Part shown: positions 1 to 64,000 of the stretch, piece after piece | Layout of the letters: every line of letters starts with the position of its first letter | Position numbering within the stretch: position 1 is the stretch's first letter | Source: a virus | Reading direction: 5' to 3' (one strand) | DNA length: 64,000 nucleotides | Virus record (IMG/VR): IMGVR_UViG_3300046779_002349 | Span: 86,180 to 150,179 of that record | Program-made: the position numbers and the translations under genes | The notes under the pieces: generated by a model | Told to the model about the DNA's origin: nothing | The model's input: only the letters and a program-made list of their open reading frames with translations | Databases searched by the model: none

Positions 1-402
1 GTTTTACTCATAAAAGTACACGGGAATACATCCAGACGCCGCAAATAGCAATACATACTAATACCTAAGCCGTCCTGTGTGTGCCGCTGTAAATCTGAAG
101 AGCTCTGTATGGGGGCGTTGCAAATATACTCTATTGCAGAAAAATTACTAATTGTTGGTTTATCTTCTGCACTTTTATTATCCTCGCTCATCTCAGCGAT
201 ACTTTAGTTTCCCTTCCCATAAGGCGAGCCATTCTTTTTCCGAAGGCTAGGAATGTAGCCAATAGGAATACAAATCGGATAATGTACCAAGGTATAAACA
301 AAATTGCTCTATATAAAATTATATACCATGGGAAGAATTCAGCGTATTTTCTGTTTTTAGAATATGCTGGCCAGTGAATGATTTCTCTCAACATAAGTTT
401 TA

Positions 403-819
403 TTATTTAACGAATTCGCAGTAGTGTAGATCTGGAGCGCCGTATGCTCTATTATATTTCTCGTAGCACCATGCGACATCATCGGATTCTGAGTAGGTTG
501 CATATTTTACATTTTCTGCCCACCAACGTTTTCCTCTGTAAACCGCTTTAGTATATCCTTCCGGAATTTCGGGTAAAGGTATCCCAATAGGAAAACCTTC
601 ATAGCTGCTATCTTTATTCGGGTTTACCCCATCCATATAAAATGTAGTTACCTTTGGTTTTGATGCAGATATAATAGCTAGGCATTTCGCAACCTCAAAA
701 ACATGATTCGGTTGTTTTTTGCATAACCGCTCAGCCTCAGTTAAAGCAGAATCGAAAGTAGTATGTTTGTGCTGCGGAGCGTATCCTGATCTGTTGATTA
801 CGTAATAATATGGTTCCAT
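403..819 (-). CDS. hypothetical phage protein
   Basis: 138-aa ORF in the minus-strand gene run. Confidence 0.7.
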   Translation of the reverse strand: MEPYYYVINRSGYAPQHKHTTFDSALTEAERLCKKQPNHVFEVAKCLAIISASKPKVTTFYMDGVNPNKDSSYEGFPIGIPLPEIPEGYTKAVYRGKRWWAENVKYATYSESDDVAWCYEKYNRAYGAPDLHYCEFVK

Positions 820-842
820 ACTGTGTTTGTTGGTTATTTTGT

Positions 843-1007
843 TTATTGGTCTATAAAATTAAAAACTAATAGTACTGTCGTCACAAGGGCTAGACTACAT
901 GGAAATAAAATTCCGTCAAGCGGTCCGTAGTGAACTTGTCTATAAATCTCTCCGACAAGGTATCCGAGTAAAATTCCTAGGGTAGTTAGTTGTACTTTGT
1001 TTTTCAT
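843..1007 (-). CDS. small membrane protein (54 aa, not in the ORF track)
   Basis: ATG overlaps the TGA of ORF 1004..1342; translates MKNKVQLTTLGILLGYLVGE...LALVTTVLLVFNFIDQ with two hydrophobic segments. Confidence 0.6.
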   Translation of the reverse strand: MKNKVQLTTLGILLGYLVGEIYRQVHYGPLDGILFPCSLALVTTVLLVFNFIDQ

Positions 1008-1559
1008 ACGAAATAAATTGTAATATGTCCCTGATCATTCGTTGCCCGTAAGAATTCGAAACCCTCAGATTCTAGTTTGTCTTTAAGTTTCTTAAATTTT
1101 TCAAATTTGCTATATGTATCTTCGCTTGGGGCGGAGAGACTACTTTCATACTTATTACGGTATACCCAGCGGTGTACTTCTCTGTATGCTTTTCCAAAGA
1201 CGGGGTATACCCATGTAATTGAAGACTCTCCCTTTAGAGCTGCTGCTTTGCATTGCTCTACAATCTCGTTATACAGCCTGTCGGTATCGTACAAGATGTT
1301 CTGTAACTCTTCTGCTTTTTTGATTGGTTTTTCGTTTTGCATATTTATTTATTATGTAATGGACATTCTGGGCAAGGAATCAAAAATCCAAGTCCTTCTT
1401 TATCCCGCTCCAATGGTAAATTTTTTCCGAAGAAACAGTGGTCCTCTGTTCCGAATCTTGTTTGATACAGGAAGATACAATAGTTCTTATTTCTTACGTC
1501 TACAGCGCAAGTCGGTTTGTTATCTGGTGTGTAATAAGTTTCTACTTCTAGTGTCTTTT

Positions 1560-2030
1560 TCATTGTGTTATGAATGGTGGTGTTTCTCTTCTGCTCCAAT
1601 AGTGTAAGTGCCTTTTCGCTACATTATAATACGATCTGTAGGATTGTATTGGGCACTCAGTTTTAAACTCATCAGGCATTGTTAGAGTGAATGGAGTAAT
1701 TCCGCTTTCCTCAAAAGATAGCCTATGCTTATTTTCATTAATAAATGGTAGTAATAGAGAAGAAGCGTGAACATTATCGCTACGATAAGTAAACTCTTCT
1801 CCTAACTTTGTTGCATACTCGATAACCCACTCTAGGTTATCTAAGCTTTTTCTTGCCCATATCGCACTCGGATGATTCTGATGGGTTTTTCGATACGGAG
1901 CCTCTATACCTTGTAAATGAAAAGCCGTACAAAGTAATTGTACGGCTTCCATCAGCATTTTCCCTACATGCCTGTCTACATGGTATCTTGCGTTTGTTGA
2001 CAAATCGTTGTCTAAGTAGAATAAGTTCAA
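1560..2030 (-). CDS. pyrimidine dimer DNA glycosylase / endonuclease V-like protein
   Basis: MNLFYLD...HVGKMLMEAVQLL...YRKTHQNHPSAIW...YRSYY motifs typical of the family. Confidence 0.8.
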   Translation of the reverse strand: MNLFYLDNDLSTNARYHVDRHVGKMLMEAVQLLCTAFHLQGIEAPYRKTHQNHPSAIWARKSLDNLEWVIEYATKLGEEFTYRSDNVHASSLLLPFINENKHRLSFEESGITPFTLTMPDEFKTECPIQSYRSYYNVAKRHLHYWSRRETPPFITQ

Positions 2031-2536
2031 AGTGTTCTTACAATAATTTGGATTGGTGATTTATTGAATGCTAGTTTGATTAATTTACGAATTACGCTCC
2101 AGCTGCCTCGCGCTAGTCCAGAACCAATCTTTGGCATTTGGATTACCTCTACATTGTCTCTCTCAGCTTTCATTCGTAGAGCCTTGAGACATGTAAACAG
2201 GCTATTGTAAATTAATGGTTGTGGGTTTGCTTCACTGGCTACTCCATCCATAGCAAACATGTTGCATATGGTAATGTTGGGTTCCACATCGACAAATTGT
2301 ACTGTACCTTGCTTTAGTACGTCCCTATCAATTTTTTTACACAGAATTCTGTACATCGCCTCTGGTTGTTTCCACTTCTTAGAAATGGCTACAACAATAC
2401 CAGCTCCCCAAAGTCCTTTATTGTTTACTACGTGAGCAATAATGGTTTTCTTCGTAGGATCTGTGTGTAGAGCGTTTCCTTTTTCCTGTACGAAATTTAC
2501 TTCTAGCTCTTTATTTTTTTGATTGTTGCTTTCCAT
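2027..2536 (-). CDS. macrodomain (ADP-ribose binding/hydrolase, Poa1p/DarG-like)
   Basis: KGNAL, IAHVVNNKGLWGAGIV and MPKIGSGLARGSW macrodomain motifs. Confidence 0.85.
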   Translation of the reverse strand: MESNNQKNKELEVNFVQEKGNALHTDPTKKTIIAHVVNNKGLWGAGIVVAISKKWKQPEAMYRILCKKIDRDVLKQGTVQFVDVEPNITICNMFAMDGVASEANPQPLIYNSLFTCLKALRMKAERDNVEVIQMPKIGSGLARGSWSVIRKLIKLAFNKSPIQIIVRTL

Positions 2537-3035
2537 ACCTTATTTATTTTTTTCAAGAAACACATAAAATAAAGCATGGTGCAAAGCAAGGTCAAAAAAC
2601 CTATGTATAAAAAATAATCTAAGCTTTCTTTCCTAGGAGGTAGCATTGGGAGAGTTTTTGATTTGAGGGATCAGGACGCCTCGTTTATCAGCTGGCACGG
2701 ATTGCATGAACTCATTGAATTCATTTACCCATTTGAGCACAGCATCTAATTTAGCGTTACCGTCCAAGTCTTGTGTAACATTTTTTGGCGGAATCATAAC
2801 AATGTCCACTTCAATTGATTGTATGTTCATTTATCAAATTTTTTGTGTTTAATGTAATAAATTGTGATGTTTTCTTTCTTGGTGTCTGATTCAGTAAACC
2901 AAGCCATTTCTAAAGCATTTCCTTCTTTATTAATTTTCTCGAAAGTTTCTCTAAATAGCGTATCGTCATTAGCAGGAATTACCGTACCCCAACAGGACAC
3001 AGATTTCCCATTAATAAGTTTTCTTGTTTTAAACG

Positions 3036-3959
3036 TCATATATCGATGATTTCTTTTTGTTGTTTTTTAGTGATTCTTTCCGCTGCATCTTTTCTTGATG
3101 TCTCCACAAATGTGTTTGTCAGAAGCTCCGATATAGAAGCCATTGGGATGTCCTGGTTATTAGTTTGCCCACCTTGTTTGGTAGCTGCCATAACAGAACG
3201 TGCGTGATAAATAGCGTTGGTGTTTTTAGTCTGATTGTAAAATCCAATCTTTGTAAGTAAATGTCCTTGAGTCATAAGAACACTTTCTAGTCTCCCAGAT
3301 GCTACTGCAGCTGGCACTTCTGGTAGCTGATGTCCAGGTAGACCACTAAGGAATAGAACCTCATCTCCAGAATGGTTGTATCCGAATCTTTTGAGAATTG
3401 TGCTAACGTCTTCCCGTTTTGCATAACCATCGTAAAACTCTACCATTCTTGTCTCAGGATAGATGAGGTTCTTAATGTAAGAATAATCTTTTTTCCTGTC
3501 CAATACATTGAAGAATAGTTTCTCGTACGCAGATATTGTACGTTCACTAATTCCCATCACTGTTGCAATTTTATCTGTGTCAGCAAAATCTTTACATACT
3601 AATAGAGCTTCAATCACATTTCGAATATCTTTCATCTCTGGACTTGCCAGGGATATTGCTTCGATAATATGTTTGTCTTTGTACTTTTGATTAACACAGT
3701 ATAGATAAGCTTTGAATATCCAGTTGTCCTCTTCCGTCAAGGCAACTGGAATATCTTTATTAGCTGCTGCAAATATAGCCGCTGTGTGCCAACCGAATGC
3801 TGGATTTTTATAAGCGTGTATAAAAGATCCTAGCATTGGGTCGACTGGAAACCACAATCTTTTTGCATCTCCGAGCAAGACCGCAGGAGGGCTTAGTTTC
3901 TTATTACTAAACTCTTCTGGAATATGCTCTGCAATTTGATTGATCTTATCAGCGGTCAT
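3036..3959 (-). CDS. hypothetical protein with possible HTH segment
   Basis: 307 aa; DKIATVMGISERTISAYEK resembles a helix-turn-helix; has its own promoter. Confidence 0.55.
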   Translation of the reverse strand: MTADKINQIAEHIPEEFSNKKLSPPAVLLGDAKRLWFPVDPMLGSFIHAYKNPAFGWHTAAIFAAANKDIPVALTEEDNWIFKAYLYCVNQKYKDKHIIEAISLASPEMKDIRNVIEALLVCKDFADTDKIATVMGISERTISAYEKLFFNVLDRKKDYSYIKNLIYPETRMVEFYDGYAKREDVSTILKRFGYNHSGDEVLFLSGLPGHQLPEVPAAVASGRLESVLMTQGHLLTKIGFYNQTKNTNAIYHARSVMAATKQGGQTNNQDIPMASISELLTNTFVETSRKDAAERITKKQQKEIIDI

Positions 3960-3966
3960 TTAGCTG

Positions 3967-3995
3967 ATATTAACTAAAAAAAATGTTTTTAACAA
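3967..3995 (-). promoter_or_regulatory. sigma70-like promoter, probably leaderless
   Basis: TTGTTA-17-TAATAT, 7 nt before ATG 3959. Confidence 0.55.
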
Positions 3996-3997
3996 GC

Positions 3998-4204
3998 TTA
4001 TTTAATTGTAGAGGCGATATCGAGAAATGCTTTTTTCATTCTCTTCATACCTGAATTAATTTTCTTTTTTACTTCGGGATACTCCAGCTCGAGAGCCTCT
4101 ATAGATGTAGCTGCGTTGATCATTGCTTGGTTGAGTTTGGCCCAGTTACGATCAATTATTTTCATTGTCAATTTCTTACTCACTTTCTTATGCTTAATAG
4201 CCAT
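3998..4204 (-). CDS. small basic hypothetical protein (probable start MAIKHKK at 4204)
   Basis: ORF track; ATG lies 6 nt downstream of the TATAAT of the conserved promoter motif. Confidence 0.6.
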   Translation of the reverse strand: MAIKHKKVSKKLTMKIIDRNWAKLNQAMINAATSIEALELEYPEVKKKINSGMKRMKKAFLDIASTIK

Positions 4205-4210
4205 GACATT

Positions 4211-4240
4211 ATTATATAACACAAGCGGAGCTATTTTTGC
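4211..4240 (-). promoter_or_regulatory. conserved phage promoter motif, copy 1
   Basis: GCAAAAATAG-CTCCG-CTTGTGTTA-TATAAT; same architecture at 23667 and 38190. Confidence 0.75.
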
Positions 4241-4542
4241 TTTGTTTTAAATAGCGCACTAGCATCCTTCTCCAGGATAGATAAAAAATGTTTTGTATCT
4301 GGATGCTTCAAGTGCATCCTCATCAGTTGTTCTGGAGACGGAGGTGGATTTATTTCCATCAATTGCGCTTTCCTTTTAGCTTCTCTAGCCTTTGCACCAG
4401 CTCTGCCCATTCTAGACAACTCTTCTTTGTTATTGGAGAAGATTGCTTTGATCAATTCTTGTGACTTCCCTTTAAATGGATCGAACTTAGGAGCTGCTGA
4501 TTTAATTAACATCCTTGGTATTAAAACAAAAATAGGTTTCAT
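4231..4542 (-). CDS. KxA-leader protein (putative virion-associated)
   Basis: N-terminus MKPIFVLIPRMLIKSA. Confidence 0.6.
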   Translation of the reverse strand: MKPIFVLIPRMLIKSAAPKFDPFKGKSQELIKAIFSNNKEELSRMGRAGAKAREAKRKAQLMEINPPPSPEQLMRMHLKHPDTKHFLSILEKDASALFKTKQK

Positions 4543-5624
4543 TTTAAGTAATTTTTTATTTTGTCCAAAAAGCTTATCTCTTCGGAATTCGACTGCGGTT
4601 TCTCTGGGGATATAAGAGGTTTATTTTTTTCTTTCAAGTAGGCATTAAGTTCTAAGCCGCCATAAGTGAGCCCTCCTAATCCTGCTGAGGTTAAAGGTAT
4701 ATCCCGTTTTGCTAACAGGTTTCTATTTTTATCTGCCTCTTTTAACGCGCCTACAGCTTGTTCTAGTTCAGTTCTGTATTGTGGACTTCCGATTACTGAT
4801 TTAACTCCGCGTAAATTACCTTCTCTGTCTAATAAATTGTTTCTAAAACCCCTCATGGTATCAGGGTCTGCTTTTATTTCTCCGTAATTTAATGCTTTTA
4901 AATAACTCGATAGCAAATCTATGTCTGATCCTTCTACTTTTGTTAACGGTCCTATATTCGCCGAATTTGTCATATATGCAAATTGCTTAGTAGGGCCTTC
5001 TGTAACGAGCTGTATACCTCTACTACTAGAGGTTGGGTCTGCAAAATAGATACCTCCTTTAAAATCTTTTTCTCTCAGTACTTTATTATCGGGGCTGTAA
5101 TGTCTAAACGGATCTCCGGTCTGATAATTTGTATAATTGCTTCTGTCAAATTGTGCTGCTCGCTCTGCATCTGTAAGTTTATCTTTCAAATTACTAAACA
5201 AAGAAACATTTCCTAAATCTTCTTTAGCTCCTAAATTCTTATGAATTAGATTTGAGTACAAGTTTTTATTTTTAACGAACTTATTACCAGCGGGAAGCAA
5301 GCTAACTAACTTGTCAAAGAAAGACGCTGCTTTTTTAAACTTTTTCAAAGGAGGTCCCATGCCTGGTCCTTCTACTTCTGATTTACCTGGAGGTTTTCCA
5401 TCATAACGAGTTCTTACCCATTTTCCAGATTCCATTAATCTTTTTTCGGAATCGCTGGGAGTTCTCACTGCTACGAGTTTATCACCACCTCTCTTTTTTT
5501 TAGCTCTAGCTTCTTCTTCGGAGCGTGCAGCAATACCTGTGTTTCTACCTTCGAAGTAATACAGTTTGTATTCCTCGCTGGCTTGTTTAATAAGGATAGT
5601 TGGAATTATTGAGTGTAGGTTCAT
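4539..5624 (-). CDS. KxA-leader two-part protein
   Basis: MNLHSIIPTILIKQA leader, internal KKFKKAA, C-terminal glycine-rich hydrophobic segment. Confidence 0.65.
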   Translation of the reverse strand: MNLHSIIPTILIKQASEEYKLYYFEGRNTGIAARSEEEARAKKKRGGDKLVAVRTPSDSEKRLMESGKWVRTRYDGKPPGKSEVEGPGMGPPLKKFKKAASFFDKLVSLLPAGNKFVKNKNLYSNLIHKNLGAKEDLGNVSLFSNLKDKLTDAERAAQFDRSNYTNYQTGDPFRHYSPDNKVLREKDFKGGIYFADPTSSSRGIQLVTEGPTKQFAYMTNSANIGPLTKVEGSDIDLLSSYLKALNYGEIKADPDTMRGFRNNLLDREGNLRGVKSVIGSPQYRTELEQAVGALKEADKNRNLLAKRDIPLTSAGLGGLTYGGLELNAYLKEKNKPLISPEKPQSNSEEISFLDKIKNYLK

Positions 5625-6602
5625 TTAATAGTTTTGCTTATTATTGTTAAACCACCTTTCTGCTGACCTAAGACCTTTTTCTGTTAAAAAAGTATTAGGT
5701 AGTTTAGATGCCCCTGCATTATGTAAGGCATCAGAAAGTTCATCTCCAGGTCGGTGTCTCCATAAGAATAATGGGTTAGCAGGTATAACTTTTCTCGTTA
5801 AAATTTTATCGGAGTCTGTCGGATGTAGCAAATACTGTGCGTCAGCACCATGTCCGCTCTCAGCTATTTTTGCGTTTAATTTTGGGCGAACTAATGCTAC
5901 AGCCGGAATGTCTCCATATCCATACGCTCCTCCTGCATACCTCGCTGTTACTGCATCATCAAACAAGCCTCTTATTTGGTTGTTAGTAGGACTAGTCCAT
6001 AAACTTCCATTACCTCCATCCGAAGCAATACTGCCGTATCCTTTTCCTTCTAGTACACGTTTCATTTTATACAAACTTCCAAAACTTTGAAGGTTGTTTT
6101 CGTCTAAAGCATCTACGGCTCTCCTTTTTTGTAAAGATTGTCCTACTACAGAAGCTCCTCCATATTTATGCTGTTTTATAAACTTTAGTTGATTTTTTAC
6201 ATCTTGTGGTGAATCAGCAAGATGTAATAATTTCTTAATAAGTTTTGTTCTGTTTCCATAGTCAGCGTGTACCCCATTTCTAGGACCCTGAATCCCTCCA
6301 TAATTTTTTACATTATTGCTAATCGCTTTGATAACTTCGGGAGTCCTCAATTGGGGGTATACCCTAGCTGCATGTATGGCCCTGAGAGTTTTGTCCATAC
6401 CAAAAGTAGGTACTTGCGGTATAACGCCGCCTACAGTGGTATCGACAGCAGCCCTAGATTTAGTTATACCTTCCAGCATTTTTAAAGCGTTAATCGGTTT
6501 TAAATGTGGAAGCATTTTTTCCCATTTTCTGGACGCAACCTTAACCAACCCAACACTGGCTTGTTTAATAAACTGCTTAGGAGCTAAAAAAAATAATTTC
6601 AT
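5625..6602 (-). CDS. KxA-leader protein
   Basis: MKLFFLAPKQFIKQASVGLVKVAS. Confidence 0.65.
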   Translation of the reverse strand: MKLFFLAPKQFIKQASVGLVKVASRKWEKMLPHLKPINALKMLEGITKSRAAVDTTVGGVIPQVPTFGMDKTLRAIHAARVYPQLRTPEVIKAISNNVKNYGGIQGPRNGVHADYGNRTKLIKKLLHLADSPQDVKNQLKFIKQHKYGGASVVGQSLQKRRAVDALDENNLQSFGSLYKMKRVLEGKGYGSIASDGGNGSLWTSPTNNQIRGLFDDAVTARYAGGAYGYGDIPAVALVRPKLNAKIAESGHGADAQYLLHPTDSDKILTRKVIPANPLFLWRHRPGDELSDALHNAGASKLPNTFLTEKGLRSAERWFNNNKQNY

Positions 6603-8020
6603 TTCAAAGGCATTACGTAATTTGAACTAAGATGTTCTAAGGCAGATAAAGTAGCTCTAATATTATCTTCCATATGAGGTTGTTTTGCAATCAAATCTTC
6701 GGCTCTTTGTCTAATAGGATCCAAGCCTTTTATTTTTACAGCACCTGTAGCTTCACGGATAGCTTTCGCCTTATTCCCTGTTCCTTTAGTTGCGTGAAAC
6801 TGAGTTCGGAGTTCGTCCAGAGCCGTAGTAGACCCAAGTATACGATTTTTTATTTCCTTTCCTCCCAATTTCTCTGACATCCGTAGCGGTAAATAAATGT
6901 TGCGATTGTACTTAGTTAAATCTTTACTTCTCAAAGGTATTTGTACTACGTGACCTAGCTCATGCCTGCCCGAGAGAGAATTAGCCGGAGCATAGATTTC
7001 ATTAAGATCCTTTCTTGCTCTTGCTTTATCTGTGAACCCGAGCTTTGGATCTTTCCATGATTGTTTACCAATCCATTTTCTGTATAACCAATTATCTAGG
7101 CTAGCAAAGAAAGAGCTTTTTTGAGGAGCTTTTCTCTTCGGTATGACCCTGCGTCCTTCTCTAATTTGTGCTAGGCTTGCGTCTCCAATTAATAACTTTT
7201 TTAACGGATTTATAGCATTGGTATCTACATTCCTAATACCTGCCAGCAAAGTGTCGTCAGAATTATACACTTCGCTTGCTGGACTGTTTCTCGCACTGTT
7301 TATTCTGGCATCTAATGTTTTCTGAATTTGCCTCAGTTCTCCTAATTGTTTTCCATACTCGTCATTAGCTCGTAATCCTTTATTTAGATTTCCGTGCATG
7401 GGTAGTTTAGCGGATTGTTCTGCTGTTCCTCTTAATATGCCGCCTCTTAATAGCTTAGTAAATTTATTAGCAGATTTCTTAATGAGCTTGCGTTCTCCAT
7501 TGATAAGATTAAAGCGTTTATCTGGTGTGGCTAACTTACCTTTAGAATTAGTTATAAAGCCACTCAGAGGAGACTTTAATGGCTTAGTTATAGTCACATA
7601 CTTCCTATCCTCTTTAACGCCTTCTACGGGGCTTTTAGAGGCTTTTAGATCTTCTTCAGTACCATTGATGGTTGAGGATTTTGTGAAGTATTTTGGGAGT
7701 ATGAAAGCAGACTTTTTTTCCATACTCTTCTCAATTGCGTACTCTTGTTTGTAAGCATCTTCAGGAGAATCATGAGTACCTAATTTTCTTTTGCCATCTT
7801 TAGTCCACAAAATCCATTTACCTGACTTTGGATCTTTTTCGATACGTGCTGATTTTTTAAGCTCGTCTCTAACCGTGGTATTACCTTTTTTGTGTTTCGG
7901 CGAGTAAGGGCAATTTGTGCAGCCAGAACCACAACAGGGTCTTTTCATAAGATCCTCTGCCGTTGGTTCTGATTTAGCTTGTTTTACAATTTCTTGTAGT
8001 TTAGCTAGGGAAAACTTCAT
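6599..8020 (-). CDS. KxA-punctuated multidomain protein (Cys-rich CCGSGCxNCPY domain; HELGH metallopeptidase-like motif)
   Basis: Segments separated by KQA, KKSA, KKSA, KSS, KKSA; RPCCGSGCTNCPY; RHELGH...DE. Confidence 0.65.
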   Translation of the reverse strand: MKFSLAKLQEIVKQAKSEPTAEDLMKRPCCGSGCTNCPYSPKHKKGNTTVRDELKKSARIEKDPKSGKWILWTKDGKRKLGTHDSPEDAYKQEYAIEKSMEKKSAFILPKYFTKSSTINGTEEDLKASKSPVEGVKEDRKYVTITKPLKSPLSGFITNSKGKLATPDKRFNLINGERKLIKKSANKFTKLLRGGILRGTAEQSAKLPMHGNLNKGLRANDEYGKQLGELRQIQKTLDARINSARNSPASEVYNSDDTLLAGIRNVDTNAINPLKKLLIGDASLAQIREGRRVIPKRKAPQKSSFFASLDNWLYRKWIGKQSWKDPKLGFTDKARARKDLNEIYAPANSLSGRHELGHVVQIPLRSKDLTKYNRNIYLPLRMSEKLGGKEIKNRILGSTTALDELRTQFHATKGTGNKAKAIREATGAVKIKGLDPIRQRAEDLIAKQPHMEDNIRATLSALEHLSSNYVMPLK

Positions 8021-8026
8021 TTGGAT

Positions 8027-8055
8027 ATTATAGCTAAAAAAAGAAATGTAATCAA
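8027..8055 (-). promoter_or_regulatory. sigma70-like promoter, leaderless
   Basis: TTGATT-17-TATAAT, 6 nt before ATG 8020. Confidence 0.7.
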
Positions 8056-8077
8056 TTGTTTACTTGCTTAAGCTATT

Positions 8078-10594
8078 TTATCTTTTTAGGGTCTCCATCA
8101 ATTTACTAATACCGTCACTTACTTTCGTGTCATTTATTTTATTCGCAGTAGGAAACAAACTAGAAAGTGATGCTGCTGACAACCCTAGTCCGGCGAGACC
8201 CTTGACCCCGCCTACTAAATTTTTAAGTCTTTTTTGACGGGAAAGTACAGGTAACAGAGCTTTTGTCATATTTGCCTTGGCATAATTATTAGCATGAAGC
8301 TGCCCTGCTCCTCTACGTAATGCGGCAGAATAGTCGTCTTTATTAAGGCGTTCTAAGATATTAACTAATTGTCTTGGGGAGTTAATGGCTTTTACTCCTT
8401 GCTGGCGTAAGGCAAACTCTCTGTTGCCGCTATTCCACTCATCTAGCTTTACCATTTTGTGCTCGTCTAAAAATTCAGGATCTATATCTACTCCAAGGCG
8501 TTTAAGTCTGTCGAATATTCTTTTTTCTTTATCTTTTAATCTACTCCAATTAGTTTGAACACCCAGTACTGACTTGGAGCTTAGTGCTTCTAATGCCCCA
8601 GAAGTTCCTGTGGAAATATCGTGAAAGTCCGCTATATCAGGTAGCCCTATGTAAAGATCCTGAGGTAATTTTTCGAATAATAGTAGATTTTTATCTTTTT
8701 TAAGAGACCTAGAGATAGGATTATTTTCATGATTTTTACCTAACATTCCTGCTATCTGGTATTTATCCGTTAACCCAGCTCTTCTTAATTCTCTTCGTAA
8801 CTCCCTTATTCTGGAGCCCACGTAATCGCCCCGACCAGACCCTGTTACAAAAATTAATTTTTTGTCTCCTAAATTTCTTAACAGTTGTTTCTGGTGATCG
8901 TTTAGATTTGGATTACGAAGAGCCTCATTAATTACATCCGTTTTAGTTTTTGTTTGAGAATCCTGCAAAATAGAAGTAGCTTTTTCTGTCAGTGTTGGCA
9001 TTCCTCTATTGGACACATTTATTCTATTAAATTGTCTATTAAAGTCTTGTTCCTTTCCGCCTTGTTTTAAGTTTCGCAGTAGGATATCTTCCGGTCCCCA
9101 GGTTATGAAGTTATCTTTAATCCCTACTTTTTGGGCTAAACGTCTCAAAGGACCATCTATGTTTAATTTATATCCAAAATGCGGAGAACCTACCGTACCC
9201 ACGTCTGTCATGTAACCTACAAAACCGCCAGGTGCCACTCTTGCCCGAGAATCTCTTCTCAATTGTCCTGGAGAATCTCCTTTGTCCCAATCCCATGGGC
9301 TAGTGGGGCCCATTCCTGCGTCAGCGAAAACATCGAATTTTTTTCTATATGATCGTTTGTCGTAATTATTAGAAGAATCTCTATATGCATCAACTATGTC
9401 AATATCTGCAAACTGTGGATTTTCTTTTTTAATGTCGATTAAGACATCTCGCATCGCTTGCCCTGGGTTTTTATGTCCATCGCCATGTCTTGCCAATTCG
9501 GACCAAGATACTCCGACTCTAAGTGGTCTGACTAAATCGTTTACCCCAGACCCTAAGCTCATTGCTCCGGCAGCTACTCCGGCAACTGCTGGTAATTCCT
9601 CTGTTACATTTGATTTTTTCTCTAATGTATCTTTTATTTCTTTTCCTCCAAATAACAAGCCCATTCCTGCAGAAGTATTCCTTGCAAAGGTTGTTGCTTT
9701 ATTTAAATTAGGTATAATTACGTCCGCTGCGTTTTCGTAATTCTGCGCATTTCCTCCACCAGAAGTTAATGGGCTAGAACCAGCGTATTTATTTCGCAAA
9801 TCTCTAAAGTATTTACGCGCATTAAGTGCATCCTCCTTCATACCGCGTCTTTGGAGATCCGTTAAGGCTTGTGCTATTTTGTCAGAAGGGTACTCTTTAA
9901 TTATCTTCTCTGCTTCAGGAGAAACGTGCTTGTACAGATCTCCGTATAGGTTATACTTGTACAAGTCTTCTCTATCGGCAGTTTTAAACTTTCTATAATG
10001 ATCTAATGTGTATTTAGCCGGAGGTTCTACATGTGCATCATCCCATGTTTTTTGCCATTTTTTATTATTGTTAGGGTCTATTCTAAATCTTAACTTTTCC
10101 AAGAATCCTACAGGTTCATTTCTTTTTTCTCTTCCTGCGATATCAAAAGCCTTATCGAGTTTAGTTCTGTATCTATTTTTAAGCAGACTACCTTTCACAT
10201 ACTTATCCAATGTAGTTACTGGGTTAAATTTATTCTCTTTTAAGGCCTCAAATAAAACGTTTCCATGGAGCCCCCTATAAGGGATTTCCATACCAAGAAC
10301 TTTTGTTTTAATTAAATCTTGCCCTCCATCTGCATAAGCTTTAGCTGCGGCTATTCCTTGGGATAATGGAGTTTTTTGTGAAAAAGCTTTTGTTTTAACT
10401 GCTTGGTTAAACGCTCTAGTTTTTTCATGAAGTTTACTTAAATCTAGTTTCGCTTTATGACTAATTCCCGCCAAAGCACCAGAGGCCAAAAGTCCTATTA
10501 AATTTGTATAATTTTTGTCTTTATTCCCTGTTCTGACGTCATTGGACTTTTTTTCAAAGTAAAACCCAGGTAGTATGTAACTTAACTTACGCAT
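8078..10594 (-). CDS. KxS-leader large protein; C-terminal half is glycosyltransferase (GT-B)-like
   Basis: ILPGFYFEKKS leader and internal TLEKKS; GDGHKNP, IFVTGSGRG and STGTSGALEAL resemble MurG/MGDG-synthase-type motifs. Confidence 0.5.
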   Translation of the reverse strand: MRKLSYILPGFYFEKKSNDVRTGNKDKNYTNLIGLLASGALAGISHKAKLDLSKLHEKTRAFNQAVKTKAFSQKTPLSQGIAAAKAYADGGQDLIKTKVLGMEIPYRGLHGNVLFEALKENKFNPVTTLDKYVKGSLLKNRYRTKLDKAFDIAGREKRNEPVGFLEKLRFRIDPNNNKKWQKTWDDAHVEPPAKYTLDHYRKFKTADREDLYKYNLYGDLYKHVSPEAEKIIKEYPSDKIAQALTDLQRRGMKEDALNARKYFRDLRNKYAGSSPLTSGGGNAQNYENAADVIIPNLNKATTFARNTSAGMGLLFGGKEIKDTLEKKSNVTEELPAVAGVAAGAMSLGSGVNDLVRPLRVGVSWSELARHGDGHKNPGQAMRDVLIDIKKENPQFADIDIVDAYRDSSNNYDKRSYRKKFDVFADAGMGPTSPWDWDKGDSPGQLRRDSRARVAPGGFVGYMTDVGTVGSPHFGYKLNIDGPLRRLAQKVGIKDNFITWGPEDILLRNLKQGGKEQDFNRQFNRINVSNRGMPTLTEKATSILQDSQTKTKTDVINEALRNPNLNDHQKQLLRNLGDKKLIFVTGSGRGDYVGSRIRELRRELRRAGLTDKYQIAGMLGKNHENNPISRSLKKDKNLLLFEKLPQDLYIGLPDIADFHDISTGTSGALEALSSKSVLGVQTNWSRLKDKEKRIFDRLKRLGVDIDPEFLDEHKMVKLDEWNSGNREFALRQQGVKAINSPRQLVNILERLNKDDYSAALRRGAGQLHANNYAKANMTKALLPVLSRQKRLKNLVGGVKGLAGLGLSAASLSSLFPTANKINDTKVSDGISKLMETLKR

Positions 10595-10652
10595 AAACTA
10601 ATAGCTCATTATATCAATCCTAATAAATTAATGCAATTGATTAATTTAACCC

Positions 10653-11378
10653 TTACAAATTAAGCATGTCTTTTAACTGCTTTGGTGTGTTAGCTACTTC
10701 TGAATTATTAAACCCGCCTTTATGCTCTTTCCACTTGTACTCCAACGCTGGTGTTGCTGCTGCAGCCAAGTAAGTAGGAACTCCTATAAATGCTTTCAAT
10801 GCAGACAACCTGGATCTGCCTAAGTTTCTAAGCATTTTATAACCTCTTGTCGAAGCGTCTAATTCACTACCCAATACTGTACCAAATCCTAATGTGCCTA
10901 GAATCGCTGAATTTGCTGAGTGTTCTTTATTATTCAGCATAGGAACACCAGTAGACCCTATAAGCCCAGCTAACATGCCTGCCCTATGTGCTTTTGTAAT
11001 CATCGGGTATTTTCTCATACCCTCTTTATGTCCTAGTTCATGGGCTAATACTGGAGCTGATTTATCTTTAGGATTAATATTTATTTTCTGCGTATCCGGA
11101 TAGAAAGCCGAAGCCGTACTTCTTTCGGAGATAAACTTCTTATCTGTGTTCTTTAAAGTCTCGTATCTAGTCGGATCTTTTTTATAATCTCTGCGGAGTA
11201 GTGGGCGCATTACCCCGCTGTGATAGCCCATGTTTAAGGCTGTTAAGGCCGCATTTGGTCCGAACAGAATTTCTGGTATCCCGTAATCGTTCTCGCCAGG
11301 TTTTGCCTTATCAAAATAATCTAGAACTCCTGATTGTTTGATCAGTACTGTAGGAACTAAACAACCAATAGTTTTCAT
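10653..11378 (-). CDS. KxS-leader zinc metallopeptidase-like membrane protein
   Basis: LVPTVLIKQS leader; VLAHELGH...ELDASTRG zincin-like motif; hydrophobic segments. Confidence 0.6.
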   Translation of the reverse strand: MKTIGCLVPTVLIKQSGVLDYFDKAKPGENDYGIPEILFGPNAALTALNMGYHSGVMRPLLRRDYKKDPTRYETLKNTDKKFISERSTASAFYPDTQKININPKDKSAPVLAHELGHKEGMRKYPMITKAHRAGMLAGLIGSTGVPMLNNKEHSANSAILGTLGFGTVLGSELDASTRGYKMLRNLGRSRLSALKAFIGVPTYLAAAATPALEYKWKEHKGGFNNSEVANTPKQLKDMLNL

Positions 11379-11381
11379 TTA

Positions 11382-12014
11382 TTACTGAAGTTTATTTTGA
11401 TTCTGCATTTGGTCTGCAATTTGCATCTGCTTTTCAATCAGATCAGCAACTGTGCTAGGAGCTAAACCTTTATTGTTTCTAAGATAATCCGTAACTATAT
11501 CTGCTGCAAATCTCTGCTTATCTTTAGTAAGTTCAGGAGTAGTGGTGTCGGAACTCCAACCAAGAGGAACTTGAGAAATTTTATCTTGAATCATTTCTCT
11601 ATCCCCTGCTTTAGGAGATAGGGAGTAAATAACTTTGTCTCCCACTTTCATTTCTTTACCAGCGGTTTGCTGCGTAATTTTATCCATCGTTTCGTTGGTC
11701 AATCTGTTTCTTCTCATTGAGCCACCAGCATAACCAGCAGCTCCTCCTACTCCTGCACCAATCAAAGCGGCCATCAAAGCTCTTTTAATTTTGGATGTAC
11801 GAGGTCTAGGAGAGTCGTTTAGAGAGTCGAATAAAGAAGTACCCAAATACGCACCACCCCCTGCTGCAAGTGCGCCTAGAGCTGCTCCTGCAAGCCCTGT
11901 CTGATTAGGGTTGTTTGGTTTAAAATCTTTTAGTGGAGTATCCATTACAGGGTCTACACTTGTATCGAAAGACTGCTTGATTAAATAAGTTGGAATTACG
12001 TTATGTACTTTCAT
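11382..12014 (-). CDS. KxS-leader glycine-zipper protein
   Basis: VIPTYLIKQS leader; GAALGALAAGGG and AALIGAGVGGAAGYAGG. Confidence 0.6.
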   Translation of the reverse strand: MKVHNVIPTYLIKQSFDTSVDPVMDTPLKDFKPNNPNQTGLAGAALGALAAGGGAYLGTSLFDSLNDSPRPRTSKIKRALMAALIGAGVGGAAGYAGGSMRRNRLTNETMDKITQQTAGKEMKVGDKVIYSLSPKAGDREMIQDKISQVPLGWSSDTTTPELTKDKQRFAADIVTDYLRNNKGLAPSTVADLIEKQMQIADQMQNQNKLQ

Positions 12015-12036
12015 TAAATAAATATGCTAATTATTA

Positions 12037-14298
12037 TCAGGGGGTTGCTACGGTACCTTTAACTTTCTCGTTCTTCTTAATCAAATCAAGCACAAGGTCA
12101 CCCATGGATTTAAACTGAGATTTCAATTTATTTTCCAGGATAGGCATGTCATCGGAGCCATAAAGTTTTTCAAAGTCTGCTGGTTTCCAATAGAGCAGGA
12201 AAAGAATTCTACCAAAATGGTCCAATCCTTTTTCTAGGCTAGGCAGGTAGTTTTCAATGAGTGCAGCAGAGTCATAGGTAGTAACAAGAGATCCTACCAG
12301 ACCATGTTCAAATAGATTCGATACTCTGCTTGTACCTGCCATTTGAGCAAGTTCTTCTGGAGATTTATCAAGAATGTCCTGATCTCTAAAACCTTTCTTC
12401 TCTGCCTCTTCCGAAAGCATTCCGTTTTGCACACCTTGGTTCAGATTCATACCATAACCCATATTGAGTACAGGTCTATTCAGTACAGTTCTTTCTGACT
12501 CGGCTACATGTGTTTGTTCTGGATCTGTTACTACGGCTAGAGAGCTATCGTAGTCTTTTTGGAAGTTTGGTCTGTCCGAGAAATATACAGCCGCTTTCTT
12601 CTCAAATCCAATATTGGGAATAAGATAGAAATCTTTGCTGGAGCGGTTAGAAGCCAGTTTGATCATTCTCTCCGCATCGGTGAAAGAGATATTATAGAAA
12701 CCAGCTATCTTGGTTTGACCCATTAACATGTCGCCTTGAGAAGTGAACAAAGGTTTTTCATTCTCGTATACCTTGCACTCCTCAATCATGTCATCGACTT
12801 TGAGCGTAACTTTCTTAACTCCGCGCTTTTTCAAGTATTTCCACAAGTCTTCCATTTTTACATAATCACAATCAGGACACTCAAATGATTTATAATCCGA
12901 TTCGTAATCTCTTTTAGTTTCCGTAAGAGGAAGAAAGATCGTATATTTACTAAAAATAGCTCTAGAGTTATCGCTCACATAATCTGGGCAATCATCTTCT
13001 TCGAGATCTTTGTTGATAGCTACAGTAAAGTTCTGACCACCTTTGCTGGACTTGGCTTTATAGATATATACGTTATCTTTTTCTTTTACTTTTTCTACTA
13101 CAGAGAATGGGCAACCAAATACTTTTGTGGATGTATTAAACGGCACCACATACCCGCTAGTAGGTGGTAGATCTTTTCCTTCAATGGTGTCTTTGAGTAG
13201 TGAATTAAGATACTCTCCTGAGGTTTCTTTTTCTTTATCTACGCAAGCAACTAGGTTTCCACCACGGCAGTAATCAAGTTTTTTATACGTCTTGTTATAG
13301 CACATATCCACACCTGGAGGGCAGGTCGGAGTTCTGTAGCTAGTAGACCACGGCTCTACTCCGAAGGCTTCTTTTTGCGAGTAACCAAGAATAACATCCA
13401 CTTCTTCACCAGTGTCAGTAAGTACTGTATGTTCTCCGGCTTCACTTGCCTCAGAAAAAGCTTCATTAACTTCGTCCATAACGTAGTTGAGCTCGTCTTC
13501 TTTGCGCATGTCCCAGAGCTGGTAGCCTTTTTGCGTGTACTCTTTGAGGTCTTCTTTTGCGAACTTAGTGAAGTCGATATCAAATACGATTTCAATATCT
13601 GGATTATTAGTTGGATTAGCTCTCTTTTCAATTTCTTCGGGGAATAGGGTTTCTTCGTCAATACTAGCAACAGCTTCGGCAAACTCAAAAGATTTTTCAA
13701 TTGCTCCTGCGATCTTGGACATCACAAATTCCGCATCTTTTTGTACAAGTGATTTAAGTCCAGAATCTACTGGAGTAATCGTAGTTTCGATACTATCAAA
13801 AGCTTCTTCCCAGGCTGCTTTCAAGTTGTCGTCAGCAGAAGCTCTTTTAAAAAGATTCTGTGGACTTGCAATAGTGCTTAGACGAGGGTTTTGAATCATT
13901 TGATCTGCTTTATCTCGACTCATTGCTTCGCCTTCTTTAAGCTCAGTTTTATTAATCAAATGCTCTACCCAAGCTGGATCCAGGGGACGCATCATCTTGA
14001 GTTTATGCTCGTACATCATCTCCGTACCTTTGATGACTCCATTTGCGAAAATAACAGGAACAGAAACAAGGTTTTTCCCAATACGGAAAGCGTACATACC
14101 CGCCATTTTGGAGTTATCGTCATTGGAGTAAACTACCTCAAATCCAATACGATAAGGATCTTCCATAAGTCTTCCTGCTCTAGCTGCCACTGCATTATAG
14201 GAAAGGTCGATAAATGCTTTCTCTAGATCAGCAGAAGTGTTTGCGGATTTTTTCAGTTGTTCGAAATCTTTAATCCAGTTGTACATAATTTTATACAT
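12037..14298 (-). CDS. large acidic hypothetical protein with repeated KxA motifs (putative structural protein)
   Basis: 753 aa; KKSA, KRAS, KIA, EKRA, KFA, KLAS, EKKAA; start may be 14286. Confidence 0.6.
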   Translation of the reverse strand: MYKIMYNWIKDFEQLKKSANTSADLEKAFIDLSYNAVAARAGRLMEDPYRIGFEVVYSNDDNSKMAGMYAFRIGKNLVSVPVIFANGVIKGTEMMYEHKLKMMRPLDPAWVEHLINKTELKEGEAMSRDKADQMIQNPRLSTIASPQNLFKRASADDNLKAAWEEAFDSIETTITPVDSGLKSLVQKDAEFVMSKIAGAIEKSFEFAEAVASIDEETLFPEEIEKRANPTNNPDIEIVFDIDFTKFAKEDLKEYTQKGYQLWDMRKEDELNYVMDEVNEAFSEASEAGEHTVLTDTGEEVDVILGYSQKEAFGVEPWSTSYRTPTCPPGVDMCYNKTYKKLDYCRGGNLVACVDKEKETSGEYLNSLLKDTIEGKDLPPTSGYVVPFNTSTKVFGCPFSVVEKVKEKDNVYIYKAKSSKGGQNFTVAINKDLEEDDCPDYVSDNSRAIFSKYTIFLPLTETKRDYESDYKSFECPDCDYVKMEDLWKYLKKRGVKKVTLKVDDMIEECKVYENEKPLFTSQGDMLMGQTKIAGFYNISFTDAERMIKLASNRSSKDFYLIPNIGFEKKAAVYFSDRPNFQKDYDSSLAVVTDPEQTHVAESERTVLNRPVLNMGYGMNLNQGVQNGMLSEEAEKKGFRDQDILDKSPEELAQMAGTSRVSNLFEHGLVGSLVTTYDSAALIENYLPSLEKGLDHFGRILFLLYWKPADFEKLYGSDDMPILENKLKSQFKSMGDLVLDLIKKNEKVKGTVATP

Positions 14299-14368
14299 TA
14301 TACATGAATCAATAGAGAAAATCTAGATAAAAAAAAGGAGAGCAGAATTTATCTACCCTCCCTTTATT

Positions 14369-14926
14369 TCATACTTTTGATAACTTCACCAGCATGATGG
14401 TGTTTAAACTCGAAGAAACTAGTATTGCTGCAAGTAACGCAATAGCCCAATTGAAAGGTTTTTTCTCTGGTGGGAGAATTTTAATCTCTTCATTTGGATT
14501 ACGCATAGGCTTAGCTAAAATAGCCACTTCTTTTTTAGGTTCTGGTTTCTTAGCAATAACTGGTGCGCTACTAACTCTCGTAACAGAAACTCTTTTTAGC
14601 CCCTGGTTCCAAGTAAGTCCAATTTGCTTTGCTGCGGCTGGAGTAAGATCAATAATACGTCCTTTGATAAACGGACCTCTATCCGTGATCTTTACTACAA
14701 CTGACTTTCCTGTTTTTAGGCAGGAGACTTTAACTTTACTTCCTAGAGGTAGTGTTTTATGCGCTGCGGTTAGAGCGTTATCATTAAGTCTAGAACCAGA
14801 AGCTGTTCTTGTACCTCCGTTAGTCTTTACAGAATAAATTGAGGCAACTCCAATCTCACCTGCGGCTAATTTATTTAGGCCTAAGGTAATTAGAAAAGCG
14901 ATGATAAGTACGATTAGTTGTCTCAT
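14369..14926 (-). CDS. rlpA: RlpA-family (double-psi beta-barrel) lytic transglycosylase-like protein
   Basis: GVASIY...TASG...[16 protein letters not shown]...[24 protein letters not shown]; signal peptide and C-terminal TM helix. Confidence 0.9.
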
Positions 14927-15114
14927 TTTTTGTTTGGGTTAGGAATTTCCATAAAATAAACATAATGGGTGTTTAACCCATCTTTCACTTCTAAAGCTCT
15001 TACTACTCTTCCGTCTTTCAACTTATAGTAGAATTTTTCGGTGTAAATAGGTTCTGTTTGTTGTACACAGCTTACGCAGGTGATTGCTAGTAGTAGGGTG
15101 ATGTATTTTTTCAT
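14923..15114 (-). CDS. small putative lipoprotein
   Basis: [16 protein letters not shown], lipoprotein-like signal. Confidence 0.55.
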
Positions 15115-15120
15115 TTTTGT

Positions 15121-15336
15121 TTATATGGTTATTTTAACTTTTGTGTGATTAACTTTCTTTGGTCTTTCATCTATGAGGGCCCCATTTGAATTTTCGTAGT
15201 AGATTACCTTACCATTAGCATTGTATTCTGCTTTGCTCCAGTAACCACCTGCTTCTTCGTAGTAGGTTACATTGTCGTTAGCATCCTTAATAACATAAGG
15301 AAATTCTGTGATACCATTTTGCTGTGCTAGAGTCAT
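15121..15336 (-). CDS. MTLAQQN-family 21-aa-repeat protein with C-terminal tag
   Basis: 71 aa; ends KKVNHTKVKITI. Confidence 0.85.
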   Translation of the reverse strand: MTLAQQNGITEFPYVIKDANDNVTYYEEAGGYWSKAEYNANGKVIYYENSNGALIDERPKKVNHTKVKITI

Positions 15337-15611
15337 ATAGTTAATTGAACTTTTGTGTGATTAACTTTCTTTGGTCTTTTATCTATGATATCGCCAAATG
15401 AATCTTCGAAGTAGATTAAGTTTTCTTTTTCATCGTATTCTCTTTTGCGCCAGTAACCAAGTGAATTTTTGCAGTAGGTTTCATTACCTCTAGAATTGTA
15501 TTCTGACTTGTACCAGTAACCGTCTGCATTCTCGAAGTAAATAATTCTTCCTTTTTCATCCTTAATAATATAAGGAAATTCTGTGATACCATTTTGCTGG
15601 GCTAGTGTCAT
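15333..15611 (-). CDS. MTLAQQN-family repeat protein with C-terminal tag
   Basis: 92 aa; ends NHTKVQLTI. Confidence 0.85.
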   Translation of the reverse strand: MTLAQQNGITEFPYIIKDEKGRIIYFENADGYWYKSEYNSRGNETYCKNSLGYWRKREYDEKENLIYFEDSFGDIIDKRPKKVNHTKVQLTI

Positions 15612-15886
15612 ATAATTATTTTAACTTTTAGATGATTAACTTTCTTTGGTCTATTGTCTCGGATATACCCAGATGAATCTTCGAAGTAGATTACATTGTC
15701 GTTATAATCATATTCTCTTTTGCGCCAGTAACCATATGCATTTTCGCAGTATGTTTCCTTACCGCTAGCATCATATTCTACCTTGTACCAGAAACCATCT
15801 GCATTTTCGTAGTAAATACTTCTTCCTTTTTGATCTCGAATAATATAAGGAAATTCTGTGATACCATTTTGCTGTGCTAGAGTCAT
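15608..15886 (-). CDS. MTLAQQN-family repeat protein with C-terminal tag
   Basis: 92 aa; ends NHLKVKIII. Confidence 0.85.
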   Translation of the reverse strand: MTLAQQNGITEFPYIIRDQKGRSIYYENADGFWYKVEYDASGKETYCENAYGYWRKREYDYNDNVIYFEDSSGYIRDNRPKKVNHLKVKIII

Positions 15887-16161
15887 ATAGTTAATTGAAC
15901 TTTTGTGTGATTAACTTTCTTTGGTCTTTTATCTATGATATCGCCAAATGAATCTTTATAGTAAATTAACTTTCCTTTTTCGTCATGTTCTCTTTCACTC
16001 CAGTAACCAGTTGAATCTTCACAATAAGTTACATTGCTGTTGGCGTCATATTCGCTTTTGACCCAGGAACCACTTGGATTTTCTAAGTAAATAATTCTTC
16101 CTTTTTGATCTCGAATAATATAAGGAAATTCTGTTATATTATTTTGTTGCGCTAGTGTCAT
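15883..16161 (-). CDS. MTLAQQN-family repeat protein with C-terminal tag
   Basis: 92 aa; ends NHTKVQLTI. Confidence 0.85.
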   Translation of the reverse strand: MTLAQQNNITEFPYIIRDQKGRIIYLENPSGSWVKSEYDANSNVTYCEDSTGYWSEREHDEKGKLIYYKDSFGDIIDKRPKKVNHTKVQLTI

Positions 16162-16436
16162 ATAGTTATTTTAACTTGTAAATGATTAACTTTCTTTGGT
16201 CTTTTGTCTACGATGGTCCCATCGTAATCTTCGTAGTAGATTAAGGTTCCTCGTGCATCATATTCTGCTTTGCGCCAAAAACCAGTTGACTCTTCGTAGT
16301 ATGTTTTCTTACCATTAGAATCATATTCTGATTTGAACCAGGAACCACTTGAATCTTCGTAGTAAATACTTCTTCCTTTTTGATCTCGAATAATATAAGG
16401 AAATTCTGTAATTCCGTTTTGCTGGGCTAGTGTCAT
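16158..16436 (-). CDS. MTLAQQN-family repeat protein with C-terminal tag
   Basis: 92 aa; ends NHLQVKITI. Confidence 0.85.
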   Translation of the reverse strand: MTLAQQNGITEFPYIIRDQKGRSIYYEDSSGSWFKSEYDSNGKKTYYEESTGFWRKAEYDARGTLIYYEDYDGTIVDKRPKKVNHLQVKITI

Positions 16437-16648
16437 ATAGTTATTTTAACTTTTGTGCGATTAACTTTCTTTGGTCTTTTATCTATGAGGGTCCCATTTG
16501 AATTTTCGTAGTAGATTGCCTTGCCAGTAGCATTGTATTCTGCTTTGCTCCAGAAACCATATGCATTTTCGTAGTAGGTTTCCTTACCTCTTTCATCCTT
16601 AATAATATAAGGAAACTCTGTAATTCCATTTTGTTGAGCTAGTGTCAT
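16433..16648 (-). CDS. MTLAQQN-family repeat protein with C-terminal tag (start set at 16648)
   Basis: 71 aa from MTLAQQN; ends NRTKVKITI. Confidence 0.85.
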   Translation of the reverse strand: MTLAQQNGITEFPYIIKDERGKETYYENAYGFWSKAEYNATGKAIYYENSNGTLIDKRPKKVNRTKVKITI

Positions 16649-16885
16649 ATGTTTAACAGTAAACTTCAACAATAGTGTATTGCTTATTAGTCGTGAGGAG
16701 TAATTCTTTAATTGTGTTCAAAGCTTCGTCTTTAGAATACATTAACGTTCCGGCTGGCCCATCTGGAACAACTAACGTTCCTGCTGGCGCAGCTGGAACG
16801 TCGAAAATATCTACCCCTCCATGCCAGCGGTAATGAATTTCCATAATTTTATAATATATGTGAATGTTGTCGCTTAGTTTTTTGC

Positions 16886-17272
16886 TCATAAAGTAATTGT
16901 TGTTTTTGTGATGCTTAAGTGTTTAGAATCTCTTATATGTAGAAAGAAATATTCATCTATCTGATGTGTGCTTATATCTTCGAATGTTGATGGAATATTA
17001 ATCATACACCCATTTAGCGTAAGCTCTTTATTGCCAACCAGTGATGTATTTTCCAAGTCTTCACGCATTAGATAAACGTAGAACAATAAGTTTTTGTATT
17101 GGTATATTTTACAGCCGCCTAATTTATAGGCAAAAGATTTTAATTTTTTTTTATGCTGAGGTAAAACAGCTACAGCTATTTTGTCTGTTACTGTTATCCA
17201 ATAACTTAATGTTTTGTCATTTACTGCCTCTGCGGCAATATTAATTATTTTCTGCCTTAATGTGTCACTCAT
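16886..17272 (-). CDS. tagged hypothetical protein, second family
   Basis: TLRQKIINI N-terminus shared with its two neighbours; ends SITKTTITL. Confidence 0.75.
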   Translation of the reverse strand: MSDTLRQKIINIAAEAVNDKTLSYWITVTDKIAVAVLPQHKKKLKSFAYKLGGCKIYQYKNLLFYVYLMREDLENTSLVGNKELTLNGCMINIPSTFEDISTHQIDEYFFLHIRDSKHLSITKTTITL

Positions 17273-17643
17273 AATGTAATTGTTGTTTTCTGTAGATTTA
17301 CAGTTTTTGCGTCTCCTAGTTTTATAAATCTGTAAAATCCAATTCTGTGGGTTTCCAGATGGTTAAACCTATAAGGGATGGCGACTAGTAATCCTCTAGG
17401 GTCTGCTATCGTAGGTTCATCCAATATATGCCCCACGAGAGTAGTATAGACAAATTGATCTGAGCTTTCGTAGGCTGGACTGTTTATTGCCTTAGAAAAC
17501 CGGATTAATAAATCTGTATCTTTTGGAAAAGCAACTAAAGCAATGTCAACCTTATTGCCTATAAACTTTATCAGATCTGGGTCTGGGCTTACTTCTTTTA
17601 AAATATTGATTACTTTTTCTCTTAGAGTTATTAATGCGTTCAT
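17269..17643 (-). CDS. tagged hypothetical protein, second family
   Basis: TLREKVINI; ends NLQKTTITL. Confidence 0.75.
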   Translation of the reverse strand: MNALITLREKVINILKEVSPDPDLIKFIGNKVDIALVAFPKDTDLLIRFSKAINSPAYESSDQFVYTTLVGHILDEPTIADPRGLLVAIPYRFNHLETHRIGFYRFIKLGDAKTVNLQKTTITL

Positions 17644-18014
17644 AAAGTAATTGTTATTTTCTGTAGATTTACAGGTTTAAAGTCTCCGAGTTTTACAAAA
17701 TAGTACCCATTTATTTCGTGGGTGTGTGCTATCCAATGCGGAGTATTTAAAAGAAACCCACGAGGGTTTGCTGTTGTTTCCTTATCCCGCAATGCTTTTG
17801 AAAGAGTAACGTAGGGAAAATTGGTTTTTGTCGCTCCTACTATATTTAAGCTTATTGCAAAATCAATTAATTTATCTTTGTCTGCAAGAAAAGCAGCCAA
17901 CGCAAGGTTTGCACTTGTGTTAATAACATAATCCTCTAGAGCTTCGTCTGGGTTTACCTCTCTTATGATATTAAGTATTTTTTCTCCTAGAGTTCGTGGT
18001 TTGTACGTGTCCAT
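17640..18014 (-). CDS. tagged hypothetical protein, second family
   Basis: TLGEKILNI; ends NLQKITITL. Confidence 0.75.
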   Translation of the reverse strand: MDTYKPRTLGEKILNIIREVNPDEALEDYVINTSANLALAAFLADKDKLIDFAISLNIVGATKTNFPYVTLSKALRDKETTANPRGFLLNTPHWIAHTHEINGYYFVKLGDFKPVNLQKITITL

Positions 18015-21000
18015 AGTTTATTCGGTTCGATAAATTTTGTAATGGCTCTGTCCTGTAGATGTATTATAGGTAGAACATCTACCGATCTGCGTATTGGCAT
18101 ATAAACATGATCTACCAATGTTACTACTCTGTATTTGATTAATATGTTGTCCAGAAATGCGTCTTCTAAATTCGACAGCTTTTTTAAGCAGGAAATAGAT
18201 ATAGTGTTTCTAATTCCCCTAGAGATTGACTCAGTGTACTTTGCGATGGGGCAACAATTGATTGTTGGCATAAATGTAATTTTCTAATAGTGTTTCTACT
18301 TCGGATAGTGATTGACTAAGTGCGATTTGTGATGGGGCAATAATTGGTTCGAATAGCATATTACTCCAAAGGATCTCTGACAGTCTGAGTTGCAACCCTC
18401 GTGAAATATGTGTTCTCATTAGCTCCATGTGCTCGATGTGTATTCCTAATTGCATGTTATATATAATTTTAGTTGAATACTTTTGTGCAGGAATGATGTT
18501 CCACTAAATCCTCTAAATGAGAGAGAGTAGTGTCCAACCGGACTAATGATGTACTCATTATACCTTTGTATGTGCGTAGTGCTATAGTTTCGTGTAATGG
18601 GTCCTTCAAGTTTGCAACTAGTGTATTGTTTATAAAACTAGTTATGCGTATCCCCATTGGTGTGTCTGGGTAATTTATAAATATTGAGTTCATTGTCTAT
18701 GTAGTCTTCTAAAATACCACTACACTCCCGTAAAGAAGTACCTACTCTACCGAACTTATCGTCTATATTGTGGGCTTGTTCTAAACTAATCTTGCCGTAA
18801 GAACGGAACGTTAACTCCATGCTCAATTCGTTCATGATGGAACTAATGATATTTTTCTTGTGCAGAGTAGAAACATCATTAACTCTCCTGCGAATTCCTT
18901 TCTGTAATTTTTTCATTTATGTTGTGTAGCTCAAGTTCGTAACGGAAAACGAATAAGGAGTTGAATATTTTGTCCTGTAAGTTTCGCCTAAGTTGAATAA
19001 ACAACTCGTAATCCCATTCGTCATCCACATTCAACGCAGAGTAAACAGAATTTCTTATAGCGGAAATATTAGGCGCTTGTGCTACTACATTATCTATGTA
19101 TTTATGGCTCATCTCTTTGTGAAGTATGGTAAAGAATTTCTTCATTTATGGTTGGTAGGTCCCCGTCGCGAAAGAAAATAAACATGGTTATTTTGCACAG
19201 GCTAAGAGATCTACTCAACATAGTGCCAGGCCTACGTGCGATTTCGGTTGATTCTTTTGTATATTTATTTTTTTTTACTATTTCTTCATCGCATAATGTG
19301 TTCAGCACAGTTAGGCGGGTATTAAGAAGGAACATATCCACCGAAACTGTAAGTTTGTAATTTTTGTTACTCAATTGTGTAACAGGTATATCTTTCTGAC
19401 TCATCTCTTTGTGAAGTATGGTGTAAAGAATAGACTGTCTGCTAACGTGTCTAGTACCCAATCTAATGATGTTCTCAAATCTGTTTTTAACTCAAACATT
19501 AACTGCTCTGCTCGAAGTGTATCTCTATGTTTATAGTGAAATAAGAAATTTGTTTCTTGTGCAATAGGGGAAACTATTTTTACGCTCATCTTTACTGCGT
19601 ATCTCCCTAAGTAGTCTGATATATTATCTACTGGGTTACTCATTTATTTATTTCGTTAATAACTCTTCTTTCTGATTGCCGTATGTGAAAATCAATTATG
19701 CGTATAGAAAATTCCAACTTCTCCATTGCAAAAAATATATAAAAACCAATGTTTGGTTTTTGCTGTCTTATCTCTTTTCCTATTTGTTCGATTGTTTTAG
19801 GTATTATAATGGGCATTGGTTTATTTCGTTAATAACTCTTCTTTCTGATTGTCGTATGTGAAAATCAAATATACTTAGCGATAAAGTTAACTGAAGTGTT
19901 GCTAGAGATAACCTAATATCAATATATGGTCCTTCTGAGATAAATCGCCATCTCATATCTTCTATTTTTTTATTATACGTATCATGATGCAACTGTTCTA
20001 TCTCTTTTCCTATTTGTTCGATTGTTTTAGGTATCATAATGGGCATTGATTTATTTCGTTAATAACTCTCCTTTCTAGCTTGCGGACATAGAAATCGGCT
20101 ATGTTTAAGGAAGTATTTAACTTTCGCGTTAGCATCCACAAACGACGATCAATTACGCTTGTTTCTGCTGTAAACTCCCACTCTAAACAGTCTAATTTGT
20201 TGTAATAAGTATCATAATGAAGTTGGCGAGTTTCTATTGATATTTGTTCGATTGTTTTAGTCATAATCTGATAAAACTAAATTTAAGTTCTCCATCACAT
20301 CATAGCAGGTCTGCTCTAATGTCAAAACTATTGCATCCGTCGTTTCTACGCATCGAGATCGAGGAAAATTACCTACGACAAAGGGTACGGAAGTACCAGT
20401 CTGTAGGGTTCGTGCTTGATGAAAAATACTACCCCTTAAGTCTCTCGCAATAGTTGACACTTCGTTATTTAATGCGTAAACCGCCATGACTAATACATAC
20501 TGAGGTGTATATTACTTGTTTATGTTGTCAGTGCTCATCTTCTTTTCCTGGAAAGTCTATTTCATATAATAGATCATCAATGTGTTCTGATGTCTCTAGT
20601 GTGTGAACTGTTAGCCTCCAGTAAGCGGTCCAAGATAACCCTCTAGTTTTGGTGTGTATAGTTTTACTTACACGGCTATATATTGGGTTTATCAGGATTC
20701 GTTTTATCTTCATGTCTATAATATCTATACTCCTAGGTAGCGTGAATCTAGTGCTATATGTCATTGATTATTTTTCTGAATTGTTTTTCTATGATTCTAT
20801 AGACACCAGATTCAATACTCCTCACTAAAGGGTCGGCTACTATATTTTTAACTTGTAAAAATAATTTCACTTTTTCTGAGATTGCTATGTCGGCTAAATC
20901 GCAGCAGAAATCGGCGAGGGGCTTTTCTACATCATATAGCGCCAGTGCTATAGTTTGTTTATTCATGTGTAATCCATTGATCTATTAATAATTCTTCGTG

Positions 21001-23543
21001 GATAGATTTATCGCGTTTGATCTTTTGAGTACGTCCGCAGCATCAGCAGAAGAAAATGCCCACTTGATAATCTCTTCCGGAGTTATTAGCCCATCTCGAA
21101 GATCTTGGATCCACATGTCTTTTGTAAGTCCTTTAATGGCTCTACCTATCACAAGCTTCTCCACGATTAGTGGATGCCTGGTGGGGAGGTCTTTTCCTTG
21201 AGATTCGTTAGCAACAAGCCACTCTAGAGCTGAGCATCCATTAACACAAAGCTCTTTTCTTTCGGCTGGAAGGGGTCTAACTTCTCTCCTACCAAGTTCG
21301 AGTAAACACTTAAACAAAGGCAATGCTTTGCGCTTTGATTTTGTGCTTATTTTAAAATCATTAATTTGTTTTCCTGCACTCGATGTCATTGATTATTTTT
21401 CTGAATTGTTTTTCTATGATTCTATAGACACCAGATTGAATACTCACCACTAAAGGTCTAACTAATATAGATCTAATTTGTTCATATGCGTTAAAGTTTT
21501 CTTCGATTACTATATCTGTTAACTCACAACAGAAATCACTTAAAGGAAATTCTGCCTTGTTTAAACTGCATTCTATAGTTTGTTTATTATTATGTAATAC
21601 ATTCATCTAGTAATAGTTCTTCGTGGATGTCGAGTGCTTTGTCCAGAAATATGGACTCAATTCGTAATAAGCTTTTTGTAGTCGGTAATTTAATTTTAAA
21701 AAATACATCAGAAATCTGTGGATTTTTTCTGTTGTAATGCCTGATATATGAGATCAAAATGTTTTGGGCGTTTCCTACATTTTTTACGCTCTGGTCGATT
21801 ACTCCGCCAAACAAATCGTCATAGGCTAATGGGTATATTGTTTGTTGCATTATTTGTTGTATTTGTATTTGTTAAAATCTATAGCTTCCGTAATAGCATC
21901 GGTAATATGCCTTTGAGTTACGTCCGCTCTTAACTCTATTTCGTTATAACAAAAAGTATCTAGCTCTCCGTGGATATGGGATCCTATAGCGTGTAACAAA
22001 TCGTATTGCATTAGCCCATACACCGGATTATGAAACCAAGTTATATGTGCGGCTAACTCGCGTTCTTCTTCAAGGTTTTTAATATTATGGTTGATCATCG
22101 TTGTATTTGTTAAAAGCTAAGGCTTTCTCTATAGTGTCATTAACACTGCTCTGAGTTATGTCGGCCCGTAGCTCTAGTTCATTTAAACAAAAAGTAGCTA
22201 GCTCTCCTTGGATATGAGGCTGCATACAACTAAACAAATCGTATTCTTGTAGCCCATACACTTGCCCATGAAACCAAGTTACATGGGCGGCTAACTCGCT
22301 GTCTTCTTCATAGTTTTTAATATTATGGTTGATCATCATGTACGAAGTTGGTGAATTCACAGTACTGGTTGACACACTGTACTATCTGATTGTGCGTAGT
22401 AGTAGCCCTAAATTGGAATCGGTTAAACATAAAATTTGATGTGTGATAACCATAGCTAGCATTAACAAAGTCATCTAGGTCTATTAAAAAAACATAAAAA
22501 TTCCAAAAAAAACAACAAGGTGTTTTTTCAAACATATCTTCATCTTCAGTATATGTAATATTGTTATTGTCTATCCTTATCATTTCCTAGTTTAAAGTTA
22601 TTTGTTAACATAGTGTAAACACAATCCACCGAAACAATTGCAGGGTAGTAAATTGTATCTGTTGGGCGCATTACGCACGATATTACGATGGACTGCACAT
22701 GGAAATGTAAAGTCTCATCTAAATTATCAATTACCGTAAAAAAAGCAGGAACTTTTTTAGCTAAAGCAAAATCATCTAGTGGTTGTAATTCGTTATTGGC
22801 TATCATTGTCAATTTCCTAGTTTAAAATTAGGTGTTAACATGTCTAAAATGGCTGAGCGTGTATTAGATCCGCTAAGGTGTAGTCCATAGGAATGCCAGC
22901 TTTCACGGCTGTATGCTTTATGTGCTCGCCATATATACCGCGGCAAATCATCCTTTAAATCAGATATGGTTTTGAAGTAGTTAGGTACTGCCGCTGCCAA
23001 CCTAAACTCATCTATTATCTCCATCGAGTTATTGGTTATCATGGTCAATTTCCTAGTGTAAGATCATTTTTTAAAATTTCTATAACTGAGGTAGGGGTTC
23101 TGCGGCATGCTATCTCTAAATTAGATACAAAACCACGTGCACGTATATTATGCCGCTGTATGTCTATCTGAGCACATAGCGCGCTCTCATGATCCCTTAT
23201 TTCCCTAAACCAACTAGGAATCGATGCTGCCAACCTAAACTCATCTACTATTTTTATTGAGTTATTAGATATCATTTTATTCTACAAGTTTAAAGTTTTC
23301 GTTTAGCATGTATATAATAGCGACGTGGGTTTCATCAGCTCGAGTGTCAGTTTTATCATAAACGAAAAATGTCTTAGCTCCTGACGCCTCAGTTTGTATT
23401 TGCACACTAATGGCATCAATTAGCTCAACTAGACTGTAGAAAAAACTAGGTATAGTTTTCCCTTTTACGATTTCATATGCTTCTATTGTGTTGTTGTTTA
23501 CTATCATTGTTTTGAAAATTTTTGATAAAAAAAATGAAGACAA
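17987..23543 (-). other. run of about 22 small (mostly 58-95 aa) hypothetical genes containing several paralog sets
   Basis: Paralog sets 19640/19804/20034, 20754/21361, 21850/22085, and 22323-23543 (MxxIxNN starts). Confidence 0.8.
19640..19816 (-). CDS. third, shorter paralog of 19804/20034 (58 aa, not in the ORF track)
   Basis: MPIIIPKTIEQIGKEIRQ...DFHIRQSERRVINEINK. Confidence 0.7.
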   Translation of the reverse strand: MPIIIPKTIEQIGKEIRQQKPNIGFYIFFAMEKLEFSIRIIDFHIRQSERRVINEINK

Positions 23544-23561
23544 AGTTAATTGTCTTCATTT
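23527..23561 (-). terminator. intrinsic terminator after the tRNA
   Basis: AAATGAAGACAA/TTGTCTTCATTT hairpin followed by a T-run on the minus strand. Confidence 0.8.
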
Positions 23562-23568
23562 GTTAAAG

Positions 23569-23651
23569 TGGTCTAGGGGGGACTCGAACCCCCATGCCTT
23601 TTGGGCAACGGATTTTAAGTCCGCAATGTCTGCCTATTCCATCACTAGACC
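23569..23651 (-). tRNA. trnL: tRNA-Leu (anticodon TAA)
   Basis: GGTCTAG/CTAGACC acceptor stem, GCGGA-CTTAAAA-TCCGT anticodon arm, long variable arm, GGGGG-TTCGAGT-CCCCC T arm; CCA not encoded. Confidence 0.95.
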
Positions 23652-23666
23652 TCAACAGGATACATT

Positions 23667-23696
23667 ATTATATAACACAACTAGCACTATTTTTGC
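23667..23696 (-). promoter_or_regulatory. conserved phage promoter motif, copy 2 (upstream of the tRNA)
   Basis: GCAAAAATAG-TGCTA-GTTGTGTTA-TATAAT. Confidence 0.75.
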
Positions 23697-23906
23697 TAAT
23701 CCTCATTGTCATTTTCTTCTGCATTTTCTTCTGCTAGGGTGTGTAGTATAAGGGAACTGCACTTCTCCATGAACTCATCGTGATCGTATCTATAGTAAAT
23801 TCTATAATCGTCAATCTCTGGGTCAGAAAGAATTATGACGTAATTTCTTTTTTCTTTATCCAAAGCCTCTACGAGATCTTGCGCAAAGTCTAAAGTCATA
23901 TTATGT

Positions 23907-24434
23907 TTATTTTATGTGTTTAAAAAGAATATTTGCGGAAGCATACGCATCTGCCCCTGGATGATGATAAGGAAGTTCTGATTCATTTCTAGGTACAGGA
24001 ATCAATGGATCTTCTCCTGCGCTAAACATAATAGAGGAAATGTCCAATAATGGATATGGTCCTTCCCAATGTCTACTTGGGTCGTCGGCAATACAAGCAG
24101 ATAAAAAATTGCTTTCTACTGGCCACGGAGTCTCAGCCGCGACCATCAAATTATCATATTCTTTTTTGGCTTGTGTGTAGTATTTCCAAAATGCATTTCG
24201 AATATCCTTAGGTGTGTTATACAGAGCAGGCATTAAAGGTACATTATCGTTTACCCAAGCTCTGTCTTCCGGAGTAGCGTACAGCCCTTCTATTGGACAC
24301 ACAAAAAGAAATGTATCTAACCGTTCTCTTTTGCGATTAAAAACAGCGCCACCTACTGCAAATCCTTCTCCGTGTAATCCCATAGACTCTACGTCGAAAA
24401 CCAAGTAATGCTTTGTTTGATCTTTATTAGCCAT
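23907..24434 (-). CDS. DEDDh 3'-5' exonuclease family protein
   Basis: VFDVESMG, LLDISS and HHPGADA motifs. Confidence 0.75.
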   Translation of the reverse strand: MANKDQTKHYLVFDVESMGLHGEGFAVGGAVFNRKRERLDTFLFVCPIEGLYATPEDRAWVNDNVPLMPALYNTPKDIRNAFWKYYTQAKKEYDNLMVAAETPWPVESNFLSACIADDPSRHWEGPYPLLDISSIMFSAGEDPLIPVPRNESELPYHHPGADAYASANILFKHIK

Positions 24435-24476
24435 GGGATTAATGTATTGAGTATTTACTAATTTGCAACTATTTTT

Positions 24477-24692
24477 TTAGCTCAACCGTTTCGTTATTGT
24501 TTCTACCGTATCTTTACTACGTAGAGAGCCTGTGAAGGTGTAGGGGAACTTTAGTTCTAGGCGAAGCTCTAGCAACATAATATCCAAGGAATCTAATCCA
24601 AGGGAGCCTAGACTTTTGTTTAAATCTAGATCTTTTGGCTGTATCCCCAGAATGTCGCATATCTGGCAAATAATAATAGTTTTTGTGTTCAT
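24477..24692 (-). CDS. acyl carrier protein-like
   Basis: LGSLGLDSLDIMLL phosphopantetheine-site motif; start MNTK overlaps the upstream stop. Confidence 0.7.
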   Translation of the reverse strand: MNTKTIIICQICDILGIQPKDLDLNKSLGSLGLDSLDIMLLELRLELKFPYTFTGSLRSKDTVETITKRLS

Positions 24693-25162
24693 CTTTTTCT
24701 GCGTAGAGTCCACATAGCAAAACCTAAACCAATAAGGAGTGTCTGGGAAGGTTCTGGAATAGCTACGGATTTAGGAACCCATACATTATCCTTATAGACA
24801 ACTCCTCCTACTTGCACAGTAGCTTTTCCTACTACTGGGGTGGAAACAGTTTCAAAAATAAATGTAATTGGTCTTGAGCTATTGGATGTGGGATTCAACG
24901 TCCAAGAAATTGACTCATCCTCAATGGTTACTGGATAAACAACTGGTACTCTCACAAAGTCTATAACCACTGGACCATCGAAGAAAATATCAATATCCTC
25001 TAGATTGCCTACGTTGATGTTTCTAGGAGTGATCTGGTAGGAGTAACGAAATGTGCCAGGAACTACCTCGGATACGCTAGAATTGATGTACTGGTTAAAT
25101 GTAGTTGTAACTGCTGAAAAAGCAGTTGTTACTGTAAAGAGTAGAATAGCTAAAGTTTTCAT
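24689..25162 (-). CDS. PEP-CTERM sorting-domain surface protein
   Basis: Signal peptide MKTLAILLFTVTTAFSA; C-terminus IPEPSQTLLIGLGFAMWTLRRKR. Confidence 0.9.
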   Translation of the reverse strand: MKTLAILLFTVTTAFSAVTTTFNQYINSSVSEVVPGTFRYSYQITPRNINVGNLEDIDIFFDGPVVIDFVRVPVVYPVTIEDESISWTLNPTSNSSRPITFIFETVSTPVVGKATVQVGGVVYKDNVWVPKSVAIPEPSQTLLIGLGFAMWTLRRKR

Positions 25163-25172
25163 GTGAGTCTGA

Positions 25173-25200
25173 TTATAAACCATGTACTCGATTTTAGCAA
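25173..25200 (-). promoter_or_regulatory. sigma70-like promoter of the PEP-CTERM gene
   Basis: TTGCTA-17-TATAAT. Confidence 0.65.
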
Positions 25201-25213
25201 CCCTGCATTAGAT

Positions 25214-25246
25214 AAAAAAAAAGCCAAGGTGTTACCCTTGGCTTTT
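25214..25246 (-). terminator. intrinsic terminator
   Basis: AAAAGCCAAGG/CCTTGGCTTTT hairpin with a long T-run on the minus strand. Confidence 0.8.
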
Positions 25247-27459
25247 CTGGTTTTAATACCTGATCGATCCTAGCCTGTCGTAGCATTTTTTATTACGGAG
25301 TTTAGCATCGATTAGAACTATTTTCTTTCTACGTTTACCATACCAACGTTTTTCTCCATCTTCATCCAAGAATCGATTTGGGAACTCCCATTCTTCTTCT
25401 TTGACTCGCTGGGTTATAATTTTATTAAGTCGTTGTTGTACCCTAGCAGGAATTTTCAAAGATTTATTTCTCTCTTTCCATTCTGATTCGACGCGCCAAC
25501 GAATGTGTTCTTCACAGAGTTTTACTAATTCTCCCTCATTGATTTCAATATCCATCCAATCTTCAACAAAGCCATTCCACATTTTGATATCTGGATTGCC
25601 TTTAATCTTTTGTAGTTTTTTGATTAGATCATTTTTTCTCATTCTGATTGGTCTCTTTCATAGGTTAGTAAACAGTCTAATAATACCTCCAATCAGCATA
25701 ATTGTTGCGAGGCACGAGGCAATAAATACGGCAATGCCTATCATGGCAGTTTTTAATCCGAAACCTAAAATCAGCACAGCCAACAATATAGCTACTGCTG
25801 GGAGCGTCATCAAAATTCCGATTAATATGTCTTTTGTTTGATTTGTCATAATTTGTTTATTTTGATTTGTTATCTTCCCTACCCAGTAGGAGTGTCATTC
25901 CATAACCAAATGAAATTATTGCAGCACAAGCGGTAACCACGGCTGCAAACGCTAGTACAGTAGCTTTTAATCCGAAACCTAAGATCAGCACAGTTAATAA
26001 TAGTGCTACTGCTGGAAGAAGCATCAAAACTCCTAGTAATTTTTTTTGTGTTTTTGTCATAATTTGTTTAGTTTGTTTTTTTAGTTCAATAACCTCATCT
26101 GTTAATTGAATCACAGCTTCCATGGATTCTTTATATAGAGACTGCTGCAACTTATATAAATCTCTTCTAAAAGCTAAATCTTCTTTTGTTGTTTGAAGCT
26201 CTTTTTTGAGGAGTTCAATCTCTTCTAGTAGTTTATCACTCATACTTCTTTAGTAATTGTTCTGCTTCTTCTAAAGCCTTTCTTGTATTTTCTACTACAG
26301 GACATTCTTTATCATCCGCATGATACTCATTTTTGCTATGGTGTAACTCATTGCAGGAGAGATTTCTTGGAAATACTTTGATTAGTTTTCTCAATGCAGT
26401 TTCCATCTCTCCTAATTGAGCTGAAGCGGTTTTTAATTTTTCGTTTTGTTTATTAACTTTGTCGAGCTCGCAAAAAGGACATTCTTGTGGGGACCACCCA
26501 TCTGTAATTGTTTCAGAATCGCAAGCACCACAGATCGCATGATATTTACCCATTTGTGGTTCCTTTCACTTCTGCTAAAGCTTTATCCGCAATCTCTGCA
26601 CATGCCTGTTGGCTGTGGTGTCTTTTAGAAATTTCGATTAGTGCATCTTCTAAAATACTAAAATTCTTTTTAGTGTCTAAAAGTTCGTGTTTGAGTTTGT
26701 TTAACTGCGCGTCCTTTGCTGTTACTGGGCATGTGTGAAAATACATTGAAGGATATTGAGTCCCACAGTTATTACAGGTGATGAGGTCTGGTTTTGATGG
26801 GTCGTGTATATATAGCATTGGTTTATTTAATCGATTTTTATTTTTAGTTTCTTTGCTTGATCTTTTAACTCCTGCATTTGTTTTTGAATCGCATAGACTT
26901 GATAAGCCGCTAAATCTTTTTCATATTTTACCATCCTTGCTTTGTACTCTTTCAGCAGTTTACGATAATCTCTAGCGTGCTCTTTGTACACACGGATATC
27001 GTGAGCATAATCTGCTTGCTCTAGTGCAATTTGATTTTTGTGTTTATATTTTTTCTTTACGATATAAACAACGCCACCCCAAAAAACAATTTCTTCGTTG
27101 GAGTACTTTTCTTTAATTTGTTGCAGTTTTACTATAATACTTTCCACTGTGGTTTTTTTCTCCTGCTCTGCCCTGTAAACCGCTTTGTAACTTACTGTGT
27201 ACTCCAAAGGTTTAGTGCGTGGTTTACTTGGTGGATAAGGTTTAATTGGTTTTATAGGCTTGTCCATTTTGTTTTATATTAATTTTGTTAAGGCATTTTG
27301 GGCAATAAGCTGATTTCATATCTGGTGTGTATTTGGTCCTTCTGTGATTGAAAGACCATCGAGCTTTATCGGGAATCCAAAACTTGATGTTTTTACACCC
27401 ACACACGAAACCTCTTTCATTACGGTTTTCGCATGTGGGTGTAAGGAATTGTTGGCTCA

Positions 27460-28305
27460 TTAATCTACAGGGATTGTTTTATTAGCCGTATCCCGAATAT
27501 CGATGAGAATTGCAGCTAATTTCTCAGTAGACTTACTTTCTCCAGGAGTATAGTGATAGAGGTAGCTACTCGCTTTAGAGTAAATCTCTTGTAACTTAGT
27601 CGCATACAAATCCCTCTGGTCTTTAATTGATTTTATTTTCAAATCAATGAGGATATCTACTTCTGGTTGATATTCAGTCATACCGACACCACCAACCGTT
27701 TTACTCAGCATAGCAAAAGAGGCTGCACGTTCCTCACTTACGGTTCTGTGAGCTCTCTGCCATTTTTCTACTTCGCTTGGTAATGTAGTTCCTTTATGCT
27801 GCATAAGAGCTTTCCTTGCTTTGTCTAGCTCGGATTTAAGTTCCTCTATCTGAGAGACTAGCTGTTTAGCAGCATCAACAACGTCAGGGGTTTCTGCAGT
27901 GTCTAATTCTTTAACTTTTTTCAGAGTTTCATCAATTTCTTCCATAATAATAATCTTTGGTTCGTGGTACTTAACTAGTTCTCTTGCTTTAAGGATTGCC
28001 GTAATTAGTAAATCCTTCTGCTTGGTAAGTGTCTCGTTTTCTTTATATTCAGCAGAATACTCCTGAGCAAGTTGTTTTACTAACTCGGGTAGATTTTCTT
28101 CTGTGTGATTGGGAACGTAACTGCAAGGAATCTGATAAAGAGTATCTTTCAATATCTTTCTAAGGCGAGTTAGTTCCTGTTCTCGCTCGACTACAGAAAT
28201 ATTAGGATGCGACTCATGCAATTTTTTTATCTCTTCTGGAAAGAGTCTATGAAAAGAATCTTCCCCGTCTTTGGAAATATTTACAGCTTCAATTTGTGTA
28301 CTCAT
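27460..28305 (-). CDS. coiled-coil hypothetical protein
   Basis: 281 aa, E/K/L-rich. Confidence 0.6.
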   Translation of the reverse strand: MSTQIEAVNISKDGEDSFHRLFPEEIKKLHESHPNISVVEREQELTRLRKILKDTLYQIPCSYVPNHTEENLPELVKQLAQEYSAEYKENETLTKQKDLLITAILKARELVKYHEPKIIIMEEIDETLKKVKELDTAETPDVVDAAKQLVSQIEELKSELDKARKALMQHKGTTLPSEVEKWQRAHRTVSEERAASFAMLSKTVGGVGMTEYQPEVDILIDLKIKSIKDQRDLYATKLQEIYSKASSYLYHYTPGESKSTEKLAAILIDIRDTANKTIPVD

Positions 28306-28313
28306 GTTATAGC

Positions 28314-28682
28314 TTATTTGTTAAATATTACGTAGGTTATACATAGCGTAGATATATGAATAAATTGGTCAAAACCAATTACCGTGAAGAACGCATGAAT
28401 TTTATTTTTTTGGTATAGGGTGCTTGTCAAACGACTGGTACCATAATCAGTAATAAAATGTGCAATAGCGTTTACAACAGTCCATGCAATTCCCAATACT
28501 ATATTCTCGTAAAAATTAAATGCGGAAAACACAAACAATCCGAGGAAATAAATAAAAACATGGTAAGCTAAAGCTAAATTAGATTTGCTTTTGTTATTAG
28601 CCATATTACGTGTTTGTAAGACAAAGTCAAACAACCAATGAATAAACAGTAGTGTAATTAATTTAGTTAGGTCAATAGTCAT
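28314..28682 (-). CDS. DUF3307-like membrane protein
   Basis: HWLFDFVLQT..MA.NKS, HFITD and GFDQFIH motifs. Confidence 0.75.
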   Translation of the reverse strand: MTIDLTKLITLLFIHWLFDFVLQTRNMANNKSKSNLALAYHVFIYFLGLFVFSAFNFYENIVLGIAWTVVNAIAHFITDYGTSRLTSTLYQKNKIHAFFTVIGFDQFIHISTLCITYVIFNK

Positions 28683-29425
28683 AATTTTATTTTAGGGTTA
28701 ACTTCTTCATCCCAGCGTCTGTGAAAAGAAGACTGGTATCCTCGTTGTCTTCAATTAGCTGATCTATTACTTCAGCTAGTTGATCTAATCTGTGCTCGTT
28801 GTAGTTGAAATGTCCTCCACTCATAACGCGTTATTAAAAATTACGAACGCCATAGATTCTTACTTCGCGTTCGTGTAGCTTATAGGTTTCCAGTTTTCTT
28901 TTAATTGATCGTGTGTAATAATTTCCGTCATTACCTTCATATTCCTCCTCTTCCCCAGTTTCCTCAGTGTCGAAGATTCTCTCAACAGGATAAAAGGAAC
29001 CTAATCCGTATTTGACTGTTTTATTAAATTCTTTTTCGAATTTGTAATCAACATGTGTTCCATTGTAAAATGCCACTTTATTTTCATCTCGGAACATACG
29101 ACGATCTTTGATGTCGTAATTTCTTGAAGAGGTATAATTATTGTTATACTTCTGACGAATTTGAATTAACTGGTCGTCTCCTGATAGGATGTTGCAAAAC
29201 TCGTCCCATGTAATTTCTTTTTCGATTATCTTATGTGGTTCGCTCATGATCTATTAGCAAATATGTTTGATACAATAATAGATACGCCTAAAGCAATACA
29301 ATACCATACTGCTTGTGAATAAGATAAATTTTCACTAAGCAGTACGGTAATTAAAATTGCAAAAGGAGTCGTAAGTATAATAAACGTAGGTAAAATCTTA
29401 ATTAATAATCTCAGAATGGTCATAG

Positions 29426-30691
29426 TTACTTGCTCCCAAGTAAGTTATACCCTCCTGTCTTTTGTGCCAAGTCAAAATTTCTGTCTACGAAATCAATGAC
29501 TTCTTTAGGATCTATGTCTCTTGGAAAGATGATATTCGGGCCGTGATTATCCAACATGACCGCCTTCAAGTTTCCAAATTGTTTCAATCCGTCACTAGTC
29601 TGTTGCCCACATTGATGTGAACCACATTCTACCTCTCTCTGAGATTTGATGGGTATTTCATCTGGGTGATTATCCTTTAGAGGTGAATGAAAGTGGAGTA
29701 CACAATCATATCCAGTATGATCTCTAAAGATTATTCTCTGGCTTTGACCGCCCACACTAGGCTTTGCTCCATAAGCTAAAACAGTATCCGCAGAATCGCT
29801 TCTTACATATACTAACCCAACCTCAGCTAAATTGTTGAAATTGGATTTTCTAATAGATGTAAGGAATTCAGTATCGGAAAGCTTTACAGCAAAATGACCT
29901 ACTGTGGAATCTCCAAAGGGTTTATAAGCATCGTGTTTAATACAATGCTCAACGGCTGTTCTTAATGAATCAGGAACTCGTTCGTCGCTCCAAGGAACTG
30001 GACTACCTTCTACAACGGTGGAGCGAGTAAAGGTTAGTTGAGAACGGTAGAAAACCATATCAACTAAACCTCTCAGTACTTCATCCCTGTCGTTTGTTTC
30101 GTGATACGCAGCTTCTTCTGGTGTAACAATCATGTTCCACCGAGTTTTCGTATCATTCACTAAGACTAGGTTGCATGAGCTTTTCTTGCAAAGATACAGT
30201 CCTTTTTCATACATCTCTTGTTTAGAAGCTCCACATGTAGTTTTAAAAGCTACAAGAGTAATGTCCTTTCTCTCTTTACGGAATACATCAACTACTTTTT
30301 CCTTATTGGGAACAAGCTGTGCATCATATGTATTCGCTGAGTTTAGTCTTCCTGAGTACTTTGGATTCTCACCTTCCCTTAGTTCAGGAGCGTTTACTAC
30401 CATATTAAAATCACATACTGCAGGACACCAAATAACAATTTTTGTCATAGGGTCGGCTACAATATTTTCTGCTAATTTTTTGAGGTCTGTAGGACTTTGT
30501 AAATGATGTGCTCCTCCAGCCATGGACGTAAGGTGTAACTCTACATCCATTTTATCGAACCGCTCTTTACAGAACTGTTCTAGTTTTCTGGCTGTTGTAC
30601 CAAAAGCAGGAGCACAAAGACCAAGATGGCAGCTGCTATGGGCTACAGTTCCACCACCTACAATATGTATTTTTTTGTTATGATTGTTCAT
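29426..30691 (-). CDS. fusion of a CoaB/DFP-like domain and a class II aldolase/adducin-like domain
   Basis: N-terminal PAVCDF, LVAFKTT, LVLVND; C-terminal GHFAVK..FLTS, KPS, VLHFHSP, MLDNHG. Confidence 0.65.
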   Translation of the reverse strand: MNNHNKKIHIVGGGTVAHSSCHLGLCAPAFGTTARKLEQFCKERFDKMDVELHLTSMAGGAHHLQSPTDLKKLAENIVADPMTKIVIWCPAVCDFNMVVNAPELREGENPKYSGRLNSANTYDAQLVPNKEKVVDVFRKERKDITLVAFKTTCGASKQEMYEKGLYLCKKSSCNLVLVNDTKTRWNMIVTPEEAAYHETNDRDEVLRGLVDMVFYRSQLTFTRSTVVEGSPVPWSDERVPDSLRTAVEHCIKHDAYKPFGDSTVGHFAVKLSDTEFLTSIRKSNFNNLAEVGLVYVRSDSADTVLAYGAKPSVGGQSQRIIFRDHTGYDCVLHFHSPLKDNHPDEIPIKSQREVECGSHQCGQQTSDGLKQFGNLKAVMLDNHGPNIIFPRDIDPKEVIDFVDRNFDLAQKTGGYNLLGSK

Positions 30692-32394
30692 GATATTACA
30701 GTATAGTTTTACTTCTCTTGAATTGTATAGCGTTCAGTGAATGCCGTCATGGGAACATCGGCAGTTTCTTTTTTGCCATCCCATTTAAATCGAACTCTCA
30801 TAGTATTTGCGCTAAGGTTCAACTGAATAACCTCGGCTTCTACAAGAAAAAATTTAGTGTAGGAATCCATATTGGTTGCTTTTCCACTGGAATCATATTC
30901 AGGAATCCAGTCAGGATCACGTAACCGTAAGTTTACTTTAACTATTGGAAATTGCATATTGTTAAAAAATACCAGTGGGTAGTCCACCATTCATTTTATT
31001 TAATGTATGTTTTTCCTCAATAACAACAATTCTACGCTGTTCTTTTTCTTTGAGTTTATCAATATTATCCGCACGTTCTAAAGCTTTTTGTGCGGCTCGT
31101 CTCAATTGCTCTGCCGTAGCAAAACCAGCACTCATGCCAATATGCACTTCTTCGTTAGCTTCAAACTCGTCAACCACCTTGCCGTCACTACGCACAAGTT
31201 GAGTGTGAGGGTAAGGTGATGGTCTTTCCCGAAGCGCATAAAAATAGCCTTCGGCAAATTGCTTGTTTAAATTCTTTTTAAATGTAACCCAAGGCTCTTT
31301 ATACTCGGGATAATAAGATCTGATGCTGTATGTGTATTTGTTCATGTTATTCCTCTAAGATTCCAAGTTCAACAGTGTCACTAAGGTCATATAAAACTCG
31401 TAGCATTTTATCTGGTTTATACCATTCCACACCCTTATCAAACCGCATTCTATAATTTTCGTTTTTCATAATATCAGCGGGATGAGGGATTCGTTCTGCC
31501 AAGTCGTCGTGTTTTAGATAGCCAATAATTTTAACTTTTGGTTGATTGGAAACGATAACAGCATCTCTGATTTTCTCAATTGCTGTAGCTCGTGTCCAAT
31601 CTTTTGCTGGATCTTCTTTCAAGATTTCCAGCGCTCTATAATAGGCATCATCGTAGGAGGGAACATGCCCAGATAAAATGAAATCAATTATGTCTTTTAC
31701 TTCGTTAATTTTTAAAGTTTTCATTTTATATTTGTACTTCTGGGCATTCTTTCATCCCATTCGATTTGGATCTTGATTCTGTCTACATAATTGGACAGTC
31801 TAAATGCCATTACCGATCTACGTCTTTCTGCTGCTGTTTCTGGTGGAATGCCTACCGCAGTCAATAGTTCTATCATAGATTTTTTTGTAAGGGCTTCTAG
31901 CCCTACTTGATGATTCGCGGGTTCATACGTTTGGATATGGCTCTCTTCATTCATGATTGAAGTGTAATGTAGTTTTTAATCACTTAAATAAAGAGCTAGC
32001 GTAAAAAATGCGGAGGCTATAAATCCTACGACACAGACTCCAGTTAAACTACCCAGTGTTACAATAACTACTGCATCCATAAAGGTAGTTGGGATTTCTA
32101 TACCATAATTAACGCATCCTCCAGCCATTCCAAGCAAGGAAAGTATAGCGAAAATACCACTAACCATAATCAATTTTTTTATATGTTTGTTCATTGTTTT
32201 ATTTAAGTATCATTGTCTTTGTCTGATTATGTCCGCTAATGTGTCAGGCATATAAACATCACATGGGTAGAAATCAGCACTATTAACTGGCGGGGTTGTA
32301 ATTATAGTCATTAAAATTTTTAATAACTCTTCTTTACTTAGACTATTTAAATATTCTTCGGTTACGCCGCTATACGAGTCTTTTAAGGATTTAC

Positions 32395-32775
32395 TCATGC
32401 TTTTAATAATTCAGGATTTTCCATAATATTTCCGATGACTTCTCCATTAGCGCAAAGGCGAAAATGTTCTATTCTAGGGTGATGATATTTGTTGTAATAA
32501 GGACATACTGCCACCCATTGAAACGACTCAAATCTAATCTCAAATCTTAAATCATTCTGCCTCAAAATATCACCTTCAAAGATCATTTTTCCATTCTTGT
32601 CGGGCAGCCCAGTACACATTTCTATAACGAAACGGTCAGCTCCGCATACCTTTACAATATCTAAATTCAACTTGCTTACCATAACACCATCTTGTTTTTC
32701 CAGATGGTGCACACACGGTGTGTTATAAGTTTTCAACTCGCTATCCCAAACTCTAAATTTTAGATCTCTATTCAT
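32395..32775 (-). CDS. YopX-family protein
   Basis: LKFRVWD...TGLPDKNGKMIFEGDIL...EVIGNIMENPELL. Confidence 0.9.
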   Translation of the reverse strand: MNRDLKFRVWDSELKTYNTPCVHHLEKQDGVMVSKLNLDIVKVCGADRFVIEMCTGLPDKNGKMIFEGDILRQNDLRFEIRFESFQWVAVCPYYNKYHHPRIEHFRLCANGEVIGNIMENPELLKA

Positions 32776-33149
32776 ATATACAGACTAGTGTTTTCCATCA
32801 TGTTTCCAGCAACCTCGTATTGATCAAACCAATCCCCAGTGTTGCCGCCATTTTCTTTCGTGATTCTCCACATACCTTTATCTGTGTCCATATAGACCGC
32901 CCAATAGAGTGGACCGAAGCCAATATCATATTTGAGGATATCACCTTCAAATATTTTCTTTCCGTTTTTGTCATATAATCCCGTCCATTGCTCAAATACG
33001 CAATCAGACGCTTCTATATTTGGGTTGCTTGCCAGACTATTCAAAACACCTACATAGCGTAATCCTGTCGCTTCTGAATTATTATACTGTTTCAGATATG
33101 CTCCGATACTTTTGATCCATACTCGAAATTCTTTTTTCATAGTTGTCAT
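32772..33149 (-). CDS. YopX-family protein
   Basis: EFRVW...TGLYDKNGKKIFEGDIL...EVAGNMMEN. Confidence 0.9.
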   Translation of the reverse strand: MTTMKKEFRVWIKSIGAYLKQYNNSEATGLRYVGVLNSLASNPNIEASDCVFEQWTGLYDKNGKKIFEGDILKYDIGFGPLYWAVYMDTDKGMWRITKENGGNTGDWFDQYEVAGNMMENTSLYI

Positions 33150-33595
33150 ATTTCAGGGTTTTCCATAATGTTTCCGATAATTTTAGCGTAGGTCCAATAT
33201 TCTTTTCTCGTTGGAGTGTCGCTAAACCCATAAAGATCGTATGGACAATCGTCAGGATAATCCTTCTCAGTCCCTTTTGATAGGTTGAACGCCCCCTCCC
33301 AAAAAACAACTTCTCCGACTGACTTGATCTTTTTATTGAAATGCCACGGACACTCTAAAATATCGCCTTCAAATATTTTCTTTCCATTCTTGTCAAGAAG
33401 CCCAGTCCACAATTGAATAGTAAACTCAGAGTCATCTTTGTGTTTATGAAAATGTTTTCCGTCATTTGTGACATATTCGCATAGCTTACCAGTAAAAATA
33501 TCAATACTATAGTCGCTCCACAAATGAGTGCTTGTCACCTCGTTGTGCAACCAACTTCTTGTTCTGTGACACCATACTCTAAATTCTTTTTTCAT
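33146..33595 (-). CDS. YopX-family protein
   Basis: EFRVW...TGLLDKNGKKIFEGDIL...IIGNIMENPE. Confidence 0.9.
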   Translation of the reverse strand: MKKEFRVWCHRTRSWLHNEVTSTHLWSDYSIDIFTGKLCEYVTNDGKHFHKHKDDSEFTIQLWTGLLDKNGKKIFEGDILECPWHFNKKIKSVGEVVFWEGAFNLSKGTEKDYPDDCPYDLYGFSDTPTRKEYWTYAKIIGNIMENPEI

Positions 33596-33981
33596 TGTTG
33601 CTCGTTTGTTAGTAACTCAGGATTTTCCATAATGTTTCCGATGACTTCAATATCTTCTCCGCTCCAAACACCTCTGATGTCGTTCTTGCTTATCCAAGTT
33701 AAGAAGTTTCCGTCATCAAAAATAACTTTTCCTACGAAGTTTTCATTTTCGTAGTCATCACTATAGGCTCTGACAATATCTCCTTCAAAGATCTTCTGTC
33801 CATACTTGTCCGCTGCACCAGTCGAGCATTGAACAACTAGAGCATCGTCTGCAATACTAAATATACTTAACCCGCCAAGGTCTGTTGATTTTACGAGGGA
33901 ATATAAATAAATCAAGTCTGAAGGCTCGCTACTTAAAAATCGTCCTCGTGATTTGTCCCAAACTCTAAATTCTTTTTTCAT
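33592..33981 (-). CDS. YopX-family protein
   Basis: EFRVWD...DKYGQKIFEGDIV...EVIGNIMENPELL. Confidence 0.9.
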   Translation of the reverse strand: MKKEFRVWDKSRGRFLSSEPSDLIYLYSLVKSTDLGGLSIFSIADDALVVQCSTGAADKYGQKIFEGDIVRAYSDDYENENFVGKVIFDDGNFLTWISKNDIRGVWSGEDIEVIGNIMENPELLTNEQQ

Positions 33982-34854
33982 ATTATTTTTTTCCTTTTAC
34001 GTATGAGAGAATAAGTCCAATTCCATATGCTGTTGCTATGGTGAGTAAAGCTACCTCCATAGAAGTAAGTACTGCAAGTACCTTTCCTAATAGTACAATT
34101 CCGAAAAGTAATTTTGCGTCGTTATAAAGTTCGTCTTTCATTTTGTTTTGTCTGTAAATCGTATAACTTGTAATGCATATTCTGCGGCATCATGTCGGGA
34201 AGCAAATCCGCATACAGGACCATCTAACCCCATAGACACACTTGGCACGCATGCCCATTTATTTTGTGACAGTTTAAATATTTGCGCGATTAGAAAATTA
34301 TCTAAGTAAAAACAATGTCTATTTCCATTTACTTTAAATTTCCAATCTCTAATTTCGCCTTTATATTCTGAAAAATATTTTCCCATACCTATTTACTCTA
34401 TATTTTAATGTCGGTCCGCATTTTTATTTGATTGTTTATTTTGATTTATCGTACAATTTTCTAGATGCGTCAATCCATCTTTGTCTATACTTAGCGCTAT
34501 CTTTACCAAACATGCTGCCTTGATCTGTGCATCTACCCCATTTATTTTTTAGGATAAACGAACAGTAATAAGCCTCTTCTCCGATAGCTTCTGCGTCTAG
34601 TCTGATTTGTTCCATCTCCTGTGCAAACTCACGAATAATATCTTTCCATTTGATATGACATTCGAATCCGTAGCGTAGATTACACAGGTCTTTTAACCCA
34701 TTTGGGTACAGCTCTTTATCGAGTTTTTCTGGAGAGAAGTATTCTAATACCTCAGGACTGAGCTCTAGGAATATTTTTGGAAACTCCTGAGCTAAATCCA
34801 TCCATTCTTCATCTATGTTGTTTATATGAAATTCTATCATATGTAATAATTGGT

Positions 34855-35133
34855 TTATAACGTTAATTGAATAACCTCGTGATTCAATTTTCTTTTTCTT
34901 TCGCCAATAATAAATCCAGTACAATCTTCGTAGTAAACTAGGTTATCATCCGAGTCGAATTCTCTTCTGTACCAAGTCCCCTTTGAGTCTTCGTAGGATA
35001 CTATGTTGTCTAGCGTGCCATATCTTTTCTTGGTCCAGAATTGATCGTGATTTTCCCAGTAAACTTCTCTGCCTTTTTCATCATTAATAACATAAGGAAA
35101 TTCTGTAATTCCATTTTGCTGTGCTAGTGTCAT
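34855..35133 (-). CDS. solitary divergent MTLAQQN-family protein with C-terminal tag (start set at 35133)
   Basis: 92 aa from MTLAQQNGITEFPY; ends LNHEVIQLTL. Confidence 0.85.
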   Translation of the reverse strand: MTLAQQNGITEFPYVINDEKGREVYWENHDQFWTKKRYGTLDNIVSYEDSKGTWYRREFDSDDNLVYYEDCTGFIIGERKRKLNHEVIQLTL

Positions 35134-35687
35134 GACAGTATTTTTAAAATGCTCGTAGGCTGATACCATCGAGAGGGGTTTTAACAAAACTAAATTCATG
35201 CCCATTTCGCATTAACTGGTTAATCATCTGTAATGCTAGGCTTTTAAACTCTGCGCTCGGGATAGAGTATATGGTCAGGTTGTCCCCAAAAGAAATCCCA
35301 TACGCATCGAAATCATGAACTCCGTCTCTATTTTCTCCTCCGAATGTAATTGTTGTAGTAGAATTAGCATTCCAATGAAAGGTGTGGGCCTCTTCTTCTT
35401 TATCGTAATAGTATTCCATATTATTGGGTAATGTATTTATTTGTTTATAGAGTCCATCAAGTTTTCCATCTCTTTCTTAAAATCAAATAAAACCTCAATG
35501 ACTTCTAAATCATCTTTAGCCCACCAACTTACATTGTTAGCAATAACGTTTTTGAGTTTAATATGTTTCTCCGCTACATCTAATACTTCCATCTCTAGGA
35601 TCGTGTTATACCTCGATATAGGTTTGGGTGTAGCAAGAAACCTAGTTCCTACTAAGAATTTGTGAATATTTTTTTTCATTTGTGTGT

Positions 35688-36209
35688 TTACTTGATACCG
35701 AAGTACTGTTTCGCTTGATCAAGCGTCACGAAAACGTTTCCGTACTTAGGGTACGTAACGTCGACACATGTATTTAAATATCTTTTATCCACGCTTTTAA
35801 AACCAAAAATATTTTTCTTTTTAATCGTGTGTAAGTGTACGTGACCGTGGATATTTGGTTTTCCTCTTAGCTCGTCAGGATGGATCGGAGCATGGGATAG
35901 CCACATACCTTTGTATTTAATAATACCGTGGATCTCAGCAAACACATCTGCCTGAAGTTTCGTTGGGACATAGTCGTCGTGGTTTCCTTTGATAAGGATT
36001 TTTTTACCTGGTAGATTGCCAATACGCAACAATGCTTCTTCACTGAAAGCACAATCTCCCATTACATAAACAATACCTCTTTTATGGATTGTAGTTTTCC
36101 AGCACTCTTCGATTAACTGTGTATTATGTTCTGTTGAGGTTACAAATGGTCTGAACTTTGCGATGTTTTTACAATCCAGATGCGGGTCCCCGATAAAGAA
36201 TACGCTCAT
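35688..36209 (-). CDS. calcineurin-like metallophosphoesterase
   Basis: GDPH, GD, GNHD, SHAP and HGHVH motifs. Confidence 0.9.
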   Translation of the reverse strand: MSVFFIGDPHLDCKNIAKFRPFVTSTEHNTQLIEECWKTTIHKRGIVYVMGDCAFSEEALLRIGNLPGKKILIKGNHDDYVPTKLQADVFAEIHGIIKYKGMWLSHAPIHPDELRGKPNIHGHVHLHTIKKKNIFGFKSVDKRYLNTCVDVTYPKYGNVFVTLDQAKQYFGIK

Positions 36210-36750
36210 TTTATTTTTAGTTTAAGTAGTTCTACTTGATAGTAATCTAGGGTGATACGATGCTCTCCGTCTTCAAACTCATGGAAATAGAATTCTCCTG
36301 TTCTTGGGTTCTCTAAAAAAGAGTTGCTGAACTTCCAAGGATTTCCGGTTGCTTTATTGATTCCGTTGTTCCACAAAGCTTTAGCTTTTTGCAGCTCGTA
36401 GAACCTAAGTGCCACGAATAGAATACATACAATTACTAGTGGTATAAGGAATACAATGCCTATGATTTTCAATGTCAGTGCCATACAAGGATATTTGTCT
36501 TGTGAAGTGTAATTAATGTGGCTAAGATAAAACCTATTGCTTGCCAAGCCCAGAAGCTTTTGTGGTTTAAAGATGGGCTATCATAGTGTTTGTCTAAACA
36601 CTCAACGTAAATTGCCAGGCTAACTAAAAAGCATAAAATGTACACAGCGATAAAAGGTATGTAGTGTGAGACTTGTATTTCCATAAGGTCTGGGAAGAGT
36701 TTGTTTTATTTTTTAGGATATGTCAATTTTTGGTTTAAAAAAAAAATATA

Positions 36751-36780
36751 AAGAGAGGGAGATTTTACTCTCCCTCTCTT
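36751..36780 (-). terminator. probable intrinsic terminator
   Basis: AAGAGAGGGAGA/TCTCCCTCTCTT hairpin with a T-run nearby. Confidence 0.7.
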
Positions 36781-36788
36781 TAATTACT

Positions 36789-37871
36789 TTAAGCGATCTC
36801 TGTGATGATGAGATCCCTTCCACGGAATCTCTCCTTAAGTGCAGTGACTAAGCTTTGTCCTGCTTCTGGAGACACGCCCTCAAAGTGGAGTACTCCCGTT
36901 GTTTGGTTCACCATGGACAAGTATGGCGCGGACGAAAGATTAGGGAACAGGCAAGCCATGTCATAAACCTCATACTGAGATTTATGCCACCACTCATACT
37001 GCGGACCCTGGTAGTTTTTGTAGCTATCTACAAGAGTCCCTTTTTCTTTGAACCTTTCAATACCTACCTTGCGGACGAATTCCGCTTTTACATCGGCGTT
37101 AGTAATGTTCGTGTACTTATCTAGATCAAGCTGCTCTTCTGGGGTCATGACAAGCCACTCAGGTACTGTTACTCCGTTGAGAGCAAAGATTCGGATATTT
37201 CCTCTCCCCGCATACTCAAAAGCTGGACCGTTCTCGCAATGAGGAAGCCCCATGTGCGCACCGTTTGGTCCTTCCCCTGGCTCACCCAACTTCATTACGG
37301 TCGGCTTCTGAGATACAATGGTATACTCAGGCAATGGGTAAACACAACCGAGTTCTGCAGTAGCAGCCCACTTGTTGTACTTCTCCATCATGTCCTCTGG
37401 GATTACCACCTTCAGGTAATTGAAGGCGTAGTCGTAGAACGCAAATGAGCTGGCATAAAATGACCCACACTGCCATGGAAGTCGGGTGTTCGGAATTTTA
37501 AGTCGGTCGGGATTTCCATTAAATACCTTGTCCAAGCCTTCTTCAATTGCCGCTTGATCAATAGGGTAGTTGTAATGGGTGATTAGATGGCAGGCAATCC
37601 AGGCTTCTACTGGATTGTCAACGATCAGTGTTGGTGTATTCGGATCGAGCTCGATAACCTCTCTAAACCCCTTCACAATCTCTTTGGTTCGAGCTGGGTC
37701 GAGTCTATCATTGTTACATCCAATTGCTGTCCATTTTGCAATATAGACATCTGCCATTTTAATTTGCTCTTCTGTGAGCTCGTCTGGTTTTACTTGTTCT
37801 GCTACTTGTTTAATTTGATTAATAGCCTCACTTTGCGGCTCTTGCATGTTGCTTGTGATTTCGTTTTCCAT
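36789..37871 (-). CDS. DUF6745-like protein
   Basis: LPHCENGPAFEY...IFALNGVTVPEWLV...ITNADVKAEFVRKVGIERF...YLSMVNQTTG..HFEGV. Confidence 0.7.
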   Translation of the reverse strand: MENEITSNMQEPQSEAINQIKQVAEQVKPDELTEEQIKMADVYIAKWTAIGCNNDRLDPARTKEIVKGFREVIELDPNTPTLIVDNPVEAWIACHLITHYNYPIDQAAIEEGLDKVFNGNPDRLKIPNTRLPWQCGSFYASSFAFYDYAFNYLKVVIPEDMMEKYNKWAATAELGCVYPLPEYTIVSQKPTVMKLGEPGEGPNGAHMGLPHCENGPAFEYAGRGNIRIFALNGVTVPEWLVMTPEEQLDLDKYTNITNADVKAEFVRKVGIERFKEKGTLVDSYKNYQGPQYEWWHKSQYEVYDMACLFPNLSSAPYLSMVNQTTGVLHFEGVSPEAGQSLVTALKERFRGRDLIITEIA

Positions 37872-37886
37872 ACGGTTAGTTAAATA

Positions 37887-37948
37887 GGCATGATTGCCAT
37901 ACGCTTGTGCGTTTCGGATTATATGCCGGTAATCCTCATCAGTGGCAA
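37887..37948 (-). ncRNA. type I hammerhead ribozyme
   Basis: TTGCCA-CTGATGA-GGATTA(CCGGCATA)TAATCC-GAA-ACGC(ACAA)GCGT-A/TGGCAA; the full core is present, and loop II GGCAT can pair with the 3' ATGCC. Confidence 0.9.
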
Positions 37949-37957
37949 GTTATAAAT

Positions 37958-37991
37958 AAAAAGAAAGAGCCACTTTTACGTGGCTCTTTCT
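37958..37991 (-). terminator. intrinsic terminator
   Basis: AGAAAGAGCCAC/GTGGCTCTTTCT hairpin plus T-run. Confidence 0.8.
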
Positions 37992-37997
37992 GTGACT

Positions 37998-38183
37998 TTA
38001 TTTTAGGCACCAACCGATGATTGCGCCTAAAATTAGTGCGACTAGAACATATATTGCTATGTTCCAAATGAACACAACCAAACCCCATACAGCCCCGCCA
38101 ATGAAGGCGAATGCCGAAATGAGGGTATAAATAGTAATGATCGTAAGGAAGCCGATTAGTACGTGCTTAATAAATTTTACCAT
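37998..38183 (-). CDS. small two-TM membrane protein (probable start 38183)
   Basis: Highly hydrophobic; ATG lies 6 nt after TATAAT. Confidence 0.65.
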   Translation of the reverse strand: MVKFIKHVLIGFLTIITIYTLISAFAFIGGAVWGLVVFIWNIAIYVLVALILGAIIGWCLK

Positions 38184-38189
38184 AACAAT

Positions 38190-38219
38190 ATTATATAACA
38201 CAAGCACCCCTATTTTTGC
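38190..38219 (-). promoter_or_regulatory. conserved phage promoter motif, copy 3
   Basis: GCAAAAATAG-GGGTG-CTTGTGTTA-TATAAT. Confidence 0.75.
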
Positions 38220-38297
38220 CGTTATTTTTTATGTATAAAATAAAAAAAAAGAAGCCGAAATTAATCGACTTCTTTTAGTGTTGAATTTATTAAACTG

Positions 38298-39044
38298 TTA
38301 ACCTTTATACCCTGCTTGCAATTGCTGCATCTTCTGCTTGTCTACACGACTCTTAGGATCGAAAGCGGAGCCGTGTTGCTTACGGAAGATTGCGTTAAAA
38401 TCAGGTGCTGGTTTAGCTGGGGTTGCTGGTCTGCTGGCAGGCATGGTTGGTGCTTTTCCTGCTGGGGCTGGAGCAGGAGGGCCTACTTGTGCAGGAGGTT
38501 GTGGGCTTACTGGAGTAGCTTTAGGGATTGTGGGGTTAGCTCCGTAATCTTTTCTTACTTTGTCCGCAAAAGCTCGCTGGTTAGTTTTAGCCTGCATAGC
38601 TCTCGTATAGGCGGGAGACGCTTGTTCGGCTGCATTATTTTGTGCATCCATGCGGTTATCGGCGGCGGAGCCTGGCAGTAAAGAACCTAAATAATTAGTA
38701 GCCTTGGAGTACGAGTTTGCTCCACTTTCTAGAGCGTTGTTATACATTTGACCAATGTTATTAAAAATACCACCTACACCAGAAGTTTCTGCATTATATG
38801 GGGTTTCAGCGTAACCTGGGGTCGTACCTGTAATGGGTCCGTGTTGTGCTTCGTACTGTGGTCTTTTACCTGCGGTTGAAATGCGATTAATATACCGCTG
38901 GCTTGGTTGAGCTGCTTGTTCTAGTATGTTGTCTAGATTTTGATCTCCTGTACCTCCTGGAATTTCTGCAGGGGCTGGTACGGATAGTGCCTGTTTTACG
39001 ATTTCGCTAATTGTGGCGGATTTGATTATATTTAGATGTTTCAT
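38298..39044 (-). CDS. KxA-leader Pro/Ala-rich protein
   Basis: MKHLNIIKSATISEIVKQA; PA-rich linker; C-terminal FRKQHGSAFDPKSRVDK segment. Confidence 0.65.
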   Translation of the reverse strand: MKHLNIIKSATISEIVKQALSVPAPAEIPGGTGDQNLDNILEQAAQPSQRYINRISTAGKRPQYEAQHGPITGTTPGYAETPYNAETSGVGGIFNNIGQMYNNALESGANSYSKATNYLGSLLPGSAADNRMDAQNNAAEQASPAYTRAMQAKTNQRAFADKVRKDYGANPTIPKATPVSPQPPAQVGPPAPAPAGKAPTMPASRPATPAKPAPDFNAIFRKQHGSAFDPKSRVDKQKMQQLQAGYKG

Positions 39045-39100
39045 ATTTAAAGTTAACTAATTATACTATTTTTTGTTTTTGTTATCAAATTCTTAATTTA

Positions 39101-39544
39101 TCAATAATATTTTTTATTACCCATACCATCCATCCCGTAATACTGCAGCCCTTGCCCTGGAGAGTCCCACCATTCTTTTAGAGCCATTGCATTAGAAGGA
39201 CCTATTGCAGAGATGGCGTAGCGTTGCCAAGAGGGTAGGTTTTCCCATTCTTGCCCAACTCTATTTTGAGCTAAATTGTAAGCATCGGCATATGCTTTCT
39301 GAGCTATATGGTCTTCTACTTCAGATTTAGATCCTACGTATGCTAATGCAGGCATAGCAGCTGTACCCGCTAGTCCGATACCGTATCTAGCCGTGCCAGG
39401 AAGTTTGTTCCATTGTTTAGTTACTGGCGCTGTAGCTTTGCCCCAAGCGTTACCAATAGCCGAAGTAATAGCCGACAAACCTTTAGCTTTATTTGCCTGC
39501 TTCGTCATGGAATAACTAATTAATATAGAGGAAGATTTTTGCAT
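39101..39544 (-). CDS. KxA-leader protein with a hydrophobic helix
   Basis: ILISYSMTKQA; GIGLAGTAAMPALAYVG. Confidence 0.6.
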   Translation of the reverse strand: MQKSSSILISYSMTKQANKAKGLSAITSAIGNAWGKATAPVTKQWNKLPGTARYGIGLAGTAAMPALAYVGSKSEVEDHIAQKAYADAYNLAQNRVGQEWENLPSWQRYAISAIGPSNAMALKEWWDSPGQGLQYYGMDGMGNKKYY

Positions 39545-40263
39545 TACAGTTGAAAGTTATTAACCCCTTTTTGTACTTCGTTGCGAATCACACCATCCAG
39601 CGCGTCAGGACTACCCAATAGCAGGCTACCATAATCAATGCCTTTTCCTGGTTTTGTATAGGAAGGATCAACTGCTTTTGAAATCATGTTAGGATTTCTA
39701 GCCAGCTTTAGCCTGTCTTTAAAGGATAGGGAATCGAATCCTTGCATCATATCTTGTGCAGATTGCATACCCCCTTGCTGTGCGGCTTGGTTAGCAATTT
39801 CCTTTGCATTTGTGTAACCGTGTAATTGGCCAGCTCTAGAAAATGGATCGACGTTTACTCCCAATAAACCAAGCCCCGTGTGAGCTCCCATCGACCCCCA
39901 CATACCTGTAGTTTGATTAGGCGAAAAGGCCATCATCCTAGGGGTATCGTACGCAAGTGTGAGGGCTTTTCTACCAAGCTTAACTGCCGTTTGCTTTCCT
40001 GGCGTAAGTCCTTGTACGTAATTGTCGAATTCGTTGTTTAGTCTTGTATGCCTACCTTGATATTTGGACAGGGCTTTTTGCGCACTGTCTACTCTCCATT
40101 GCATTCCTGGATCGTTACCGTATTTCCCAATCATTTTTTGTGCATGAGAAATATTACCTTCCGCTAAACCAGCTCTAGCTCCAGAATGCAAAGCTCTGAA
40201 CAATTGCTTTACTGGGGCAAAGTTAAATGCTGCTGATTTTTCTATGAAGGAATATGGGTCCAT
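39544..40263 (-). CDS. KxA-leader protein
   Basis: MDPYSFIEKSA. Confidence 0.6.
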   Translation of the reverse strand: MDPYSFIEKSAAFNFAPVKQLFRALHSGARAGLAEGNISHAQKMIGKYGNDPGMQWRVDSAQKALSKYQGRHTRLNNEFDNYVQGLTPGKQTAVKLGRKALTLAYDTPRMMAFSPNQTTGMWGSMGAHTGLGLLGVNVDPFSRAGQLHGYTNAKEIANQAAQQGGMQSAQDMMQGFDSLSFKDRLKLARNPNMISKAVDPSYTKPGKGIDYGSLLLGSPDALDGVIRNEVQKGVNNFQL

Positions 40264-40931
40264 TAGAATGGATTGTTTCCGAGAATGCGATCGATTATAC
40301 CTTGGTTGTTGTAGCGTTGTTGAGCTTCTTGCATGGCTCGCATGTAGCCTTCGTAAGTACCCATTACCTGGCCGCTTTCTCTACCTCTTGATTCGCCCAG
40401 CCCAGATCCAAGAAGGTATCCGCCAGTTCCTGTTCCTAGGCCAACTGCGGCTGTTCCTACTCCAGGTCGATCAAATAATCTTGCTAGGCGATCCGCGAAT
40501 CCTTGATCTGCGACTTCATCTACTGCTCCACCGTAAGCTACTGGATAGTTATTAGCTACTTGGGTTGTTGCGTTATTTGTTCCCTTAGGAGTAACATTTC
40601 TCATACCTGGTCCAGTTGTCGTTGCATCGACAGGAATAGGGTTTGGTGGAGTAGATAGCCCAGCATTATAATCAATAGCCTTTGGGCCTTGGGCTGCTTG
40701 AGCTGCGGTATTTGGGGTTACTGGAGGAATTTCTCCACCCCTCCTTCTTAGTTCTCTGAGTGACTTTGCCGCAAGCCCTCTCTGTGCGTGATTTTTAGGC
40801 AGCGTTTTAACAGCATCTAACGCTGTTCGTAAATTGCCTATTGTTGCGGTATCAGTTTTTCCTCCTAATGAAGCAATACCCCTAATCAGTCGCGCATTAA
40901 ATGCAGCTTTAATCAACTCACTTTTATTCAT
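40263..40931 (-). CDS. KxA-leader glycine-zipper protein
   Basis: MNKSELIKAA; GVGTAAVGLGTGTGGYLLGSGLG. Confidence 0.6.
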   Translation of the reverse strand: MNKSELIKAAFNARLIRGIASLGGKTDTATIGNLRTALDAVKTLPKNHAQRGLAAKSLRELRRRGGEIPPVTPNTAAQAAQGPKAIDYNAGLSTPPNPIPVDATTTGPGMRNVTPKGTNNATTQVANNYPVAYGGAVDEVADQGFADRLARLFDRPGVGTAAVGLGTGTGGYLLGSGLGESRGRESGQVMGTYEGYMRAMQEAQQRYNNQGIIDRILGNNPF

Positions 40932-40970
40932 ATGTCCTAAATTATAACTAAAAATAAACCCACAGTAAAT

Positions 40971-41006
40971 AAAAAAAAGAAACCACCTGTGAAAGATGGT
41001 TTCTTT
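40971..41006 (-). terminator. intrinsic terminator
   Basis: AAAGAAACCA/TGGTTTCTTT hairpin plus T-run. Confidence 0.7.
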
Positions 41007-41012
41007 AAAAAT

Positions 41013-41825
41013 TTAAATTCTTCTTCTATATACACCTAAACCGAAAATAGTCATCAGGCATAACCCTAAAGTCATATTCGGCTCTGGTACCCCTAGCGAA
41101 GGAGTTGTTGGAACTGGAGTAAATTCTAGCACAAAAATAGTATCATTGAAGTCTTTGTCTCCGCCTCCCCAAATGTCCTCGAATCCTATCACTAGGTAAT
41201 TAGAGTTTCCATTTTTAAAGAAAACAGAGTGAAATAGTCCATCTCCATTTAGGCTATGATCTGTAGAAAAGAATCTTCTACCTCCGTTAGCTCCGTCCGC
41301 AATTAAAAAGAAATCTAGTTTTTGATTAAACGGGAATAACCCAATATCGACAAAATCTCCAGATACCAGAGGTCTTTTATCATTCCTGAGTAAATTCTTG
41401 TCTCCGCTTGCGTTAGTTTCTCCAGAGAAATCTGGGAAAATAAGTTTAGCGGTTGGATCTGTTGGTGCCCCTACTTTTGTAGAGAATCCAATAGAGTTTC
41501 TAAAACCAGCGTTCTCTCCTACGAAATAAGCACGTACTGTTGCGTCGTCACTTAATGTCAGTAGGCTAGGATTGGTGTTCAGATTAGCCCAATCGTTGAA
41601 TTTAAAGGTTTGAAATAAATTTCTATTCTGAATACCGATTAGGCTAGGAAGAATATCTGATTGAAACTTCTGTGCTTGCGGATCAGATCCAGCCAGCATG
41701 ACAGGAGAAACAATATCTAGATTGTATGGTCTTGCGGGGGATTGGTACCCACTTTGTGTTTGTGCGTTACTAAAGCCGATAAGCGTGAGTAACGTTACGA
41801 TAATAGAGATGTAATTGTGTTTCAT
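41013..41825 (-). CDS. DUF4114-like PEP-CTERM surface protein
   Basis: Signal peptide; YFVGENAGFRNSIG and IGFEDIWGGGDKDFNDTIF; ends VPEPNMTLGLCLMTIFGLGVYRRRI. Confidence 0.85.
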   Translation of the reverse strand: MKHNYISIIVTLLTLIGFSNAQTQSGYQSPARPYNLDIVSPVMLAGSDPQAQKFQSDILPSLIGIQNRNLFQTFKFNDWANLNTNPSLLTLSDDATVRAYFVGENAGFRNSIGFSTKVGAPTDPTAKLIFPDFSGETNASGDKNLLRNDKRPLVSGDFVDIGLFPFNQKLDFFLIADGANGGRRFFSTDHSLNGDGLFHSVFFKNGNSNYLVIGFEDIWGGGDKDFNDTIFVLEFTPVPTTPSLGVPEPNMTLGLCLMTIFGLGVYRRRI

Positions 41826-42275
41826 GTAATTATTTTAGCATAAGTTTTGATTTTTTGCACCCTCCCAAATGAGGGGTTATTTTATTTTTATAGTGGATAA
41901 GTATTCCTCTACTACATCTTTACAAGCTAAATCAGTTTCGTTAGCTCTTCTTTCGATGTCTAGTTCGGAACCAATAGCGACAGCGATATGTTGTAACCAG
42001 AAATAATCTGAGAATTCCAACCACTTATTTCCGGTTTCGGAACTAGTTTCTAAGATCAGATCTATTACATTATCCCCCTGATGGGCTATTACAATTTCAC
42101 AAAAAAAATCTCTTACCGTTTCTAGTGAAACGTTTTTAGTCATATCCAATTTTCTAAACAAAGGTGCTACTTGAGGGTAAGTTTTTAAATAAACTGTATG
42201 TTTACTATTAATATCTTTTATATGCCTGGACGCTCTGGCTCCAGCAAATAACGCACTAGTAATACTCATATTGAT

Positions 42276-43118
42276 TTATTCTTTTGTAACTAATCCTTCT
42301 TCTAAATCGGAAAAGTAATAAGTATACTCAAACTTATCTCCGTACGTAGAGTCTGGATCTGTAATAAACATGTGGGCTAATTCCCGAATAAACGTGGGGT
42401 TGCTACTCAGTCTATTATAGATCTCCGAAATAGTTTTAATTGAGAAACAAACTAATTGCTCAGTTAGTTTGTCTGGAACGAATTCAATTGGAACATGCCT
42501 CATTTCTTTTTTCAATGGAATGAAGTAATCGTACACCACAGTCTTTCCCGTTAGCGTGTGGTACATGTAAGCTGCATTCTTATGAGACTGAGGCATGGAG
42601 CTTGGAGTTTTTCCCGTAATCTTACAATCATAAACCGTAGACGGTGTTTGATAGTCGGTATACCCTAGAATAAAATTATCACATATCAAACCTTGAACTC
42701 GATCTTGGCAAGTAATGTTGTCTTTAAATGGGGCATAACGATTAATTGCTTTTTCGCAGATTTGCGCAATTGATTCTGCAATTTCTGCATAGCTGGAAAA
42801 GCTGCTAGCCTCTTTAGTAAATACTTCTGTGGCTAAGGATATACTTTGTTTGATATCTCCTTTGCATGACTCAGCAGCTTCTTTTGTAAGGATGCTCTTA
42901 TCATCGGCGTATCTTAGTCCACCAAGATAAAGATTAACTGCTCTTTCCACAGTATTGCCTTTCTGAAAGTTAATATTATCCCTCCTCTCAAAGTTTAATA
43001 ATCTTCCTACAAAAGACATTTTATTTCCTAGGAAGTTATTTACTTGAGATGGAGAGATGTGATCAGGAATCTGAGGATTGCTGATAAACTGGTCGCATAG
43101 TTGATTTAATTTTGTCAT
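42276..43118 (-). CDS. PD-(D/E)XK nuclease-like protein
   Basis: HISPSQVNNF, GNTVE, GYTDY, YDCKITGK and AYMY motifs. Confidence 0.7.
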   Translation of the reverse strand: MTKLNQLCDQFISNPQIPDHISPSQVNNFLGNKMSFVGRLLNFERRDNINFQKGNTVERAVNLYLGGLRYADDKSILTKEAAESCKGDIKQSISLATEVFTKEASSFSSYAEIAESIAQICEKAINRYAPFKDNITCQDRVQGLICDNFILGYTDYQTPSTVYDCKITGKTPSSMPQSHKNAAYMYHTLTGKTVVYDYFIPLKKEMRHVPIEFVPDKLTEQLVCFSIKTISEIYNRLSSNPTFIRELAHMFITDPDSTYGDKFEYTYYFSDLEEGLVTKE

Positions 43119-44261
43119 TGTTGTGGATTGGCTAATATATTAAATAAGTGCACTTGTAAAGATTTGTATGCATCATCTTCGGAATTTAAAACGAGATCTA
43201 GTAGTTGGATAGCTACTTTTGATTTCTGCTCGTCCGAAAGGTTGGCTGCTTTATCTTTTAAACCTTTTCTTACTTCTGGTAGGAGTAAGTTTTTGTCGGA
43301 AGGAAATATCTTTTCGATATTATTTTTTCCTATTTTGTTTACCGCTAGTTTCAAATATGCCTCATTATTATTTCTTATCGTGGATTTCAATCTGTCTGCT
43401 TCCTTTAAAACGAGTTTATAAATCCGCATAAAGGTGTACAACTCAAATGGATAATCGCAAGAATAAATACCCCACTGCTTTTCTGGCATTTCTTTACAGG
43501 TTATAGTGAACCTATTGAAAGCCATATTGACATCTTGAGATAGGGTGTAATTCAACTTGTTATGCTTGAACTCTATATTTAGTTCATGCTTTGTAAATGG
43601 GTTACTATTATACCGATTAAAATACTCCCTCATACTTCTAACCTCTGAGGATATAGCCAGTATGATTTCTCGTTGAGTATTCTTTAAATCAAAGATAGGT
43701 TTATGCGGATCCTTTGTAGGAATGTACTGATAAAATGCACTTAGTGGTTTCGTGTTTTTCATTATTTTGTTTGTTATTAATCTTTAAACATAATTGCGTC
43801 GCGACCTATGGAAATCTGAGCTGCGACTTCTACTCCATAGGTGTCTCCGCTCAACTGCACGCCATACACAGTGGCCCCATACTCATCCAGTAAGGCATGC
43901 AGCTTTTCCGAAAATTCTTCAAAACGAGCTTTCTCCTTTTCTCGTTTCTTTTCGTAAGCTGCCTTCTTTCTTTTATGTCGGCGTTCTGCTGCCTCTAAAT
44001 GGACTGGATTAGCACTAAAATAAAAGTCTGGAGTTTTGCTTTTAGACCCGAAATCATAGCAACCTCCGTGAGCAGGAAAGGCTCCTACATGTTTTTCTAG
44101 TTTCTCTGGTCTAGCATAACGCCAAGTTTTCGTACCTTCACGCCATCCTGTAACCACCCTAATAGGCCCGTAAAGCCATCCTGTTTTGGTTTCTCTTAGG
44201 GATACAACTTTGTCTCCGATTTTCAAGTTTTCTAAATTTAAGTCGTTCATAATGTAATAAT

Positions 44262-44573
44262 TTAGTGAGACATTGTGTCTTTCACAATAGCTTCAATTTC
44301 TTTTTGGATTTCTTCGATGTACCGACGGGCATGAGCCTGATAAAATTCGGATTTTAGAAATGCTTCTTTATCGAAATTTAATCGTGTACATCCAACGAAA
44401 TTTTCTTCGGTATTTCTTTTTATAAAATTCCCTACCCCTCCAATCCAGATCCTACCGTCCCCCGATACTACGCATGTTCCGCAGTCCAGTAATGCGTCGG
44501 ATGCGGCTTTGGCCTGTGGATGATCTGACTTGAAAAATTGATTTCTGATAAATAATTTAGTTAGTAAGTTCAT
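44262..44573 (-). CDS. hypothetical protein, paralog of 44693..45016
   Basis: Shares TKLFIRN, GTCVV.G.G.IWIGG.GNFI and FDK.AFLKSE. Confidence 0.75.
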   Translation of the reverse strand: MNLLTKLFIRNQFFKSDHPQAKAASDALLDCGTCVVSGDGRIWIGGVGNFIKRNTEENFVGCTRLNFDKEAFLKSEFYQAHARRYIEEIQKEIEAIVKDTMSH

Positions 44574-44601
44574 TTTAGTTGTTGGTTTGTTTGTTAGTTG
44601 A

Positions 44602-44705
44602 TTAATCGTAATACCAAAAGCGTGAATCGTCCTCTACCAGGTCTTTCAGTTCTTGTTTTTCTTTATCTTTTAATAATTTTTCGTAATCGCATCTAGATAC
44701 TACTA
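44602..44705 (-). pseudogene. duplicated 3' fragment of gene 45051..45281
   Basis: Reads IVVSRCDYEKLLKDKEKQELKDLVEDDSRFWYYD versus IVVSRVEYERLLKFKEQQDLRDLADSDPRFWY; no start of its own seen. Confidence 0.65.
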
Positions 44706-45016
44706 TAAATTGCTTCAATTTCTTCTTGGATTTCTCGTTTCTTATCTTCCAGCTCTTTAATGTAGTGAATTACACAGGACTTGTACAATTCGGATTTTAG
44801 AAATGCGTCTTTATCAAAAGTGAGGCGTGTACACCCAATAAGATCTTGTTCTGCAGTACGAGTTATAAAATTTCCTATCCCTCCAATCCAGATGCTCCCG
44901 TGACCTGGTACTACACATGTTCCAGAATCGATTAAATGGTCGGCTATGCATTGATGTCCTGCGAGGTTTGATTGAAAAAAGTGATTTCTGATAAATAATT
45001 TAGTTTGTGATTTCAT
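44693..45016 (-). CDS. hypothetical protein, paralog of 44262..44573
   Basis: Same shared motifs as its paralog. Confidence 0.75.
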   Translation of the reverse strand: MKSQTKLFIRNHFFQSNLAGHQCIADHLIDSGTCVVPGHGSIWIGGIGNFITRTAEQDLIGCTRLTFDKDAFLKSELYKSCVIHYIKELEDKKREIQEEIEAIYSSI

Positions 45017-46193
45017 TTTAGTATTTGGTTTGTTTGTTAGTTGATTAGGCTTAATACCAAAAGCGGGGATCGCTATCTGCCAGGTCTCTGAGATCCTGTT
45101 GTTCTTTAAACTTTAGTAGTCGCTCATATTCGACTCTCGATACTACTATCAATTGCTTCTTCTGCAGGAATGCTTTGATAGTGTCGAACATGATATCTTG
45201 TTGCCTCTTGTCAAACTGCATTAGTTTATTCTTGTGATAGAACACATGTTTCAGTTCTTCGATAAATTCTGCTGGTATCATGATGAGTTAGTAAATTTGT
45301 ATTTCATAGGTCAGTTCGTATTAGGTATTCTTTTAGTTTATTTTAACCCTATTTGTTCTAGTAGATCTTCAACGATGATTTTTGTCATCATGTTGCTTAT
45401 CATTTCTTCTTCTACACGTTCCCGAGAATTTGCGCATGGATACCACGGGGTAGCCAATTTTAAAATCAGGTTCGCAAATTGTTGCTCGATTACGTAATGA
45501 AATCCTGATTGACCCATGTTCGCAATATGAGGGGCAATTTCTTCGAAAAAGCGTTTTCTTGTTTCGCATCTCCACTTATTGTATTCTTCGGCCTCCTTTA
45601 ATATAACCTCTGAATTTTCACACCATTCTTCGTATGTCATAATTTATTTTTTTTCCTAAAAAGGTTCAACTGCTTTTATGTTAAAATTATGCTTAGTATA
45701 TCTTTTACTAGGCTGATGGCTTATGCATTCAAAGTCTCTGTTAAATACTATTTTGTGATGGTGTACATCAGAAAATAGGTACACTGATTTAAACCTTGAT
45801 TCGAAATAATCTCTGAATGGAGTTTTGTCTACCTCCCAGTTTCCTCTCTTGTTTAAATTAAGTGTACAGTTGTAACATAGCAATTGTGGCACTTTGCTGT
45901 ATTCGTTATAACCTGCTATACATACTCTTTTGGTAATAGTTTTTGGCATATTACTTCCTACCTAGTCGTTGTTTAAACAATCTCAAAACCATTTCCTCGA
46001 ATAAATCTTCATCTCTTGTTTTCATGTAAGCATTAAACAAATGGGAATCTGTCATAGTGGGAATAGGAATTTGCTTACCATCTTTTGTAGTCCACATCAA
46101 CTTCTCAGATGATCGGTTAAATTTACCCTCCATAAACCAGTCCATCGCTCGTTCTGCGTAAACATCTGCGTCCATAATTGTTTAAAGTTTGAT

Positions 46194-47485
46194 CGGGGCA
46201 TATGGGTCGCAAACCCCGCCCTTCAGGGCGGCTTTCAATTTATTATGTAATTTTCTTGTTGACATTTTTTAATTAGTGGTTATCTTTCAATTCAAGATGC
46301 AGCGCGCATACCAATACAGATTCTACCCAACCCCTGAGCAGGAATCACTGCTTAGGCGTACGATTGGGTGTTGTCGGTTTGTATACAACCGCGCTTTAGC
46401 GATTCGTCAAGAAGCATGGGTTCAAAGAAGCGAAAAGATTTCTGGTTTTGACCTCATCAAGAAAATAACGCTATGGAAAAAGGAAGAGGAAACTCAATGG
46501 TTGAAAGAGGTTTCCAGCGTTCCACTTCAGCAAGCAATAAATAATCTTGAGGTCGCTTATCAGAACTTTTTTGCCAAGAGAGCTAAACATCCGACATTCA
46601 AAAAGAAGTCATCTGGTGGGTCATGCAGATTCACCGAGTTTGCCTTTCGCATCAAGGATGGGGATGTTTGGCTCGCTAAAACTAATGCTCCACTAGACAT
46701 TCGTTGGAGTCGCCCACTCCCAGAAGGTGCAAAGCCAAAGCAATGCACCGTCAGGCTAACGCCGTCTGGAAAGTGGTTTATTTCTTTTCTGTGCGATGTT
46801 CAAATCCAAAAGCTGCCGCCCTCTAGCCAATCAGTAGGATTGGATATGGGAATATCCGCATTAGTTACTTTGTCCACTGGGGAGAAAATAACCAACCCTA
46901 AGCTGATGAGGGAGTATCGCAAAAGACTCGCGACAGCTCAGCGACACCTTTCTAGGAAGAAGGTTGGCAGTAAGCGCAGAGAACGAGCAAAGATAAAAGT
47001 TGCACGCATCCACGAAAAGATTTCAAACACAAGGAAAGATCAATTGCACAAACTCACAACTCGACTCGTTCGCGAAAACCAAACGATTGTAGTAGAGGAT
47101 TTGAATGTGAGAGGCATGCTCAAAAACCATTGCTTGGCTGGCTCCATATCGGACGCAAGTTGGCATCAGTTAAAGAGCATGCTTGAATACAAGTGCGGCT
47201 GGTATGGGCGGGAACTTAGGGTCATAGACCGTTGGTATCCGTCATCTAAGACATGCAGCAATTGCGGTCATGTCGTCAGAAAGTTGCCACTTGCAATCCG
47301 TGAATGGAAATGCCCGTCATGTTCGGCAATCCATGATCGTGATGTAAATGCAGCGATCAACATTTTATCGGCGGGAATCGTCGATTACACTCGTGGAGAA
47401 GGCGTGAAACCGAAGCGGATGAAATCCGTGGACGTAGCCCTCAATGAAGCGAGAATCCCTGCCCTTTAGGGCGGGGAGGATTCAA
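46194..47485 (+). mobile_element. IS200/IS605-family element with TnpB only (IS1341-like)
   Basis: TTGAT directly 5' of the element, CCGCCCTTCAGGGCGG left hairpin, CCCTGCCCTTTAGGGCGGGG right hairpin, TTCAA right end; removing it restores a clean host gene end. Confidence 0.85.
46297..47469 (+). CDS. tnpB: RNA-guided endonuclease TnpB
   Basis: AYQYRFYPT, RFVYNRAL, RuvC residues GLDMG / VVEDL / DRDVNAA, and CxxC...CxxC zinc ribbon. Confidence 0.97.
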   Translation: MQRAYQYRFYPTPEQESLLRRTIGCCRFVYNRALAIRQEAWVQRSEKISGFDLIKKITLWKKEEETQWLKEVSSVPLQQAINNLEVAYQNFFAKRAKHPTFKKKSSGGSCRFTEFAFRIKDGDVWLAKTNAPLDIRWSRPLPEGAKPKQCTVRLTPSGKWFISFLCDVQIQKLPPSSQSVGLDMGISALVTLSTGEKITNPKLMREYRKRLATAQRHLSRKKVGSKRRERAKIKVARIHEKISNTRKDQLHKLTTRLVRENQTIVVEDLNVRGMLKNHCLAGSISDASWHQLKSMLEYKCGWYGRELRVIDRWYPSSKTCSNCGHVVRKLPLAIREWKCPSCSAIHDRDVNAAINILSAGIVDYTRGEGVKPKRMKSVDVALNEARIPAL

Positions 47486-47638
47486 TCCTGCTTCTCTTAG
47501 AGCATAGTGTAGTTGTTTATCTTTACTCGCGAGTTTTATAGCTTCTTCGATATTGGAGCAATCCCATTCTCGAAGAATCCATTCTAACTTTTGCTCCTTT
47601 TGCTTTTTCTGTTTTTCGATCTTTTTTTTATTGGTCAT
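47441..47638 (-). CDS. small protein whose C-terminus was replaced by the IS insertion
   Basis: ...LREAG|LNPPRPKGQGFSLH; the empty site would read ...LREAG|IKL*. Confidence 0.7.
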   Translation of the reverse strand: MTNKKKIEKQKKQKEQKLEWILREWDCSNIEEAIKLASKDKQLHYALREAGLNPPRPKGQGFSLH

Positions 47639-48759
47639 AAACCAAGAGCTTTAAGTTCTTCTTTTGTCAGTTTAGCTTTAGCGGAAGATATCAGTCGGTA
47701 TTTTTTATTAGCTTCTTCCCTTTGTTTTTCTAAGGCGTAAACTTCACTCTCGAGCTTGTCCAGCTCACAGTAATCTGCATCACTATACGAAATACCAAAC
47801 GCGTATGAAGTATCGGTCGTGTATACCTTAAACTTGCCTTTTACTATTGTAATATACCTTCCTAGGCCACAAGCCCTTTCAAGCACGTTCATTATTTTTG
47901 CAGGATAGCCATCAATAAGCTCCTGGGCCAGCCTAGCGTTTTCTTTTGCAATTCGAGCTTCTTTCTCTGCTTTTGTTTCTCTTAGTTTTCGTGTCATAGT
48001 TCTACTAATCCTTTTGCTAATACGTAAGCTTTTGCGTAATCAACAGGTTCAATGTCAATTAGCATCATTGCAGTCATTTCGACCGCATCAAACACATCAG
48101 ATGGTTCAACCTCTCCATTACCGAATTTATTATCACAGATAGCTGCTAACTTTTGGATAAATAATCTGCGTAGTTGTGGTGTAGTTAGCCCTTCTTTCAG
48201 TGCTTCGTGCATTACTTGAAAATCCCCACAATAGTTAGCTACGTAAAGTTCCCAAACTTTAAAATATGTTGTGTTGGGTTTAACTTCTACAGTTGTGTCT
48301 GGATTTAAATCAGCGTAAATAAGGTTGTTGATTTGTTCGTTAGTTAGTTCGTTTAATTTTTTCATAGGTTTTTATTTTTTGCTTTTAAACATAGCCCATC
48401 TTTTTGGGGAATGGTCTTTCATTTTATGGTATTGATCTAGTTGGGATTGAAACAATTTTAATGCGGCGTCAAATCCTTCTTGCGTATCCGGAAAAGAAGG
48501 GTTGTCAGCCCAACAAATGTGGCACCCTGGTTTTCTTACGTAGTATGCATAAATCCTGTGCCTATATTCTTCTCCTTCGACGATTAAAGGATTGTAACTC
48601 AAAATTTTATTACTGTTTGGAGTCCTGCATAGCTTTATACTAAACATTCCAATTTTTGTTTTAAACTGTAGATGCTCTATAACTTCTTGTAAAGCATGAT
48701 CTCCTTCCTTATATTTGATATAACTATATTGCATAGGTTTGTGCTTTATTTACAGTTTG

Positions 48760-48861
48760 TAAGTGTGTCAGGAATCGAACCTGAGCCTCGACGAAATACC
48801 GCCTATCCCATAGGATAAGAAGCCCTTTGCTTGGGTTGTGCTACCGCTACACCACACACTT
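48760..48861 (-). ncRNA. tRNA-like RNA with an extra arm (atypical; GCA triplet in the loop)
   Basis: AAGTGTG/CACACTT acceptor, GTGT-AGCGGTA-GCAC D arm, TCAGG-TTCGATT-CCTGA T arm; atypical anticodon arm and an insert of about 36 nt. Confidence 0.7.
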
Positions 48862-48867
48862 ATTTAA

Positions 48868-49218
48868 TTATTCCTCCCAAAGACCTAATGTTCTTAAGAA
48901 GGCTTCTGCTTGCTGCTCTGCTGTAGCATCAAGCAAGGTTTCTGCATCCCACTCATTGCGATTTACAATTCGTCCTTTTATAATATTTGCGAGATGATCA
49001 TTGAATGTGTAACGATACCCCCAGTCCTTTTTCCATAAAGCTTGTTTGGCCTCGTGCATTGCATTGAGGTCATTTAAAAAGTCAGGAATTTGGGGAGAAA
49101 TAATGTCCTCGTACCCTAAATAGTAAGTGACCCCATCTTTTTTAAACCAACCGTGACTTTCTGAATATTTATATCCACAAACCTCGGCTATCTTGATCCT
49201 TTGTTTTTCTTCGTCCAT
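48868..49218 (-). CDS. phage ABA-sandwich-like domain protein
   Basis: IAEVCG...IPDFLNDLNAMHEA...ATAEQQAEAFL; 47994..48365 is loosely similar. Confidence 0.5.
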   Translation of the reverse strand: MDEEKQRIKIAEVCGYKYSESHGWFKKDGVTYYLGYEDIISPQIPDFLNDLNAMHEAKQALWKKDWGYRYTFNDHLANIIKGRIVNRNEWDAETLLDATAEQQAEAFLRTLGLWEE

Positions 49219-49484
49219 AACATTACTTCTGAATTACGTTTAAATATTTGCTGTGTTAAGGTCAATCAAAGAATAGTATTTATTTAATTGATTTGGAGTT
49301 ACATAATGATTTCCTCCAGATTCAAATTCGAGCTGGATAGCAGCAACCTTTTCTGGGCTGGAAATCCCCACTAATAAATCTTTAACAGTAGCTATATTTC
49401 CGTCCCCTTTACGTCCAGAGTTTCTATACATTACTTTGGATCCTATGGGAAACTTTTGTGCTATTTTTGCAATAAGTGGTCTGC

Positions 49485-49766
49485 TCATATAGTTAATTGA
49501 ACTTTTAAATGGTTGACTGGTTTCTTTGGTCTTTTGTCTATTATGTTCCCATCGGAATCTTCGTAGTAAATTCTGTTTCCTTTTTCGTCGTATTCTTTTT
49601 TAGTCCAGTAACCAATGGAATCTTCGAAGTAGGATCTATTTCCTTTTGCATCATATTCTAATTTATGCCAGTAACCACTTGAAGTTTCGTAGTAGGTTTG
49701 CCTCCCGTGCGTATTCTTAATAATATAAGGAAACTGTGTAATTCCGTTTTGCTGTGCTAGTGTCAT
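49485..49766 (-). CDS. MTLAQQN-family repeat protein with C-terminal tag
   Basis: 93 aa; ends NHLKVQLTI. Confidence 0.85.
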   Translation of the reverse strand: MTLAQQNGITQFPYIIKNTHGRQTYYETSSGYWHKLEYDAKGNRSYFEDSIGYWTKKEYDEKGNRIYYEDSDGNIIDKRPKKPVNHLKVQLTI

Positions 49767-50044
49767 ATAGTTACTTTAACTTTTAGATGGTTGACTGGTT
49801 TCTTTATTCGTTTGTCTAATATATTACCTATTGAATCTTCGTAATAAATTACTTCTCTTTTATCGCTGTATTCTTTTTTAACCCAGTAACCAAATGAATT
49901 TTCGAAGTAGTTTTCCTTACCATTAACATCATATTCTGATTTATACCATAAACCACCTGAATCTTCTAAGTAGATTATATTGCCGTTAGCATCCTTAATA
50001 ATATAAGGAAACTGTGTAATTCCATTTTGTTGGGCTAGAGTCAT
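49763..50044 (-). CDS. MTLAQQN-family repeat protein with C-terminal tag
   Basis: 93 aa; ends NHLKVKVTI. Confidence 0.85.
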   Translation of the reverse strand: MTLAQQNGITQFPYIIKDANGNIIYLEDSGGLWYKSEYDVNGKENYFENSFGYWVKKEYSDKREVIYYEDSIGNILDKRIKKPVNHLKVKVTI

Positions 50045-50385
50045 ATAGTTAATTGAATCTTTGAATGATTAACTGGTTTCTTTGGTATTTCATCTATGAT
50101 GGTACCCTCGTAATCTTCGTAGTAGATTACATTGCCGCTATCATCATATTCTTTTTTATACCAGGTACCTCCTGAATTTGCGTAATAGATTACCTTGCCG
50201 ATAGCATTGTATTCTGCTTTGCGCCAGAAACCAATTGAATTTTCGTAGTAGGTTTCCTTACAGTTAGCATTGTATTCTGACTTGTACCAATAACCATCTG
50301 CCTCTTCGAAATATACCCTGTTTCCTTTTTCATCCTTAATAATATAAGGAAACTGTGTAATTCCATTTTGCTGTGCCAGAGTCAT
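50041..50385 (-). CDS. MTLAQQN-family repeat protein with C-terminal tag
   Basis: 114 aa (one extra 21-aa unit); ends NHSKIQLTI. Confidence 0.85.
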   Translation of the reverse strand: MTLAQQNGITQFPYIIKDEKGNRVYFEEADGYWYKSEYNANCKETYYENSIGFWRKAEYNAIGKVIYYANSGGTWYKKEYDDSGNVIYYEDYEGTIIDEIPKKPVNHSKIQLTI

Positions 50386-50726
50386 ATAGTTAATTGAACT
50401 TTTAAATGGTTGACTGGTTTCTTTGGTCTACGGTCTATAATTACACCCCTTGAATCTTCGGAATAAATTAATTCTCTTTTATCATCATATTCCCTTTTGC
50501 GCCAATAAACATTGAAATCTTCGTAGTAGGTTATATTGCCACTAGCATTGTATTCTGTTTTGAGCCTGTAACCACTTGAATTTTCGTAGTAAGGTACTTT
50601 ACCGTTAGTATCAAATTCTCTTTTGTACCAGTAACCACTTGAATCTTCGTAGTAAATAATTCTTCCTTTTTGATCTCGAATAATATAAGGAAATTCTGTA
50701 ATGTTATTTTGTTGCGCTAATGTCAT
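50382..50726 (-). CDS. MTLAQQN-family repeat protein with C-terminal tag
   Basis: 114 aa; ends NHLKVQLTI. Confidence 0.85.
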   Translation of the reverse strand: MTLAQQNNITEFPYIIRDQKGRIIYYEDSSGYWYKREFDTNGKVPYYENSSGYRLKTEYNASGNITYYEDFNVYWRKREYDDKRELIYSEDSRGVIIDRRPKKPVNHLKVQLTI

Positions 50727-51594
50727 AAGTTTATGATCTTCGTGATACTACCCAATTAACTTTATCTTGAATTCTCTTTAACTTTTGTTTTGCCATTGTG
50801 TAGAAATGCCAGCGAAGGCACTTTAAACCATTTGGTAAAAAAGTGCCTCTGCTGGGTGCTTTTACAAAGTCGCCTTTTAACTCCCACAAACGATAACGAA
50901 CATTTCTTTTTTGTTCCTTAGCCTTGGAGATCAATTCTTTCAATAAGGTTTCCTGCGTGGTCATACTAGTACTCGGCAATGTTAACCCATCCTTTTCCTG
51001 TAGATATACCATTTCTTTCTTTGGCCTCTCTACAGTCTTTAGCGTTATGTATAACAGTCATTGGATCGTTCTGATCTCTTATTGGATGACACCAGCAGGT
51101 TTCTTTACCTTCGTGTAGATAAAAGTCTCCAATAGGAATGCAATGAATTAGTCTTGGTCTTGGACCTTCTTTGAATGCTGTAGTGCTCATGATTTTGGTG
51201 GTTCGTAGTTGAATGTAAAATTTTCAAAAATAGCATACTCCCAATAGTACCCTGTCCAGTTTTTTGGTTTAGTATCTATATTGATTAATGTAGCTACTGC
51301 TTGGTTGATGATTTTCTTTTTACGAGATTTTAGCTCTCCCGAAAGAGGAATCCAGAAATGAATAGGGCATCTACTGAGTTTATCGAAACCATCGTATAAG
51401 TCTATACTGACTCTTGCAAAGTTTTCGATAAAGTAAATAACGACGAAAAATCGAGTTTTCTTAATGGTGCTGAGAAATTTTACGCACTCAAACTCTGGGT
51501 CTCTTTCTTGTTCAAAGTTAGTTTGAAACAGTGATTTAACATACTGCACTGCTTCTGATTTGATTGCTTCGTGTAGGGTGATTGTGTCCATAAG

Positions 51595-51629
51595 AAAAAA
51601 GCCAGCTCAGATTTTTCACTGAGCTGGCT
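51595..51629 (-). terminator. intrinsic terminator
   Basis: AGCCAGCTCAG/CTGAGCTGGCT hairpin plus T-run. Confidence 0.85.
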
Positions 51630-51648
51630 GAGGTTAGTTGTTTATGAA

Positions 51649-53307
51649 TTAAAAGTGCTTTGCTACATTTTCGCGGATACGAGCTAGCGAAGTGTGGCAA
51701 ATAAGTTTTCCATTGCTAAAGACTTGTTCGAAGGCACAATTTTTGACCTCATCCCAAGTTGCCTGATCTTTAAGAATGAATTCACCATTTTCTTCGTACA
51801 CGGCTGTAAGGCCTTTTGCCGATTTCTTGGTTCCTCCATCTGTCTTTGGATCTTTATAAATTTCAACAGCTTTACGTACGCCATTTTCGTCCATGATTTC
51901 ACCGTAAGTTGCTTTAACCGCAAACATGTGGGTGTCTCTGGTGACAATAGCGTCAGGTGTTACAGCGCCTTGATATGTGAAAGATCCGATACCAAGTACA
52001 ATATTGGTACTAGCGAATCCTTTCTGTTCAAGACGACTGCAGATTTGCTCCGCTCTGTCCAGTGTAATACTGTCGCCATAGATGGCTCCAATATGACTAT
52101 CAAGTTGCTTGTAGCCTGTGCTGCTAATGGTTCCTCCAAAGATTTCCCATAGACATTGAATCATGCCTTTAACTTCGTTTTCAGTAAGTTCCGCTCCGGT
52201 ATAAGGAACGCAACCGAATCCTTCTTTCAGCTCGAAATATTTCCCAGCGATTTGAATTGCTTCAACACCGGTAAGCTCTCTTTCTAGACGTACTTCATCA
52301 ATAGTGTTATAATTTTTACCATTAGTCACATATCCGGTAACGATTTTCACTGGATCTCCGCTATCTGGGCGAATTACAACCTTGCCTTCCCGAGCCATAA
52401 TAGTATCTTTAAGCTGCACAAGAATTCCGTTGTTGGGGGTTACAACATTCCAGAAATCAAACGTGTCGGCAACCAAGCTCACGATTCCCGATGGGTACAC
52501 TTTGGTAATCATTCGCTTAAAGTAATCGAAATCATTCGGAGTTTCTTCGGTGTAGTCAGAGCCCATGCAGGCAACACTGTGTTCGGTAGCAGCTACGCTT
52601 CCGCCAATGAGTTCCTTTTTAGCATCGGCTTGATAGTACTCTTGCAGGAAATCAATTGCTGGACGTGTGTCAGTCCCGACAAAGGACAGCAAGTGTGCGG
52701 CTCCACTTACTAATGCAGCCTCAAGCGTAAAGTGACCTCTGAAACTAAAGTCGTGACCTTGCCAGGGTACGAACCCGATATTTTCTGGATCAGTCTTCAA
52801 GGCCCACTTATTAAGTGCTTGACGATACAACAATGCGGTTGTAGCGCTGGTACAAGGTCCCCAGATGGTTGTCGACAGGATCGTCTCAAGGGCATTTGTG
52901 AGCCAGAAGAAACGGTCGTCTGTGTTCCAGATTACCAATAACGGTACTCTCAAGTTTACATTACTACCTTCTGGTAGAGCCCAGATTTCAATAGGCAAGT
53001 AACCCAGAGCATGGAGATCACGAATGTGTTGCTCTCCGATATCGTTTGGACCCAGATAAGTAAGTAGGCTTTGATTATACCTGTCTACCATTTCCTCAAC
53101 ATCTTTTTCGAAGAAGTTTTCATTCCACTGGTGGATGAGGTACTCCTTGACAAAATATTGTAAGCCAAAGAATACCACTTTTTCCAAGCCTGCAACTCTA
53201 GTTCCCCGAGCTGTTAAGTTCGAAGAAACTAGTACTGTTCCTTCTGGGTACTGTCTACGATGGTCGACTTTATAGCCGTCTAATAGTAATGGTGGATAAA
53301 TTTGCAT
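51649..53307 (-). CDS. NAMPT/NadV-like protein (candidate Namat of NARP1)
   Basis: DGYKVDH..QYP, HDFSFRG, GTDT, ATEHSV, SLVADTFD, VIRPDSGDP, IYGDSIT, KKSAKG. Confidence 0.92.
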   Translation of the reverse strand: MQIYPPLLLDGYKVDHRRQYPEGTVLVSSNLTARGTRVAGLEKVVFFGLQYFVKEYLIHQWNENFFEKDVEEMVDRYNQSLLTYLGPNDIGEQHIRDLHALGYLPIEIWALPEGSNVNLRVPLLVIWNTDDRFFWLTNALETILSTTIWGPCTSATTALLYRQALNKWALKTDPENIGFVPWQGHDFSFRGHFTLEAALVSGAAHLLSFVGTDTRPAIDFLQEYYQADAKKELIGGSVAATEHSVACMGSDYTEETPNDFDYFKRMITKVYPSGIVSLVADTFDFWNVVTPNNGILVQLKDTIMAREGKVVIRPDSGDPVKIVTGYVTNGKNYNTIDEVRLERELTGVEAIQIAGKYFELKEGFGCVPYTGAELTENEVKGMIQCLWEIFGGTISSTGYKQLDSHIGAIYGDSITLDRAEQICSRLEQKGFASTNIVLGIGSFTYQGAVTPDAIVTRDTHMFAVKATYGEIMDENGVRKAVEIYKDPKTDGGTKKSAKGLTAVYEENGEFILKDQATWDEVKNCAFEQVFSNGKLICHTSLARIRENVAKHF

Positions 53308-53328
53308 AATAGTTGTGTGTTGTAGTTG

Positions 53329-54285
53329 TTATACGTTGTCTGGTGTTTTGAATAATTTTAAATATTGAATCGTATTAATTTTGAAATCAAAAGTTACGAA
53401 CTTTTCATTTTGTACTTTAGCGCGGGGGAGGCTATTTGTTGTAAACACAAAATCAAATACGTCAAGCATATTATAGATTCCTTCAATTGCGTCTGCGTGA
53501 GCAGTAAATAGAATTAATTCTCCGCAGTTCTTTTCTCGCAATTTAGCGGCAAGTCCTCTGAACGTACCTCCATAGGATAGGATATCGTCAAAAATAATAG
53601 TCGGTTGTGAATCCAAGTCGTCCGCATCTACATGGAAATCTGTAATGTTTCCAGTTTTTACGTCTCTTGTTTTCTCGCAACGAACTAATTTAAATTGATG
53701 ACAATAAGGAGCGTTACCGAATACAGAATCCAAGTGCTTAATAATTTTCATTACTCGCTTACCCGCCCCTGCATCAGGACAAACAATATTAAATTCTTGG
53801 TATTTTAAGTTATGGCCTCCAATATGCCGGATTACTTTCTCTGCATACTCTAGCTCATCGTGGACTACTACATTATTAATTAATGCTGGAGTCACTTCAC
53901 TGTGCGGCGATAGAATGTGAACCTCTGTAGCATTAAGTGAGTTGATGATATCGGTGTACACTTTGATCGTAAGTGGTTCACCTTCATTACAAACTCTGTC
54001 TTGTCGTGCTCCAGGGAAATATGGGATTACTAGAGCGATCTCTTTAAACCCAACTCTTCTTGCCGCATCCACTGCTAACTGCAACATGAATAAAGCTTCT
54101 GGAGAGGTCACACGATGAGTAATGACTAGTTTAGCATCGTTGTACTTATGTTCTGTTTCAAGGCGGATATGTGGTTCTCCTCCTTTAAACTTGAACTGTG
54201 TAAAAGCTATTTCTTCATTAATAGCAACAGGTCGAAAACCTGGATCTAGATTTAGTATATAAGTGTTATTTGTAACTTTGATCAT
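53329..54285 (-). CDS. PRPP synthetase-like protein (candidate Adps of NARP1)
   Basis: FKGGEPH, PYFPGARQDR, PHS, CPDAGA, KTRD, IIFDDILSYGGTF. Confidence 0.92.
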   Translation of the reverse strand: MIKVTNNTYILNLDPGFRPVAINEEIAFTQFKFKGGEPHIRLETEHKYNDAKLVITHRVTSPEALFMLQLAVDAARRVGFKEIALVIPYFPGARQDRVCNEGEPLTIKVYTDIINSLNATEVHILSPHSEVTPALINNVVVHDELEYAEKVIRHIGGHNLKYQEFNIVCPDAGAGKRVMKIIKHLDSVFGNAPYCHQFKLVRCEKTRDVKTGNITDFHVDADDLDSQPTIIFDDILSYGGTFRGLAAKLREKNCGELILFTAHADAIEGIYNMLDVFDFVFTTNSLPRAKVQNEKFVTFDFKINTIQYLKLFKTPDNV

Positions 54286-54286
54286 A

Positions 54287-55102
54287 TTATTTTTCTGGTT
54301 CTTCCCATTTGATTAATTTGCAGTGCTTCTGCTTGATTTCCATATACTTGTCATAGAAAAACAAGCCTATCTTTACAATAGGGGTGTAAAGTTTTTTGGC
54401 TAAATTGAATCCAATTTTGTATGGGTAAAACCAAACATTGATCCAACTGTACATAAACTTATCTCTTTTCGAAGTTATACTATCAAAGGTTTTTTCACTC
54501 ATTGCCAAAGAGTCCAGAAGCATACCCGTAGCGACGATGCAGCAGAGAGCACCCCAATAACTTCCTTGTGCAAAAATAAGAGAAATTGAAATTACCATAA
54601 CTAAGGGAATAAGAATTCCGAAAAAACACATGGTAATAGACCAAACTGAAGCATGATTTTGAACAATATAATCTAAATTCTCAGCTGTATGCCAGTCAGG
54701 ATTTTGCTGCATCCACTTTGCATGCCTTTGTGTATCTCTATAAGTAGCAAATAATTTATTACGCTCGCTATAAAAATTTTGAGAGGCTAGCATAGTAAAT
54801 AAAGATAAATCGTTATTAAAATAATAGGGTTCCTTTTTTTTGTACAGGGCATAGTAAATAAGCTGCTTTTCGCTTGGGCGTTTAGCACTATGTTTTCTGT
54901 GATACAAAAAAGTATCTACCTTTTCATATAAAAGAAACGGAACTACAAAAACAATGTAAAACGGAGCCCAAAGTAAGGCAAGCATTGTTCTTCTGTAAAA
55001 ATCGCACTGTGTTTTACAATGCTTTTCTGGAGTTTCTGAGAGTACAGCGTTCTGTAGTTTGTAAGCCCAATTATTTTTTTTGATGATGTAATTTTCGTTC
55101 AT
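54287..55102 (-). CDS. membrane hypothetical protein
   Basis: 271 aa with about three hydrophobic helices. Confidence 0.6.
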   Translation of the reverse strand: MNENYIIKKNNWAYKLQNAVLSETPEKHCKTQCDFYRRTMLALLWAPFYIVFVVPFLLYEKVDTFLYHRKHSAKRPSEKQLIYYALYKKKEPYYFNNDLSLFTMLASQNFYSERNKLFATYRDTQRHAKWMQQNPDWHTAENLDYIVQNHASVWSITMCFFGILIPLVMVISISLIFAQGSYWGALCCIVATGMLLDSLAMSEKTFDSITSKRDKFMYSWINVWFYPYKIGFNLAKKLYTPIVKIGLFFYDKYMEIKQKHCKLIKWEEPEK

Positions 55103-55989
55103 AGTCTTTTCGTCCTGGTCGTGTTCTTGATTTAGATGAATAATCTGATATGTTTCCTAATTTACTTTCCCAGCGCAGTAAATCTCTACAGGCTGCTGAG
55201 ATATTTTCTTTTCCATAGCATCTATTCTCTGCATTGAGTACTCCATTTAGAAATACCCTGCATCCATAAATACCTTTTCCTAAATATGTTACTTTAACTG
55301 TATGCTCAACCTGATTCGGAGACATCATAATAACCCTAGGGTTTATATGTTTCCAAAATGGGTATTTACTTTTACTAGTCATTTAGGTTATGCAAGTGAT
55401 TTTTTCTGCTGCTCTCCTCCGTCAAAGGAATCTCATCGAAATCTTCTGCATTTTTCTTGTTACGAATAAATGCTCTGGATTTCGCATGTGCGTTTCTTTT
55501 AATCTGCTGTTTTCCTCTTGTCTTGGAGATGGGGTAGCTCGTATACATTTTTGCAAAATTGATTAGTTCCCTCTCAGTCATAACTGCGGGTTCTGTCCAA
55601 CTTCTGTATTTAACTGTAAACTCCAAGTCAGGCAAATAATATCCAGGTTTTGTTTTACATTCGACATAATCTGCTTCGATCTTGTAAAGTCCTGTTTTCT
55701 TTAACCTTTTTAAAGCTACCTCAAGATTTGATGGTTTGTTCATAATGTTTCGATTCCTTGTGCTTCTAGCCATCCCGTAAGAACCCCCTGAATAAATCCA
55801 GCAGACCTGTGAATAGCAACACCTTTTATATCTGAAGTCAGGTCTACATAGAAATAACTTTTGTCGTAACGAAAGTTTGATGTTTTCAATGTAGCTCCCC
55901 AGTTTCTATTTAAGAAATTGTCTTTCAGTTTGTGTAATACAGAATCATAATCAATGTCGCTATCGTAAAAATGTTTTACGTAAATAATC

Positions 55990-56700
55990 TCATGATATAG
56001 TTCTGTGCTCATAGACTTCGTCAATGTGTAATATTTTCGAATAAACGTCAACATTCTTTTTCTCGTCCACATACCGCATAGTTTCCGAGCGGTGAAAGTG
56101 CCCACAATAATGTCGCTTAGGTTTGACCTTCATGATCAATTTGTGCACGAGTTTTCTTTCTGCTCTGCATGTTTCTTTCAAAGTAGGATCGTCTTTATTT
56201 GTAAAGTAATGACAATCTTTCTCTATTGGGCCAATCCAATGAGGACCTGTATGAGTAATTAATACATCACACGGTTTGAGTCCTCTCGGAATTGGGGTTA
56301 TCTGCTCTCCGAAAAACCAATTAACTCCTCTGACTCTATCAATTCTATCAACGCTTACCGCACCACCAACGAATAGAAAAACTTCTTCGTTGATTTGCAT
56401 GTAAGTGTAATCCTTGATAAAAGTTATGTTTCCTAAATCTTTAGTTTCTAGGAAGTAACTAGGGTCATCATGATTTCCTCGTACCACCAATAGCCTGTTA
56501 TTGCTAGGCTTGAGTATTTCGTTCAATTGCATTAACTGCTGCAACTCTAATACCGGATCCTTGAGTCCTGCTCCGAAATCGCCTACTTGAATTATAGCGG
56601 AATTCTGGATATTGAGATCAGAGATGAGGTGGCCGAGCATTTCAAATCTACCATGAATATCTCCGATTAAAGCTACGTTTTCTGCTTCTATTTTTTTCAT
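55990..56700 (-). CDS. calcineurin-like metallophosphoesterase
   Basis: GDIHG, VGDFG, RGNHD, GGAVSVDR, ITHTGP, CGHFH. Confidence 0.9.
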   Translation of the reverse strand: MKKIEAENVALIGDIHGRFEMLGHLISDLNIQNSAIIQVGDFGAGLKDPVLELQQLMQLNEILKPSNNRLLVVRGNHDDPSYFLETKDLGNITFIKDYTYMQINEEVFLFVGGAVSVDRIDRVRGVNWFFGEQITPIPRGLKPCDVLITHTGPHWIGPIEKDCHYFTNKDDPTLKETCRAERKLVHKLIMKVKPKRHYCGHFHRSETMRYVDEKKNVDVYSKILHIDEVYEHRTIS

Positions 56701-56704
56701 CTGA

Positions 56705-57097
56705 TTAAAGTGTTATTGTAATTTTTTCCAACCTGGTATTTACTAAATTCAAACCTAACCATCCCCAACTGTGTTCAGGTTGATTGGGGCTTTCAAGAAA
56801 CAAATCTTTTGCTCCTGCTTTTGTTAGTAGATCAACTCCGCTTATGGACGACACATACAGGTAAATCTTTTTGTACCCTAATTCTTTAATTCTTGCCGCT
56901 CTATTCCCCTCCCTAGGGAATCTTTTAAACGCAGTAACTGGAATATTGTACGCAGTGTAAAAAGATGTGAAAACATCATCTGGTTTAGATACTCCTATTA
57001 TCCATGCCTCAGAAAAGGTATTTTTAAACAAATCTGCGACAGTAAACTGATGTCCGTTGAGTTGTAGTACACTGTTAAAAAACTGCGCATTTGTCAT
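56705..57097 (-). CDS. tagged hypothetical protein, third family
   Basis: 130 aa; ends RLEKITITL. Confidence 0.75.
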   Translation of the reverse strand: MTNAQFFNSVLQLNGHQFTVADLFKNTFSEAWIIGVSKPDDVFTSFYTAYNIPVTAFKRFPREGNRAARIKELGYKKIYLYVSSISGVDLLTKAGAKDLFLESPNQPEHSWGWLGLNLVNTRLEKITITL

Positions 57098-57495
57098 AAC
57101 GTTATTGTAATTTTCTGATGATTAGTTAGTGAATAGACTAAGGGAAACCACAGCCCTAAGTTTGTTGTGTAACCATATTTATTTTTCAATACTTCTAGTC
57201 CATTACTGGATAGATATGCAAACAATTTTAAGCCTGGGTGATCTGACGGTCTAGGTAGTTCTAATTTTGGGGGAATATAACTCCAGTGTCTAACTCCTTG
57301 AGCGTAAAAAGGGTCTGACTCCTCTCTAAAGTACCAATCCGTCTTTAAAAAAGTAGAGGACGCTCCTATAGCGAATCTTATATTTGTTGGTCCGTAGGTA
57401 GTTACAAATGAAGTAATATAAAATAATTTCTCCGGATCTTCTCTTGTTATCCCTAGTTTTTCTAATGTATTTTCAATAATAGAGATGTAAGTCAT
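57094..57495 (-). CDS. tagged hypothetical protein, third family
   Basis: 133 aa; ends NHQKITITL. Confidence 0.75.
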   Translation of the reverse strand: MTYISIIENTLEKLGITREDPEKLFYITSFVTTYGPTNIRFAIGASSTFLKTDWYFREESDPFYAQGVRHWSYIPPKLELPRPSDHPGLKLFAYLSSNGLEVLKNKYGYTTNLGLWFPLVYSLTNHQKITITL

Positions 57496-57890
57496 AGTGT
57501 GATGTGTACTTTCTGATTTCTAACTGGTCGCATAATTAGTGGTAGCCAATTCCCTAAGTTTTGAGGGCGGCCATATTTTGCATGCAAAATAGCTACTCCA
57601 TCAGAAGATAAATAAGCCCACAGTTTAATGTTATTGTAACCTTTCGGAGGTTTGAACTCCTGATGTATATGAATACAACCCCAAAATTGGATACCTTCCT
57701 GGTAAAGATGAGATCCTTTGATAATTTCGTGAACGTTTACCTCTATAGGAAATATATCCACTGGGCTAGCGATACAACAAAGTCTCCTATGATAGTGATT
57801 GCCTGATATGAAATACAAGAATTCCTCAGGGGGTTCATCTGTTACGCCTAAGCGTTCTAATGTCTGCCTAATAATATCTAGATAAGTCAT
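57492..57890 (-). CDS. tagged hypothetical protein, third family
   Basis: 132 aa; ends RNQKVHITL. Confidence 0.75.
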   Translation of the reverse strand: MTYLDIIRQTLERLGVTDEPPEEFLYFISGNHYHRRLCCIASPVDIFPIEVNVHEIIKGSHLYQEGIQFWGCIHIHQEFKPPKGYNNIKLWAYLSSDGVAILHAKYGRPQNLGNWLPLIMRPVRNQKVHITL

Positions 57891-58288
57891 AGTGTGATAT
57901 GCACTTTCTGTAAGTTCTTTTCGTTAATAAAATTAACAGCTAATGGAATCCATCTTCCTGTAGGCGAAGTGTAATTGTAATTCTCCGATAAAACAAATAC
58001 CGCCCTCTCGGCGATATAGGCGAATAACTGTAGGTTATCTAATGCGGATTGATTGTTAGGTATTTCACTGGTAAGTCGGATTTGCGTCCAGTATTTTACA
58101 CCCCGCGAATAAAACGGAGAACAGTTCGTTCTGTGCGTCCATGGACTAACGAGAAATTTTTCAGAAGCTCCTAAAACAACACAATTGTTTTCCCGTTGTG
58201 AATGATAGATAAGGTTATTATTTATGTATTCCCAATCATGAATTCCTATTTTTTTAAAATTGTAATGAATTATTTCTTGAGCGGTCAT
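57887..58288 (-). CDS. tagged hypothetical protein, third family
   Basis: 133 aa; ends NLQKVHITL. Confidence 0.75.
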   Translation of the reverse strand: MTAQEIIHYNFKKIGIHDWEYINNNLIYHSQRENNCVVLGASEKFLVSPWTHRTNCSPFYSRGVKYWTQIRLTSEIPNNQSALDNLQLFAYIAERAVFVLSENYNYTSPTGRWIPLAVNFINEKNLQKVHITL

Positions 58289-58665
58289 AGTGTGATTTGT
58301 ACTTTTTTGTGGTTGATATTCTTTAGGTCTATCTCAAGCCAAGCAGTTTCTGCGTATGGTTCTCGAAAAATTTTATACGCCTTCCTTTCTCGGAAAAATT
58401 CCTTGCCTTCTCGATCCAGGTAAAGGTAAAGTGGTGTTTTTAAAGTTCTTAAATACTGTACTTGTTTATACAAGTGTAAAGAAAAACTACGCCACCCCTT
58501 TACAGGTATGTTTTCTACGTTGTATCTCTGATCGAAAATATCGCATTTAACTGTTGTTCCCAGTACTATTGAAGAGGGTCTGTAATCATAGGCTATTTCA
58601 TCTACGGTGACGGAATAGCCCATCGATACTAATCTTGTATTAAGAAAGTCTTCTAAAGTAATCAT
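58285..58665 (-). CDS. tagged hypothetical protein, third family
   Basis: 126 aa; ends NHKKVQITL. Confidence 0.75.
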   Translation of the reverse strand: MITLEDFLNTRLVSMGYSVTVDEIAYDYRPSSIVLGTTVKCDIFDQRYNVENIPVKGWRSFSLHLYKQVQYLRTLKTPLYLYLDREGKEFFRERKAYKIFREPYAETAWLEIDLKNINHKKVQITL

Positions 58666-59045
58666 AATGTGATTTGAATTTTTTGATTATTAACGCGGTT
58701 TGTTTTTATCTCAAGCCAAGAAGCACAATCACCAAAGAGTTTCTCCAAAAAAATATAAGGTACTTTTTTTTCTAAAAGATATTGTGTTGCTTCCCTACTT
58801 AAATAAAGGTAAATTGGTTTTTTTAAATTATTTAAGTAAGGTAATATTTCAGTATTATTTATTGAAATACTACACCAGGCCTTAACAGGGATATCTGGTA
58901 AGCGATACTGGAAGTCAAATACATCACATTTTTCTGTTGTACCTAATACTAATTCTTCGTCTCCATAGGGGTAATATATTTCTTCTACAGTTAGGGAATA
59001 TCCCATGGATAATAGTCTACCATTAAGAAATTGTACAATGTTCAT
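58662..59045 (-). CDS. tagged hypothetical protein, third family
   Basis: 127 aa; ends NNQKIQITL. Confidence 0.75.
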   Translation of the reverse strand: MNIVQFLNGRLLSMGYSLTVEEIYYPYGDEELVLGTTEKCDVFDFQYRLPDIPVKAWCSISINNTEILPYLNNLKKPIYLYLSREATQYLLEKKVPYIFLEKLFGDCASWLEIKTNRVNNQKIQITL

Positions 59046-59458
59046 TAGAGAGTAATTGAGATTTTTTGTAGGTTTAATGATTCTTCAAATGTAGTCCTTA
59101 GTCCTAGCCAAGCCCCTACAGGAAAACCGAATATGGGCATATTAGCTTTCATAATCTCAGGTATACGAGTCTCGTTTTTTACTTCTAGAAATACAAATAT
59201 TTTTAAGTTCTCCTGTTCAATGTGCGGATAAACTTCTTTACCTTTGTCCGTGAAATAAAAGCCGCTATTTTTAAATTTTCCAATTCTGTAAGCATGAAAC
59301 TGAGAATATCCAGCTTGCTTTATTTTTTTTGGTGGATGTGAAAATCCAATAGCTATTTCGTTTTTATCAATACTTGAATCCGTCCACACGTATTTTTTGA
59401 ATTCTAATGGAACATTCGCTTTTTTAAAATTTAAATCAATTAGTTCTTCGTATGTCAT
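59045..59458 (-). CDS. tagged hypothetical protein, third family
   Basis: 137 aa; ends NLQKISITL. Confidence 0.75.
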   Translation of the reverse strand: MTYEELIDLNFKKANVPLEFKKYVWTDSSIDKNEIAIGFSHPPKKIKQAGYSQFHAYRIGKFKNSGFYFTDKGKEVYPHIEQENLKIFVFLEVKNETRIPEIMKANMPIFGFPVGAWLGLRTTFEESLNLQKISITL

Positions 59459-59471
59459 AGTGTTGTTTGTT

Positions 59472-59514
59472 AAAAAAGAAAACCCACTTACATCCCAATG
59501 GACATAAGTGGGTT
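59472..59514 (-). terminator. intrinsic terminator after the RNAP gene
   Basis: AACCCACTTA/TAAGTGGGTT hairpin plus T-run. Confidence 0.7.
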
Positions 59515-59536
59515 GAATTAAGGTATAGTTAAAAAT

Positions 59537-61375
59537 TTAGAACTTGCCTGTCTGCTTGATGTTTTCGCCGAAGCCTACGCCGACTGCAACTCTAGGAGCC
59601 CAGTGAATGTTTTCTTTAACATTAGTAGTTCCTGCTCTCAAGGCGCTATCCTCTAATTGTTTTTTAAGATATGATGTACTGAGACCTGCAAGCCAATCAT
59701 CGTTGTAGTGACTAGCTGTACGTAAGCGATCCATGTTTGGAGCAAATGGAGGTGGGTCCTCTGAAACTTCTAGCTCATTGAATCCCACTTCCTGTAACTG
59801 CTTTTGAATACTTGGAGTGATTCTAGTTCCTATCGTGTGCTCCAATGTATCTTTAGTGAGATACTTGTTCGTGGTCATTTGAATGGGTTTGACAACAGAA
59901 TTTTGGGGCTTCCATACTTTCTTAACCTTGTTGTAATTAATCGTGTCGTCAGCATAGGCATCTAGACCCTCAATTTCTTCATTGAGAGAAACTGTATCTA
60001 GTGTACCTCTTGCCACAATTTCGAGATTCTTTTTATCCGCATAGAGGCCTGAGTCTTTATAGATTTTTTGAATTCGATCTACCCAGTATTTTCTACCAGC
60101 GCCAAGTCCTACTTTTTCAACTACGTCGCGAGCATCAACAATGCCTTCCGACAAAGGTGTTCCTGCTTCTATGGTTTGTCCTACCTTTACGGTGAGAGGG
60201 TACCCAGGTTTTACGTAGTATTGTTTGTTATTAACAGTAACATTATAACCGCCTTGTGGAGCTTCTTCAATCTGGCTTACTTGCCCATCTTCATCAGATG
60301 TAATCGCTTTATGAATATACTCAGAAGGGCTTTGTACAAATTGGCTGAGGATAGGAAAACCACCGTACTCACCTTTTTGTGTAGCCTGACCACCAGTGTG
60401 TTTGGCCGAGAGCGCCCCTTGGGTCACTGGCTCGGACAAAGCATTTGCTGCAGTAATACCTATATGTTCGCCAATTTTAGGAAATCTTTTTTCAAATGTA
60501 ACTCCAACACATTGTGAGCATAGTCCATCTGCATTACAAGTAAGTGGTGATCTGGCTACAACTTTGTTTACGTTACTCTTTTTAAGGTCAGCAATAACTT
60601 CTCTGGTCAACAGTGTACCAGCCTTGAAGTTACCAGCATCTTTTGCAAGAACTCTGTTTCTCGCGGTATTGTCGTCGATGTCATAAGCTAAACCATTTTG
60701 AACTCCGCAATCTTTATCTGTAACAACAAGTCGAGCAGAGGCTTGGCTCAAAAGTTTTCCATAGTCACCACCTTTAGCAGTAGCCGCTTTTGTAGAAATT
60801 ACAGAAGCTCTAGCTCCGAACATACCTGCTGCAAACTCTAGGGGTCTTAAACCTTCAGCAAATGAGTTCTCAACAAACATGGGAACAATGTCGCCTTTTG
60901 AGTCAGCGTACAAACCTGGGGTAGTAAGCATAGCCTGCATCTGTGAGGGTTTTCCCCTAGCTCCAGAAATAACAGCATGACCAATTTTGTTGTTGGTTGC
61001 TTTTGCCCCTGCCATGGTATTTTTCAACATCATGTCATTATACTTCACCCAGATAGCTTCTCTGGCTTTTTTAAATTGATCAGTATTTCCGAGCTTTTGT
61101 TTAGCTGCGGCAATTTCGTCATTCATAGCAGCCAGTAGCAGAGGTTTATCTACTACTGGCTCAAAGTCTTCTAGTCCTAAAGTCTCGCCTTGAATGTAAG
61201 CAGCTTTAGCTCCCAATCTTCCTAAGTCGTGTGAAATTTTTTTGTACTGATCTGGGTAATTCGTATAGAGATCTACAAGGAAGTCATTTACGTTCGATCC
61301 AGATAAATCAGTTAATTTACCTCGCAACTCTGCGGGTACTATTTCGTCAACTAAAAGGTCAATTGCTCTTGGCAT
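59537..61375 (-). CDS. rpoC: DNA-directed RNA polymerase beta' subunit, C-terminal part (split subunit)
   Basis: SGARG, GLRPLEF...GARASVISTKAATAKGG (bridge helix), DCG, RSPLTC..GLCSQCVG, GEHIGITAANALSEPVTQGALSAKHTGG (trigger loop); no NADFDGD motif. Confidence 0.92.
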   Translation of the reverse strand: MPRAIDLLVDEIVPAELRGKLTDLSGSNVNDFLVDLYTNYPDQYKKISHDLGRLGAKAAYIQGETLGLEDFEPVVDKPLLLAAMNDEIAAAKQKLGNTDQFKKAREAIWVKYNDMMLKNTMAGAKATNNKIGHAVISGARGKPSQMQAMLTTPGLYADSKGDIVPMFVENSFAEGLRPLEFAAGMFGARASVISTKAATAKGGDYGKLLSQASARLVVTDKDCGVQNGLAYDIDDNTARNRVLAKDAGNFKAGTLLTREVIADLKKSNVNKVVARSPLTCNADGLCSQCVGVTFEKRFPKIGEHIGITAANALSEPVTQGALSAKHTGGQATQKGEYGGFPILSQFVQSPSEYIHKAITSDEDGQVSQIEEAPQGGYNVTVNNKQYYVKPGYPLTVKVGQTIEAGTPLSEGIVDARDVVEKVGLGAGRKYWVDRIQKIYKDSGLYADKKNLEIVARGTLDTVSLNEEIEGLDAYADDTINYNKVKKVWKPQNSVVKPIQMTTNKYLTKDTLEHTIGTRITPSIQKQLQEVGFNELEVSEDPPPFAPNMDRLRTASHYNDDWLAGLSTSYLKKQLEDSALRAGTTNVKENIHWAPRVAVGVGFGENIKQTGKF

Positions 61376-61381
61376 TTCAAT

Positions 61382-61410
61382 ACTTTAGCACAGAAGATGA
61401 TGTAATTCAA
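61382..61410 (-). promoter_or_regulatory. sigma70-like promoter, leaderless
   Basis: TTGAAT-17-TAAAGT with a TG extension, 6 nt before ATG 61375. Confidence 0.55.
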
Positions 61411-61676
61411 TCACTAAAACAAAACGAGCTGTAGCTTACTTTTCTTAATTTTCTAGGTAGTGTCGAGATGGATAGCAAATTCGGTTCCACATCGGAAGAT
61501 AAAGAGACACAAAATGCGGATCTATTTTTAACTAATTCGCCAGAGGGTAGATACTCGAAATGGGTACCACATTCAAAGTGGCACTCCATCTCATTTTGTT
61601 TTGTTGTGTTGGCTGCACAGTAAGGGCATTCTTCTTGTAACATGGAGGTGTAGTGTTAGTCGGTTAATAAGCACAA

Positions 61677-62069
61677 TTATTTTAATACTCTTGTTAAAAA
61701 GGATAACAATTTCTGTTTTGTATAAGTTACTACTTTTTGTAAAGTTGATTTTGGTCTGTTGTCCACCAGATGTCCAAGTGAGTCTTTAAAGTAAATTAAT
61801 CTACCTTCGTCATCACTTTTTTTAATTGCCCAGTAGACTTGATCTGAATTTTTGTATTGATTCTGTATTCGGGTTAACCTACCGTTAACATCATATTCCA
61901 TATACTCGCAGTACCCGTCTGAGCTTTCGTAATATATTGTTTTTCCTGTAGAATCGAACTCTCTTTTGGTCCAGGAACCATTTGAATTTTCAATGTAAAT
62001 TCTGTTTCCCTTTTCATCATTAATAATGTAAGGAAACTGTGTGATGTTATTTTGTTGAGCTAGTGTCAT
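61677..62069 (-). CDS. MTLAQQN-family protein with an altered, extended C-terminus
   Basis: 130 aa; ends RPKSTLQKVVTYTKQKLLSFLTRVLK. Confidence 0.8.
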   Translation of the reverse strand: MTLAQQNNITQFPYIINDEKGNRIYIENSNGSWTKREFDSTGKTIYYESSDGYCEYMEYDVNGRLTRIQNQYKNSDQVYWAIKKSDDEGRLIYFKDSLGHLVDNRPKSTLQKVVTYTKQKLLSFLTRVLK

Positions 62070-62344
62070 ATAGTTACTTGAACTTTTGTGTGATTAACTT
62101 TCTTTGGTCTATCGTCTATTAAGATTCCATCTGAAGTTTCGTAGTAGGTTAACTTGCCGTTAGCATCATATTCTCTTTTTACCCAGAAACCATTTGAGTA
62201 TTCAGAGTAGGTTGCCTTGCCATTAGCATTGTATTCTGCTTTGCTCCAGATACCACATGCATTTTCGTAGTAGGTTTCCTTACCTTTTTGCCCTCGAATA
62301 ATATAAGGAAATTCTGTAACATTATTTTGTTGAGCTAGTGTCAT
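62066..62344 (-). CDS. MTLAQQN-family repeat protein with C-terminal tag
   Basis: 92 aa; ends NHTKVQVTI. Confidence 0.85.
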   Translation of the reverse strand: MTLAQQNNVTEFPYIIRGQKGKETYYENACGIWSKAEYNANGKATYSEYSNGFWVKREYDANGKLTYYETSDGILIDDRPKKVNHTKVQVTI

Positions 62345-62622
62345 ATAGTTACTTGAACTTTTGTGCGATTAAATTTCTTTGGTCTATTATCTCGGATATA
62401 CCCAGATGAATCTTCGTAGTAGATCTGATTTCCTTGACTGTCGTATTTTCTTTTATTCCAGTAACTATTTGAATCTTCGAAGGAGGTTACTTCTCCTTGC
62501 TGATCATATTCTGCTTTGATCCAGTAGCCATTTAAAGTTTCGTAGTAGGTTATATTTCCGTTAGCATCCTTAATAACATAAGGAAATTCTGTAACATTAT
62601 TTTGCTGGGCTAATGTTTGCAT
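62341..62622 (-). CDS. MTLAQQN-family repeat protein with C-terminal tag
   Basis: 93 aa; ends NRTKVQVTI. Confidence 0.85.
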   Translation of the reverse strand: MQTLAQQNNVTEFPYVIKDANGNITYYETLNGYWIKAEYDQQGEVTSFEDSNSYWNKRKYDSQGNQIYYEDSSGYIRDNRPKKFNRTKVQVTI

Positions 62623-62655
62623 GGTTGTGTAGTATTAGGTTGTGTAGTTATTAAT

Positions 62656-62692
62656 AAAAAAAGAGCCAGGAAAAATTAATTCCCTGGCTCTT
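62656..62692 (-). terminator. intrinsic terminator
   Basis: AAGAGCCAGG/CCTGGCTCTT hairpin plus T-run. Confidence 0.8.
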
Positions 62693-62702
62693 CGAATCTA
62701 AA

Positions 62703-63065
62703 TTAGTCAGCTACATTCCTCGTGTTCTGGAGGAAGTGGTCGTACTCCTGCTGGATGTCCAACTCGTAAAGAGTGTTAGGAGCCACAGTAAAAGGAGCAT
62801 GACGATGTCCAGCCAGACAGCGCACTTGTGTTTGAGTAGAGCACTCAAAGAATCGCTGTCCTTCTTTGTTTTTATAAAACTTGATAGTGCCTTGTTTAGG
62901 CATATCAAGCACATGGTGGTTACCCCGCTGTTCAGATGGAGCGATGATGATGTAACCTTCTTTTTGCACTTGCTCGTCATAAGCGACAAGATCAGTTGGG
63001 CGCTCAAGTTTCTCGATGATCATTGCTTCACCGTGAAGCTTAGCTTTTTCTACGTTTTCTTGCAT
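62703..63065 (-). CDS. conserved His-rich small protein of the type usually found next to DUF6745 genes
   Basis: HGEAMI...SEQRGNHHVL...HRHAP...YELDIQQEYD...RNVAD. Confidence 0.6.
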   Translation of the reverse strand: MQENVEKAKLHGEAMIIEKLERPTDLVAYDEQVQKEGYIIIAPSEQRGNHHVLDMPKQGTIKFYKNKEGQRFFECSTQTQVRCLAGHRHAPFTVAPNTLYELDIQQEYDHFLQNTRNVAD

Positions 63066-63087
63066 AATATTGTTTGGTATTGCTTTT

Positions 63088-63130
63088 GTCGGATTGAGGG
63101 TCTCTCTACACTCCGACGGATATAGAGAGA
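63088..63130 (-). promoter_or_regulatory. candidate H-type pseudoknot in a 5' leader
   Basis: Stem TCTCTCTATA/TGTAGAGAGA; loop GTCGGA is complementary to downstream TCCGAC. Confidence 0.55.
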
Positions 63131-63134
63131 AATC

Positions 63135-63854
63135 TTATAGAAAATTCTTTTCAAGATACTTAAGGTCGATGCCTAGTTCTTGGACCGTTACAAGGTCATT
63201 GTATTTTACTGGATAAAGACTTTCAGTAATTGCGATTTTCGTCTTCGAGAAATCAGGAAGCCCAAAAGTAAGTACGTCGTGAATCAGTGCTGTGCTCACA
63301 ATCGTATTAGCCAGGAGTTTATCGGAGCCCTCAATGTATTTGGCAATCTCGGGTACAAATAGATGAGTTCCGTTTGGGTACTGGTTAGCTACATCGTATA
63401 GCTTTGTTGTGTAGTACTCCTCTTCCTCAGTAGCAGGTCTTGCACCTTTTCTATGCAATACGATAAACTCAAAATTAGGAAACACTTTATTGAGATAGTC
63501 TACTTCATTTTCGTAGCGAACGTCCGTAATAATGTACACAGTAGCAGAGGTATCCGCTATGATGTCTGCTACTAATTTTTTTACAAATACATCTGGATCT
63601 TTAGCTCTCATATCCTGAGCTTTCTTTACTAGAAATGGACGAGCTTTCTTTTTCATAGCCGGATCTTCTGAGTAAATATCAATACCTTTCGGAATTAATT
63701 TTTCTTCTTTAAGAATTTTTCGAAGATAGCTCGCGAGCTTTACGATCTTTACGGAATTTTTAGTACACATAGACTGGATTGTGCTACCGACCATATCCTT
63801 ACCTGTTCTTGCATAGCCTGCTAAACCCAATACTAATTTGCTACTCTTTATCAT
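63135..63854 (-). CDS. deoxynucleoside monophosphate kinase-like (P-loop)
   Basis: GLAGYARTGKD P-loop; IITDVRYENE; probable start MIKSSK. Confidence 0.8.
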   Translation of the reverse strand: MIKSSKLVLGLAGYARTGKDMVGSTIQSMCTKNSVKIVKLASYLRKILKEEKLIPKGIDIYSEDPAMKKKARPFLVKKAQDMRAKDPDVFVKKLVADIIADTSATVYIITDVRYENEVDYLNKVFPNFEFIVLHRKGARPATEEEEYYTTKLYDVANQYPNGTHLFVPEIAKYIEGSDKLLANTIVSTALIHDVLTFGLPDFSKTKIAITESLYPVKYNDLVTVQELGIDLKYLEKNFL

Positions 63855-64000
63855 AATACTAAATGTTTCCTGAGCAAATGTATAATGAGTTAAATGGAAT
63901 TGCAACACTTTTCTGAAAACTTTGTAAAAAATATTTTTGAAAGTAAAAAAGATTTTACGTTTATTATTTAAAAATAACCCACACAGATTTTACAAACAAT

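Follow-up and report, generated by a model that had tools for sequence, protein, structure and literature searches.

A leader-tagged cargo polyprotein of an uncultured phage, probably cut after K-x-[A/S] by a gp21-fold head protease

The minus-strand gene at 6599-8020 of the analysed DNA (the window, 64,000 nucleotides from an uncultured 150-kb phage) encodes a 473-aa protein, P0001, and a stop codon, and is probably a small leader-tagged phage-head cargo polyprotein that is cut after K-x-[A/S] by a gp21-fold head protease. The results presented here reveal that P0001 is modular, that its junction motif exceeds chance expectation and is shared with head proteins across the clade, and that the head protease has the fold of T4 gp21. 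Since the capsid protein, the scaffold and the head protease have the same K-x-[A/S] joints, P0001 most likely enters the capsid as cargo and is cut into pieces. That it would be cut into several small products is a well-supported proposal; that it would be packaged into the capsid is argued by analogy, and the exact bonds cut and the functions of the pieces are likewise proposals. The kind of processing is already known, from T4 and phiKZ cargo and from the polyvalent proteins of Iyer et al. 2017. Literature searches found these T4, SPN3US and polyvalent precedents and no published description of a K-x-A head-protease code or of the mini-module layout.

Read from its N-terminus, P0001 consists of a leader-KQA, a Cys4 unit-KKSA, a KW unit-KKSA, FILPKYFTKSS, an ING unit-KKSA and a HELGH body. 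This order of leader, units and KxA motifs had been proposed in an earlier note on the same DNA and is confirmed, as every motif named there was located: KQA at residues 13-15, KKSA at 55-58, 102-105 and 181-184, and HELGH at 353-357. All five K-x-[A/S] sites fall within residues 1-184. KKSA is found six times across the 47.7-kaa proteome, where about 1.2 copies would be expected; three of them are in ORF 6599-8020, and the leader of ORF 12037-14298 and the head protease have one each. None of 100,000 shuffles of P0001 reached three copies; when only its K-rich first 190 residues were shuffled, the frequency was 1e-5. The junction motif is K-x-[A/S]; a strict K-x-A did not hold. At some sites the scissile bond is ambiguous by one residue, and site 5 is KESA in homologues and so fits K-x-S|A. 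Because K-x-A is short and K-rich proteins contain unconserved copies of it, for example GKLA within the ING unit, some matches need not be cut. A full-length homologue, P0002 (67% identical to P0001), has the identical architecture, and an assembly or frameshift artefact giving a false fusion was therefore rejected.

The leader (residues 1-15, MKFSLAKLQEIVKQA; 7976..8020, minus strand) is a candidate propeptide for capsid targeting, with site 1 (K13-Q-A15) at its end, and its sequence is conserved in P0002, P0007-11 and P0015. An extended leader pattern, defined as two hydrophobic residues, P, 2-3 residues, a hydrophobic residue, 1-2 residues and K-[QKS]-[AS], has eight copies in the proteome (0.49 expected). 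Six of the eight lie at residues 6-7 of neighbouring genes, and the remaining two are internal, one in ORF 6599-8020 and one in ORF 12037-14298. The internal copy in P0001 is FILPKYFTKSS (residues 106-116; 7673..7705, minus strand), which ends in site 4 (K114-S-S116), and K114, S115 and S116 are invariant in the family alignment A1. The earlier proposal that this stretch is a copy of the leader stands, since the pattern is leader-specific in the proteome and P0004 starts with the same leader. P0004 begins MLIPFIVPNYFIKSS|AINGTEEDL, and P0005 likewise opens with MLIPFIVPNYFIKSS. In P0004 the internal leader copy of P0001 thus opens a gene of its own, and FILPKYFTKSS is a leader kept from a gene that was separate formerly or elsewhere. 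Other origins of the leaders were considered. Sec, Tat or lipoprotein signal peptides were rejected because a long hydrophobic core is missing from the leaders and the domains behind them are of cytoplasmic type. Prp-type cleavage acts on the L27-like FA|S leaders of Firmicutes phages; host cleavage of this type was rejected because the motif is conserved in relatives infecting Salmonella and Vibrio.

The Cys unit (residues 16-58; 7847..7975, minus strand) contains a CCGSGCTNCPY knuckle and ends in site 2 (KKSA 55-58). It is DUF5522-like: residues 26-42 score 19.0 bits against Pfam PF17653 (DUF5522), under the 25-bit gathering threshold, and the homologous cassette of P0012 reaches 38 bits, so that the unit is a divergent DUF5522 relative and not a scored member. 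The cassette is flanked on both sides by K-x-A in P0016, P0017, P0036, P0040 and L040, and is also found as standalone proteins of 51-80 aa. The KW unit (residues 59-105, KWILWTKDGKRKLGTH...AYKQEYAI; 7706..7846, minus strand) ends in site 3 (KKSA 102-105) and matches phrog_3684 (E 1.6e-5). AlphaFold models it as a mini-domain of three strands (58-62, 69-73 and 79-83) and a helix (86-105), with a pLDDT of 75-80 over residues 58-105. Comparison of domain boundaries with motif positions, as the earlier note had suggested, shows that this only confidently folded unit is exactly bracketed by KKSA 55-58 and 102-105; in this sole confidently modelled part of P0001 the motifs do not fall inside the folded domain. 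About 80 of the 104 phmmer matches land on the KW unit, in large InPase, 2H phosphoesterase or GNAT proteins. K-x-A|(V/I)(V/I)(K/R) precedes the unit nearly always, and where a copy opens a protein, M stands exactly at the post-K-x-A residue of the fused copies.

The ING unit (residues 117-184, TINGTEEDL...TPDKRFNLINGERK; 7469..7672, minus strand) ends in site 5 (KKSA 181-184), which sits in a low-confidence predicted helix. It is the best-conserved stretch of the family, nearly invariant over five homologues (41-67% identity), and is predicted disordered by AlphaFold (pLDDT <50). Related copies in P0007, P0015 and P0034 have K-x-A borders. The C-terminal body (residues 185-473; 6602..7468, minus strand) carries HELGH 353-357 (window 6950-6964), with H353, E354 and H357 invariant in A1 and conserved Glu residues downstream (E403, E441, E451 and E462). 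Residues 321-468 align to residues 804-950 of P0032, with RHELGH kept. The body is a candidate zincin-like metallopeptidase module of polyvalent proteins; searches of Pfam, PHROGs and PDB sequences gave no usable match, and model pLDDT is about 33 around HELGH. The two HELGH proteins of the window (6599-8020 and 10653-11378) have only the pentapeptide in common. The AlphaFold model of P0001 as a whole has a mean pLDDT of 49.8, with residues 103-188 predicted disordered, and Foldseek found no meaningful match to this low-confidence precursor model. A weak Foldseek row, 2yzt, spans about 53 columns that may be those of the KW unit; it is no more than a lead.

The second check suggested in the earlier note, for the units as standalone leader-bearing genes in related phages, also gave a positive result, and the units are reshuffled with K-x-[A/S] at every joint. 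The same units are recombined in P0003, P0005, P0006, P0007-11, P0013, P0015 and L006. P0001 has four module types and a leader, and several other arrangements exist in relatives. The Cys and KW units sit N-terminal, internal or C-terminal in large proteins and also exist by themselves, as genes of 45-80 aa. P0012, P0018, P0023, P0024, P0032 and P0051, in which KW, Cys and HELGH modules are found, carry PF18823 InPase (E 1e-38 to 1e-47), and the giant proteins that share modules hold InPase, 2H phosphoesterase, GNAT, LigD_N and glucosaminidase domains. EK[SQKT]A was counted 57 times in 61 large relatives, where shuffles give 5.2, and mirror motifs are unenriched. Nucleotide and protein searches of a cultured-phage collection gave no match to the cargo region or P0001, and no locus was confirmed when IMG/VR and GTDB were scanned with the family alignment or P0006; a metagenome scan gave one locus, L006 (3.5 kb).

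It could be argued that the head protease cuts P0001 and that the small N-terminal units are a disposable propeptide for targeting or scaffolding, expelled after cleavage, so that only the HELGH body is injected. Multiply cut propeptides of phiKZ and SPN3US head proteins are chopped up and lost from the head in this way. The protease cuts identified in SPN3US besides self-cleavage all remove N-terminal propeptides, some at multiple sites (PMC10052503), the five sites of P0001 are confined to its first 184 residues, and the ING unit is conserved yet predicted disordered, as would be the case for an assembly-interaction segment. However, the Cys and KW units, found at all three positions in large proteins and standing alone, fit autonomous mini-proteins better, and the KW unit is confidently folded by itself, which makes a purely disposable role unlikely.

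P0001 is encoded within a cluster of cargo genes. Eight consecutive genes (4231-14298) have leaders that end in K-x-[A/S] at residues 9-19, as do four further genes (38298-40931). Downstream on the minus strand lie 4231-4542, 4539-5624 and 5625-6602, which have their own K-x-[A/S] leaders and are elsewhere modules of fused polyproteins; ORF 6599-8020 and the cargo gene that follows it share 4 nt (ATGA), at the end of the one and the start of the other. Upstream on the same strand, the leader-bearing genes 8078-10594, 10653-11378, 11382-12014 and 12037-14298 complete the eight-gene cargo cluster, which is about 7 kb from the head genes. Two of these ORFs had been singled out previously as having the layout of P0001, and the motifs are indeed present: KKAA at residues 97-100 of ORF 4539-5624, and EKKS at residues 14-17 and again at 325-328 of ORF 8078-10594. 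Residues 19-318 of ORF 5625-6602 correspond at 46% identity to residues 981-1278 of P0032, directly after its HELGH module, and the P0032 junction HVFYPKPSLTKLA|S aligns with the ORF 5625-6602 leader LFFLAPKQFIKQA|S. Residues 148-224 of P0015 match the entire ORF 4231-4542, leader included. Residues 9-77 of ORF 4539-5624 match residues 158-226 of P0060, where they have K-x-S borders. In 25 related loci, homologues of ORF 12037-14298 have a DW(K/R)K-x-A leader or start right past that point. The neighbouring leader-bearing genes are thus modules of giant InPase-type polyvalent proteins elsewhere, and what is found here appears to be a partly split polyvalent protein.

The junction motif is also found in the proteins that build the head. 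The head protease gene lies outside the window, at genome 79176-80639, and its product matches phrog_18299 'head maturation protease' (E 1e-7). The AlphaFold model of the protease (pLDDT 84) has T4 gp21 (5JBL) as its top Foldseek match, with probability 1.0 and TM 0.58. Its predicted catalytic residue is Ser151. Twenty-eight homologues with 36-91% identity were sampled from about 960 and aligned. K33/A35/S37 and K230/A232/S233 flank the catalytic domain and vary little or not at all, and the N-terminal site coincides exactly with a loop of pLDDT <50 (31-35). The capsid protein of the phage, assigned from Atlas (score 0.98), carries EFSKKA|S, and among the 24 of 27 related loci that hold a capsid protein the propeptide ends in K-x-A in 24/24 homologues (25-51% identity). 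The scaffold has five K-x-A-type sites, and its homologues likewise carry a propeptide ending in K-x-A. Over 523 head-region genes, N-terminal K-x-A occurs at 1.75 per 100 aa and the mirror A-x-K at 0.46. When KW copies were located in viral contigs by a degenerate DNA pattern, they were flanked by K-x-A in 4/4 contigs encoding this protease family and in 0/2 distinct cases without it, a sample of six independent contigs, three of them fragments. Cultured, more distant relatives of the protease are found in Salmonella phage Arash, Vibrio phages D181, D148 and D69, and Bacillus phage G. In Arash the same motif is present in the protease, the scaffold-like proteins and the capsid protein: the protease gp222 has it as TKQA and EKVA and the capsid protein gp226 as GLVKEA, and gp220, gp223 and gp225 contain K-x-A as well. 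The Arash paper reports virion mass spectrometry, of which cleavage analysis was not a part (PMC10585845).

The distribution of the motif among head proteins bears on which enzyme cuts P0001. In a polyvalent protein that cuts itself, the HELGH module of P0001, or the HELGH protein 10653-11378, would cleave at the K-x-A joints, whether ahead of injection, in the course of it or afterwards, with the head protease uninvolved. The HExxH is invariant in the family and common to the module of the InPase-type P0032, P0006, P0017, P0020 and L040 are relatives that likewise have HExxH modules, and Iyer et al. 2017 argue that polyvalent proteins in general are processed by metallopeptidase domains (PMC5512222). 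Yet K-x-A flanks the catalytic domain of the serine protease and ends the capsid propeptide in 24 related phages, and protease self-sites and capsid propeptides are classic substrates of a head protease and not of a cargo metallopeptidase. In addition, many K-x-A polyproteins and leader genes (P0007-11, P0015, and ORFs 4231, 4539 and 5625) have no HExxH module, and the candidate zincin has no Pfam, PDB or fold match. Self-cutting is thus considered improbable.

The same distribution also speaks to whether P0001 is cut at all. K-x-A and the hydrophobic leader could be a conserved linker or docking element of a full-length multidomain protein, with docking serving, for example, packaging or chaperone binding. 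Cleavage has so far been observed in no member of the clade, and one polyvalent protein, the virion RNA polymerase of N4, is packaged without being processed (PMC5512222). Against this, invariant sites bracket the catalytic domain of the protease, one of them in a disordered loop, the N-terminal extensions of the capsid proteins always end in K-x-A, and leaderless homologues begin exactly past the motif. These are signatures of cleavage sites and not of passive linkers, and it seems very improbable that P0001 stays whole.

Processing of P0001 by the head protease would proceed as follows. The 473-residue precursor would be made first, and its N-terminal leader would bring it into the assembling prohead, by analogy with the capsid-targeting sequence of T4. 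The phage's own serine protease of T4-gp21 fold would then cut after K-x-[A/S], the identical signal being present at the two self-processing sites of the protease, in the capsid propeptide and in the scaffold. Five cuts would separate the leader (15 residues), the Cys4 unit (43), the KW mini-domain (47), a spacer formed by the relic leader (11), the ING peptide (68) and the metallopeptidase-like HELGH body (289). Pieces retained in the capsid would enter the host along with the DNA. The gene may be one state of a fuse-and-split system: with its own leader-and-site cassette, each module can be separate or fused in giants and still keep loading and release.

The closest parallel is the T4 cargo, IPI-III and Alt, in which a short N-terminal leader ending in a head-protease motif is likewise found on unrelated clustered proteins, the protease has the gp21 fold, and the cargo is presumed to be injected along with DNA. 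The T4 motif is L/I-x-E, in contrast to K-x-[A/S]. The candidate leader here has about 15 residues and a hydrophobic-hydrophobic-Pro core, and within P0001 there are another four sites and a second copy of the leader, so that pieces of 40-70 residues would result. In phiKZ and SPN3US, one head protease cuts itself and many head and ejection proteins, some at multiple sites (PMC10052503, PMC5694885). Those proteases, gp175 and gp245, recognize S/A/G-x-E and belong to a different lineage, and the pieces removed are mostly N-terminal propeptides, whereas the modules here are independently mobile and also occur as standalone genes. With junctions that are neither the T4 nor the phiKZ motif, the phage would work like both and belong to neither lineage.

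Like the polyvalent proteins described by Iyer, Burroughs, Anand, de Souza and Aravind (2017; J Bacteriol 199:e00245-17, PMC5512222), P0001 strings unrelated domains together with an HExxH module, but it is much smaller (473 aa) and mostly made of mini-modules. That paper predicts processing by the metallopeptidase, and text searches of it turned up no junction motif. Joints with a head-protease code and a leader kept on each module suggest that the polyvalent system is partly split here.

Among more distant systems, herpesvirus assemblin (VP24 / UL26 family) cuts (V/L/I)-x-A|S release and maturation sites. As at the junctions here, the P1 residue is small and P1' is often Ser, and self-release of the assemblin catalytic domain from a C-terminal scaffold-like part resembles K230-x-A232|S233. 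Unlike in assemblin, the invariant residue here is Lys at P3, and the best structural match of the head protease is T4 gp21; the HCMV protease is only a weak row in its Foldseek results. Herpesviruses are not known to have cargo polyproteins. The assemblin fold class is related to phage prohead proteases (Cheng et al. 2004, cited in PMC10052503).

If cutting by the head protease is true, K-x-[A/S] would be a readable cleavage code for a large clade, nearly all of it uncultured, with about 960 protease homologues, and sequence alone would suffice to predict capsid cargo and the mature products made from it. Polyvalent proteins would be dismantled by the head protease at coded joints, instead of or besides the metallopeptidases proposed in 2017, and the free shuffling of effector modules would be explained by each having its own loading-and-release cassette. 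Three very small, widespread modules are flagged as candidate injected mini-proteins. It is possible, though quite tentative, that the leader and K-x-A cassette is a portable load-and-cut tag and that units of 40-70 residues are freed in the capsid and injected as effectors. These units would be the Cys4 knuckle, the KW mini-domain and the ING peptide, and the tag would extend over a large clade of 100-210-kb phages that fuse and split cargo genes. If so, this would be a peptide-effector polyprotein in a DNA phage, with a logic comparable to that of RNA-virus polyproteins and prohormone precursors.

Finally, the start of the gene at 8020 has no Shine-Dalgarno sequence before the ATG, and is preceded by a promoter-like TTGATT-N17-TATAAT (8027..8055, minus strand) whose -10 box ends 6 nt before the ATG. 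The minus strand of the window has two such promoter-ATG arrangements, the second of which abuts an ATG at 25162, and the plus strand has one, against 0.32 per strand expected from shuffles.

The minus-strand ORF at 6599-8020 encodes a protein of 473 residues, and its translation bears out the layout proposed in the earlier note, a polyprotein punctuated by K-x-A motifs. A leader ending in KQA (residues 1-15) is followed by a Cys4 unit (16-58) and a KW unit (59-105), each ending in KKSA, by an internal copy of the leader, FILPKYFTKSS (106-116), by an ING unit also ending in KKSA (117-184), and by a body of 289 residues with HELGH at 353-357. The 47.7-kaa proteome contains six KKSA, where approximately 1.2 are expected; three lie in this ORF, another in the leader of ORF 12037-14298 and another in the head protease. 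None of 100,000 shuffles of the whole protein contained three KKSA; when only the K-rich N-terminal 190 residues were shuffled, the frequency was 1e-5. An extended leader pattern (two hydrophobic residues, P, 2-3 residues, a hydrophobic residue, 1-2 residues, K-[QKS]-[AS]) was found eight times in the proteome versus 0.49 expected, with six copies at residues 6-7 of neighboring genes and internal copies in ORF 6599-8020 (one) and ORF 12037-14298 (one). Given these counts, the punctuation of ORF 6599-8020 is real and far beyond chance.

Two independent lines, predicted structure and relatives, place the K-x-[A/S] motifs at module borders. The AlphaFold model of the precursor is poor overall (mean pLDDT 49.8), with residues 103-188 predicted to be disordered. 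The KW unit is confidently modeled (pLDDT 75-80; strands 58-62, 69-73 and 79-83; helix 86-105) and is bracketed exactly by KKSA at 55-58 and 102-105, the agreement of domain boundaries with motif positions anticipated earlier. Standalone leader-bearing units, also anticipated, are encountered as well: the homolog P0004 begins with MLIPFIVPNYFIKSS↓AINGTEEDL (arrows mark presumed cut points), and the internal leader copy is therefore the N-terminal leader of a separate gene there. In P0003 the leader is joined straight to the KW unit, the Cys unit being absent, and in P0005 and locus L006 an extra module lies between an internal-type leader and the ING unit. P0006 has an additional N-terminal module and a different body; P0007-11 and P0015 keep the leader, Cys and KW units ahead of other bodies, and P0013 keeps the leader, KW unit and internal leader ahead of an unrelated 600-residue body. 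All joints in these relatives (P0003-P0011, P0013, P0015 and L006) are K-x-[A/S].

Among 1.8 billion representative proteins, 104 matches were obtained; only three or four are full-length relatives, and most cover the KW and Cys units. These units are N-terminal, internal or C-terminal in proteins of up to 2,174 residues and also stand alone in genes of 45-80 aa. K-x-A↓(V/I)(V/I)(K/R) almost always directly precedes the KW unit, and in protein-initial KW copies the M sits exactly at the residue after the A of K-x-A. The Cys unit has the same K-x-A borders in P0016, P0017, P0036, P0040 and locus L040. At some sites the exact bond is ambiguous by one residue; leaderless homologs, judged by their start positions, favor a cut right after A/S.

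By the definition of Iyer et al. [quoted passage not shown] A count over 61 of these proteins gave 57 EK[SQKT]A versus 5.2 in shuffles and 96 KSA versus 24, with no enrichment of the mirrors ASK and AQK. By sequence match, the remaining cargo genes of the window are modules of such proteins. Residues 19-318 of ORF 5625-6602 match residues 981-1278 of P0032 (46% identity), a segment directly after the HELGH module copy of P0032 (804-950), and the domain order of P0032 is the gene order in the window. The P0032 junction HVFYPKPSLTKLA↓S aligns with the leader LFFLAPKQFIKQA↓S of ORF 5625-6602. ORF 4231-4542 is, in its entirety and with its leader, an internal segment of P0015. The earlier suggestion that ORF 4539-5624, with its KKAA, has the same layout gains support, as its first unit recurs in P0060 with K-x-S at its borders. 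The second EK(K/R)S↓N of ORF 8078-10594 is conserved in L006. The phage therefore carries a largely split polyvalent protein, of which ORF 6599-8020 is a part still, or again, fused.

Two other genes of the cluster have related features. A second leader-bearing HELGH protein (10653-11378, minus) shares only the pentapeptide with the first; a module matching its residues 86-226 is found in the large KW-bearing proteins P0018 (InPase-bearing), P0056 and P0070. ORF 12037-14298 encodes a conserved 753-residue head protein, of which C-terminal residues ~640-745 are most conserved in distant relatives. Its internal leader copy, LIPNIGFEKKA↓A (residues 559-569; 12592-12624, minus), lies upstream of this part, so this protein may be cut in two as well.

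The head module of the 150,179-bp single virus record lies just outside the window, which is the final 64 kb and has nearly all its genes on the minus strand. A 487-residue protein encoded there (genome 79176-80639; L005:7176-8639) matches phrog_18299, "head maturation protease", and belongs to a family of ~960 members on contigs of up to 213 kb. Its model (pLDDT 84) is structurally closest to T4 gp21, the capsid assembly protease (5JBL, probability 1.0, TM 0.58). In an alignment of 28 members (36-91% identity), K33/A35/S37 (…IKSA↓AS…) and K230/A232/S233 (…QKAA↓S…) are invariant or nearly so; both sites flank the catalytic domain, and the sole N-terminal low-confidence loop is residues 31-35. 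Within that domain C161/C164/C175/H177 (…CSCCGNKAK…YCDHL…) are invariant and form a probable zinc site, which is not known from T4 gp21. The K230-x-A232↓S233 site sets off a helical C-terminal part of 255 residues, an arrangement that recalls the herpesvirus protease-scaffold precursor.

The K-x-A code extends to other head proteins. Of 27 related viral loci, 24 hold a capsid-protein homolog (25-51% identity), and every one of these homologs carries an N-terminal extension that ends in K-x-A; in this phage it reads EFSKKA↓SAIG (capsid assignment, Atlas score 0.98). Scaffold homologs follow the same pattern. Homologs of ORF 12037-14298 have DW(K/R)K-x-A, whereas distant members begin right past that point. 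The N-termini of 523 head-region genes contain K-x-A at 1.75 per 100 aa versus 0.46 for the mirror A-x-K, a three- to fourfold difference, with 223 genes carrying K-x-A there and 67 the mirror. In a small sample, K-x-A appears to go with the protease and not with the module: it lies on both sides of KW in 4/4 KW-bearing viral contigs encoding the protease family, and is absent in two distinct cases with no detectable protease, a 101-kb record (90% complete) and a group of identical fragments with KW at the start of a lysin.

The reading we consider best and fairly likely, on evidence that is computational throughout, is that the precursor would enter the prohead by means of its leader and be cleaved after K-x-[A/S] by the gp21-fold protease, and that the pieces, or part of them, would be retained in the head and then delivered to the host. 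Self-cleavage by the candidate zincin-like HELGH module, with the head protease not the cutter, would follow the metallopeptidase processing that Iyer et al. (PMC5512222) proposed for polyvalent proteins in general. Here it is improbable: the code is shared with the capsid protein and with the flanks of the protease itself, and a HExxH module is lacking in many relatives with K-x-A joints. Pfam and PDB sequence searches, and Foldseek on the low-confidence precursor model, gave no match supporting a zincin. That the small units are a disposable propeptide cut several times has a precedent in SPN3US (PMC10052503), and is a serious alternative, although unlikely; it is more probable than self-cleavage. 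The absence of any cleavage ranks last. The system is of a kind already known, its precedents being T4 internal proteins and Alt, the processing of cargo in phiKZ and SPN3US, and polyvalent proteins. None of the following was described in the literature searched: a K-x-A head-protease code, leader cassettes kept at fusion joints, or the Cys4, KW and ING mini-modules.

The phage is distant from anything cultured. Its cargo region had no match in 50,697 phage records (Megablast and tblastn), and most head genes had none in PHROG or Pfam. Cultured, more distant relatives of the protease are found in Salmonella phage Arash, three Vibrio phages, Bacillus phage G (gp19) and Pseudomonas phage Peetri. 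K-x-A is abundant in the protease, scaffold-like proteins and capsid protein of Arash; the Arash paper reports mass spectrometry of virions, and its text has neither "protease" nor "cleav…".

In the related phage IMGVR_UViG_3300032092_000475 (L035:1159-1185 and surrounding ORF), the gene just upstream of the protease encodes the conserved head protein of 540 aa, and a KW unit with KSA on both sides is inserted in the N-terminal part of this protein. Structural head proteins, too, can therefore serve as carriers of cargo cassettes. Within the window, four consecutive genes at 38298-40931 (minus; G+C higher, 0.41-0.43) form a second run with K-x-A leaders (…IIKSA↓…IVKQA↓, …SMTKQA↓, …FIEKSA↓, …ELIKAA↓) and may be an additional cargo or virion gene set. 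At 8027-8055 (minus), TTGATT-N17-TATAAT places the -10 box 6 nt before the polyprotein ATG, with no Shine-Dalgarno sequence, which suggests that a leaderless or near-leaderless transcript begins within the cargo cluster; the minus strand of the window has two promoter-ATG arrangements of this type and the plus strand has one (0.32 expected per strand). Adjoining the cluster is an RlpA-like double-psi beta-barrel lytic transglycosylase gene (14369-14926, minus; PF03330, E 2e-22) with a signal-like N-terminus. Tandem arrays of ~92-114-aa paralogs, all beginning MTLAQQNGITEFPY…, are located at 15333-16436, 49485-51012 and 61677-62622 (minus). Among the few long plus-strand ORFs is one of 397 aa (46276-47469), presumably, from its N-terminal sequence, a TnpB/OrfB-type IS200/IS605 protein.

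Follow-up and report, generated by a model that had tools for sequence, protein, structure and literature searches.

The window analyzed here is a 64,000-nucleotide stretch (positions 86,180 to 150,179) of the 150-kb record IMGVR_UViG_3300046779_002349, which belongs to an uncultured freshwater phage and is 77% complete. Between positions 15,121 and 62,622 of the window, 23 small genes are found on the minus strand that end in the same short peptide (the tail). They belong to three families: family A (proteins with YD/Rhs-like repeats), family B and family C. The genes are as follows (window coordinates).

15121..15336, minus strand: family A, 71 aa, tail NHTKVKITI, TAA stop, no overlap with the next gene
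15333..15611, minus strand: family A, 92 aa, tail NHTKVQLTI, structure predicted
15608..15886, minus strand: family A, 92 aa, tail NHLKVKIII (T replaced by I)
15883..16161, minus strand: family A, 92 aa, tail NHTKVQLTI
16158..16436, minus strand: family A, 92 aa, tail NHLQVKITI
16433..16648, minus strand: family A, 71 aa, tail NRTKVKITI
16886..17272, minus strand: family B, 128 aa, tail SITKTTITL
17269..17643, minus strand: family B, 124 aa, tail NLQKTTITL
17640..18014, minus strand: family B, 124 aa, tail NLQKITITL
34855..35133, minus strand: family A, solitary copy, tail NHEVIQLTL, TAA stop; the start lies at MTLAQQN (92 aa) or 24 codons upstream at 35205
49485..49766, minus strand: family A, 93 aa, tail NHLKVQLTI
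49763..50044, minus strand: family A, 93 aa, tail NHLKVKVTI
50041..50385, minus strand: family A, 114 aa (one more 21-aa unit), tail NHSKIQLTI
50382..50726, minus strand: family A, 114 aa, tail NHLKVQLTI
56705..57097, minus strand: family C, 130 aa, tail RLEKITITL, TAA stop
57094..57495, minus strand: family C, 133 aa, tail NHQKITITL, structure predicted
57492..57890, minus strand: family C, 132 aa, tail RNQKVHITL
57887..58288, minus strand: family C, 133 aa, tail NLQKVHITL
58285..58665, minus strand: family C, 126 aa, tail NHKKVQITL
58662..59045, minus strand: family C, 127 aa, tail NNQKIQITL
59045..59458, minus strand: family C, 137 aa, tail NLQKISITL, TAATG junction
62066..62344, minus strand: family A, 92 aa, tail NHTKVQVTI
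62341..62622, minus strand: family A, 93 aa, tail NRTKVQVTI

The first-pass annotation had described these 23 genes as carriers of a common C-terminal tag, and this observation was confirmed. All 23 exist at the places given and end in the tail, described by N-x-x-K-[VIT]-x-[ILV]-T-[IL]-COOH, although one member (15608) has I for the penultimate T. The codon usage reported by the annotation also holds: the Thr is encoded by ACC, ACT, ACA and ACG, and the last Leu by TTA, CTA, CTC and CTT (and by TTG outside the window), while the last Ile is ATA. The tail indeed persists without an ATGA overlap at 15121, 34855 and 56705, where the genes end in TAA. The three proteins at 16886-18014, which had been called unrelated, form one family (27-41% identical to each other) that is unrelated to the other groups.

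The set is, however, larger than had been reported. The rest of the genome holds 11 more tail genes, at record positions 16824, 24483, 28959, 29426, 29896, 30345, 36455, 36904, 37347, 37799 and 38239. The total is thus 34 genes (16% of about 214), in at least eight families. The full consensus is K-x-[VLI]-N-[HL]-x-K-phi-x-phi-T-phi-COOH. A position matrix built without a given family still recognizes the tails of that family, and the scores are bimodal: 34 genes score 13 or more, whereas the next gene scores 3.4. Chance is excluded. The strict 9-residue motif is expected 0.0005 times at 214 C-termini and is seen 18 times, while inside genes it is expected 0.10 times and seen 0 times. The 6-residue core is seen 28 times at C-termini (0.025 expected) and 5 times inside genes (5.3 expected). 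Eleven tail genes lie within the replication/recombination module, interleaved with the polymerase, helicases, primase, RecA-like and SbcCD genes, a region that was not seen in the first-pass annotation.

The conservation acts at the protein level, as had been claimed. Information per nucleotide is lowest at codon position 3, and all Thr and several Leu/Ile codons are used. Between families, the synonymous sites of the tail are saturated (pS 0.74) while pN is 0.38. In the nine preceding codons, pS is 0.68 and pN is 0.65. In families B, C and D the tail is the best-conserved 9-residue window, with 58-78% identity against 19-38% for the body. An alternative genetic code (TGA as sense) could be rejected, since long genes are intact under table 11 and TGA ends 73 genes.

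The bodies to which the tail is attached show no detectable similarity between families. BLAST of the proteins without their tails gave E above 0.1 between families, and hhalign probabilities were below 2% for every pair. Pfam and PHROGs searches with the tagged proteins returned nothing significant, and ESM Atlas searches with families B and E returned nothing usable. For family A, a profile of A7 (family A) matched Rhs proteins in the PDB (7q97, E 3.7e-5; Tse5; Tse15), and Foldseek aligned the AlphaFold2 model to 7q97 with E 8e-4 and an rmsd of 1.7 over 61 columns. Family A is therefore assigned to the YD/Rhs-type proteins, with tandem beta-hairpin repeats of about 21 residues in a single predicted sheet. 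The match covers the repeat only, and the shell and toxin parts of Rhs proteins are absent. Family C is predicted to adopt an alpha/beta fold, for which no match was found in PDB (Foldseek and a wide search with VIA) or BFVD. Only weak beta-grasp-like rows (Z of 3 or lower) were returned, and these are not relied upon.

Whether the tail would turn out to be an integral core strand of homologous folds had been named beforehand as a test of the tag hypothesis. For the two of the eight families that were folded, the outcome was in favor of the tag. In the family C model (57094..57495) the body (residues 1-120) is confident with pLDDT 84-94, while the tail (residues 125-133) is coil with pLDDT below 50. 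In the family A model (15333..15611) the body has pLDDT 92-98 and the tail (residues 81-92) is again coil, with pLDDT 62-69. The linkers before the tail vary in length. It should be noted that a low pLDDT on a terminal strand is also what would be obtained for a strand that pairs only in an oligomer.

The tail furthermore behaves as an exchangeable module. Of the 120 listed homologues of family A (out of more than 3000 hits), the roughly 117 distant ones from other phages end in other modules after the same RPK hinge, and only the nearest relative keeps the tail. Metagenomic relatives keep the tail on families A, B and C. All relatives found carry the same tail, so there is no lineage in which tag and reader could be seen to change together. 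A scan of IMG/VR with a strict tail-coding DNA pattern gave 47 hits, all short chance ORFs and none at a real gene end. Protein-guided IMG/VR scans with the 753-aa protein and with family D found no relatives, and a phage collection gave no match by DNA or protein. For the host, the best hit of the TnpB element (77% aa identity to a Spartobacteria MAG) is not decisive.

A reader of the tail was searched for in the phage record itself. Profiles for PDZ (PDZ_2), TPR, the beta-clamp (DNA_pol3_beta_3), gp45 (gp45-slide_C), PCNA (PCNA_N), SSB, gp32, gp2.5-like, RHH and MazE/AbrB proteins found nothing in this 77%-complete record. An AAA profile gave a single sub-threshold hit at window 27460-28305. 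The tails do fit the class II PDZ ligand pattern (phi-x-phi-COOH), with I/L/V at -3 and I/L at -1 in all 34 tails, but this criterion is very loose. They do not fit the sliding-clamp consensus (Q-L-[SD]-L-F or an aromatic-ended T4-type tail), as Q is not conserved across families and no tail has an aromatic residue.

Overall, the analysis demonstrates a short linear motif that is maintained by selection on the peptide, occurs only at C-termini, is restricted to this phage lineage, sits on at least eight families without detectable similarity, and is not packed into the fold in the two families that could be modeled. What the motif does is inferred from these properties. The favored, though still tentative, hypothesis is that of a docking or address tag read by one common partner. 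The last six residues alternate hydrophobic (-5, -3, -1) with polar (K -6, T -2) positions, as in an amphipathic beta-strand. In this view, the strand with its free carboxylate would add to a groove or sheet edge of the reader, and many different bodies would be brought to the same place or machine. The reader is thought more likely to be phage-encoded than host-encoded, as the tag and most of the tagged families exist only in this lineage. The position of eleven tagged genes among the replication genes would fit recruitment to the DNA-handling machinery of the phage. The identity of the reader and the consequence of docking, including any binding, turnover or localization, remain hypothetical. 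The interpretation of the first-pass annotation is hence only partly supported: the protein-level conservation, the unrelated bodies and, for the two families folded, the free tail hold, but no hub was identified, and the proposed library of adaptors that brings host defense proteins to such a hub is inference only.

Other explanations are considered less likely. The tail could be a C-terminal degron (a shared degron timing turnover was also raised in the first-pass annotation), where the nonpolar end with its free carboxylate and the upstream N-x-x-K part would be read by a host or phage AAA+ protease or its adaptor, so that the tagged proteins would be removed together at a set time. ClpXP, FtsH and Tsp recognize nonpolar C-termini, and the exclusive C-terminal position, the flexible, exposed tail and the two-part pattern would agree with this. 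However, a 12-residue motif conserved this tightly is more than known C-degrons need, and the tag is confined to one phage lineage whereas host proteases are widely conserved. Apart from the sub-threshold AAA hit, no protease or unfoldase gene was recognized in the record. Mimicry of tmRNA was rejected, as the phage contains no tmRNA gene. Equally unlikely is an association handle, in which the tails pair with each other or swap onto each other's bodies as beta-strands, giving homo- or hetero-oligomers among the 34 tagged proteins without a separate reader. The pattern K-I-T-I-T-L resembles the self-pairing N-terminal strand of ribbon-helix-helix proteins, and the tail is unplaced in the monomer models. 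Nevertheless, no RHH_1 hit was found in six frames at E up to 10, the MazE/AbrB profile gave none either, and the tail is followed by a stop codon rather than by the two helices of this fold. A two-stranded ribbon alone would leave a hydrophobic face exposed, and there is no obvious benefit in cross-linking unrelated proteins.

It is also unlikely, but conceivable, that families B to I are one fast-evolving superfamily of which the last strand is the only recognizable remnant, with the tail packing on each protein's own body and family A having acquired or converged on it. Families B, C, D, F and G have similar sizes (124-159 aa), are lineage-specific orphans and have a hydrophobic strand just before the tail, although only family C of this group was folded. 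On the other hand, the family C model leaves the tail free behind a variable linker, family A has a clearly different predicted fold and also leaves it free, and hhalign detected no relationship. Even under common descent, selective retention of only the tail needs a function. A by-product of the gene junction, with the last codons constrained as DNA or RNA by the start of the next gene (translational coupling or a promoter) or kept alike by recombination, is very unlikely and already largely refuted. In its favor, 28 of the 34 tail genes overlap the next start by ATGA, and within families A and B the tail has a lower pS than the body (0.25-0.27 against 0.49-0.56), which suggests some gene conversion at junctions. 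In another phage (L004), a conserved intergenic DNA motif does create "LKN-stop" endings on about a fifth of the proteins. Such conserved protein ends can thus be pure DNA artifacts, and each finding of this kind needs the synonymous-site test used here. In the present phage, however, the synonymous sites are saturated between families, no tail-like DNA lies upstream of starts in intergenic regions, about 30 other ATGA junctions lack the tail, and the tail persists at TAA stops with no overlap.

A further, more speculative and unlikely possibility is that the phage has its own protein-sorting code, in which a PTS1-like C-terminal signal on about one sixth of its proteome would be read by a single phage-encoded receptor that routes unrelated effectors and replication helpers to one phage-built site or machine. 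Lineage-specific tags of this kind would then be instances of a general, undescribed principle of phage cell biology. If one reader exists, the tag would give a direct handle on it and would group 34 proteins of unknown function into one pathway. It could also be used as a portable tag for delivering proteins inside infected cells.

Shared terminal peptides that plug unrelated proteins into one reader are known for a few replication proteins, for degrons and for organelle import. They are not known as a feature of a sixth of a phage's genes spread over eight unrelated families, and literature searches for a described phage system of this kind found none. The C-terminal tails of phage replication proteins (T4 gp43, gp33 and gp55 on the gp45 clamp; the acidic tails of T7 gp2.5 and gp4 on gp5) are also short peptides at the extreme C-terminus of unrelated proteins, read by one partner, and some tagged genes here lie in the replication module. 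The sequence differs, though, with no Q-L-x-L-F and no aromatic or acidic end. There are 34 tagged proteins, including multi-copy paralogue arrays, instead of a handful of enzymes, and no clamp or SSB gene was recognized in the record. SspB-type adaptors with a C-terminal ClpX-binding (XB) tail combine a variable substrate-binding body, a flexible linker and a short C-terminal strand that docks by beta-addition, and together with the ssrA degron they offer a two-part motif that needs a free end. The tails here, ending in [ILV]-T-[IL], do not match LRVVK, L-A-A or the R-x-K-K-A-phi type consensus, and involvement of a protease would be conjecture.

The peroxisomal targeting signal 1 (SKL-COOH with about 9 upstream residues, read by the TPR domain of Pex5) is a C-terminal signal of about 12 residues on dozens of unrelated proteins that requires the free carboxylate. 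It is eukaryotic and has another consensus, no TPR protein was found in the phage record, and no compartment is known for this phage. The capsid-targeting sequence of T4 internal proteins and the cargo-loading peptides of encapsulins resemble the tail in that diverse small proteins in hyperplastic loci share only a terminal tag of roughly 10 residues, which loads them into one structure. The T4 tag is, however, N-terminal and cleaved by the prohead protease, whereas the present motif occurs only at C-termini, and the encapsulin consensus is absent. Protein import into the phage nucleus of Chimalliviridae (PicA pathway) likewise routes many phage proteins selectively by a phage-encoded reader. 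In that case no conserved signal sequence was found, and recognition was reported to use a surface patch and not an N- or C-terminal signal (PMC11087766). Here the candidate signal is a linear C-terminal peptide, and no shell gene was recognized. Finally, the poxvirus ankyrin/PRANC (F-box-like) adaptors, to which the first-pass annotation had compared the tagged proteins, also combine a variable binding body with a constant C-terminal docking element in expanded paralogue families. PRANC is a folded domain of about 50 residues on one repeat family, while here a 9-12-residue peptide, predicted to be unfolded in the two families modeled, sits on unrelated bodies.

The phage record in IMG/VR is 150,179 bp long and is rated 77% complete by CheckV, with the window forming its last 64 kb. 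Nearly all genes lie on the minus strand. The observation of the first-pass annotation holds: the 23 genes that it named are real open reading frames and they end in the C-terminal tail that it described. These 23 genes, in window coordinates, are:

15121-16648, 34855, 49485-50726 and 62066-62622, the 13 'MTLAQQN' repeat proteins (family A)
16886-18014, three proteins of 124-128 aa (family B)
56705-59458, seven proteins of 126-137 aa (family C)

A scan of the whole genome adds 11 more genes, bringing the total to 34 of about 214. These are listed in genome coordinates (the window coordinate equals the genome coordinate minus 86179):

36455-38718, five genes of family D
28959-29899, two genes of family F
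29896-30791, two genes of family G
24483-25109, the 208-aa protein E
16824-17399, the 191-aa protein I

Two further genes have weak look-alike ends. An Rv2179c-like 3'-5' exonuclease of 197 aa and a 142-aa protein (L001:11214-11807 and L001:10789-11217 in locus L001, in the same ATGA-coupled array as families F and G) end in the degenerate tail-like sequences NKLIIL and NELTL, respectively, which score near background. When the tails are aligned from the C-terminus, the motif extends to about 12 residues: K-x-[VLI]-N-[HL]-x-K-phi-x-phi-T-phi-COOH.

Chance is excluded as the origin of this motif. The strict 9-mer is expected 0.0005 times at 214 C-termini and occurs 18 times, while inside genes it is expected 0.10 times and occurs 0 times. 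Similarly, the 6-residue core occurs 28 times at C-termini against 0.025 expected, and five times inside genes against 5.3 expected. A position matrix built from all families but one still scores the left-out family far above the 99.9th percentile of internal positions, the second member of family F being the exception. The scores over all gene ends are bimodal, with 34 genes scoring 13 or more and the next gene scoring 3.4. An alternative-frame open reading frame inside a family C gene (window 57593-57736) does contain NLRKVTITL ten residues before its stop, but about one such six-frame match is expected by chance.

Whether the conservation resides in the protein or in the DNA had to be established because of a case found in another large phage. 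In locus L004 of that phage (L004:1-20381, and also in locus L005), which carries a distant homologue of family A, nearly every small gene is preceded by a conserved DNA motif (AAAACTAGAaTAcAATT...CATG; (TT)AAAAACTAGAaTAcAATTnnnnCATG). About a fifth of its proteins end in 'LKN-stop' only because this motif overlaps the stop codon. This is a clear case of a conserved protein end that is a by-product of the DNA, probably of a promoter or leader element.

In the present genome, however, that explanation fails. The 40 bases upstream of all other starts show no tail-like motif, and about 30 other ATGA overlaps lack the tail. The information per nucleotide is lowest at third codon positions, and all four Thr codons and five Leu codons are used. 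By Nei-Gojobori counting between families, the nine tail codons have saturated synonymous differences (pS 0.74) but a pN of 0.38, whereas the nine codons just before have a pS of 0.68 and a pN of 0.65, as for unrelated sequence. The tail also persists at TAA stops with no overlap, and translation table 11 was confirmed to be the right code. Within families A and B the pS of the tail is lower than that of the body. Some gene conversion at array junctions is therefore likely, but it cannot explain the sharing between families.

Other features of gene expression were observed as well. The phage carries a tRNA-Leu(TAA) gene (window 23568-23651), and UUA is the commonest last codon of the tails. 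A tRNA(CAT) and a tRNA-Arg(TCT) lie outside the window, at genome 43538-43694. No Shine-Dalgarno-like sequence precedes the starts (window 4000-12000 and whole genome) and the upstream regions are A-rich. Several genes have a TATAAT-like box 10-14 nt before the ATG, preceded by a T-run, which suggests very short leaders.

The bodies that carry the tail show no detectable relationship. Without the tails, BLAST gives no between-family hit better than an E-value of 0.1, and hhalign gives a probability below 2% for every pair. Family A is a small YD/Rhs-type beta-hairpin sheet: its profile hits Rhs proteins in the PDB (E 3.7e-5) and its AF2 model superposes on RhsA with an rmsd of 1.7 Å over 61 columns. 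Family C is confidently predicted (pLDDT 83) to fold into an alpha/beta domain, for which no match was found in the PDB or BFVD. Families B, C and D are orphans. Homologues of B and C occur only in a few related metagenomic contigs, and D has none among 1.8 billion representatives.

In neither of the two models is the tail a core strand. In family C the body up to residue 120 has block-mean pLDDT values that are mostly 84-94, while residues 125-133 are below 50 and coil. Here the tail lies behind a linker that varies in length within the family. In family A the body has a pLDDT of 92-98, and residues 81-92, which follow the RPKK hinge, have values of 62-69 and are coil. In families B, C and D the tail is the single best-conserved 9-residue window, with a mean pairwise identity of 58-78% against 19-38% for the body.

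Relatives from lake metagenomes, including a 62-kb JGI contig and several ENA and JGI contigs, are syntenic and keep the tail on A (1 copy), B (2-3 copies) and C (5 copies). They lack the six-gene family A array (window 15121-16648) that lies between family B and the lipoprotein/RlpA-like genes. In the related phages (L065:6630-8145 and L066:2923-4077), family B is instead followed directly by the 68-aa gene. The array is therefore a recent expansion, with 13 copies of family A here against 1 seen in the relatives' fragments, and the reduced synonymous divergence at its junctions suggests gene conversion. Another difference concerns the RNA polymerase beta'-like gene, which is 612 aa here (window 59537-61375) but 1009 aa in the related phage (L006:339-3368), where Pfam hits indicate a Hint/LAGLIDADG intein. 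Another relative has a 764-aa form with a Hint domain.

Family A has more than 3000 homologues in metagenomes and no described function. Among the listed homologues, the roughly 117 from other phages have the same N-terminus, repeats and RPK hinge, but end in other modules of about 20-30 residues, and only the nearest relative keeps the tail. In two other large uncultured phages (L068:5258-16306 and L069:3145-12111), family A, with its conserved N-terminus M-x-TIAQQLN-x-x-FPF, forms arrays of 7-9 copies. Each of these arrays has its own uniform C-terminal module, which is not shared with other families there. As one such module begins with T-V-E-I-T-L, the tail may derive from the first strand of an ancestral family A module, although this is inferred from six residues. 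A search of IMG/VR with a strict tail-coding DNA pattern found nothing real, and the tag appears confined to this lineage. A weak hint to the host comes from a plus-strand TnpB/IS605-type gene in a region of higher G+C (window 46276-47469), whose best genomic relative is 77% identical at the amino acid level and lies in a Spartobacteria (Verrucomicrobiota) MAG.

The tagged genes outside the window are interleaved with the replication and recombination module. I lies just before a RecA-like gene, E between a DnaB-like helicase and a primase, F and G between the exonuclease and an SF2 helicase, and D just before SbcD/SbcC. The tagged genes in the window, on the other hand, lie among small accessory genes and next to the RNA polymerase beta'-like gene and a metallophosphoesterase.

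Taken together, the analysis demonstrates a position-specific, flexible C-terminal peptide that is conserved at the protein level, sits on unrelated bodies and is limited to one phage lineage. Its function, in contrast, is inferred: the tail would be an address or docking tag, read by one partner through strand addition and the free carboxylate. This remains a tentative reading, as is any binding to such a partner, and the interpretation of the first-pass annotation, in which the tail docks on one shared partner, is only partly supported. A phage-encoded reader is favored because both the tag and most of the tagged families are lineage-specific. However, no reader was identified. Profiles for PDZ, TPR, clamps and SSBs find nothing in the incomplete record.

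Other explanations are considered less likely. The tail might serve as a degron, or it might mediate tail-to-tail or strand-swap association, and these two possibilities are given the same low weight. A hidden common fold in which the tail plays a structural role is judged slightly less likely still, while a by-product of the gene junctions is very improbable.

Literature searches found no description of this tag. For nucleus-forming phages, the published import pathway explicitly lacks a linear signal (PMC11087766). The principle of a short terminal peptide that is shared by unlike proteins and read by one partner is nonetheless known, as exemplified by the T4 and T7 replication tails, ssrA and SspB, PTS1, the T4 capsid-targeting sequence and encapsulin cargo peptides. 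The tail described here matches the consensus of none of these and is far more widespread within one genome.

Follow-up and report, generated by a model that had tools for sequence, protein, structure and literature searches.

A conserved, pseudoknot-stabilised type I hammerhead ribozyme predicted between a terminator-like hairpin and a DUF6745-like gene of a freshwater phage

What might a self-cleaving RNA be doing in the leader of a phage gene when a transcription terminator stands directly in front of it? The question is raised by a locus in the viral record IMGVR_UViG_3300046779_002349, which is 150,179 bp long, comes from a freshwater metagenome and has a CheckV completeness of 77%. The stretch analysed here, called the window, covers 64,000 nucleotides (positions 86180-150179 of the record). 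The original prediction, made from the letters alone, was that the minus strand of the window carries a complete type I hammerhead just behind a terminator. The ribozyme was expected to leave an mRNA with a 5'-OH end and a short leader, and it was suggested that it may process, stabilise or translationally unmask this mRNA. The anatomy described there holds: the stems, the core and the GUA triplet are all found where they had been placed, loop II (GGCAT) is complementary to the 3' ATGCC over 5 bp, the proposed cut and the 28-nt leader before the ATG at 37871 agree with the sequence, and a hairpin followed by a T-run is present just upstream. That the element as a whole is a complete type I hammerhead is borne out by the consensus, by an independent covariance model, by the pattern of conservation and by its fit to the hammerheads of phages.

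The element (minus strand, 37948-37894) reads as a full-consensus type I hammerhead of 55 nt, and its parts are listed in Table 1. All fixed positions of the core, C3 U4 G5 A6 N7 G8 A9 and G12 A13 A14, are present. Published acceptance criteria ask for three helices round the core and for the pairs 1.1-2.1, 10.1-11.1 and A15.1-U16.1 (PMC3088659). In the window element the core-adjacent pairs are U1.1-A2.1, G10.1-C11.1 and A15.1-U16.1, and the three stems, of 6, 6 and 4 bp, are Watson-Crick throughout. Position 17, where any base other than G is accepted (H17), is an A, and the predicted scissile bond is 37900|37899, i.e. between A17 and U1.1. The topology is that of type I, as stem I is open and contains both the 5' and the 3' end while loops close stems II and III. 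A loop II pseudoknot was looked for as well, with a minimum of 4 bp to the nucleotides immediately past stem I, and one of 5 bp was found at an offset of 2. Taken together, the sequence features support the view that the window element is a hammerhead of the pseudoknot-stabilised phage type, for which self-cleavage is predicted.

Table 1. Features of the ribozyme locus, in window coordinates and in the order in which the minus strand would be transcribed
Feature	Coordinates	Strand	Basis or remark
Promoter-like motif TGTGTTATATAATATTGTT	38184..38202	minus	three minus-strand copies; invariant in relatives
Upstream gene, 61-aa hydrophobic (membrane) protein	37998..38183	minus	putative start
Intrinsic-terminator-like hairpin, 12 bp, 6 G-C, then T-run	37962..37991	minus	3' of upstream small gene; 13 nt before ribozyme
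U-rich tract and linker	37949..37961	minus	links terminator hairpin to stem I; too short for a conventional promoter
Type I hammerhead ribozyme	37894..37948	minus	stem I 5' strand to stem I 3' strand; sequence, descriptor, covariance model, MFE fold
Stem I, 6 bp, UUGCCA / UGGCAA	37948-37943 / 37899-37894	minus	sequence
Core C3-A9, CUGAUGA	37942-37936	minus	sequence
Stem II, 6 bp, GGAUUA / UAAUCC	37935-37930 / 37921-37916	minus	G10.1-C11.1 closing pair
Core G12 A13 A14	37915-37913	minus	sequence
Stem III, 4 bp, ACGC / GCGU	37912-37909 / 37904-37901	minus	A15.1-U16.1 closing pair
Loop II, CCGGCAUA; loop III, ACAA		minus	sequence
A17	37900	minus	cleavage-site nucleotide, triplet GUA
Pseudoknot 5' half, GGCAU of loop II	37923..37927	minus	complementary to 37891-37887; same in L023-L026
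Pseudoknot 3' half, AUGCC of the 3' tail	37887..37891	minus	starts 2 nt past stem I; 5 bp with loop II
28-nt leader of the predicted 3' product (5'-OH)	37872..37899	minus	ends at ATG 37871; without Shine-Dalgarno
Downstream gene, 360 aa, DUF6745 (PF20530)-related	36789..37871	minus	homology
Terminator-like hairpin, 14 bp, and T-run	36749..36782	minus	7 nt past stop codon of the 360-aa gene

A descriptor composed of the core, the three stems and H17 was run over both strands of the 150,179-bp record, and there is exactly one match in the whole genome, namely the window element. When 400 random genomes with this dinucleotide content are scanned, a loose form of the descriptor (stems of at least 4, 3 and 3 bp) gives 0.38 matches per genome, and a stricter one (at least 5, 4 and 4 bp, with G10.1-C11.1 and A15.1-U16.1) gives none at all. 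The 5-bp pseudoknot is equalled by 0.4-2.4% of random 14-mers drawn from the same DNA. The MFE fold of the 55-mer is the hammerhead fold (-14.2 vs -14.3 kcal/mol), and this is also true in contexts of 101 nt and 136 nt, in which the terminator hairpin and the three-way junction form side by side. A covariance model, termed R1, was built with six unrelated type I hammerheads of viruses as its seeds and scores the window element at 39.3 bits (rough E ~4e-12). This figure has to be read with the caveat that the pattern from which the seeds were taken has the core, stem III and the base of stem II in common with the window element. Over the whole 150-kb genome R1 finds nothing beyond this one element. 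The motif is more than a product of chance.

The original prediction had named the Rfam hammerhead models as a check, and this check turned out to be uninformative: no hammerhead model reaches its threshold at the site, and other full-consensus phage hammerheads are missed as well. At gathering thresholds Rfam reports only tRNA in the window. With relaxed thresholds over 281 nt the sole hammerhead family listed is RAGATH-1-hammerhead (RF03152), at 16.5 bits and E 2.5 against a cut-off of 56.3, and Hammerhead_1 (RF00163, gathering cut-off 34 bits) gives nothing at the site at E<=10. As a control, the same scan was applied to seven viral loci with 16 full-consensus type I hammerheads, of which it reported none, and two twister ribozymes were found. 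Since those 16 phage hammerheads were missed too, the Rfam miss at the window site carries little weight, and with models so insensitive to the phage class we set Rfam aside as a deciding test. Both families resemble the window element in type I topology and have the same core. In RF03152 stem I is in addition preceded by a hairpin and an A/U-rich linker, and the model aligns the window core correctly; the two differ in that the upstream hairpin of the window is a terminator with a U-tract that does not align to the hairpin of the model. The current Rfam hammerhead models thus fail on the window copy as on all other phage type I hammerheads of full consensus that we tried, and annotation pipelines under-report phage hammerheads for this reason.

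The immediate surroundings of the ribozyme are compact. Downstream of the promoter-like motif at 38202-38184 there follow the 61-aa gene, a terminator, the ribozyme, the DUF6745-like gene and a second terminator. The motif (TGTGTTATATAATAwTGT, 19 nt) occurs in three minus-strand copies in the window, at 38202-38184, at 23679-23661 (9 nt before a tRNA gene) and at 4223-4205, with 0-2 mismatches, whereas 0.08 copies are expected. As the copies at 38202-38184 and 4223-4205 directly precede an ATG, leaderless mRNAs are suggested, and the mRNA of the 61-aa gene is probably leaderless because its ATG comes straight after the motif. Transcripts that reach the ribozyme likely originate at 38202-38184, where the motif would act as a promoter. 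The junction upstream of the small membrane-protein gene is a variable spot, since a closely related contig has an extra 144-aa gene between a 266-aa gene and the small membrane-protein gene (L026:3191-3625 vs window 38208-38297).

The terminator hairpin in front of the ribozyme has a stability of about -20 kcal/mol in context. A hairpin with a T-run within 70 nt upstream was seen at none of the 73 viral hammerheads surveyed, which are GC-richer than this phage and make an imperfect comparison. T-runs are found in many other intergenic regions of the genome, and recognisable promoters are rare. No promoter was recognised for the 360-aa gene in a consensus scan of the minus strand from the terminator to the ribozyme; the hexamer TATAAC at 37954-37949 was considered and not adopted, as transcription would then start inside stem I. 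The 360-aa protein has 219 homologues, most of them annotated as PF20530. It stays itself below the Pfam PF20530 model, which is reached by a relative of 52% identity (P0008). Judged by the hairpins on its two sides, the DUF6745-like gene is a single-gene unit closed by terminators at both ends. A tie between hammerheads and DUF6745 genes was also considered and rejected: in T4-like contigs (L027, L028) the DUF6745 genes abut the previous gene and have no hammerhead.

Conservation among relatives gives a further view of the locus. The closest relative of the downstream protein (P0001, 91% identical) is encoded on four metagenome contigs (L023-L026) with the same gene order, and the ribozyme is present in all four. 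Between the window and L023, identity amounts to 28/30 positions in the terminator hairpin, 13/13 in the linker 37949-37961, 53/55 in the ribozyme and 8/8 in the linker and tail of the pseudoknot, while 4 of the 14 positions of the remaining leader (37885-37872) differ and the third codon positions of the downstream gene are 65% identical (35% differ). A C-to-U change in the terminator hairpin of the relatives keeps the pairing as G-U. From the linker through to the tail of the pseudoknot, a span of 76 nt, there are two differences from L023, U7 to C and a C-to-U change in the first base of loop II. N7 is the single position of the hammerhead core that is free to vary, and the loop II change adds a U-A pair that extends stem II to 7 bp and yields the 6/7-bp geometry typical of the class. 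A third haplotype, from contigs of runs X3 and X4, has the loop change only. By our own binomial calculation, at most two changes in 76 nt at about 30% divergence have a probability of about 1e-9. As only 2 of the 76 positions have changed while nearby neutral sites are 29-35% diverged, the comparison indicates purifying selection on the ribozyme RNA.

The available relatives are too close for a compensatory double change, and none is found within the lineage. Across the class, covariation is seen in all five stem I pairs of the model, and 99% of the cells are paired, although the alignment was fitted to the model and these figures favour the structure. Distant orthologues were sought in several ways: the phage GenBank collection gave no match at the DNA or protein level, the viral contigs none by protein, and a lineage-specific pattern had no match in viral contigs and eight in metagenome contigs, all of them unrelated. 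The relatives found across these searches are only the close ones, L023-L026 and the X3/X4 contigs.

Several features of the genome bear on how the locus might be expressed. Almost all of the kept ORFs (176/179) lie on the strand of the ribozyme. GGAG occurs in 1 of 179 ORF leaders against a background of 6%, the leaders of the whole genome are A-rich and G-poor, and the leader of the 360-aa gene likewise lacks a Shine-Dalgarno motif. Genes without Shine-Dalgarno motifs and with A-rich leaders are a pattern known from Bacteroidota and some cyanobacteria, so the missing motifs give a hint to the host. A 612-aa protein (59537-61375, minus strand) matches the phage RNA polymerase beta-subunit families phrog_3015 (1.7e-16) and phrog_25354 (3.7e-38); because such a beta-like protein is encoded, the phage may rely on a polymerase of its own for transcription of part of the genome. 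The same genome also has a group I catalytic intron (RF00028, 89.2 bits, E 2.5e-21; L039:549-775, corresponding to about 20348-20574 of G000 C1, minus strand, outside the window), which adjoins large minus-strand ORFs.

For comparison, two pattern scans of viral contigs followed by the descriptor filter provided 75 distinct free-standing type I hammerheads, a sample with a bias, since stems II and III are partly fixed by the search patterns. In 44/71 of them the next ATG-led ORF begins 20-39 nt past the cleavage site, as it does in the window (28 nt). A pseudoknot of at least 4 Watson-Crick pairs between loop II and the 3' tail is present in 37/75, and in 34 of these 37 (34/75 overall) it starts 0-3 nt past stem I (Fisher combined p 1e-5 vs random tails). 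Several viral contigs (L047, L051, L048, L074, L064) have three to five type I hammerheads of full consensus apiece, round single genes. On another, 4.4 kb in length (L011), two twister-P5 ribozymes (1318-1377 and 1810-1867, minus strand) and two type I hammerheads (2313-2368 and 2627-2681) lie within 1.4 kb. As the class shares its spacing to the next start codon, the analogy points to the downstream message as the beneficiary of cleavage.

The reading that we favour, with a probability of roughly 0.6, is that the element is a functional, constitutively self-cleaving, pseudoknot-stabilised hammerhead that would serve as a protein-independent processing site for read-through RNA. Transcripts would start at the promoter-like motif and encode the 61-aa membrane protein, and a part of them would read through the first terminator; alternatively, the RNA might be supplied by a phage polymerase that ignores the terminator. 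The ribozyme would fold during synthesis, its parts following the order of transcription, with stems I, II and III forming and loop II pairing with the tail, and would then cut itself between A37900 and U37899. The upstream mRNA would retain the whole compact ribozyme and end with a 2',3'-cyclic phosphate. The downstream product would be a monocistronic DUF6745-like mRNA with a 5'-OH, the 28-nt leader and a 3' end at the terminator 36782-36749, and its fate, in terms of stability and translation, would be uncoupled from that of the upstream RNA. Such processing of read-through transcripts fits the anatomy of the locus. Several points speak against this reading: no Rfam hammerhead family reaches its threshold, an objection weakened by the 16 other phage hammerheads that Rfam missed; the close relatives offer no compensatory double change; the upstream terminator, which has no counterpart among the 73 surveyed hammerheads, should limit the RNA that contains the ribozyme; and a phage-specific promoter that we do not recognise could lie nearby, given the RNA-polymerase-beta-like protein.

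The three roles proposed originally, processing, stabilising and unmasking, are not equally well placed. Stem I and the pseudoknot take up positions -28 to -16, counted from the AUG. Once released, the leader can, according to the folding model, turn its first 13 nt into a 4-bp hairpin (GGCA-AUCA-UGCC, -4.7 kcal/mol) which holds the same bases, and the 15 nt adjoining the AUG are unstructured before and after cleavage. Translational unmasking is for these reasons weakly supported, and is the weakest of the three. The post-cleavage hairpin stands out in the window, where only 0.3-1% of control tails match it, and is weakly suggestive in 14 examples; as a general mechanism of product release or stabilisation we rejected it, since it is no feature of the class (Fisher p 0.96 in 75 hammerheads). 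We may also speculate, as a doubtful extension, that the hammerhead replaces a promoter as the maker of the 5' end. The locus would then be a promoterless cassette of terminator, hammerhead, gene and terminator, supplied with RNA by read-through alone or by a phage polymerase to which the terminator is no obstacle, and self-cleavage would yield a discrete, stable and translatable single-gene mRNA in a host that does not depend on Shine-Dalgarno motifs. If this were true, the locus would be an unusually clean natural system for testing the function of phage hammerheads, because one free-standing ribozyme stands before one gene.

The same anatomy can be read in other ways. A 5'-OH end guards an RNA against the 5'-monophosphate-dependent RNase E, and in the case of glmS it triggers decay by RNase J1. 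With this precedent for 5'-OH-triggered decay, a real ribozyme could as well exert negative or conditional control: the 5'-OH would be attacked by a host 5'-exonuclease of the RNase J type, or folding of the pseudoknot would depend on Mg2+, temperature or a factor, and with the two terminators this would hold expression of the DUF6745-like gene down or restrict it to certain conditions. Regulated hammerheads have been discussed (PMC3088659). Tight limitation is indeed suggested by two strong terminators that bracket a gene with no recognisable promoter, and two partners are open to the tail AUGCC, loop II in the active form and GGCA of the stem I 3' strand, the latter being the rare pairing described above. 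However, the active fold is the one of lowest free energy and the first to form as the RNA is transcribed, the class does not share the alternative hairpin, and flanks of 13 nt and 28 nt are too short for a ligand-binding or extra domain. We regard such control as unlikely. It is less probable still that the ribozyme serves the upstream gene as a fail-safe former of 3' ends, which would trim read-through RNA behind the terminator, give the mRNA of the small membrane protein a stable structure at its end in every case, and release the downstream message as a by-product. Cleavage by a hammerhead leaves a 5' product whose last helix is stem III, followed by a single unpaired base that bears the cyclic phosphate. 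Here the ribozyme begins 13 nt behind the terminator, and conservation extends over the terminator, the linker and the ribozyme as a unit, all of which would suit an upstream function. The constant of the class, on the other hand, is the spacing to the next start codon, which points downstream, and none of the 73 other hammerheads follows a terminator.

Two further readings are much more remote. The hammerhead could belong, as a single module, to some larger phage RNA that is structured or mobile, a thought that arises from an element containing CCGGGGAAUAAC which is conserved downstream of four viral matches (L004, L010, L012, L020 types). In L004, L010, L012, L013, L016 and L020 this element lies 3' of the hammerhead, a complementary sequence lies upstream, and the two are probably part of a larger phage RNA. 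The window copy differs from these CCGGGGAAUAAC-flanked viral hammerheads in being free-standing: the element has no match in the window at up to two mismatches, and with this flank motif absent we rejected the nesting of the window hammerhead in a larger phage RNA. The 13 nt to the terminator and the 28 nt to the ATG leave no room for one, Rfam and R1 find nothing else at the locus, and by descriptor and R1 the genome has no second ribozyme with which an RNA circle could be excised. A place in such an RNA is therefore very improbable. Equally slight is the chance that the motif is accidental or decaying and hence inactive, for which one could cite that no Rfam family reaches its threshold. 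Against it stand the 400 random genomes without a match, the rough E value of R1, a pseudoknot at the class-typical position, and changes confined to tolerant positions amid nearby neutral sites that are 29-35% diverged. The preferred reading, processing of read-through RNA by a constitutive ribozyme, agrees best with this evidence as we weigh it.

It is interesting to compare the window ribozyme with systems in which RNA is cut at a defined site. At the RNase III sites of the T7 early genes and in the synthetic RiboJ insulator, a site-specific cut gives an mRNA defined ends whatever lies upstream. The window ribozyme would likewise give each cistron mRNA ends of its own. It is a member of neither group: the RNA would cut itself, with no host enzyme, and leave a 5'-OH and a 2',3'-cyclic phosphate.

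The closest parallel is provided by the phage hammerheads themselves. Intergenic hammerheads of phages have been described since 2011 (PMC3088659), and according to a 2019 review their role is still unproven (PMC6765202). Pseudoknots are found in all three hammerhead topologies, and other hammerheads depend on them for fast cleavage (Perreault et al. 2011, PMC3088659). In prophages hammerheads flank genes, and it was proposed that they process long polycistronic phage transcripts into gene-length mRNAs (PMC3088659). The window element shares with this class the identical core, loop-closed stems II and III with stem I open, the pairing of loop II with the sequence just 3' of stem I, and the position between two phage genes on the coding strand with a start codon close by; the proposed role, in which long phage transcripts are cut to gene-length mRNAs, is common to both. 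There are also differences. The window ribozyme does not abut the previous stop codon but has an intrinsic terminator before it (0/73 surveyed), it is the sole ribozyme of its kind in its genome whereas many phages carry several round single genes, and it has AT-rich stems and a leader without Shine-Dalgarno motif. It is a new, well-formed example of a class already described in phages, in a slightly unusual setting. It adds no new principle, but with a single free-standing ribozyme, a clear pseudoknot, natural variants at tolerant positions and a junction with two terminators it offers a tidy test case for this class.
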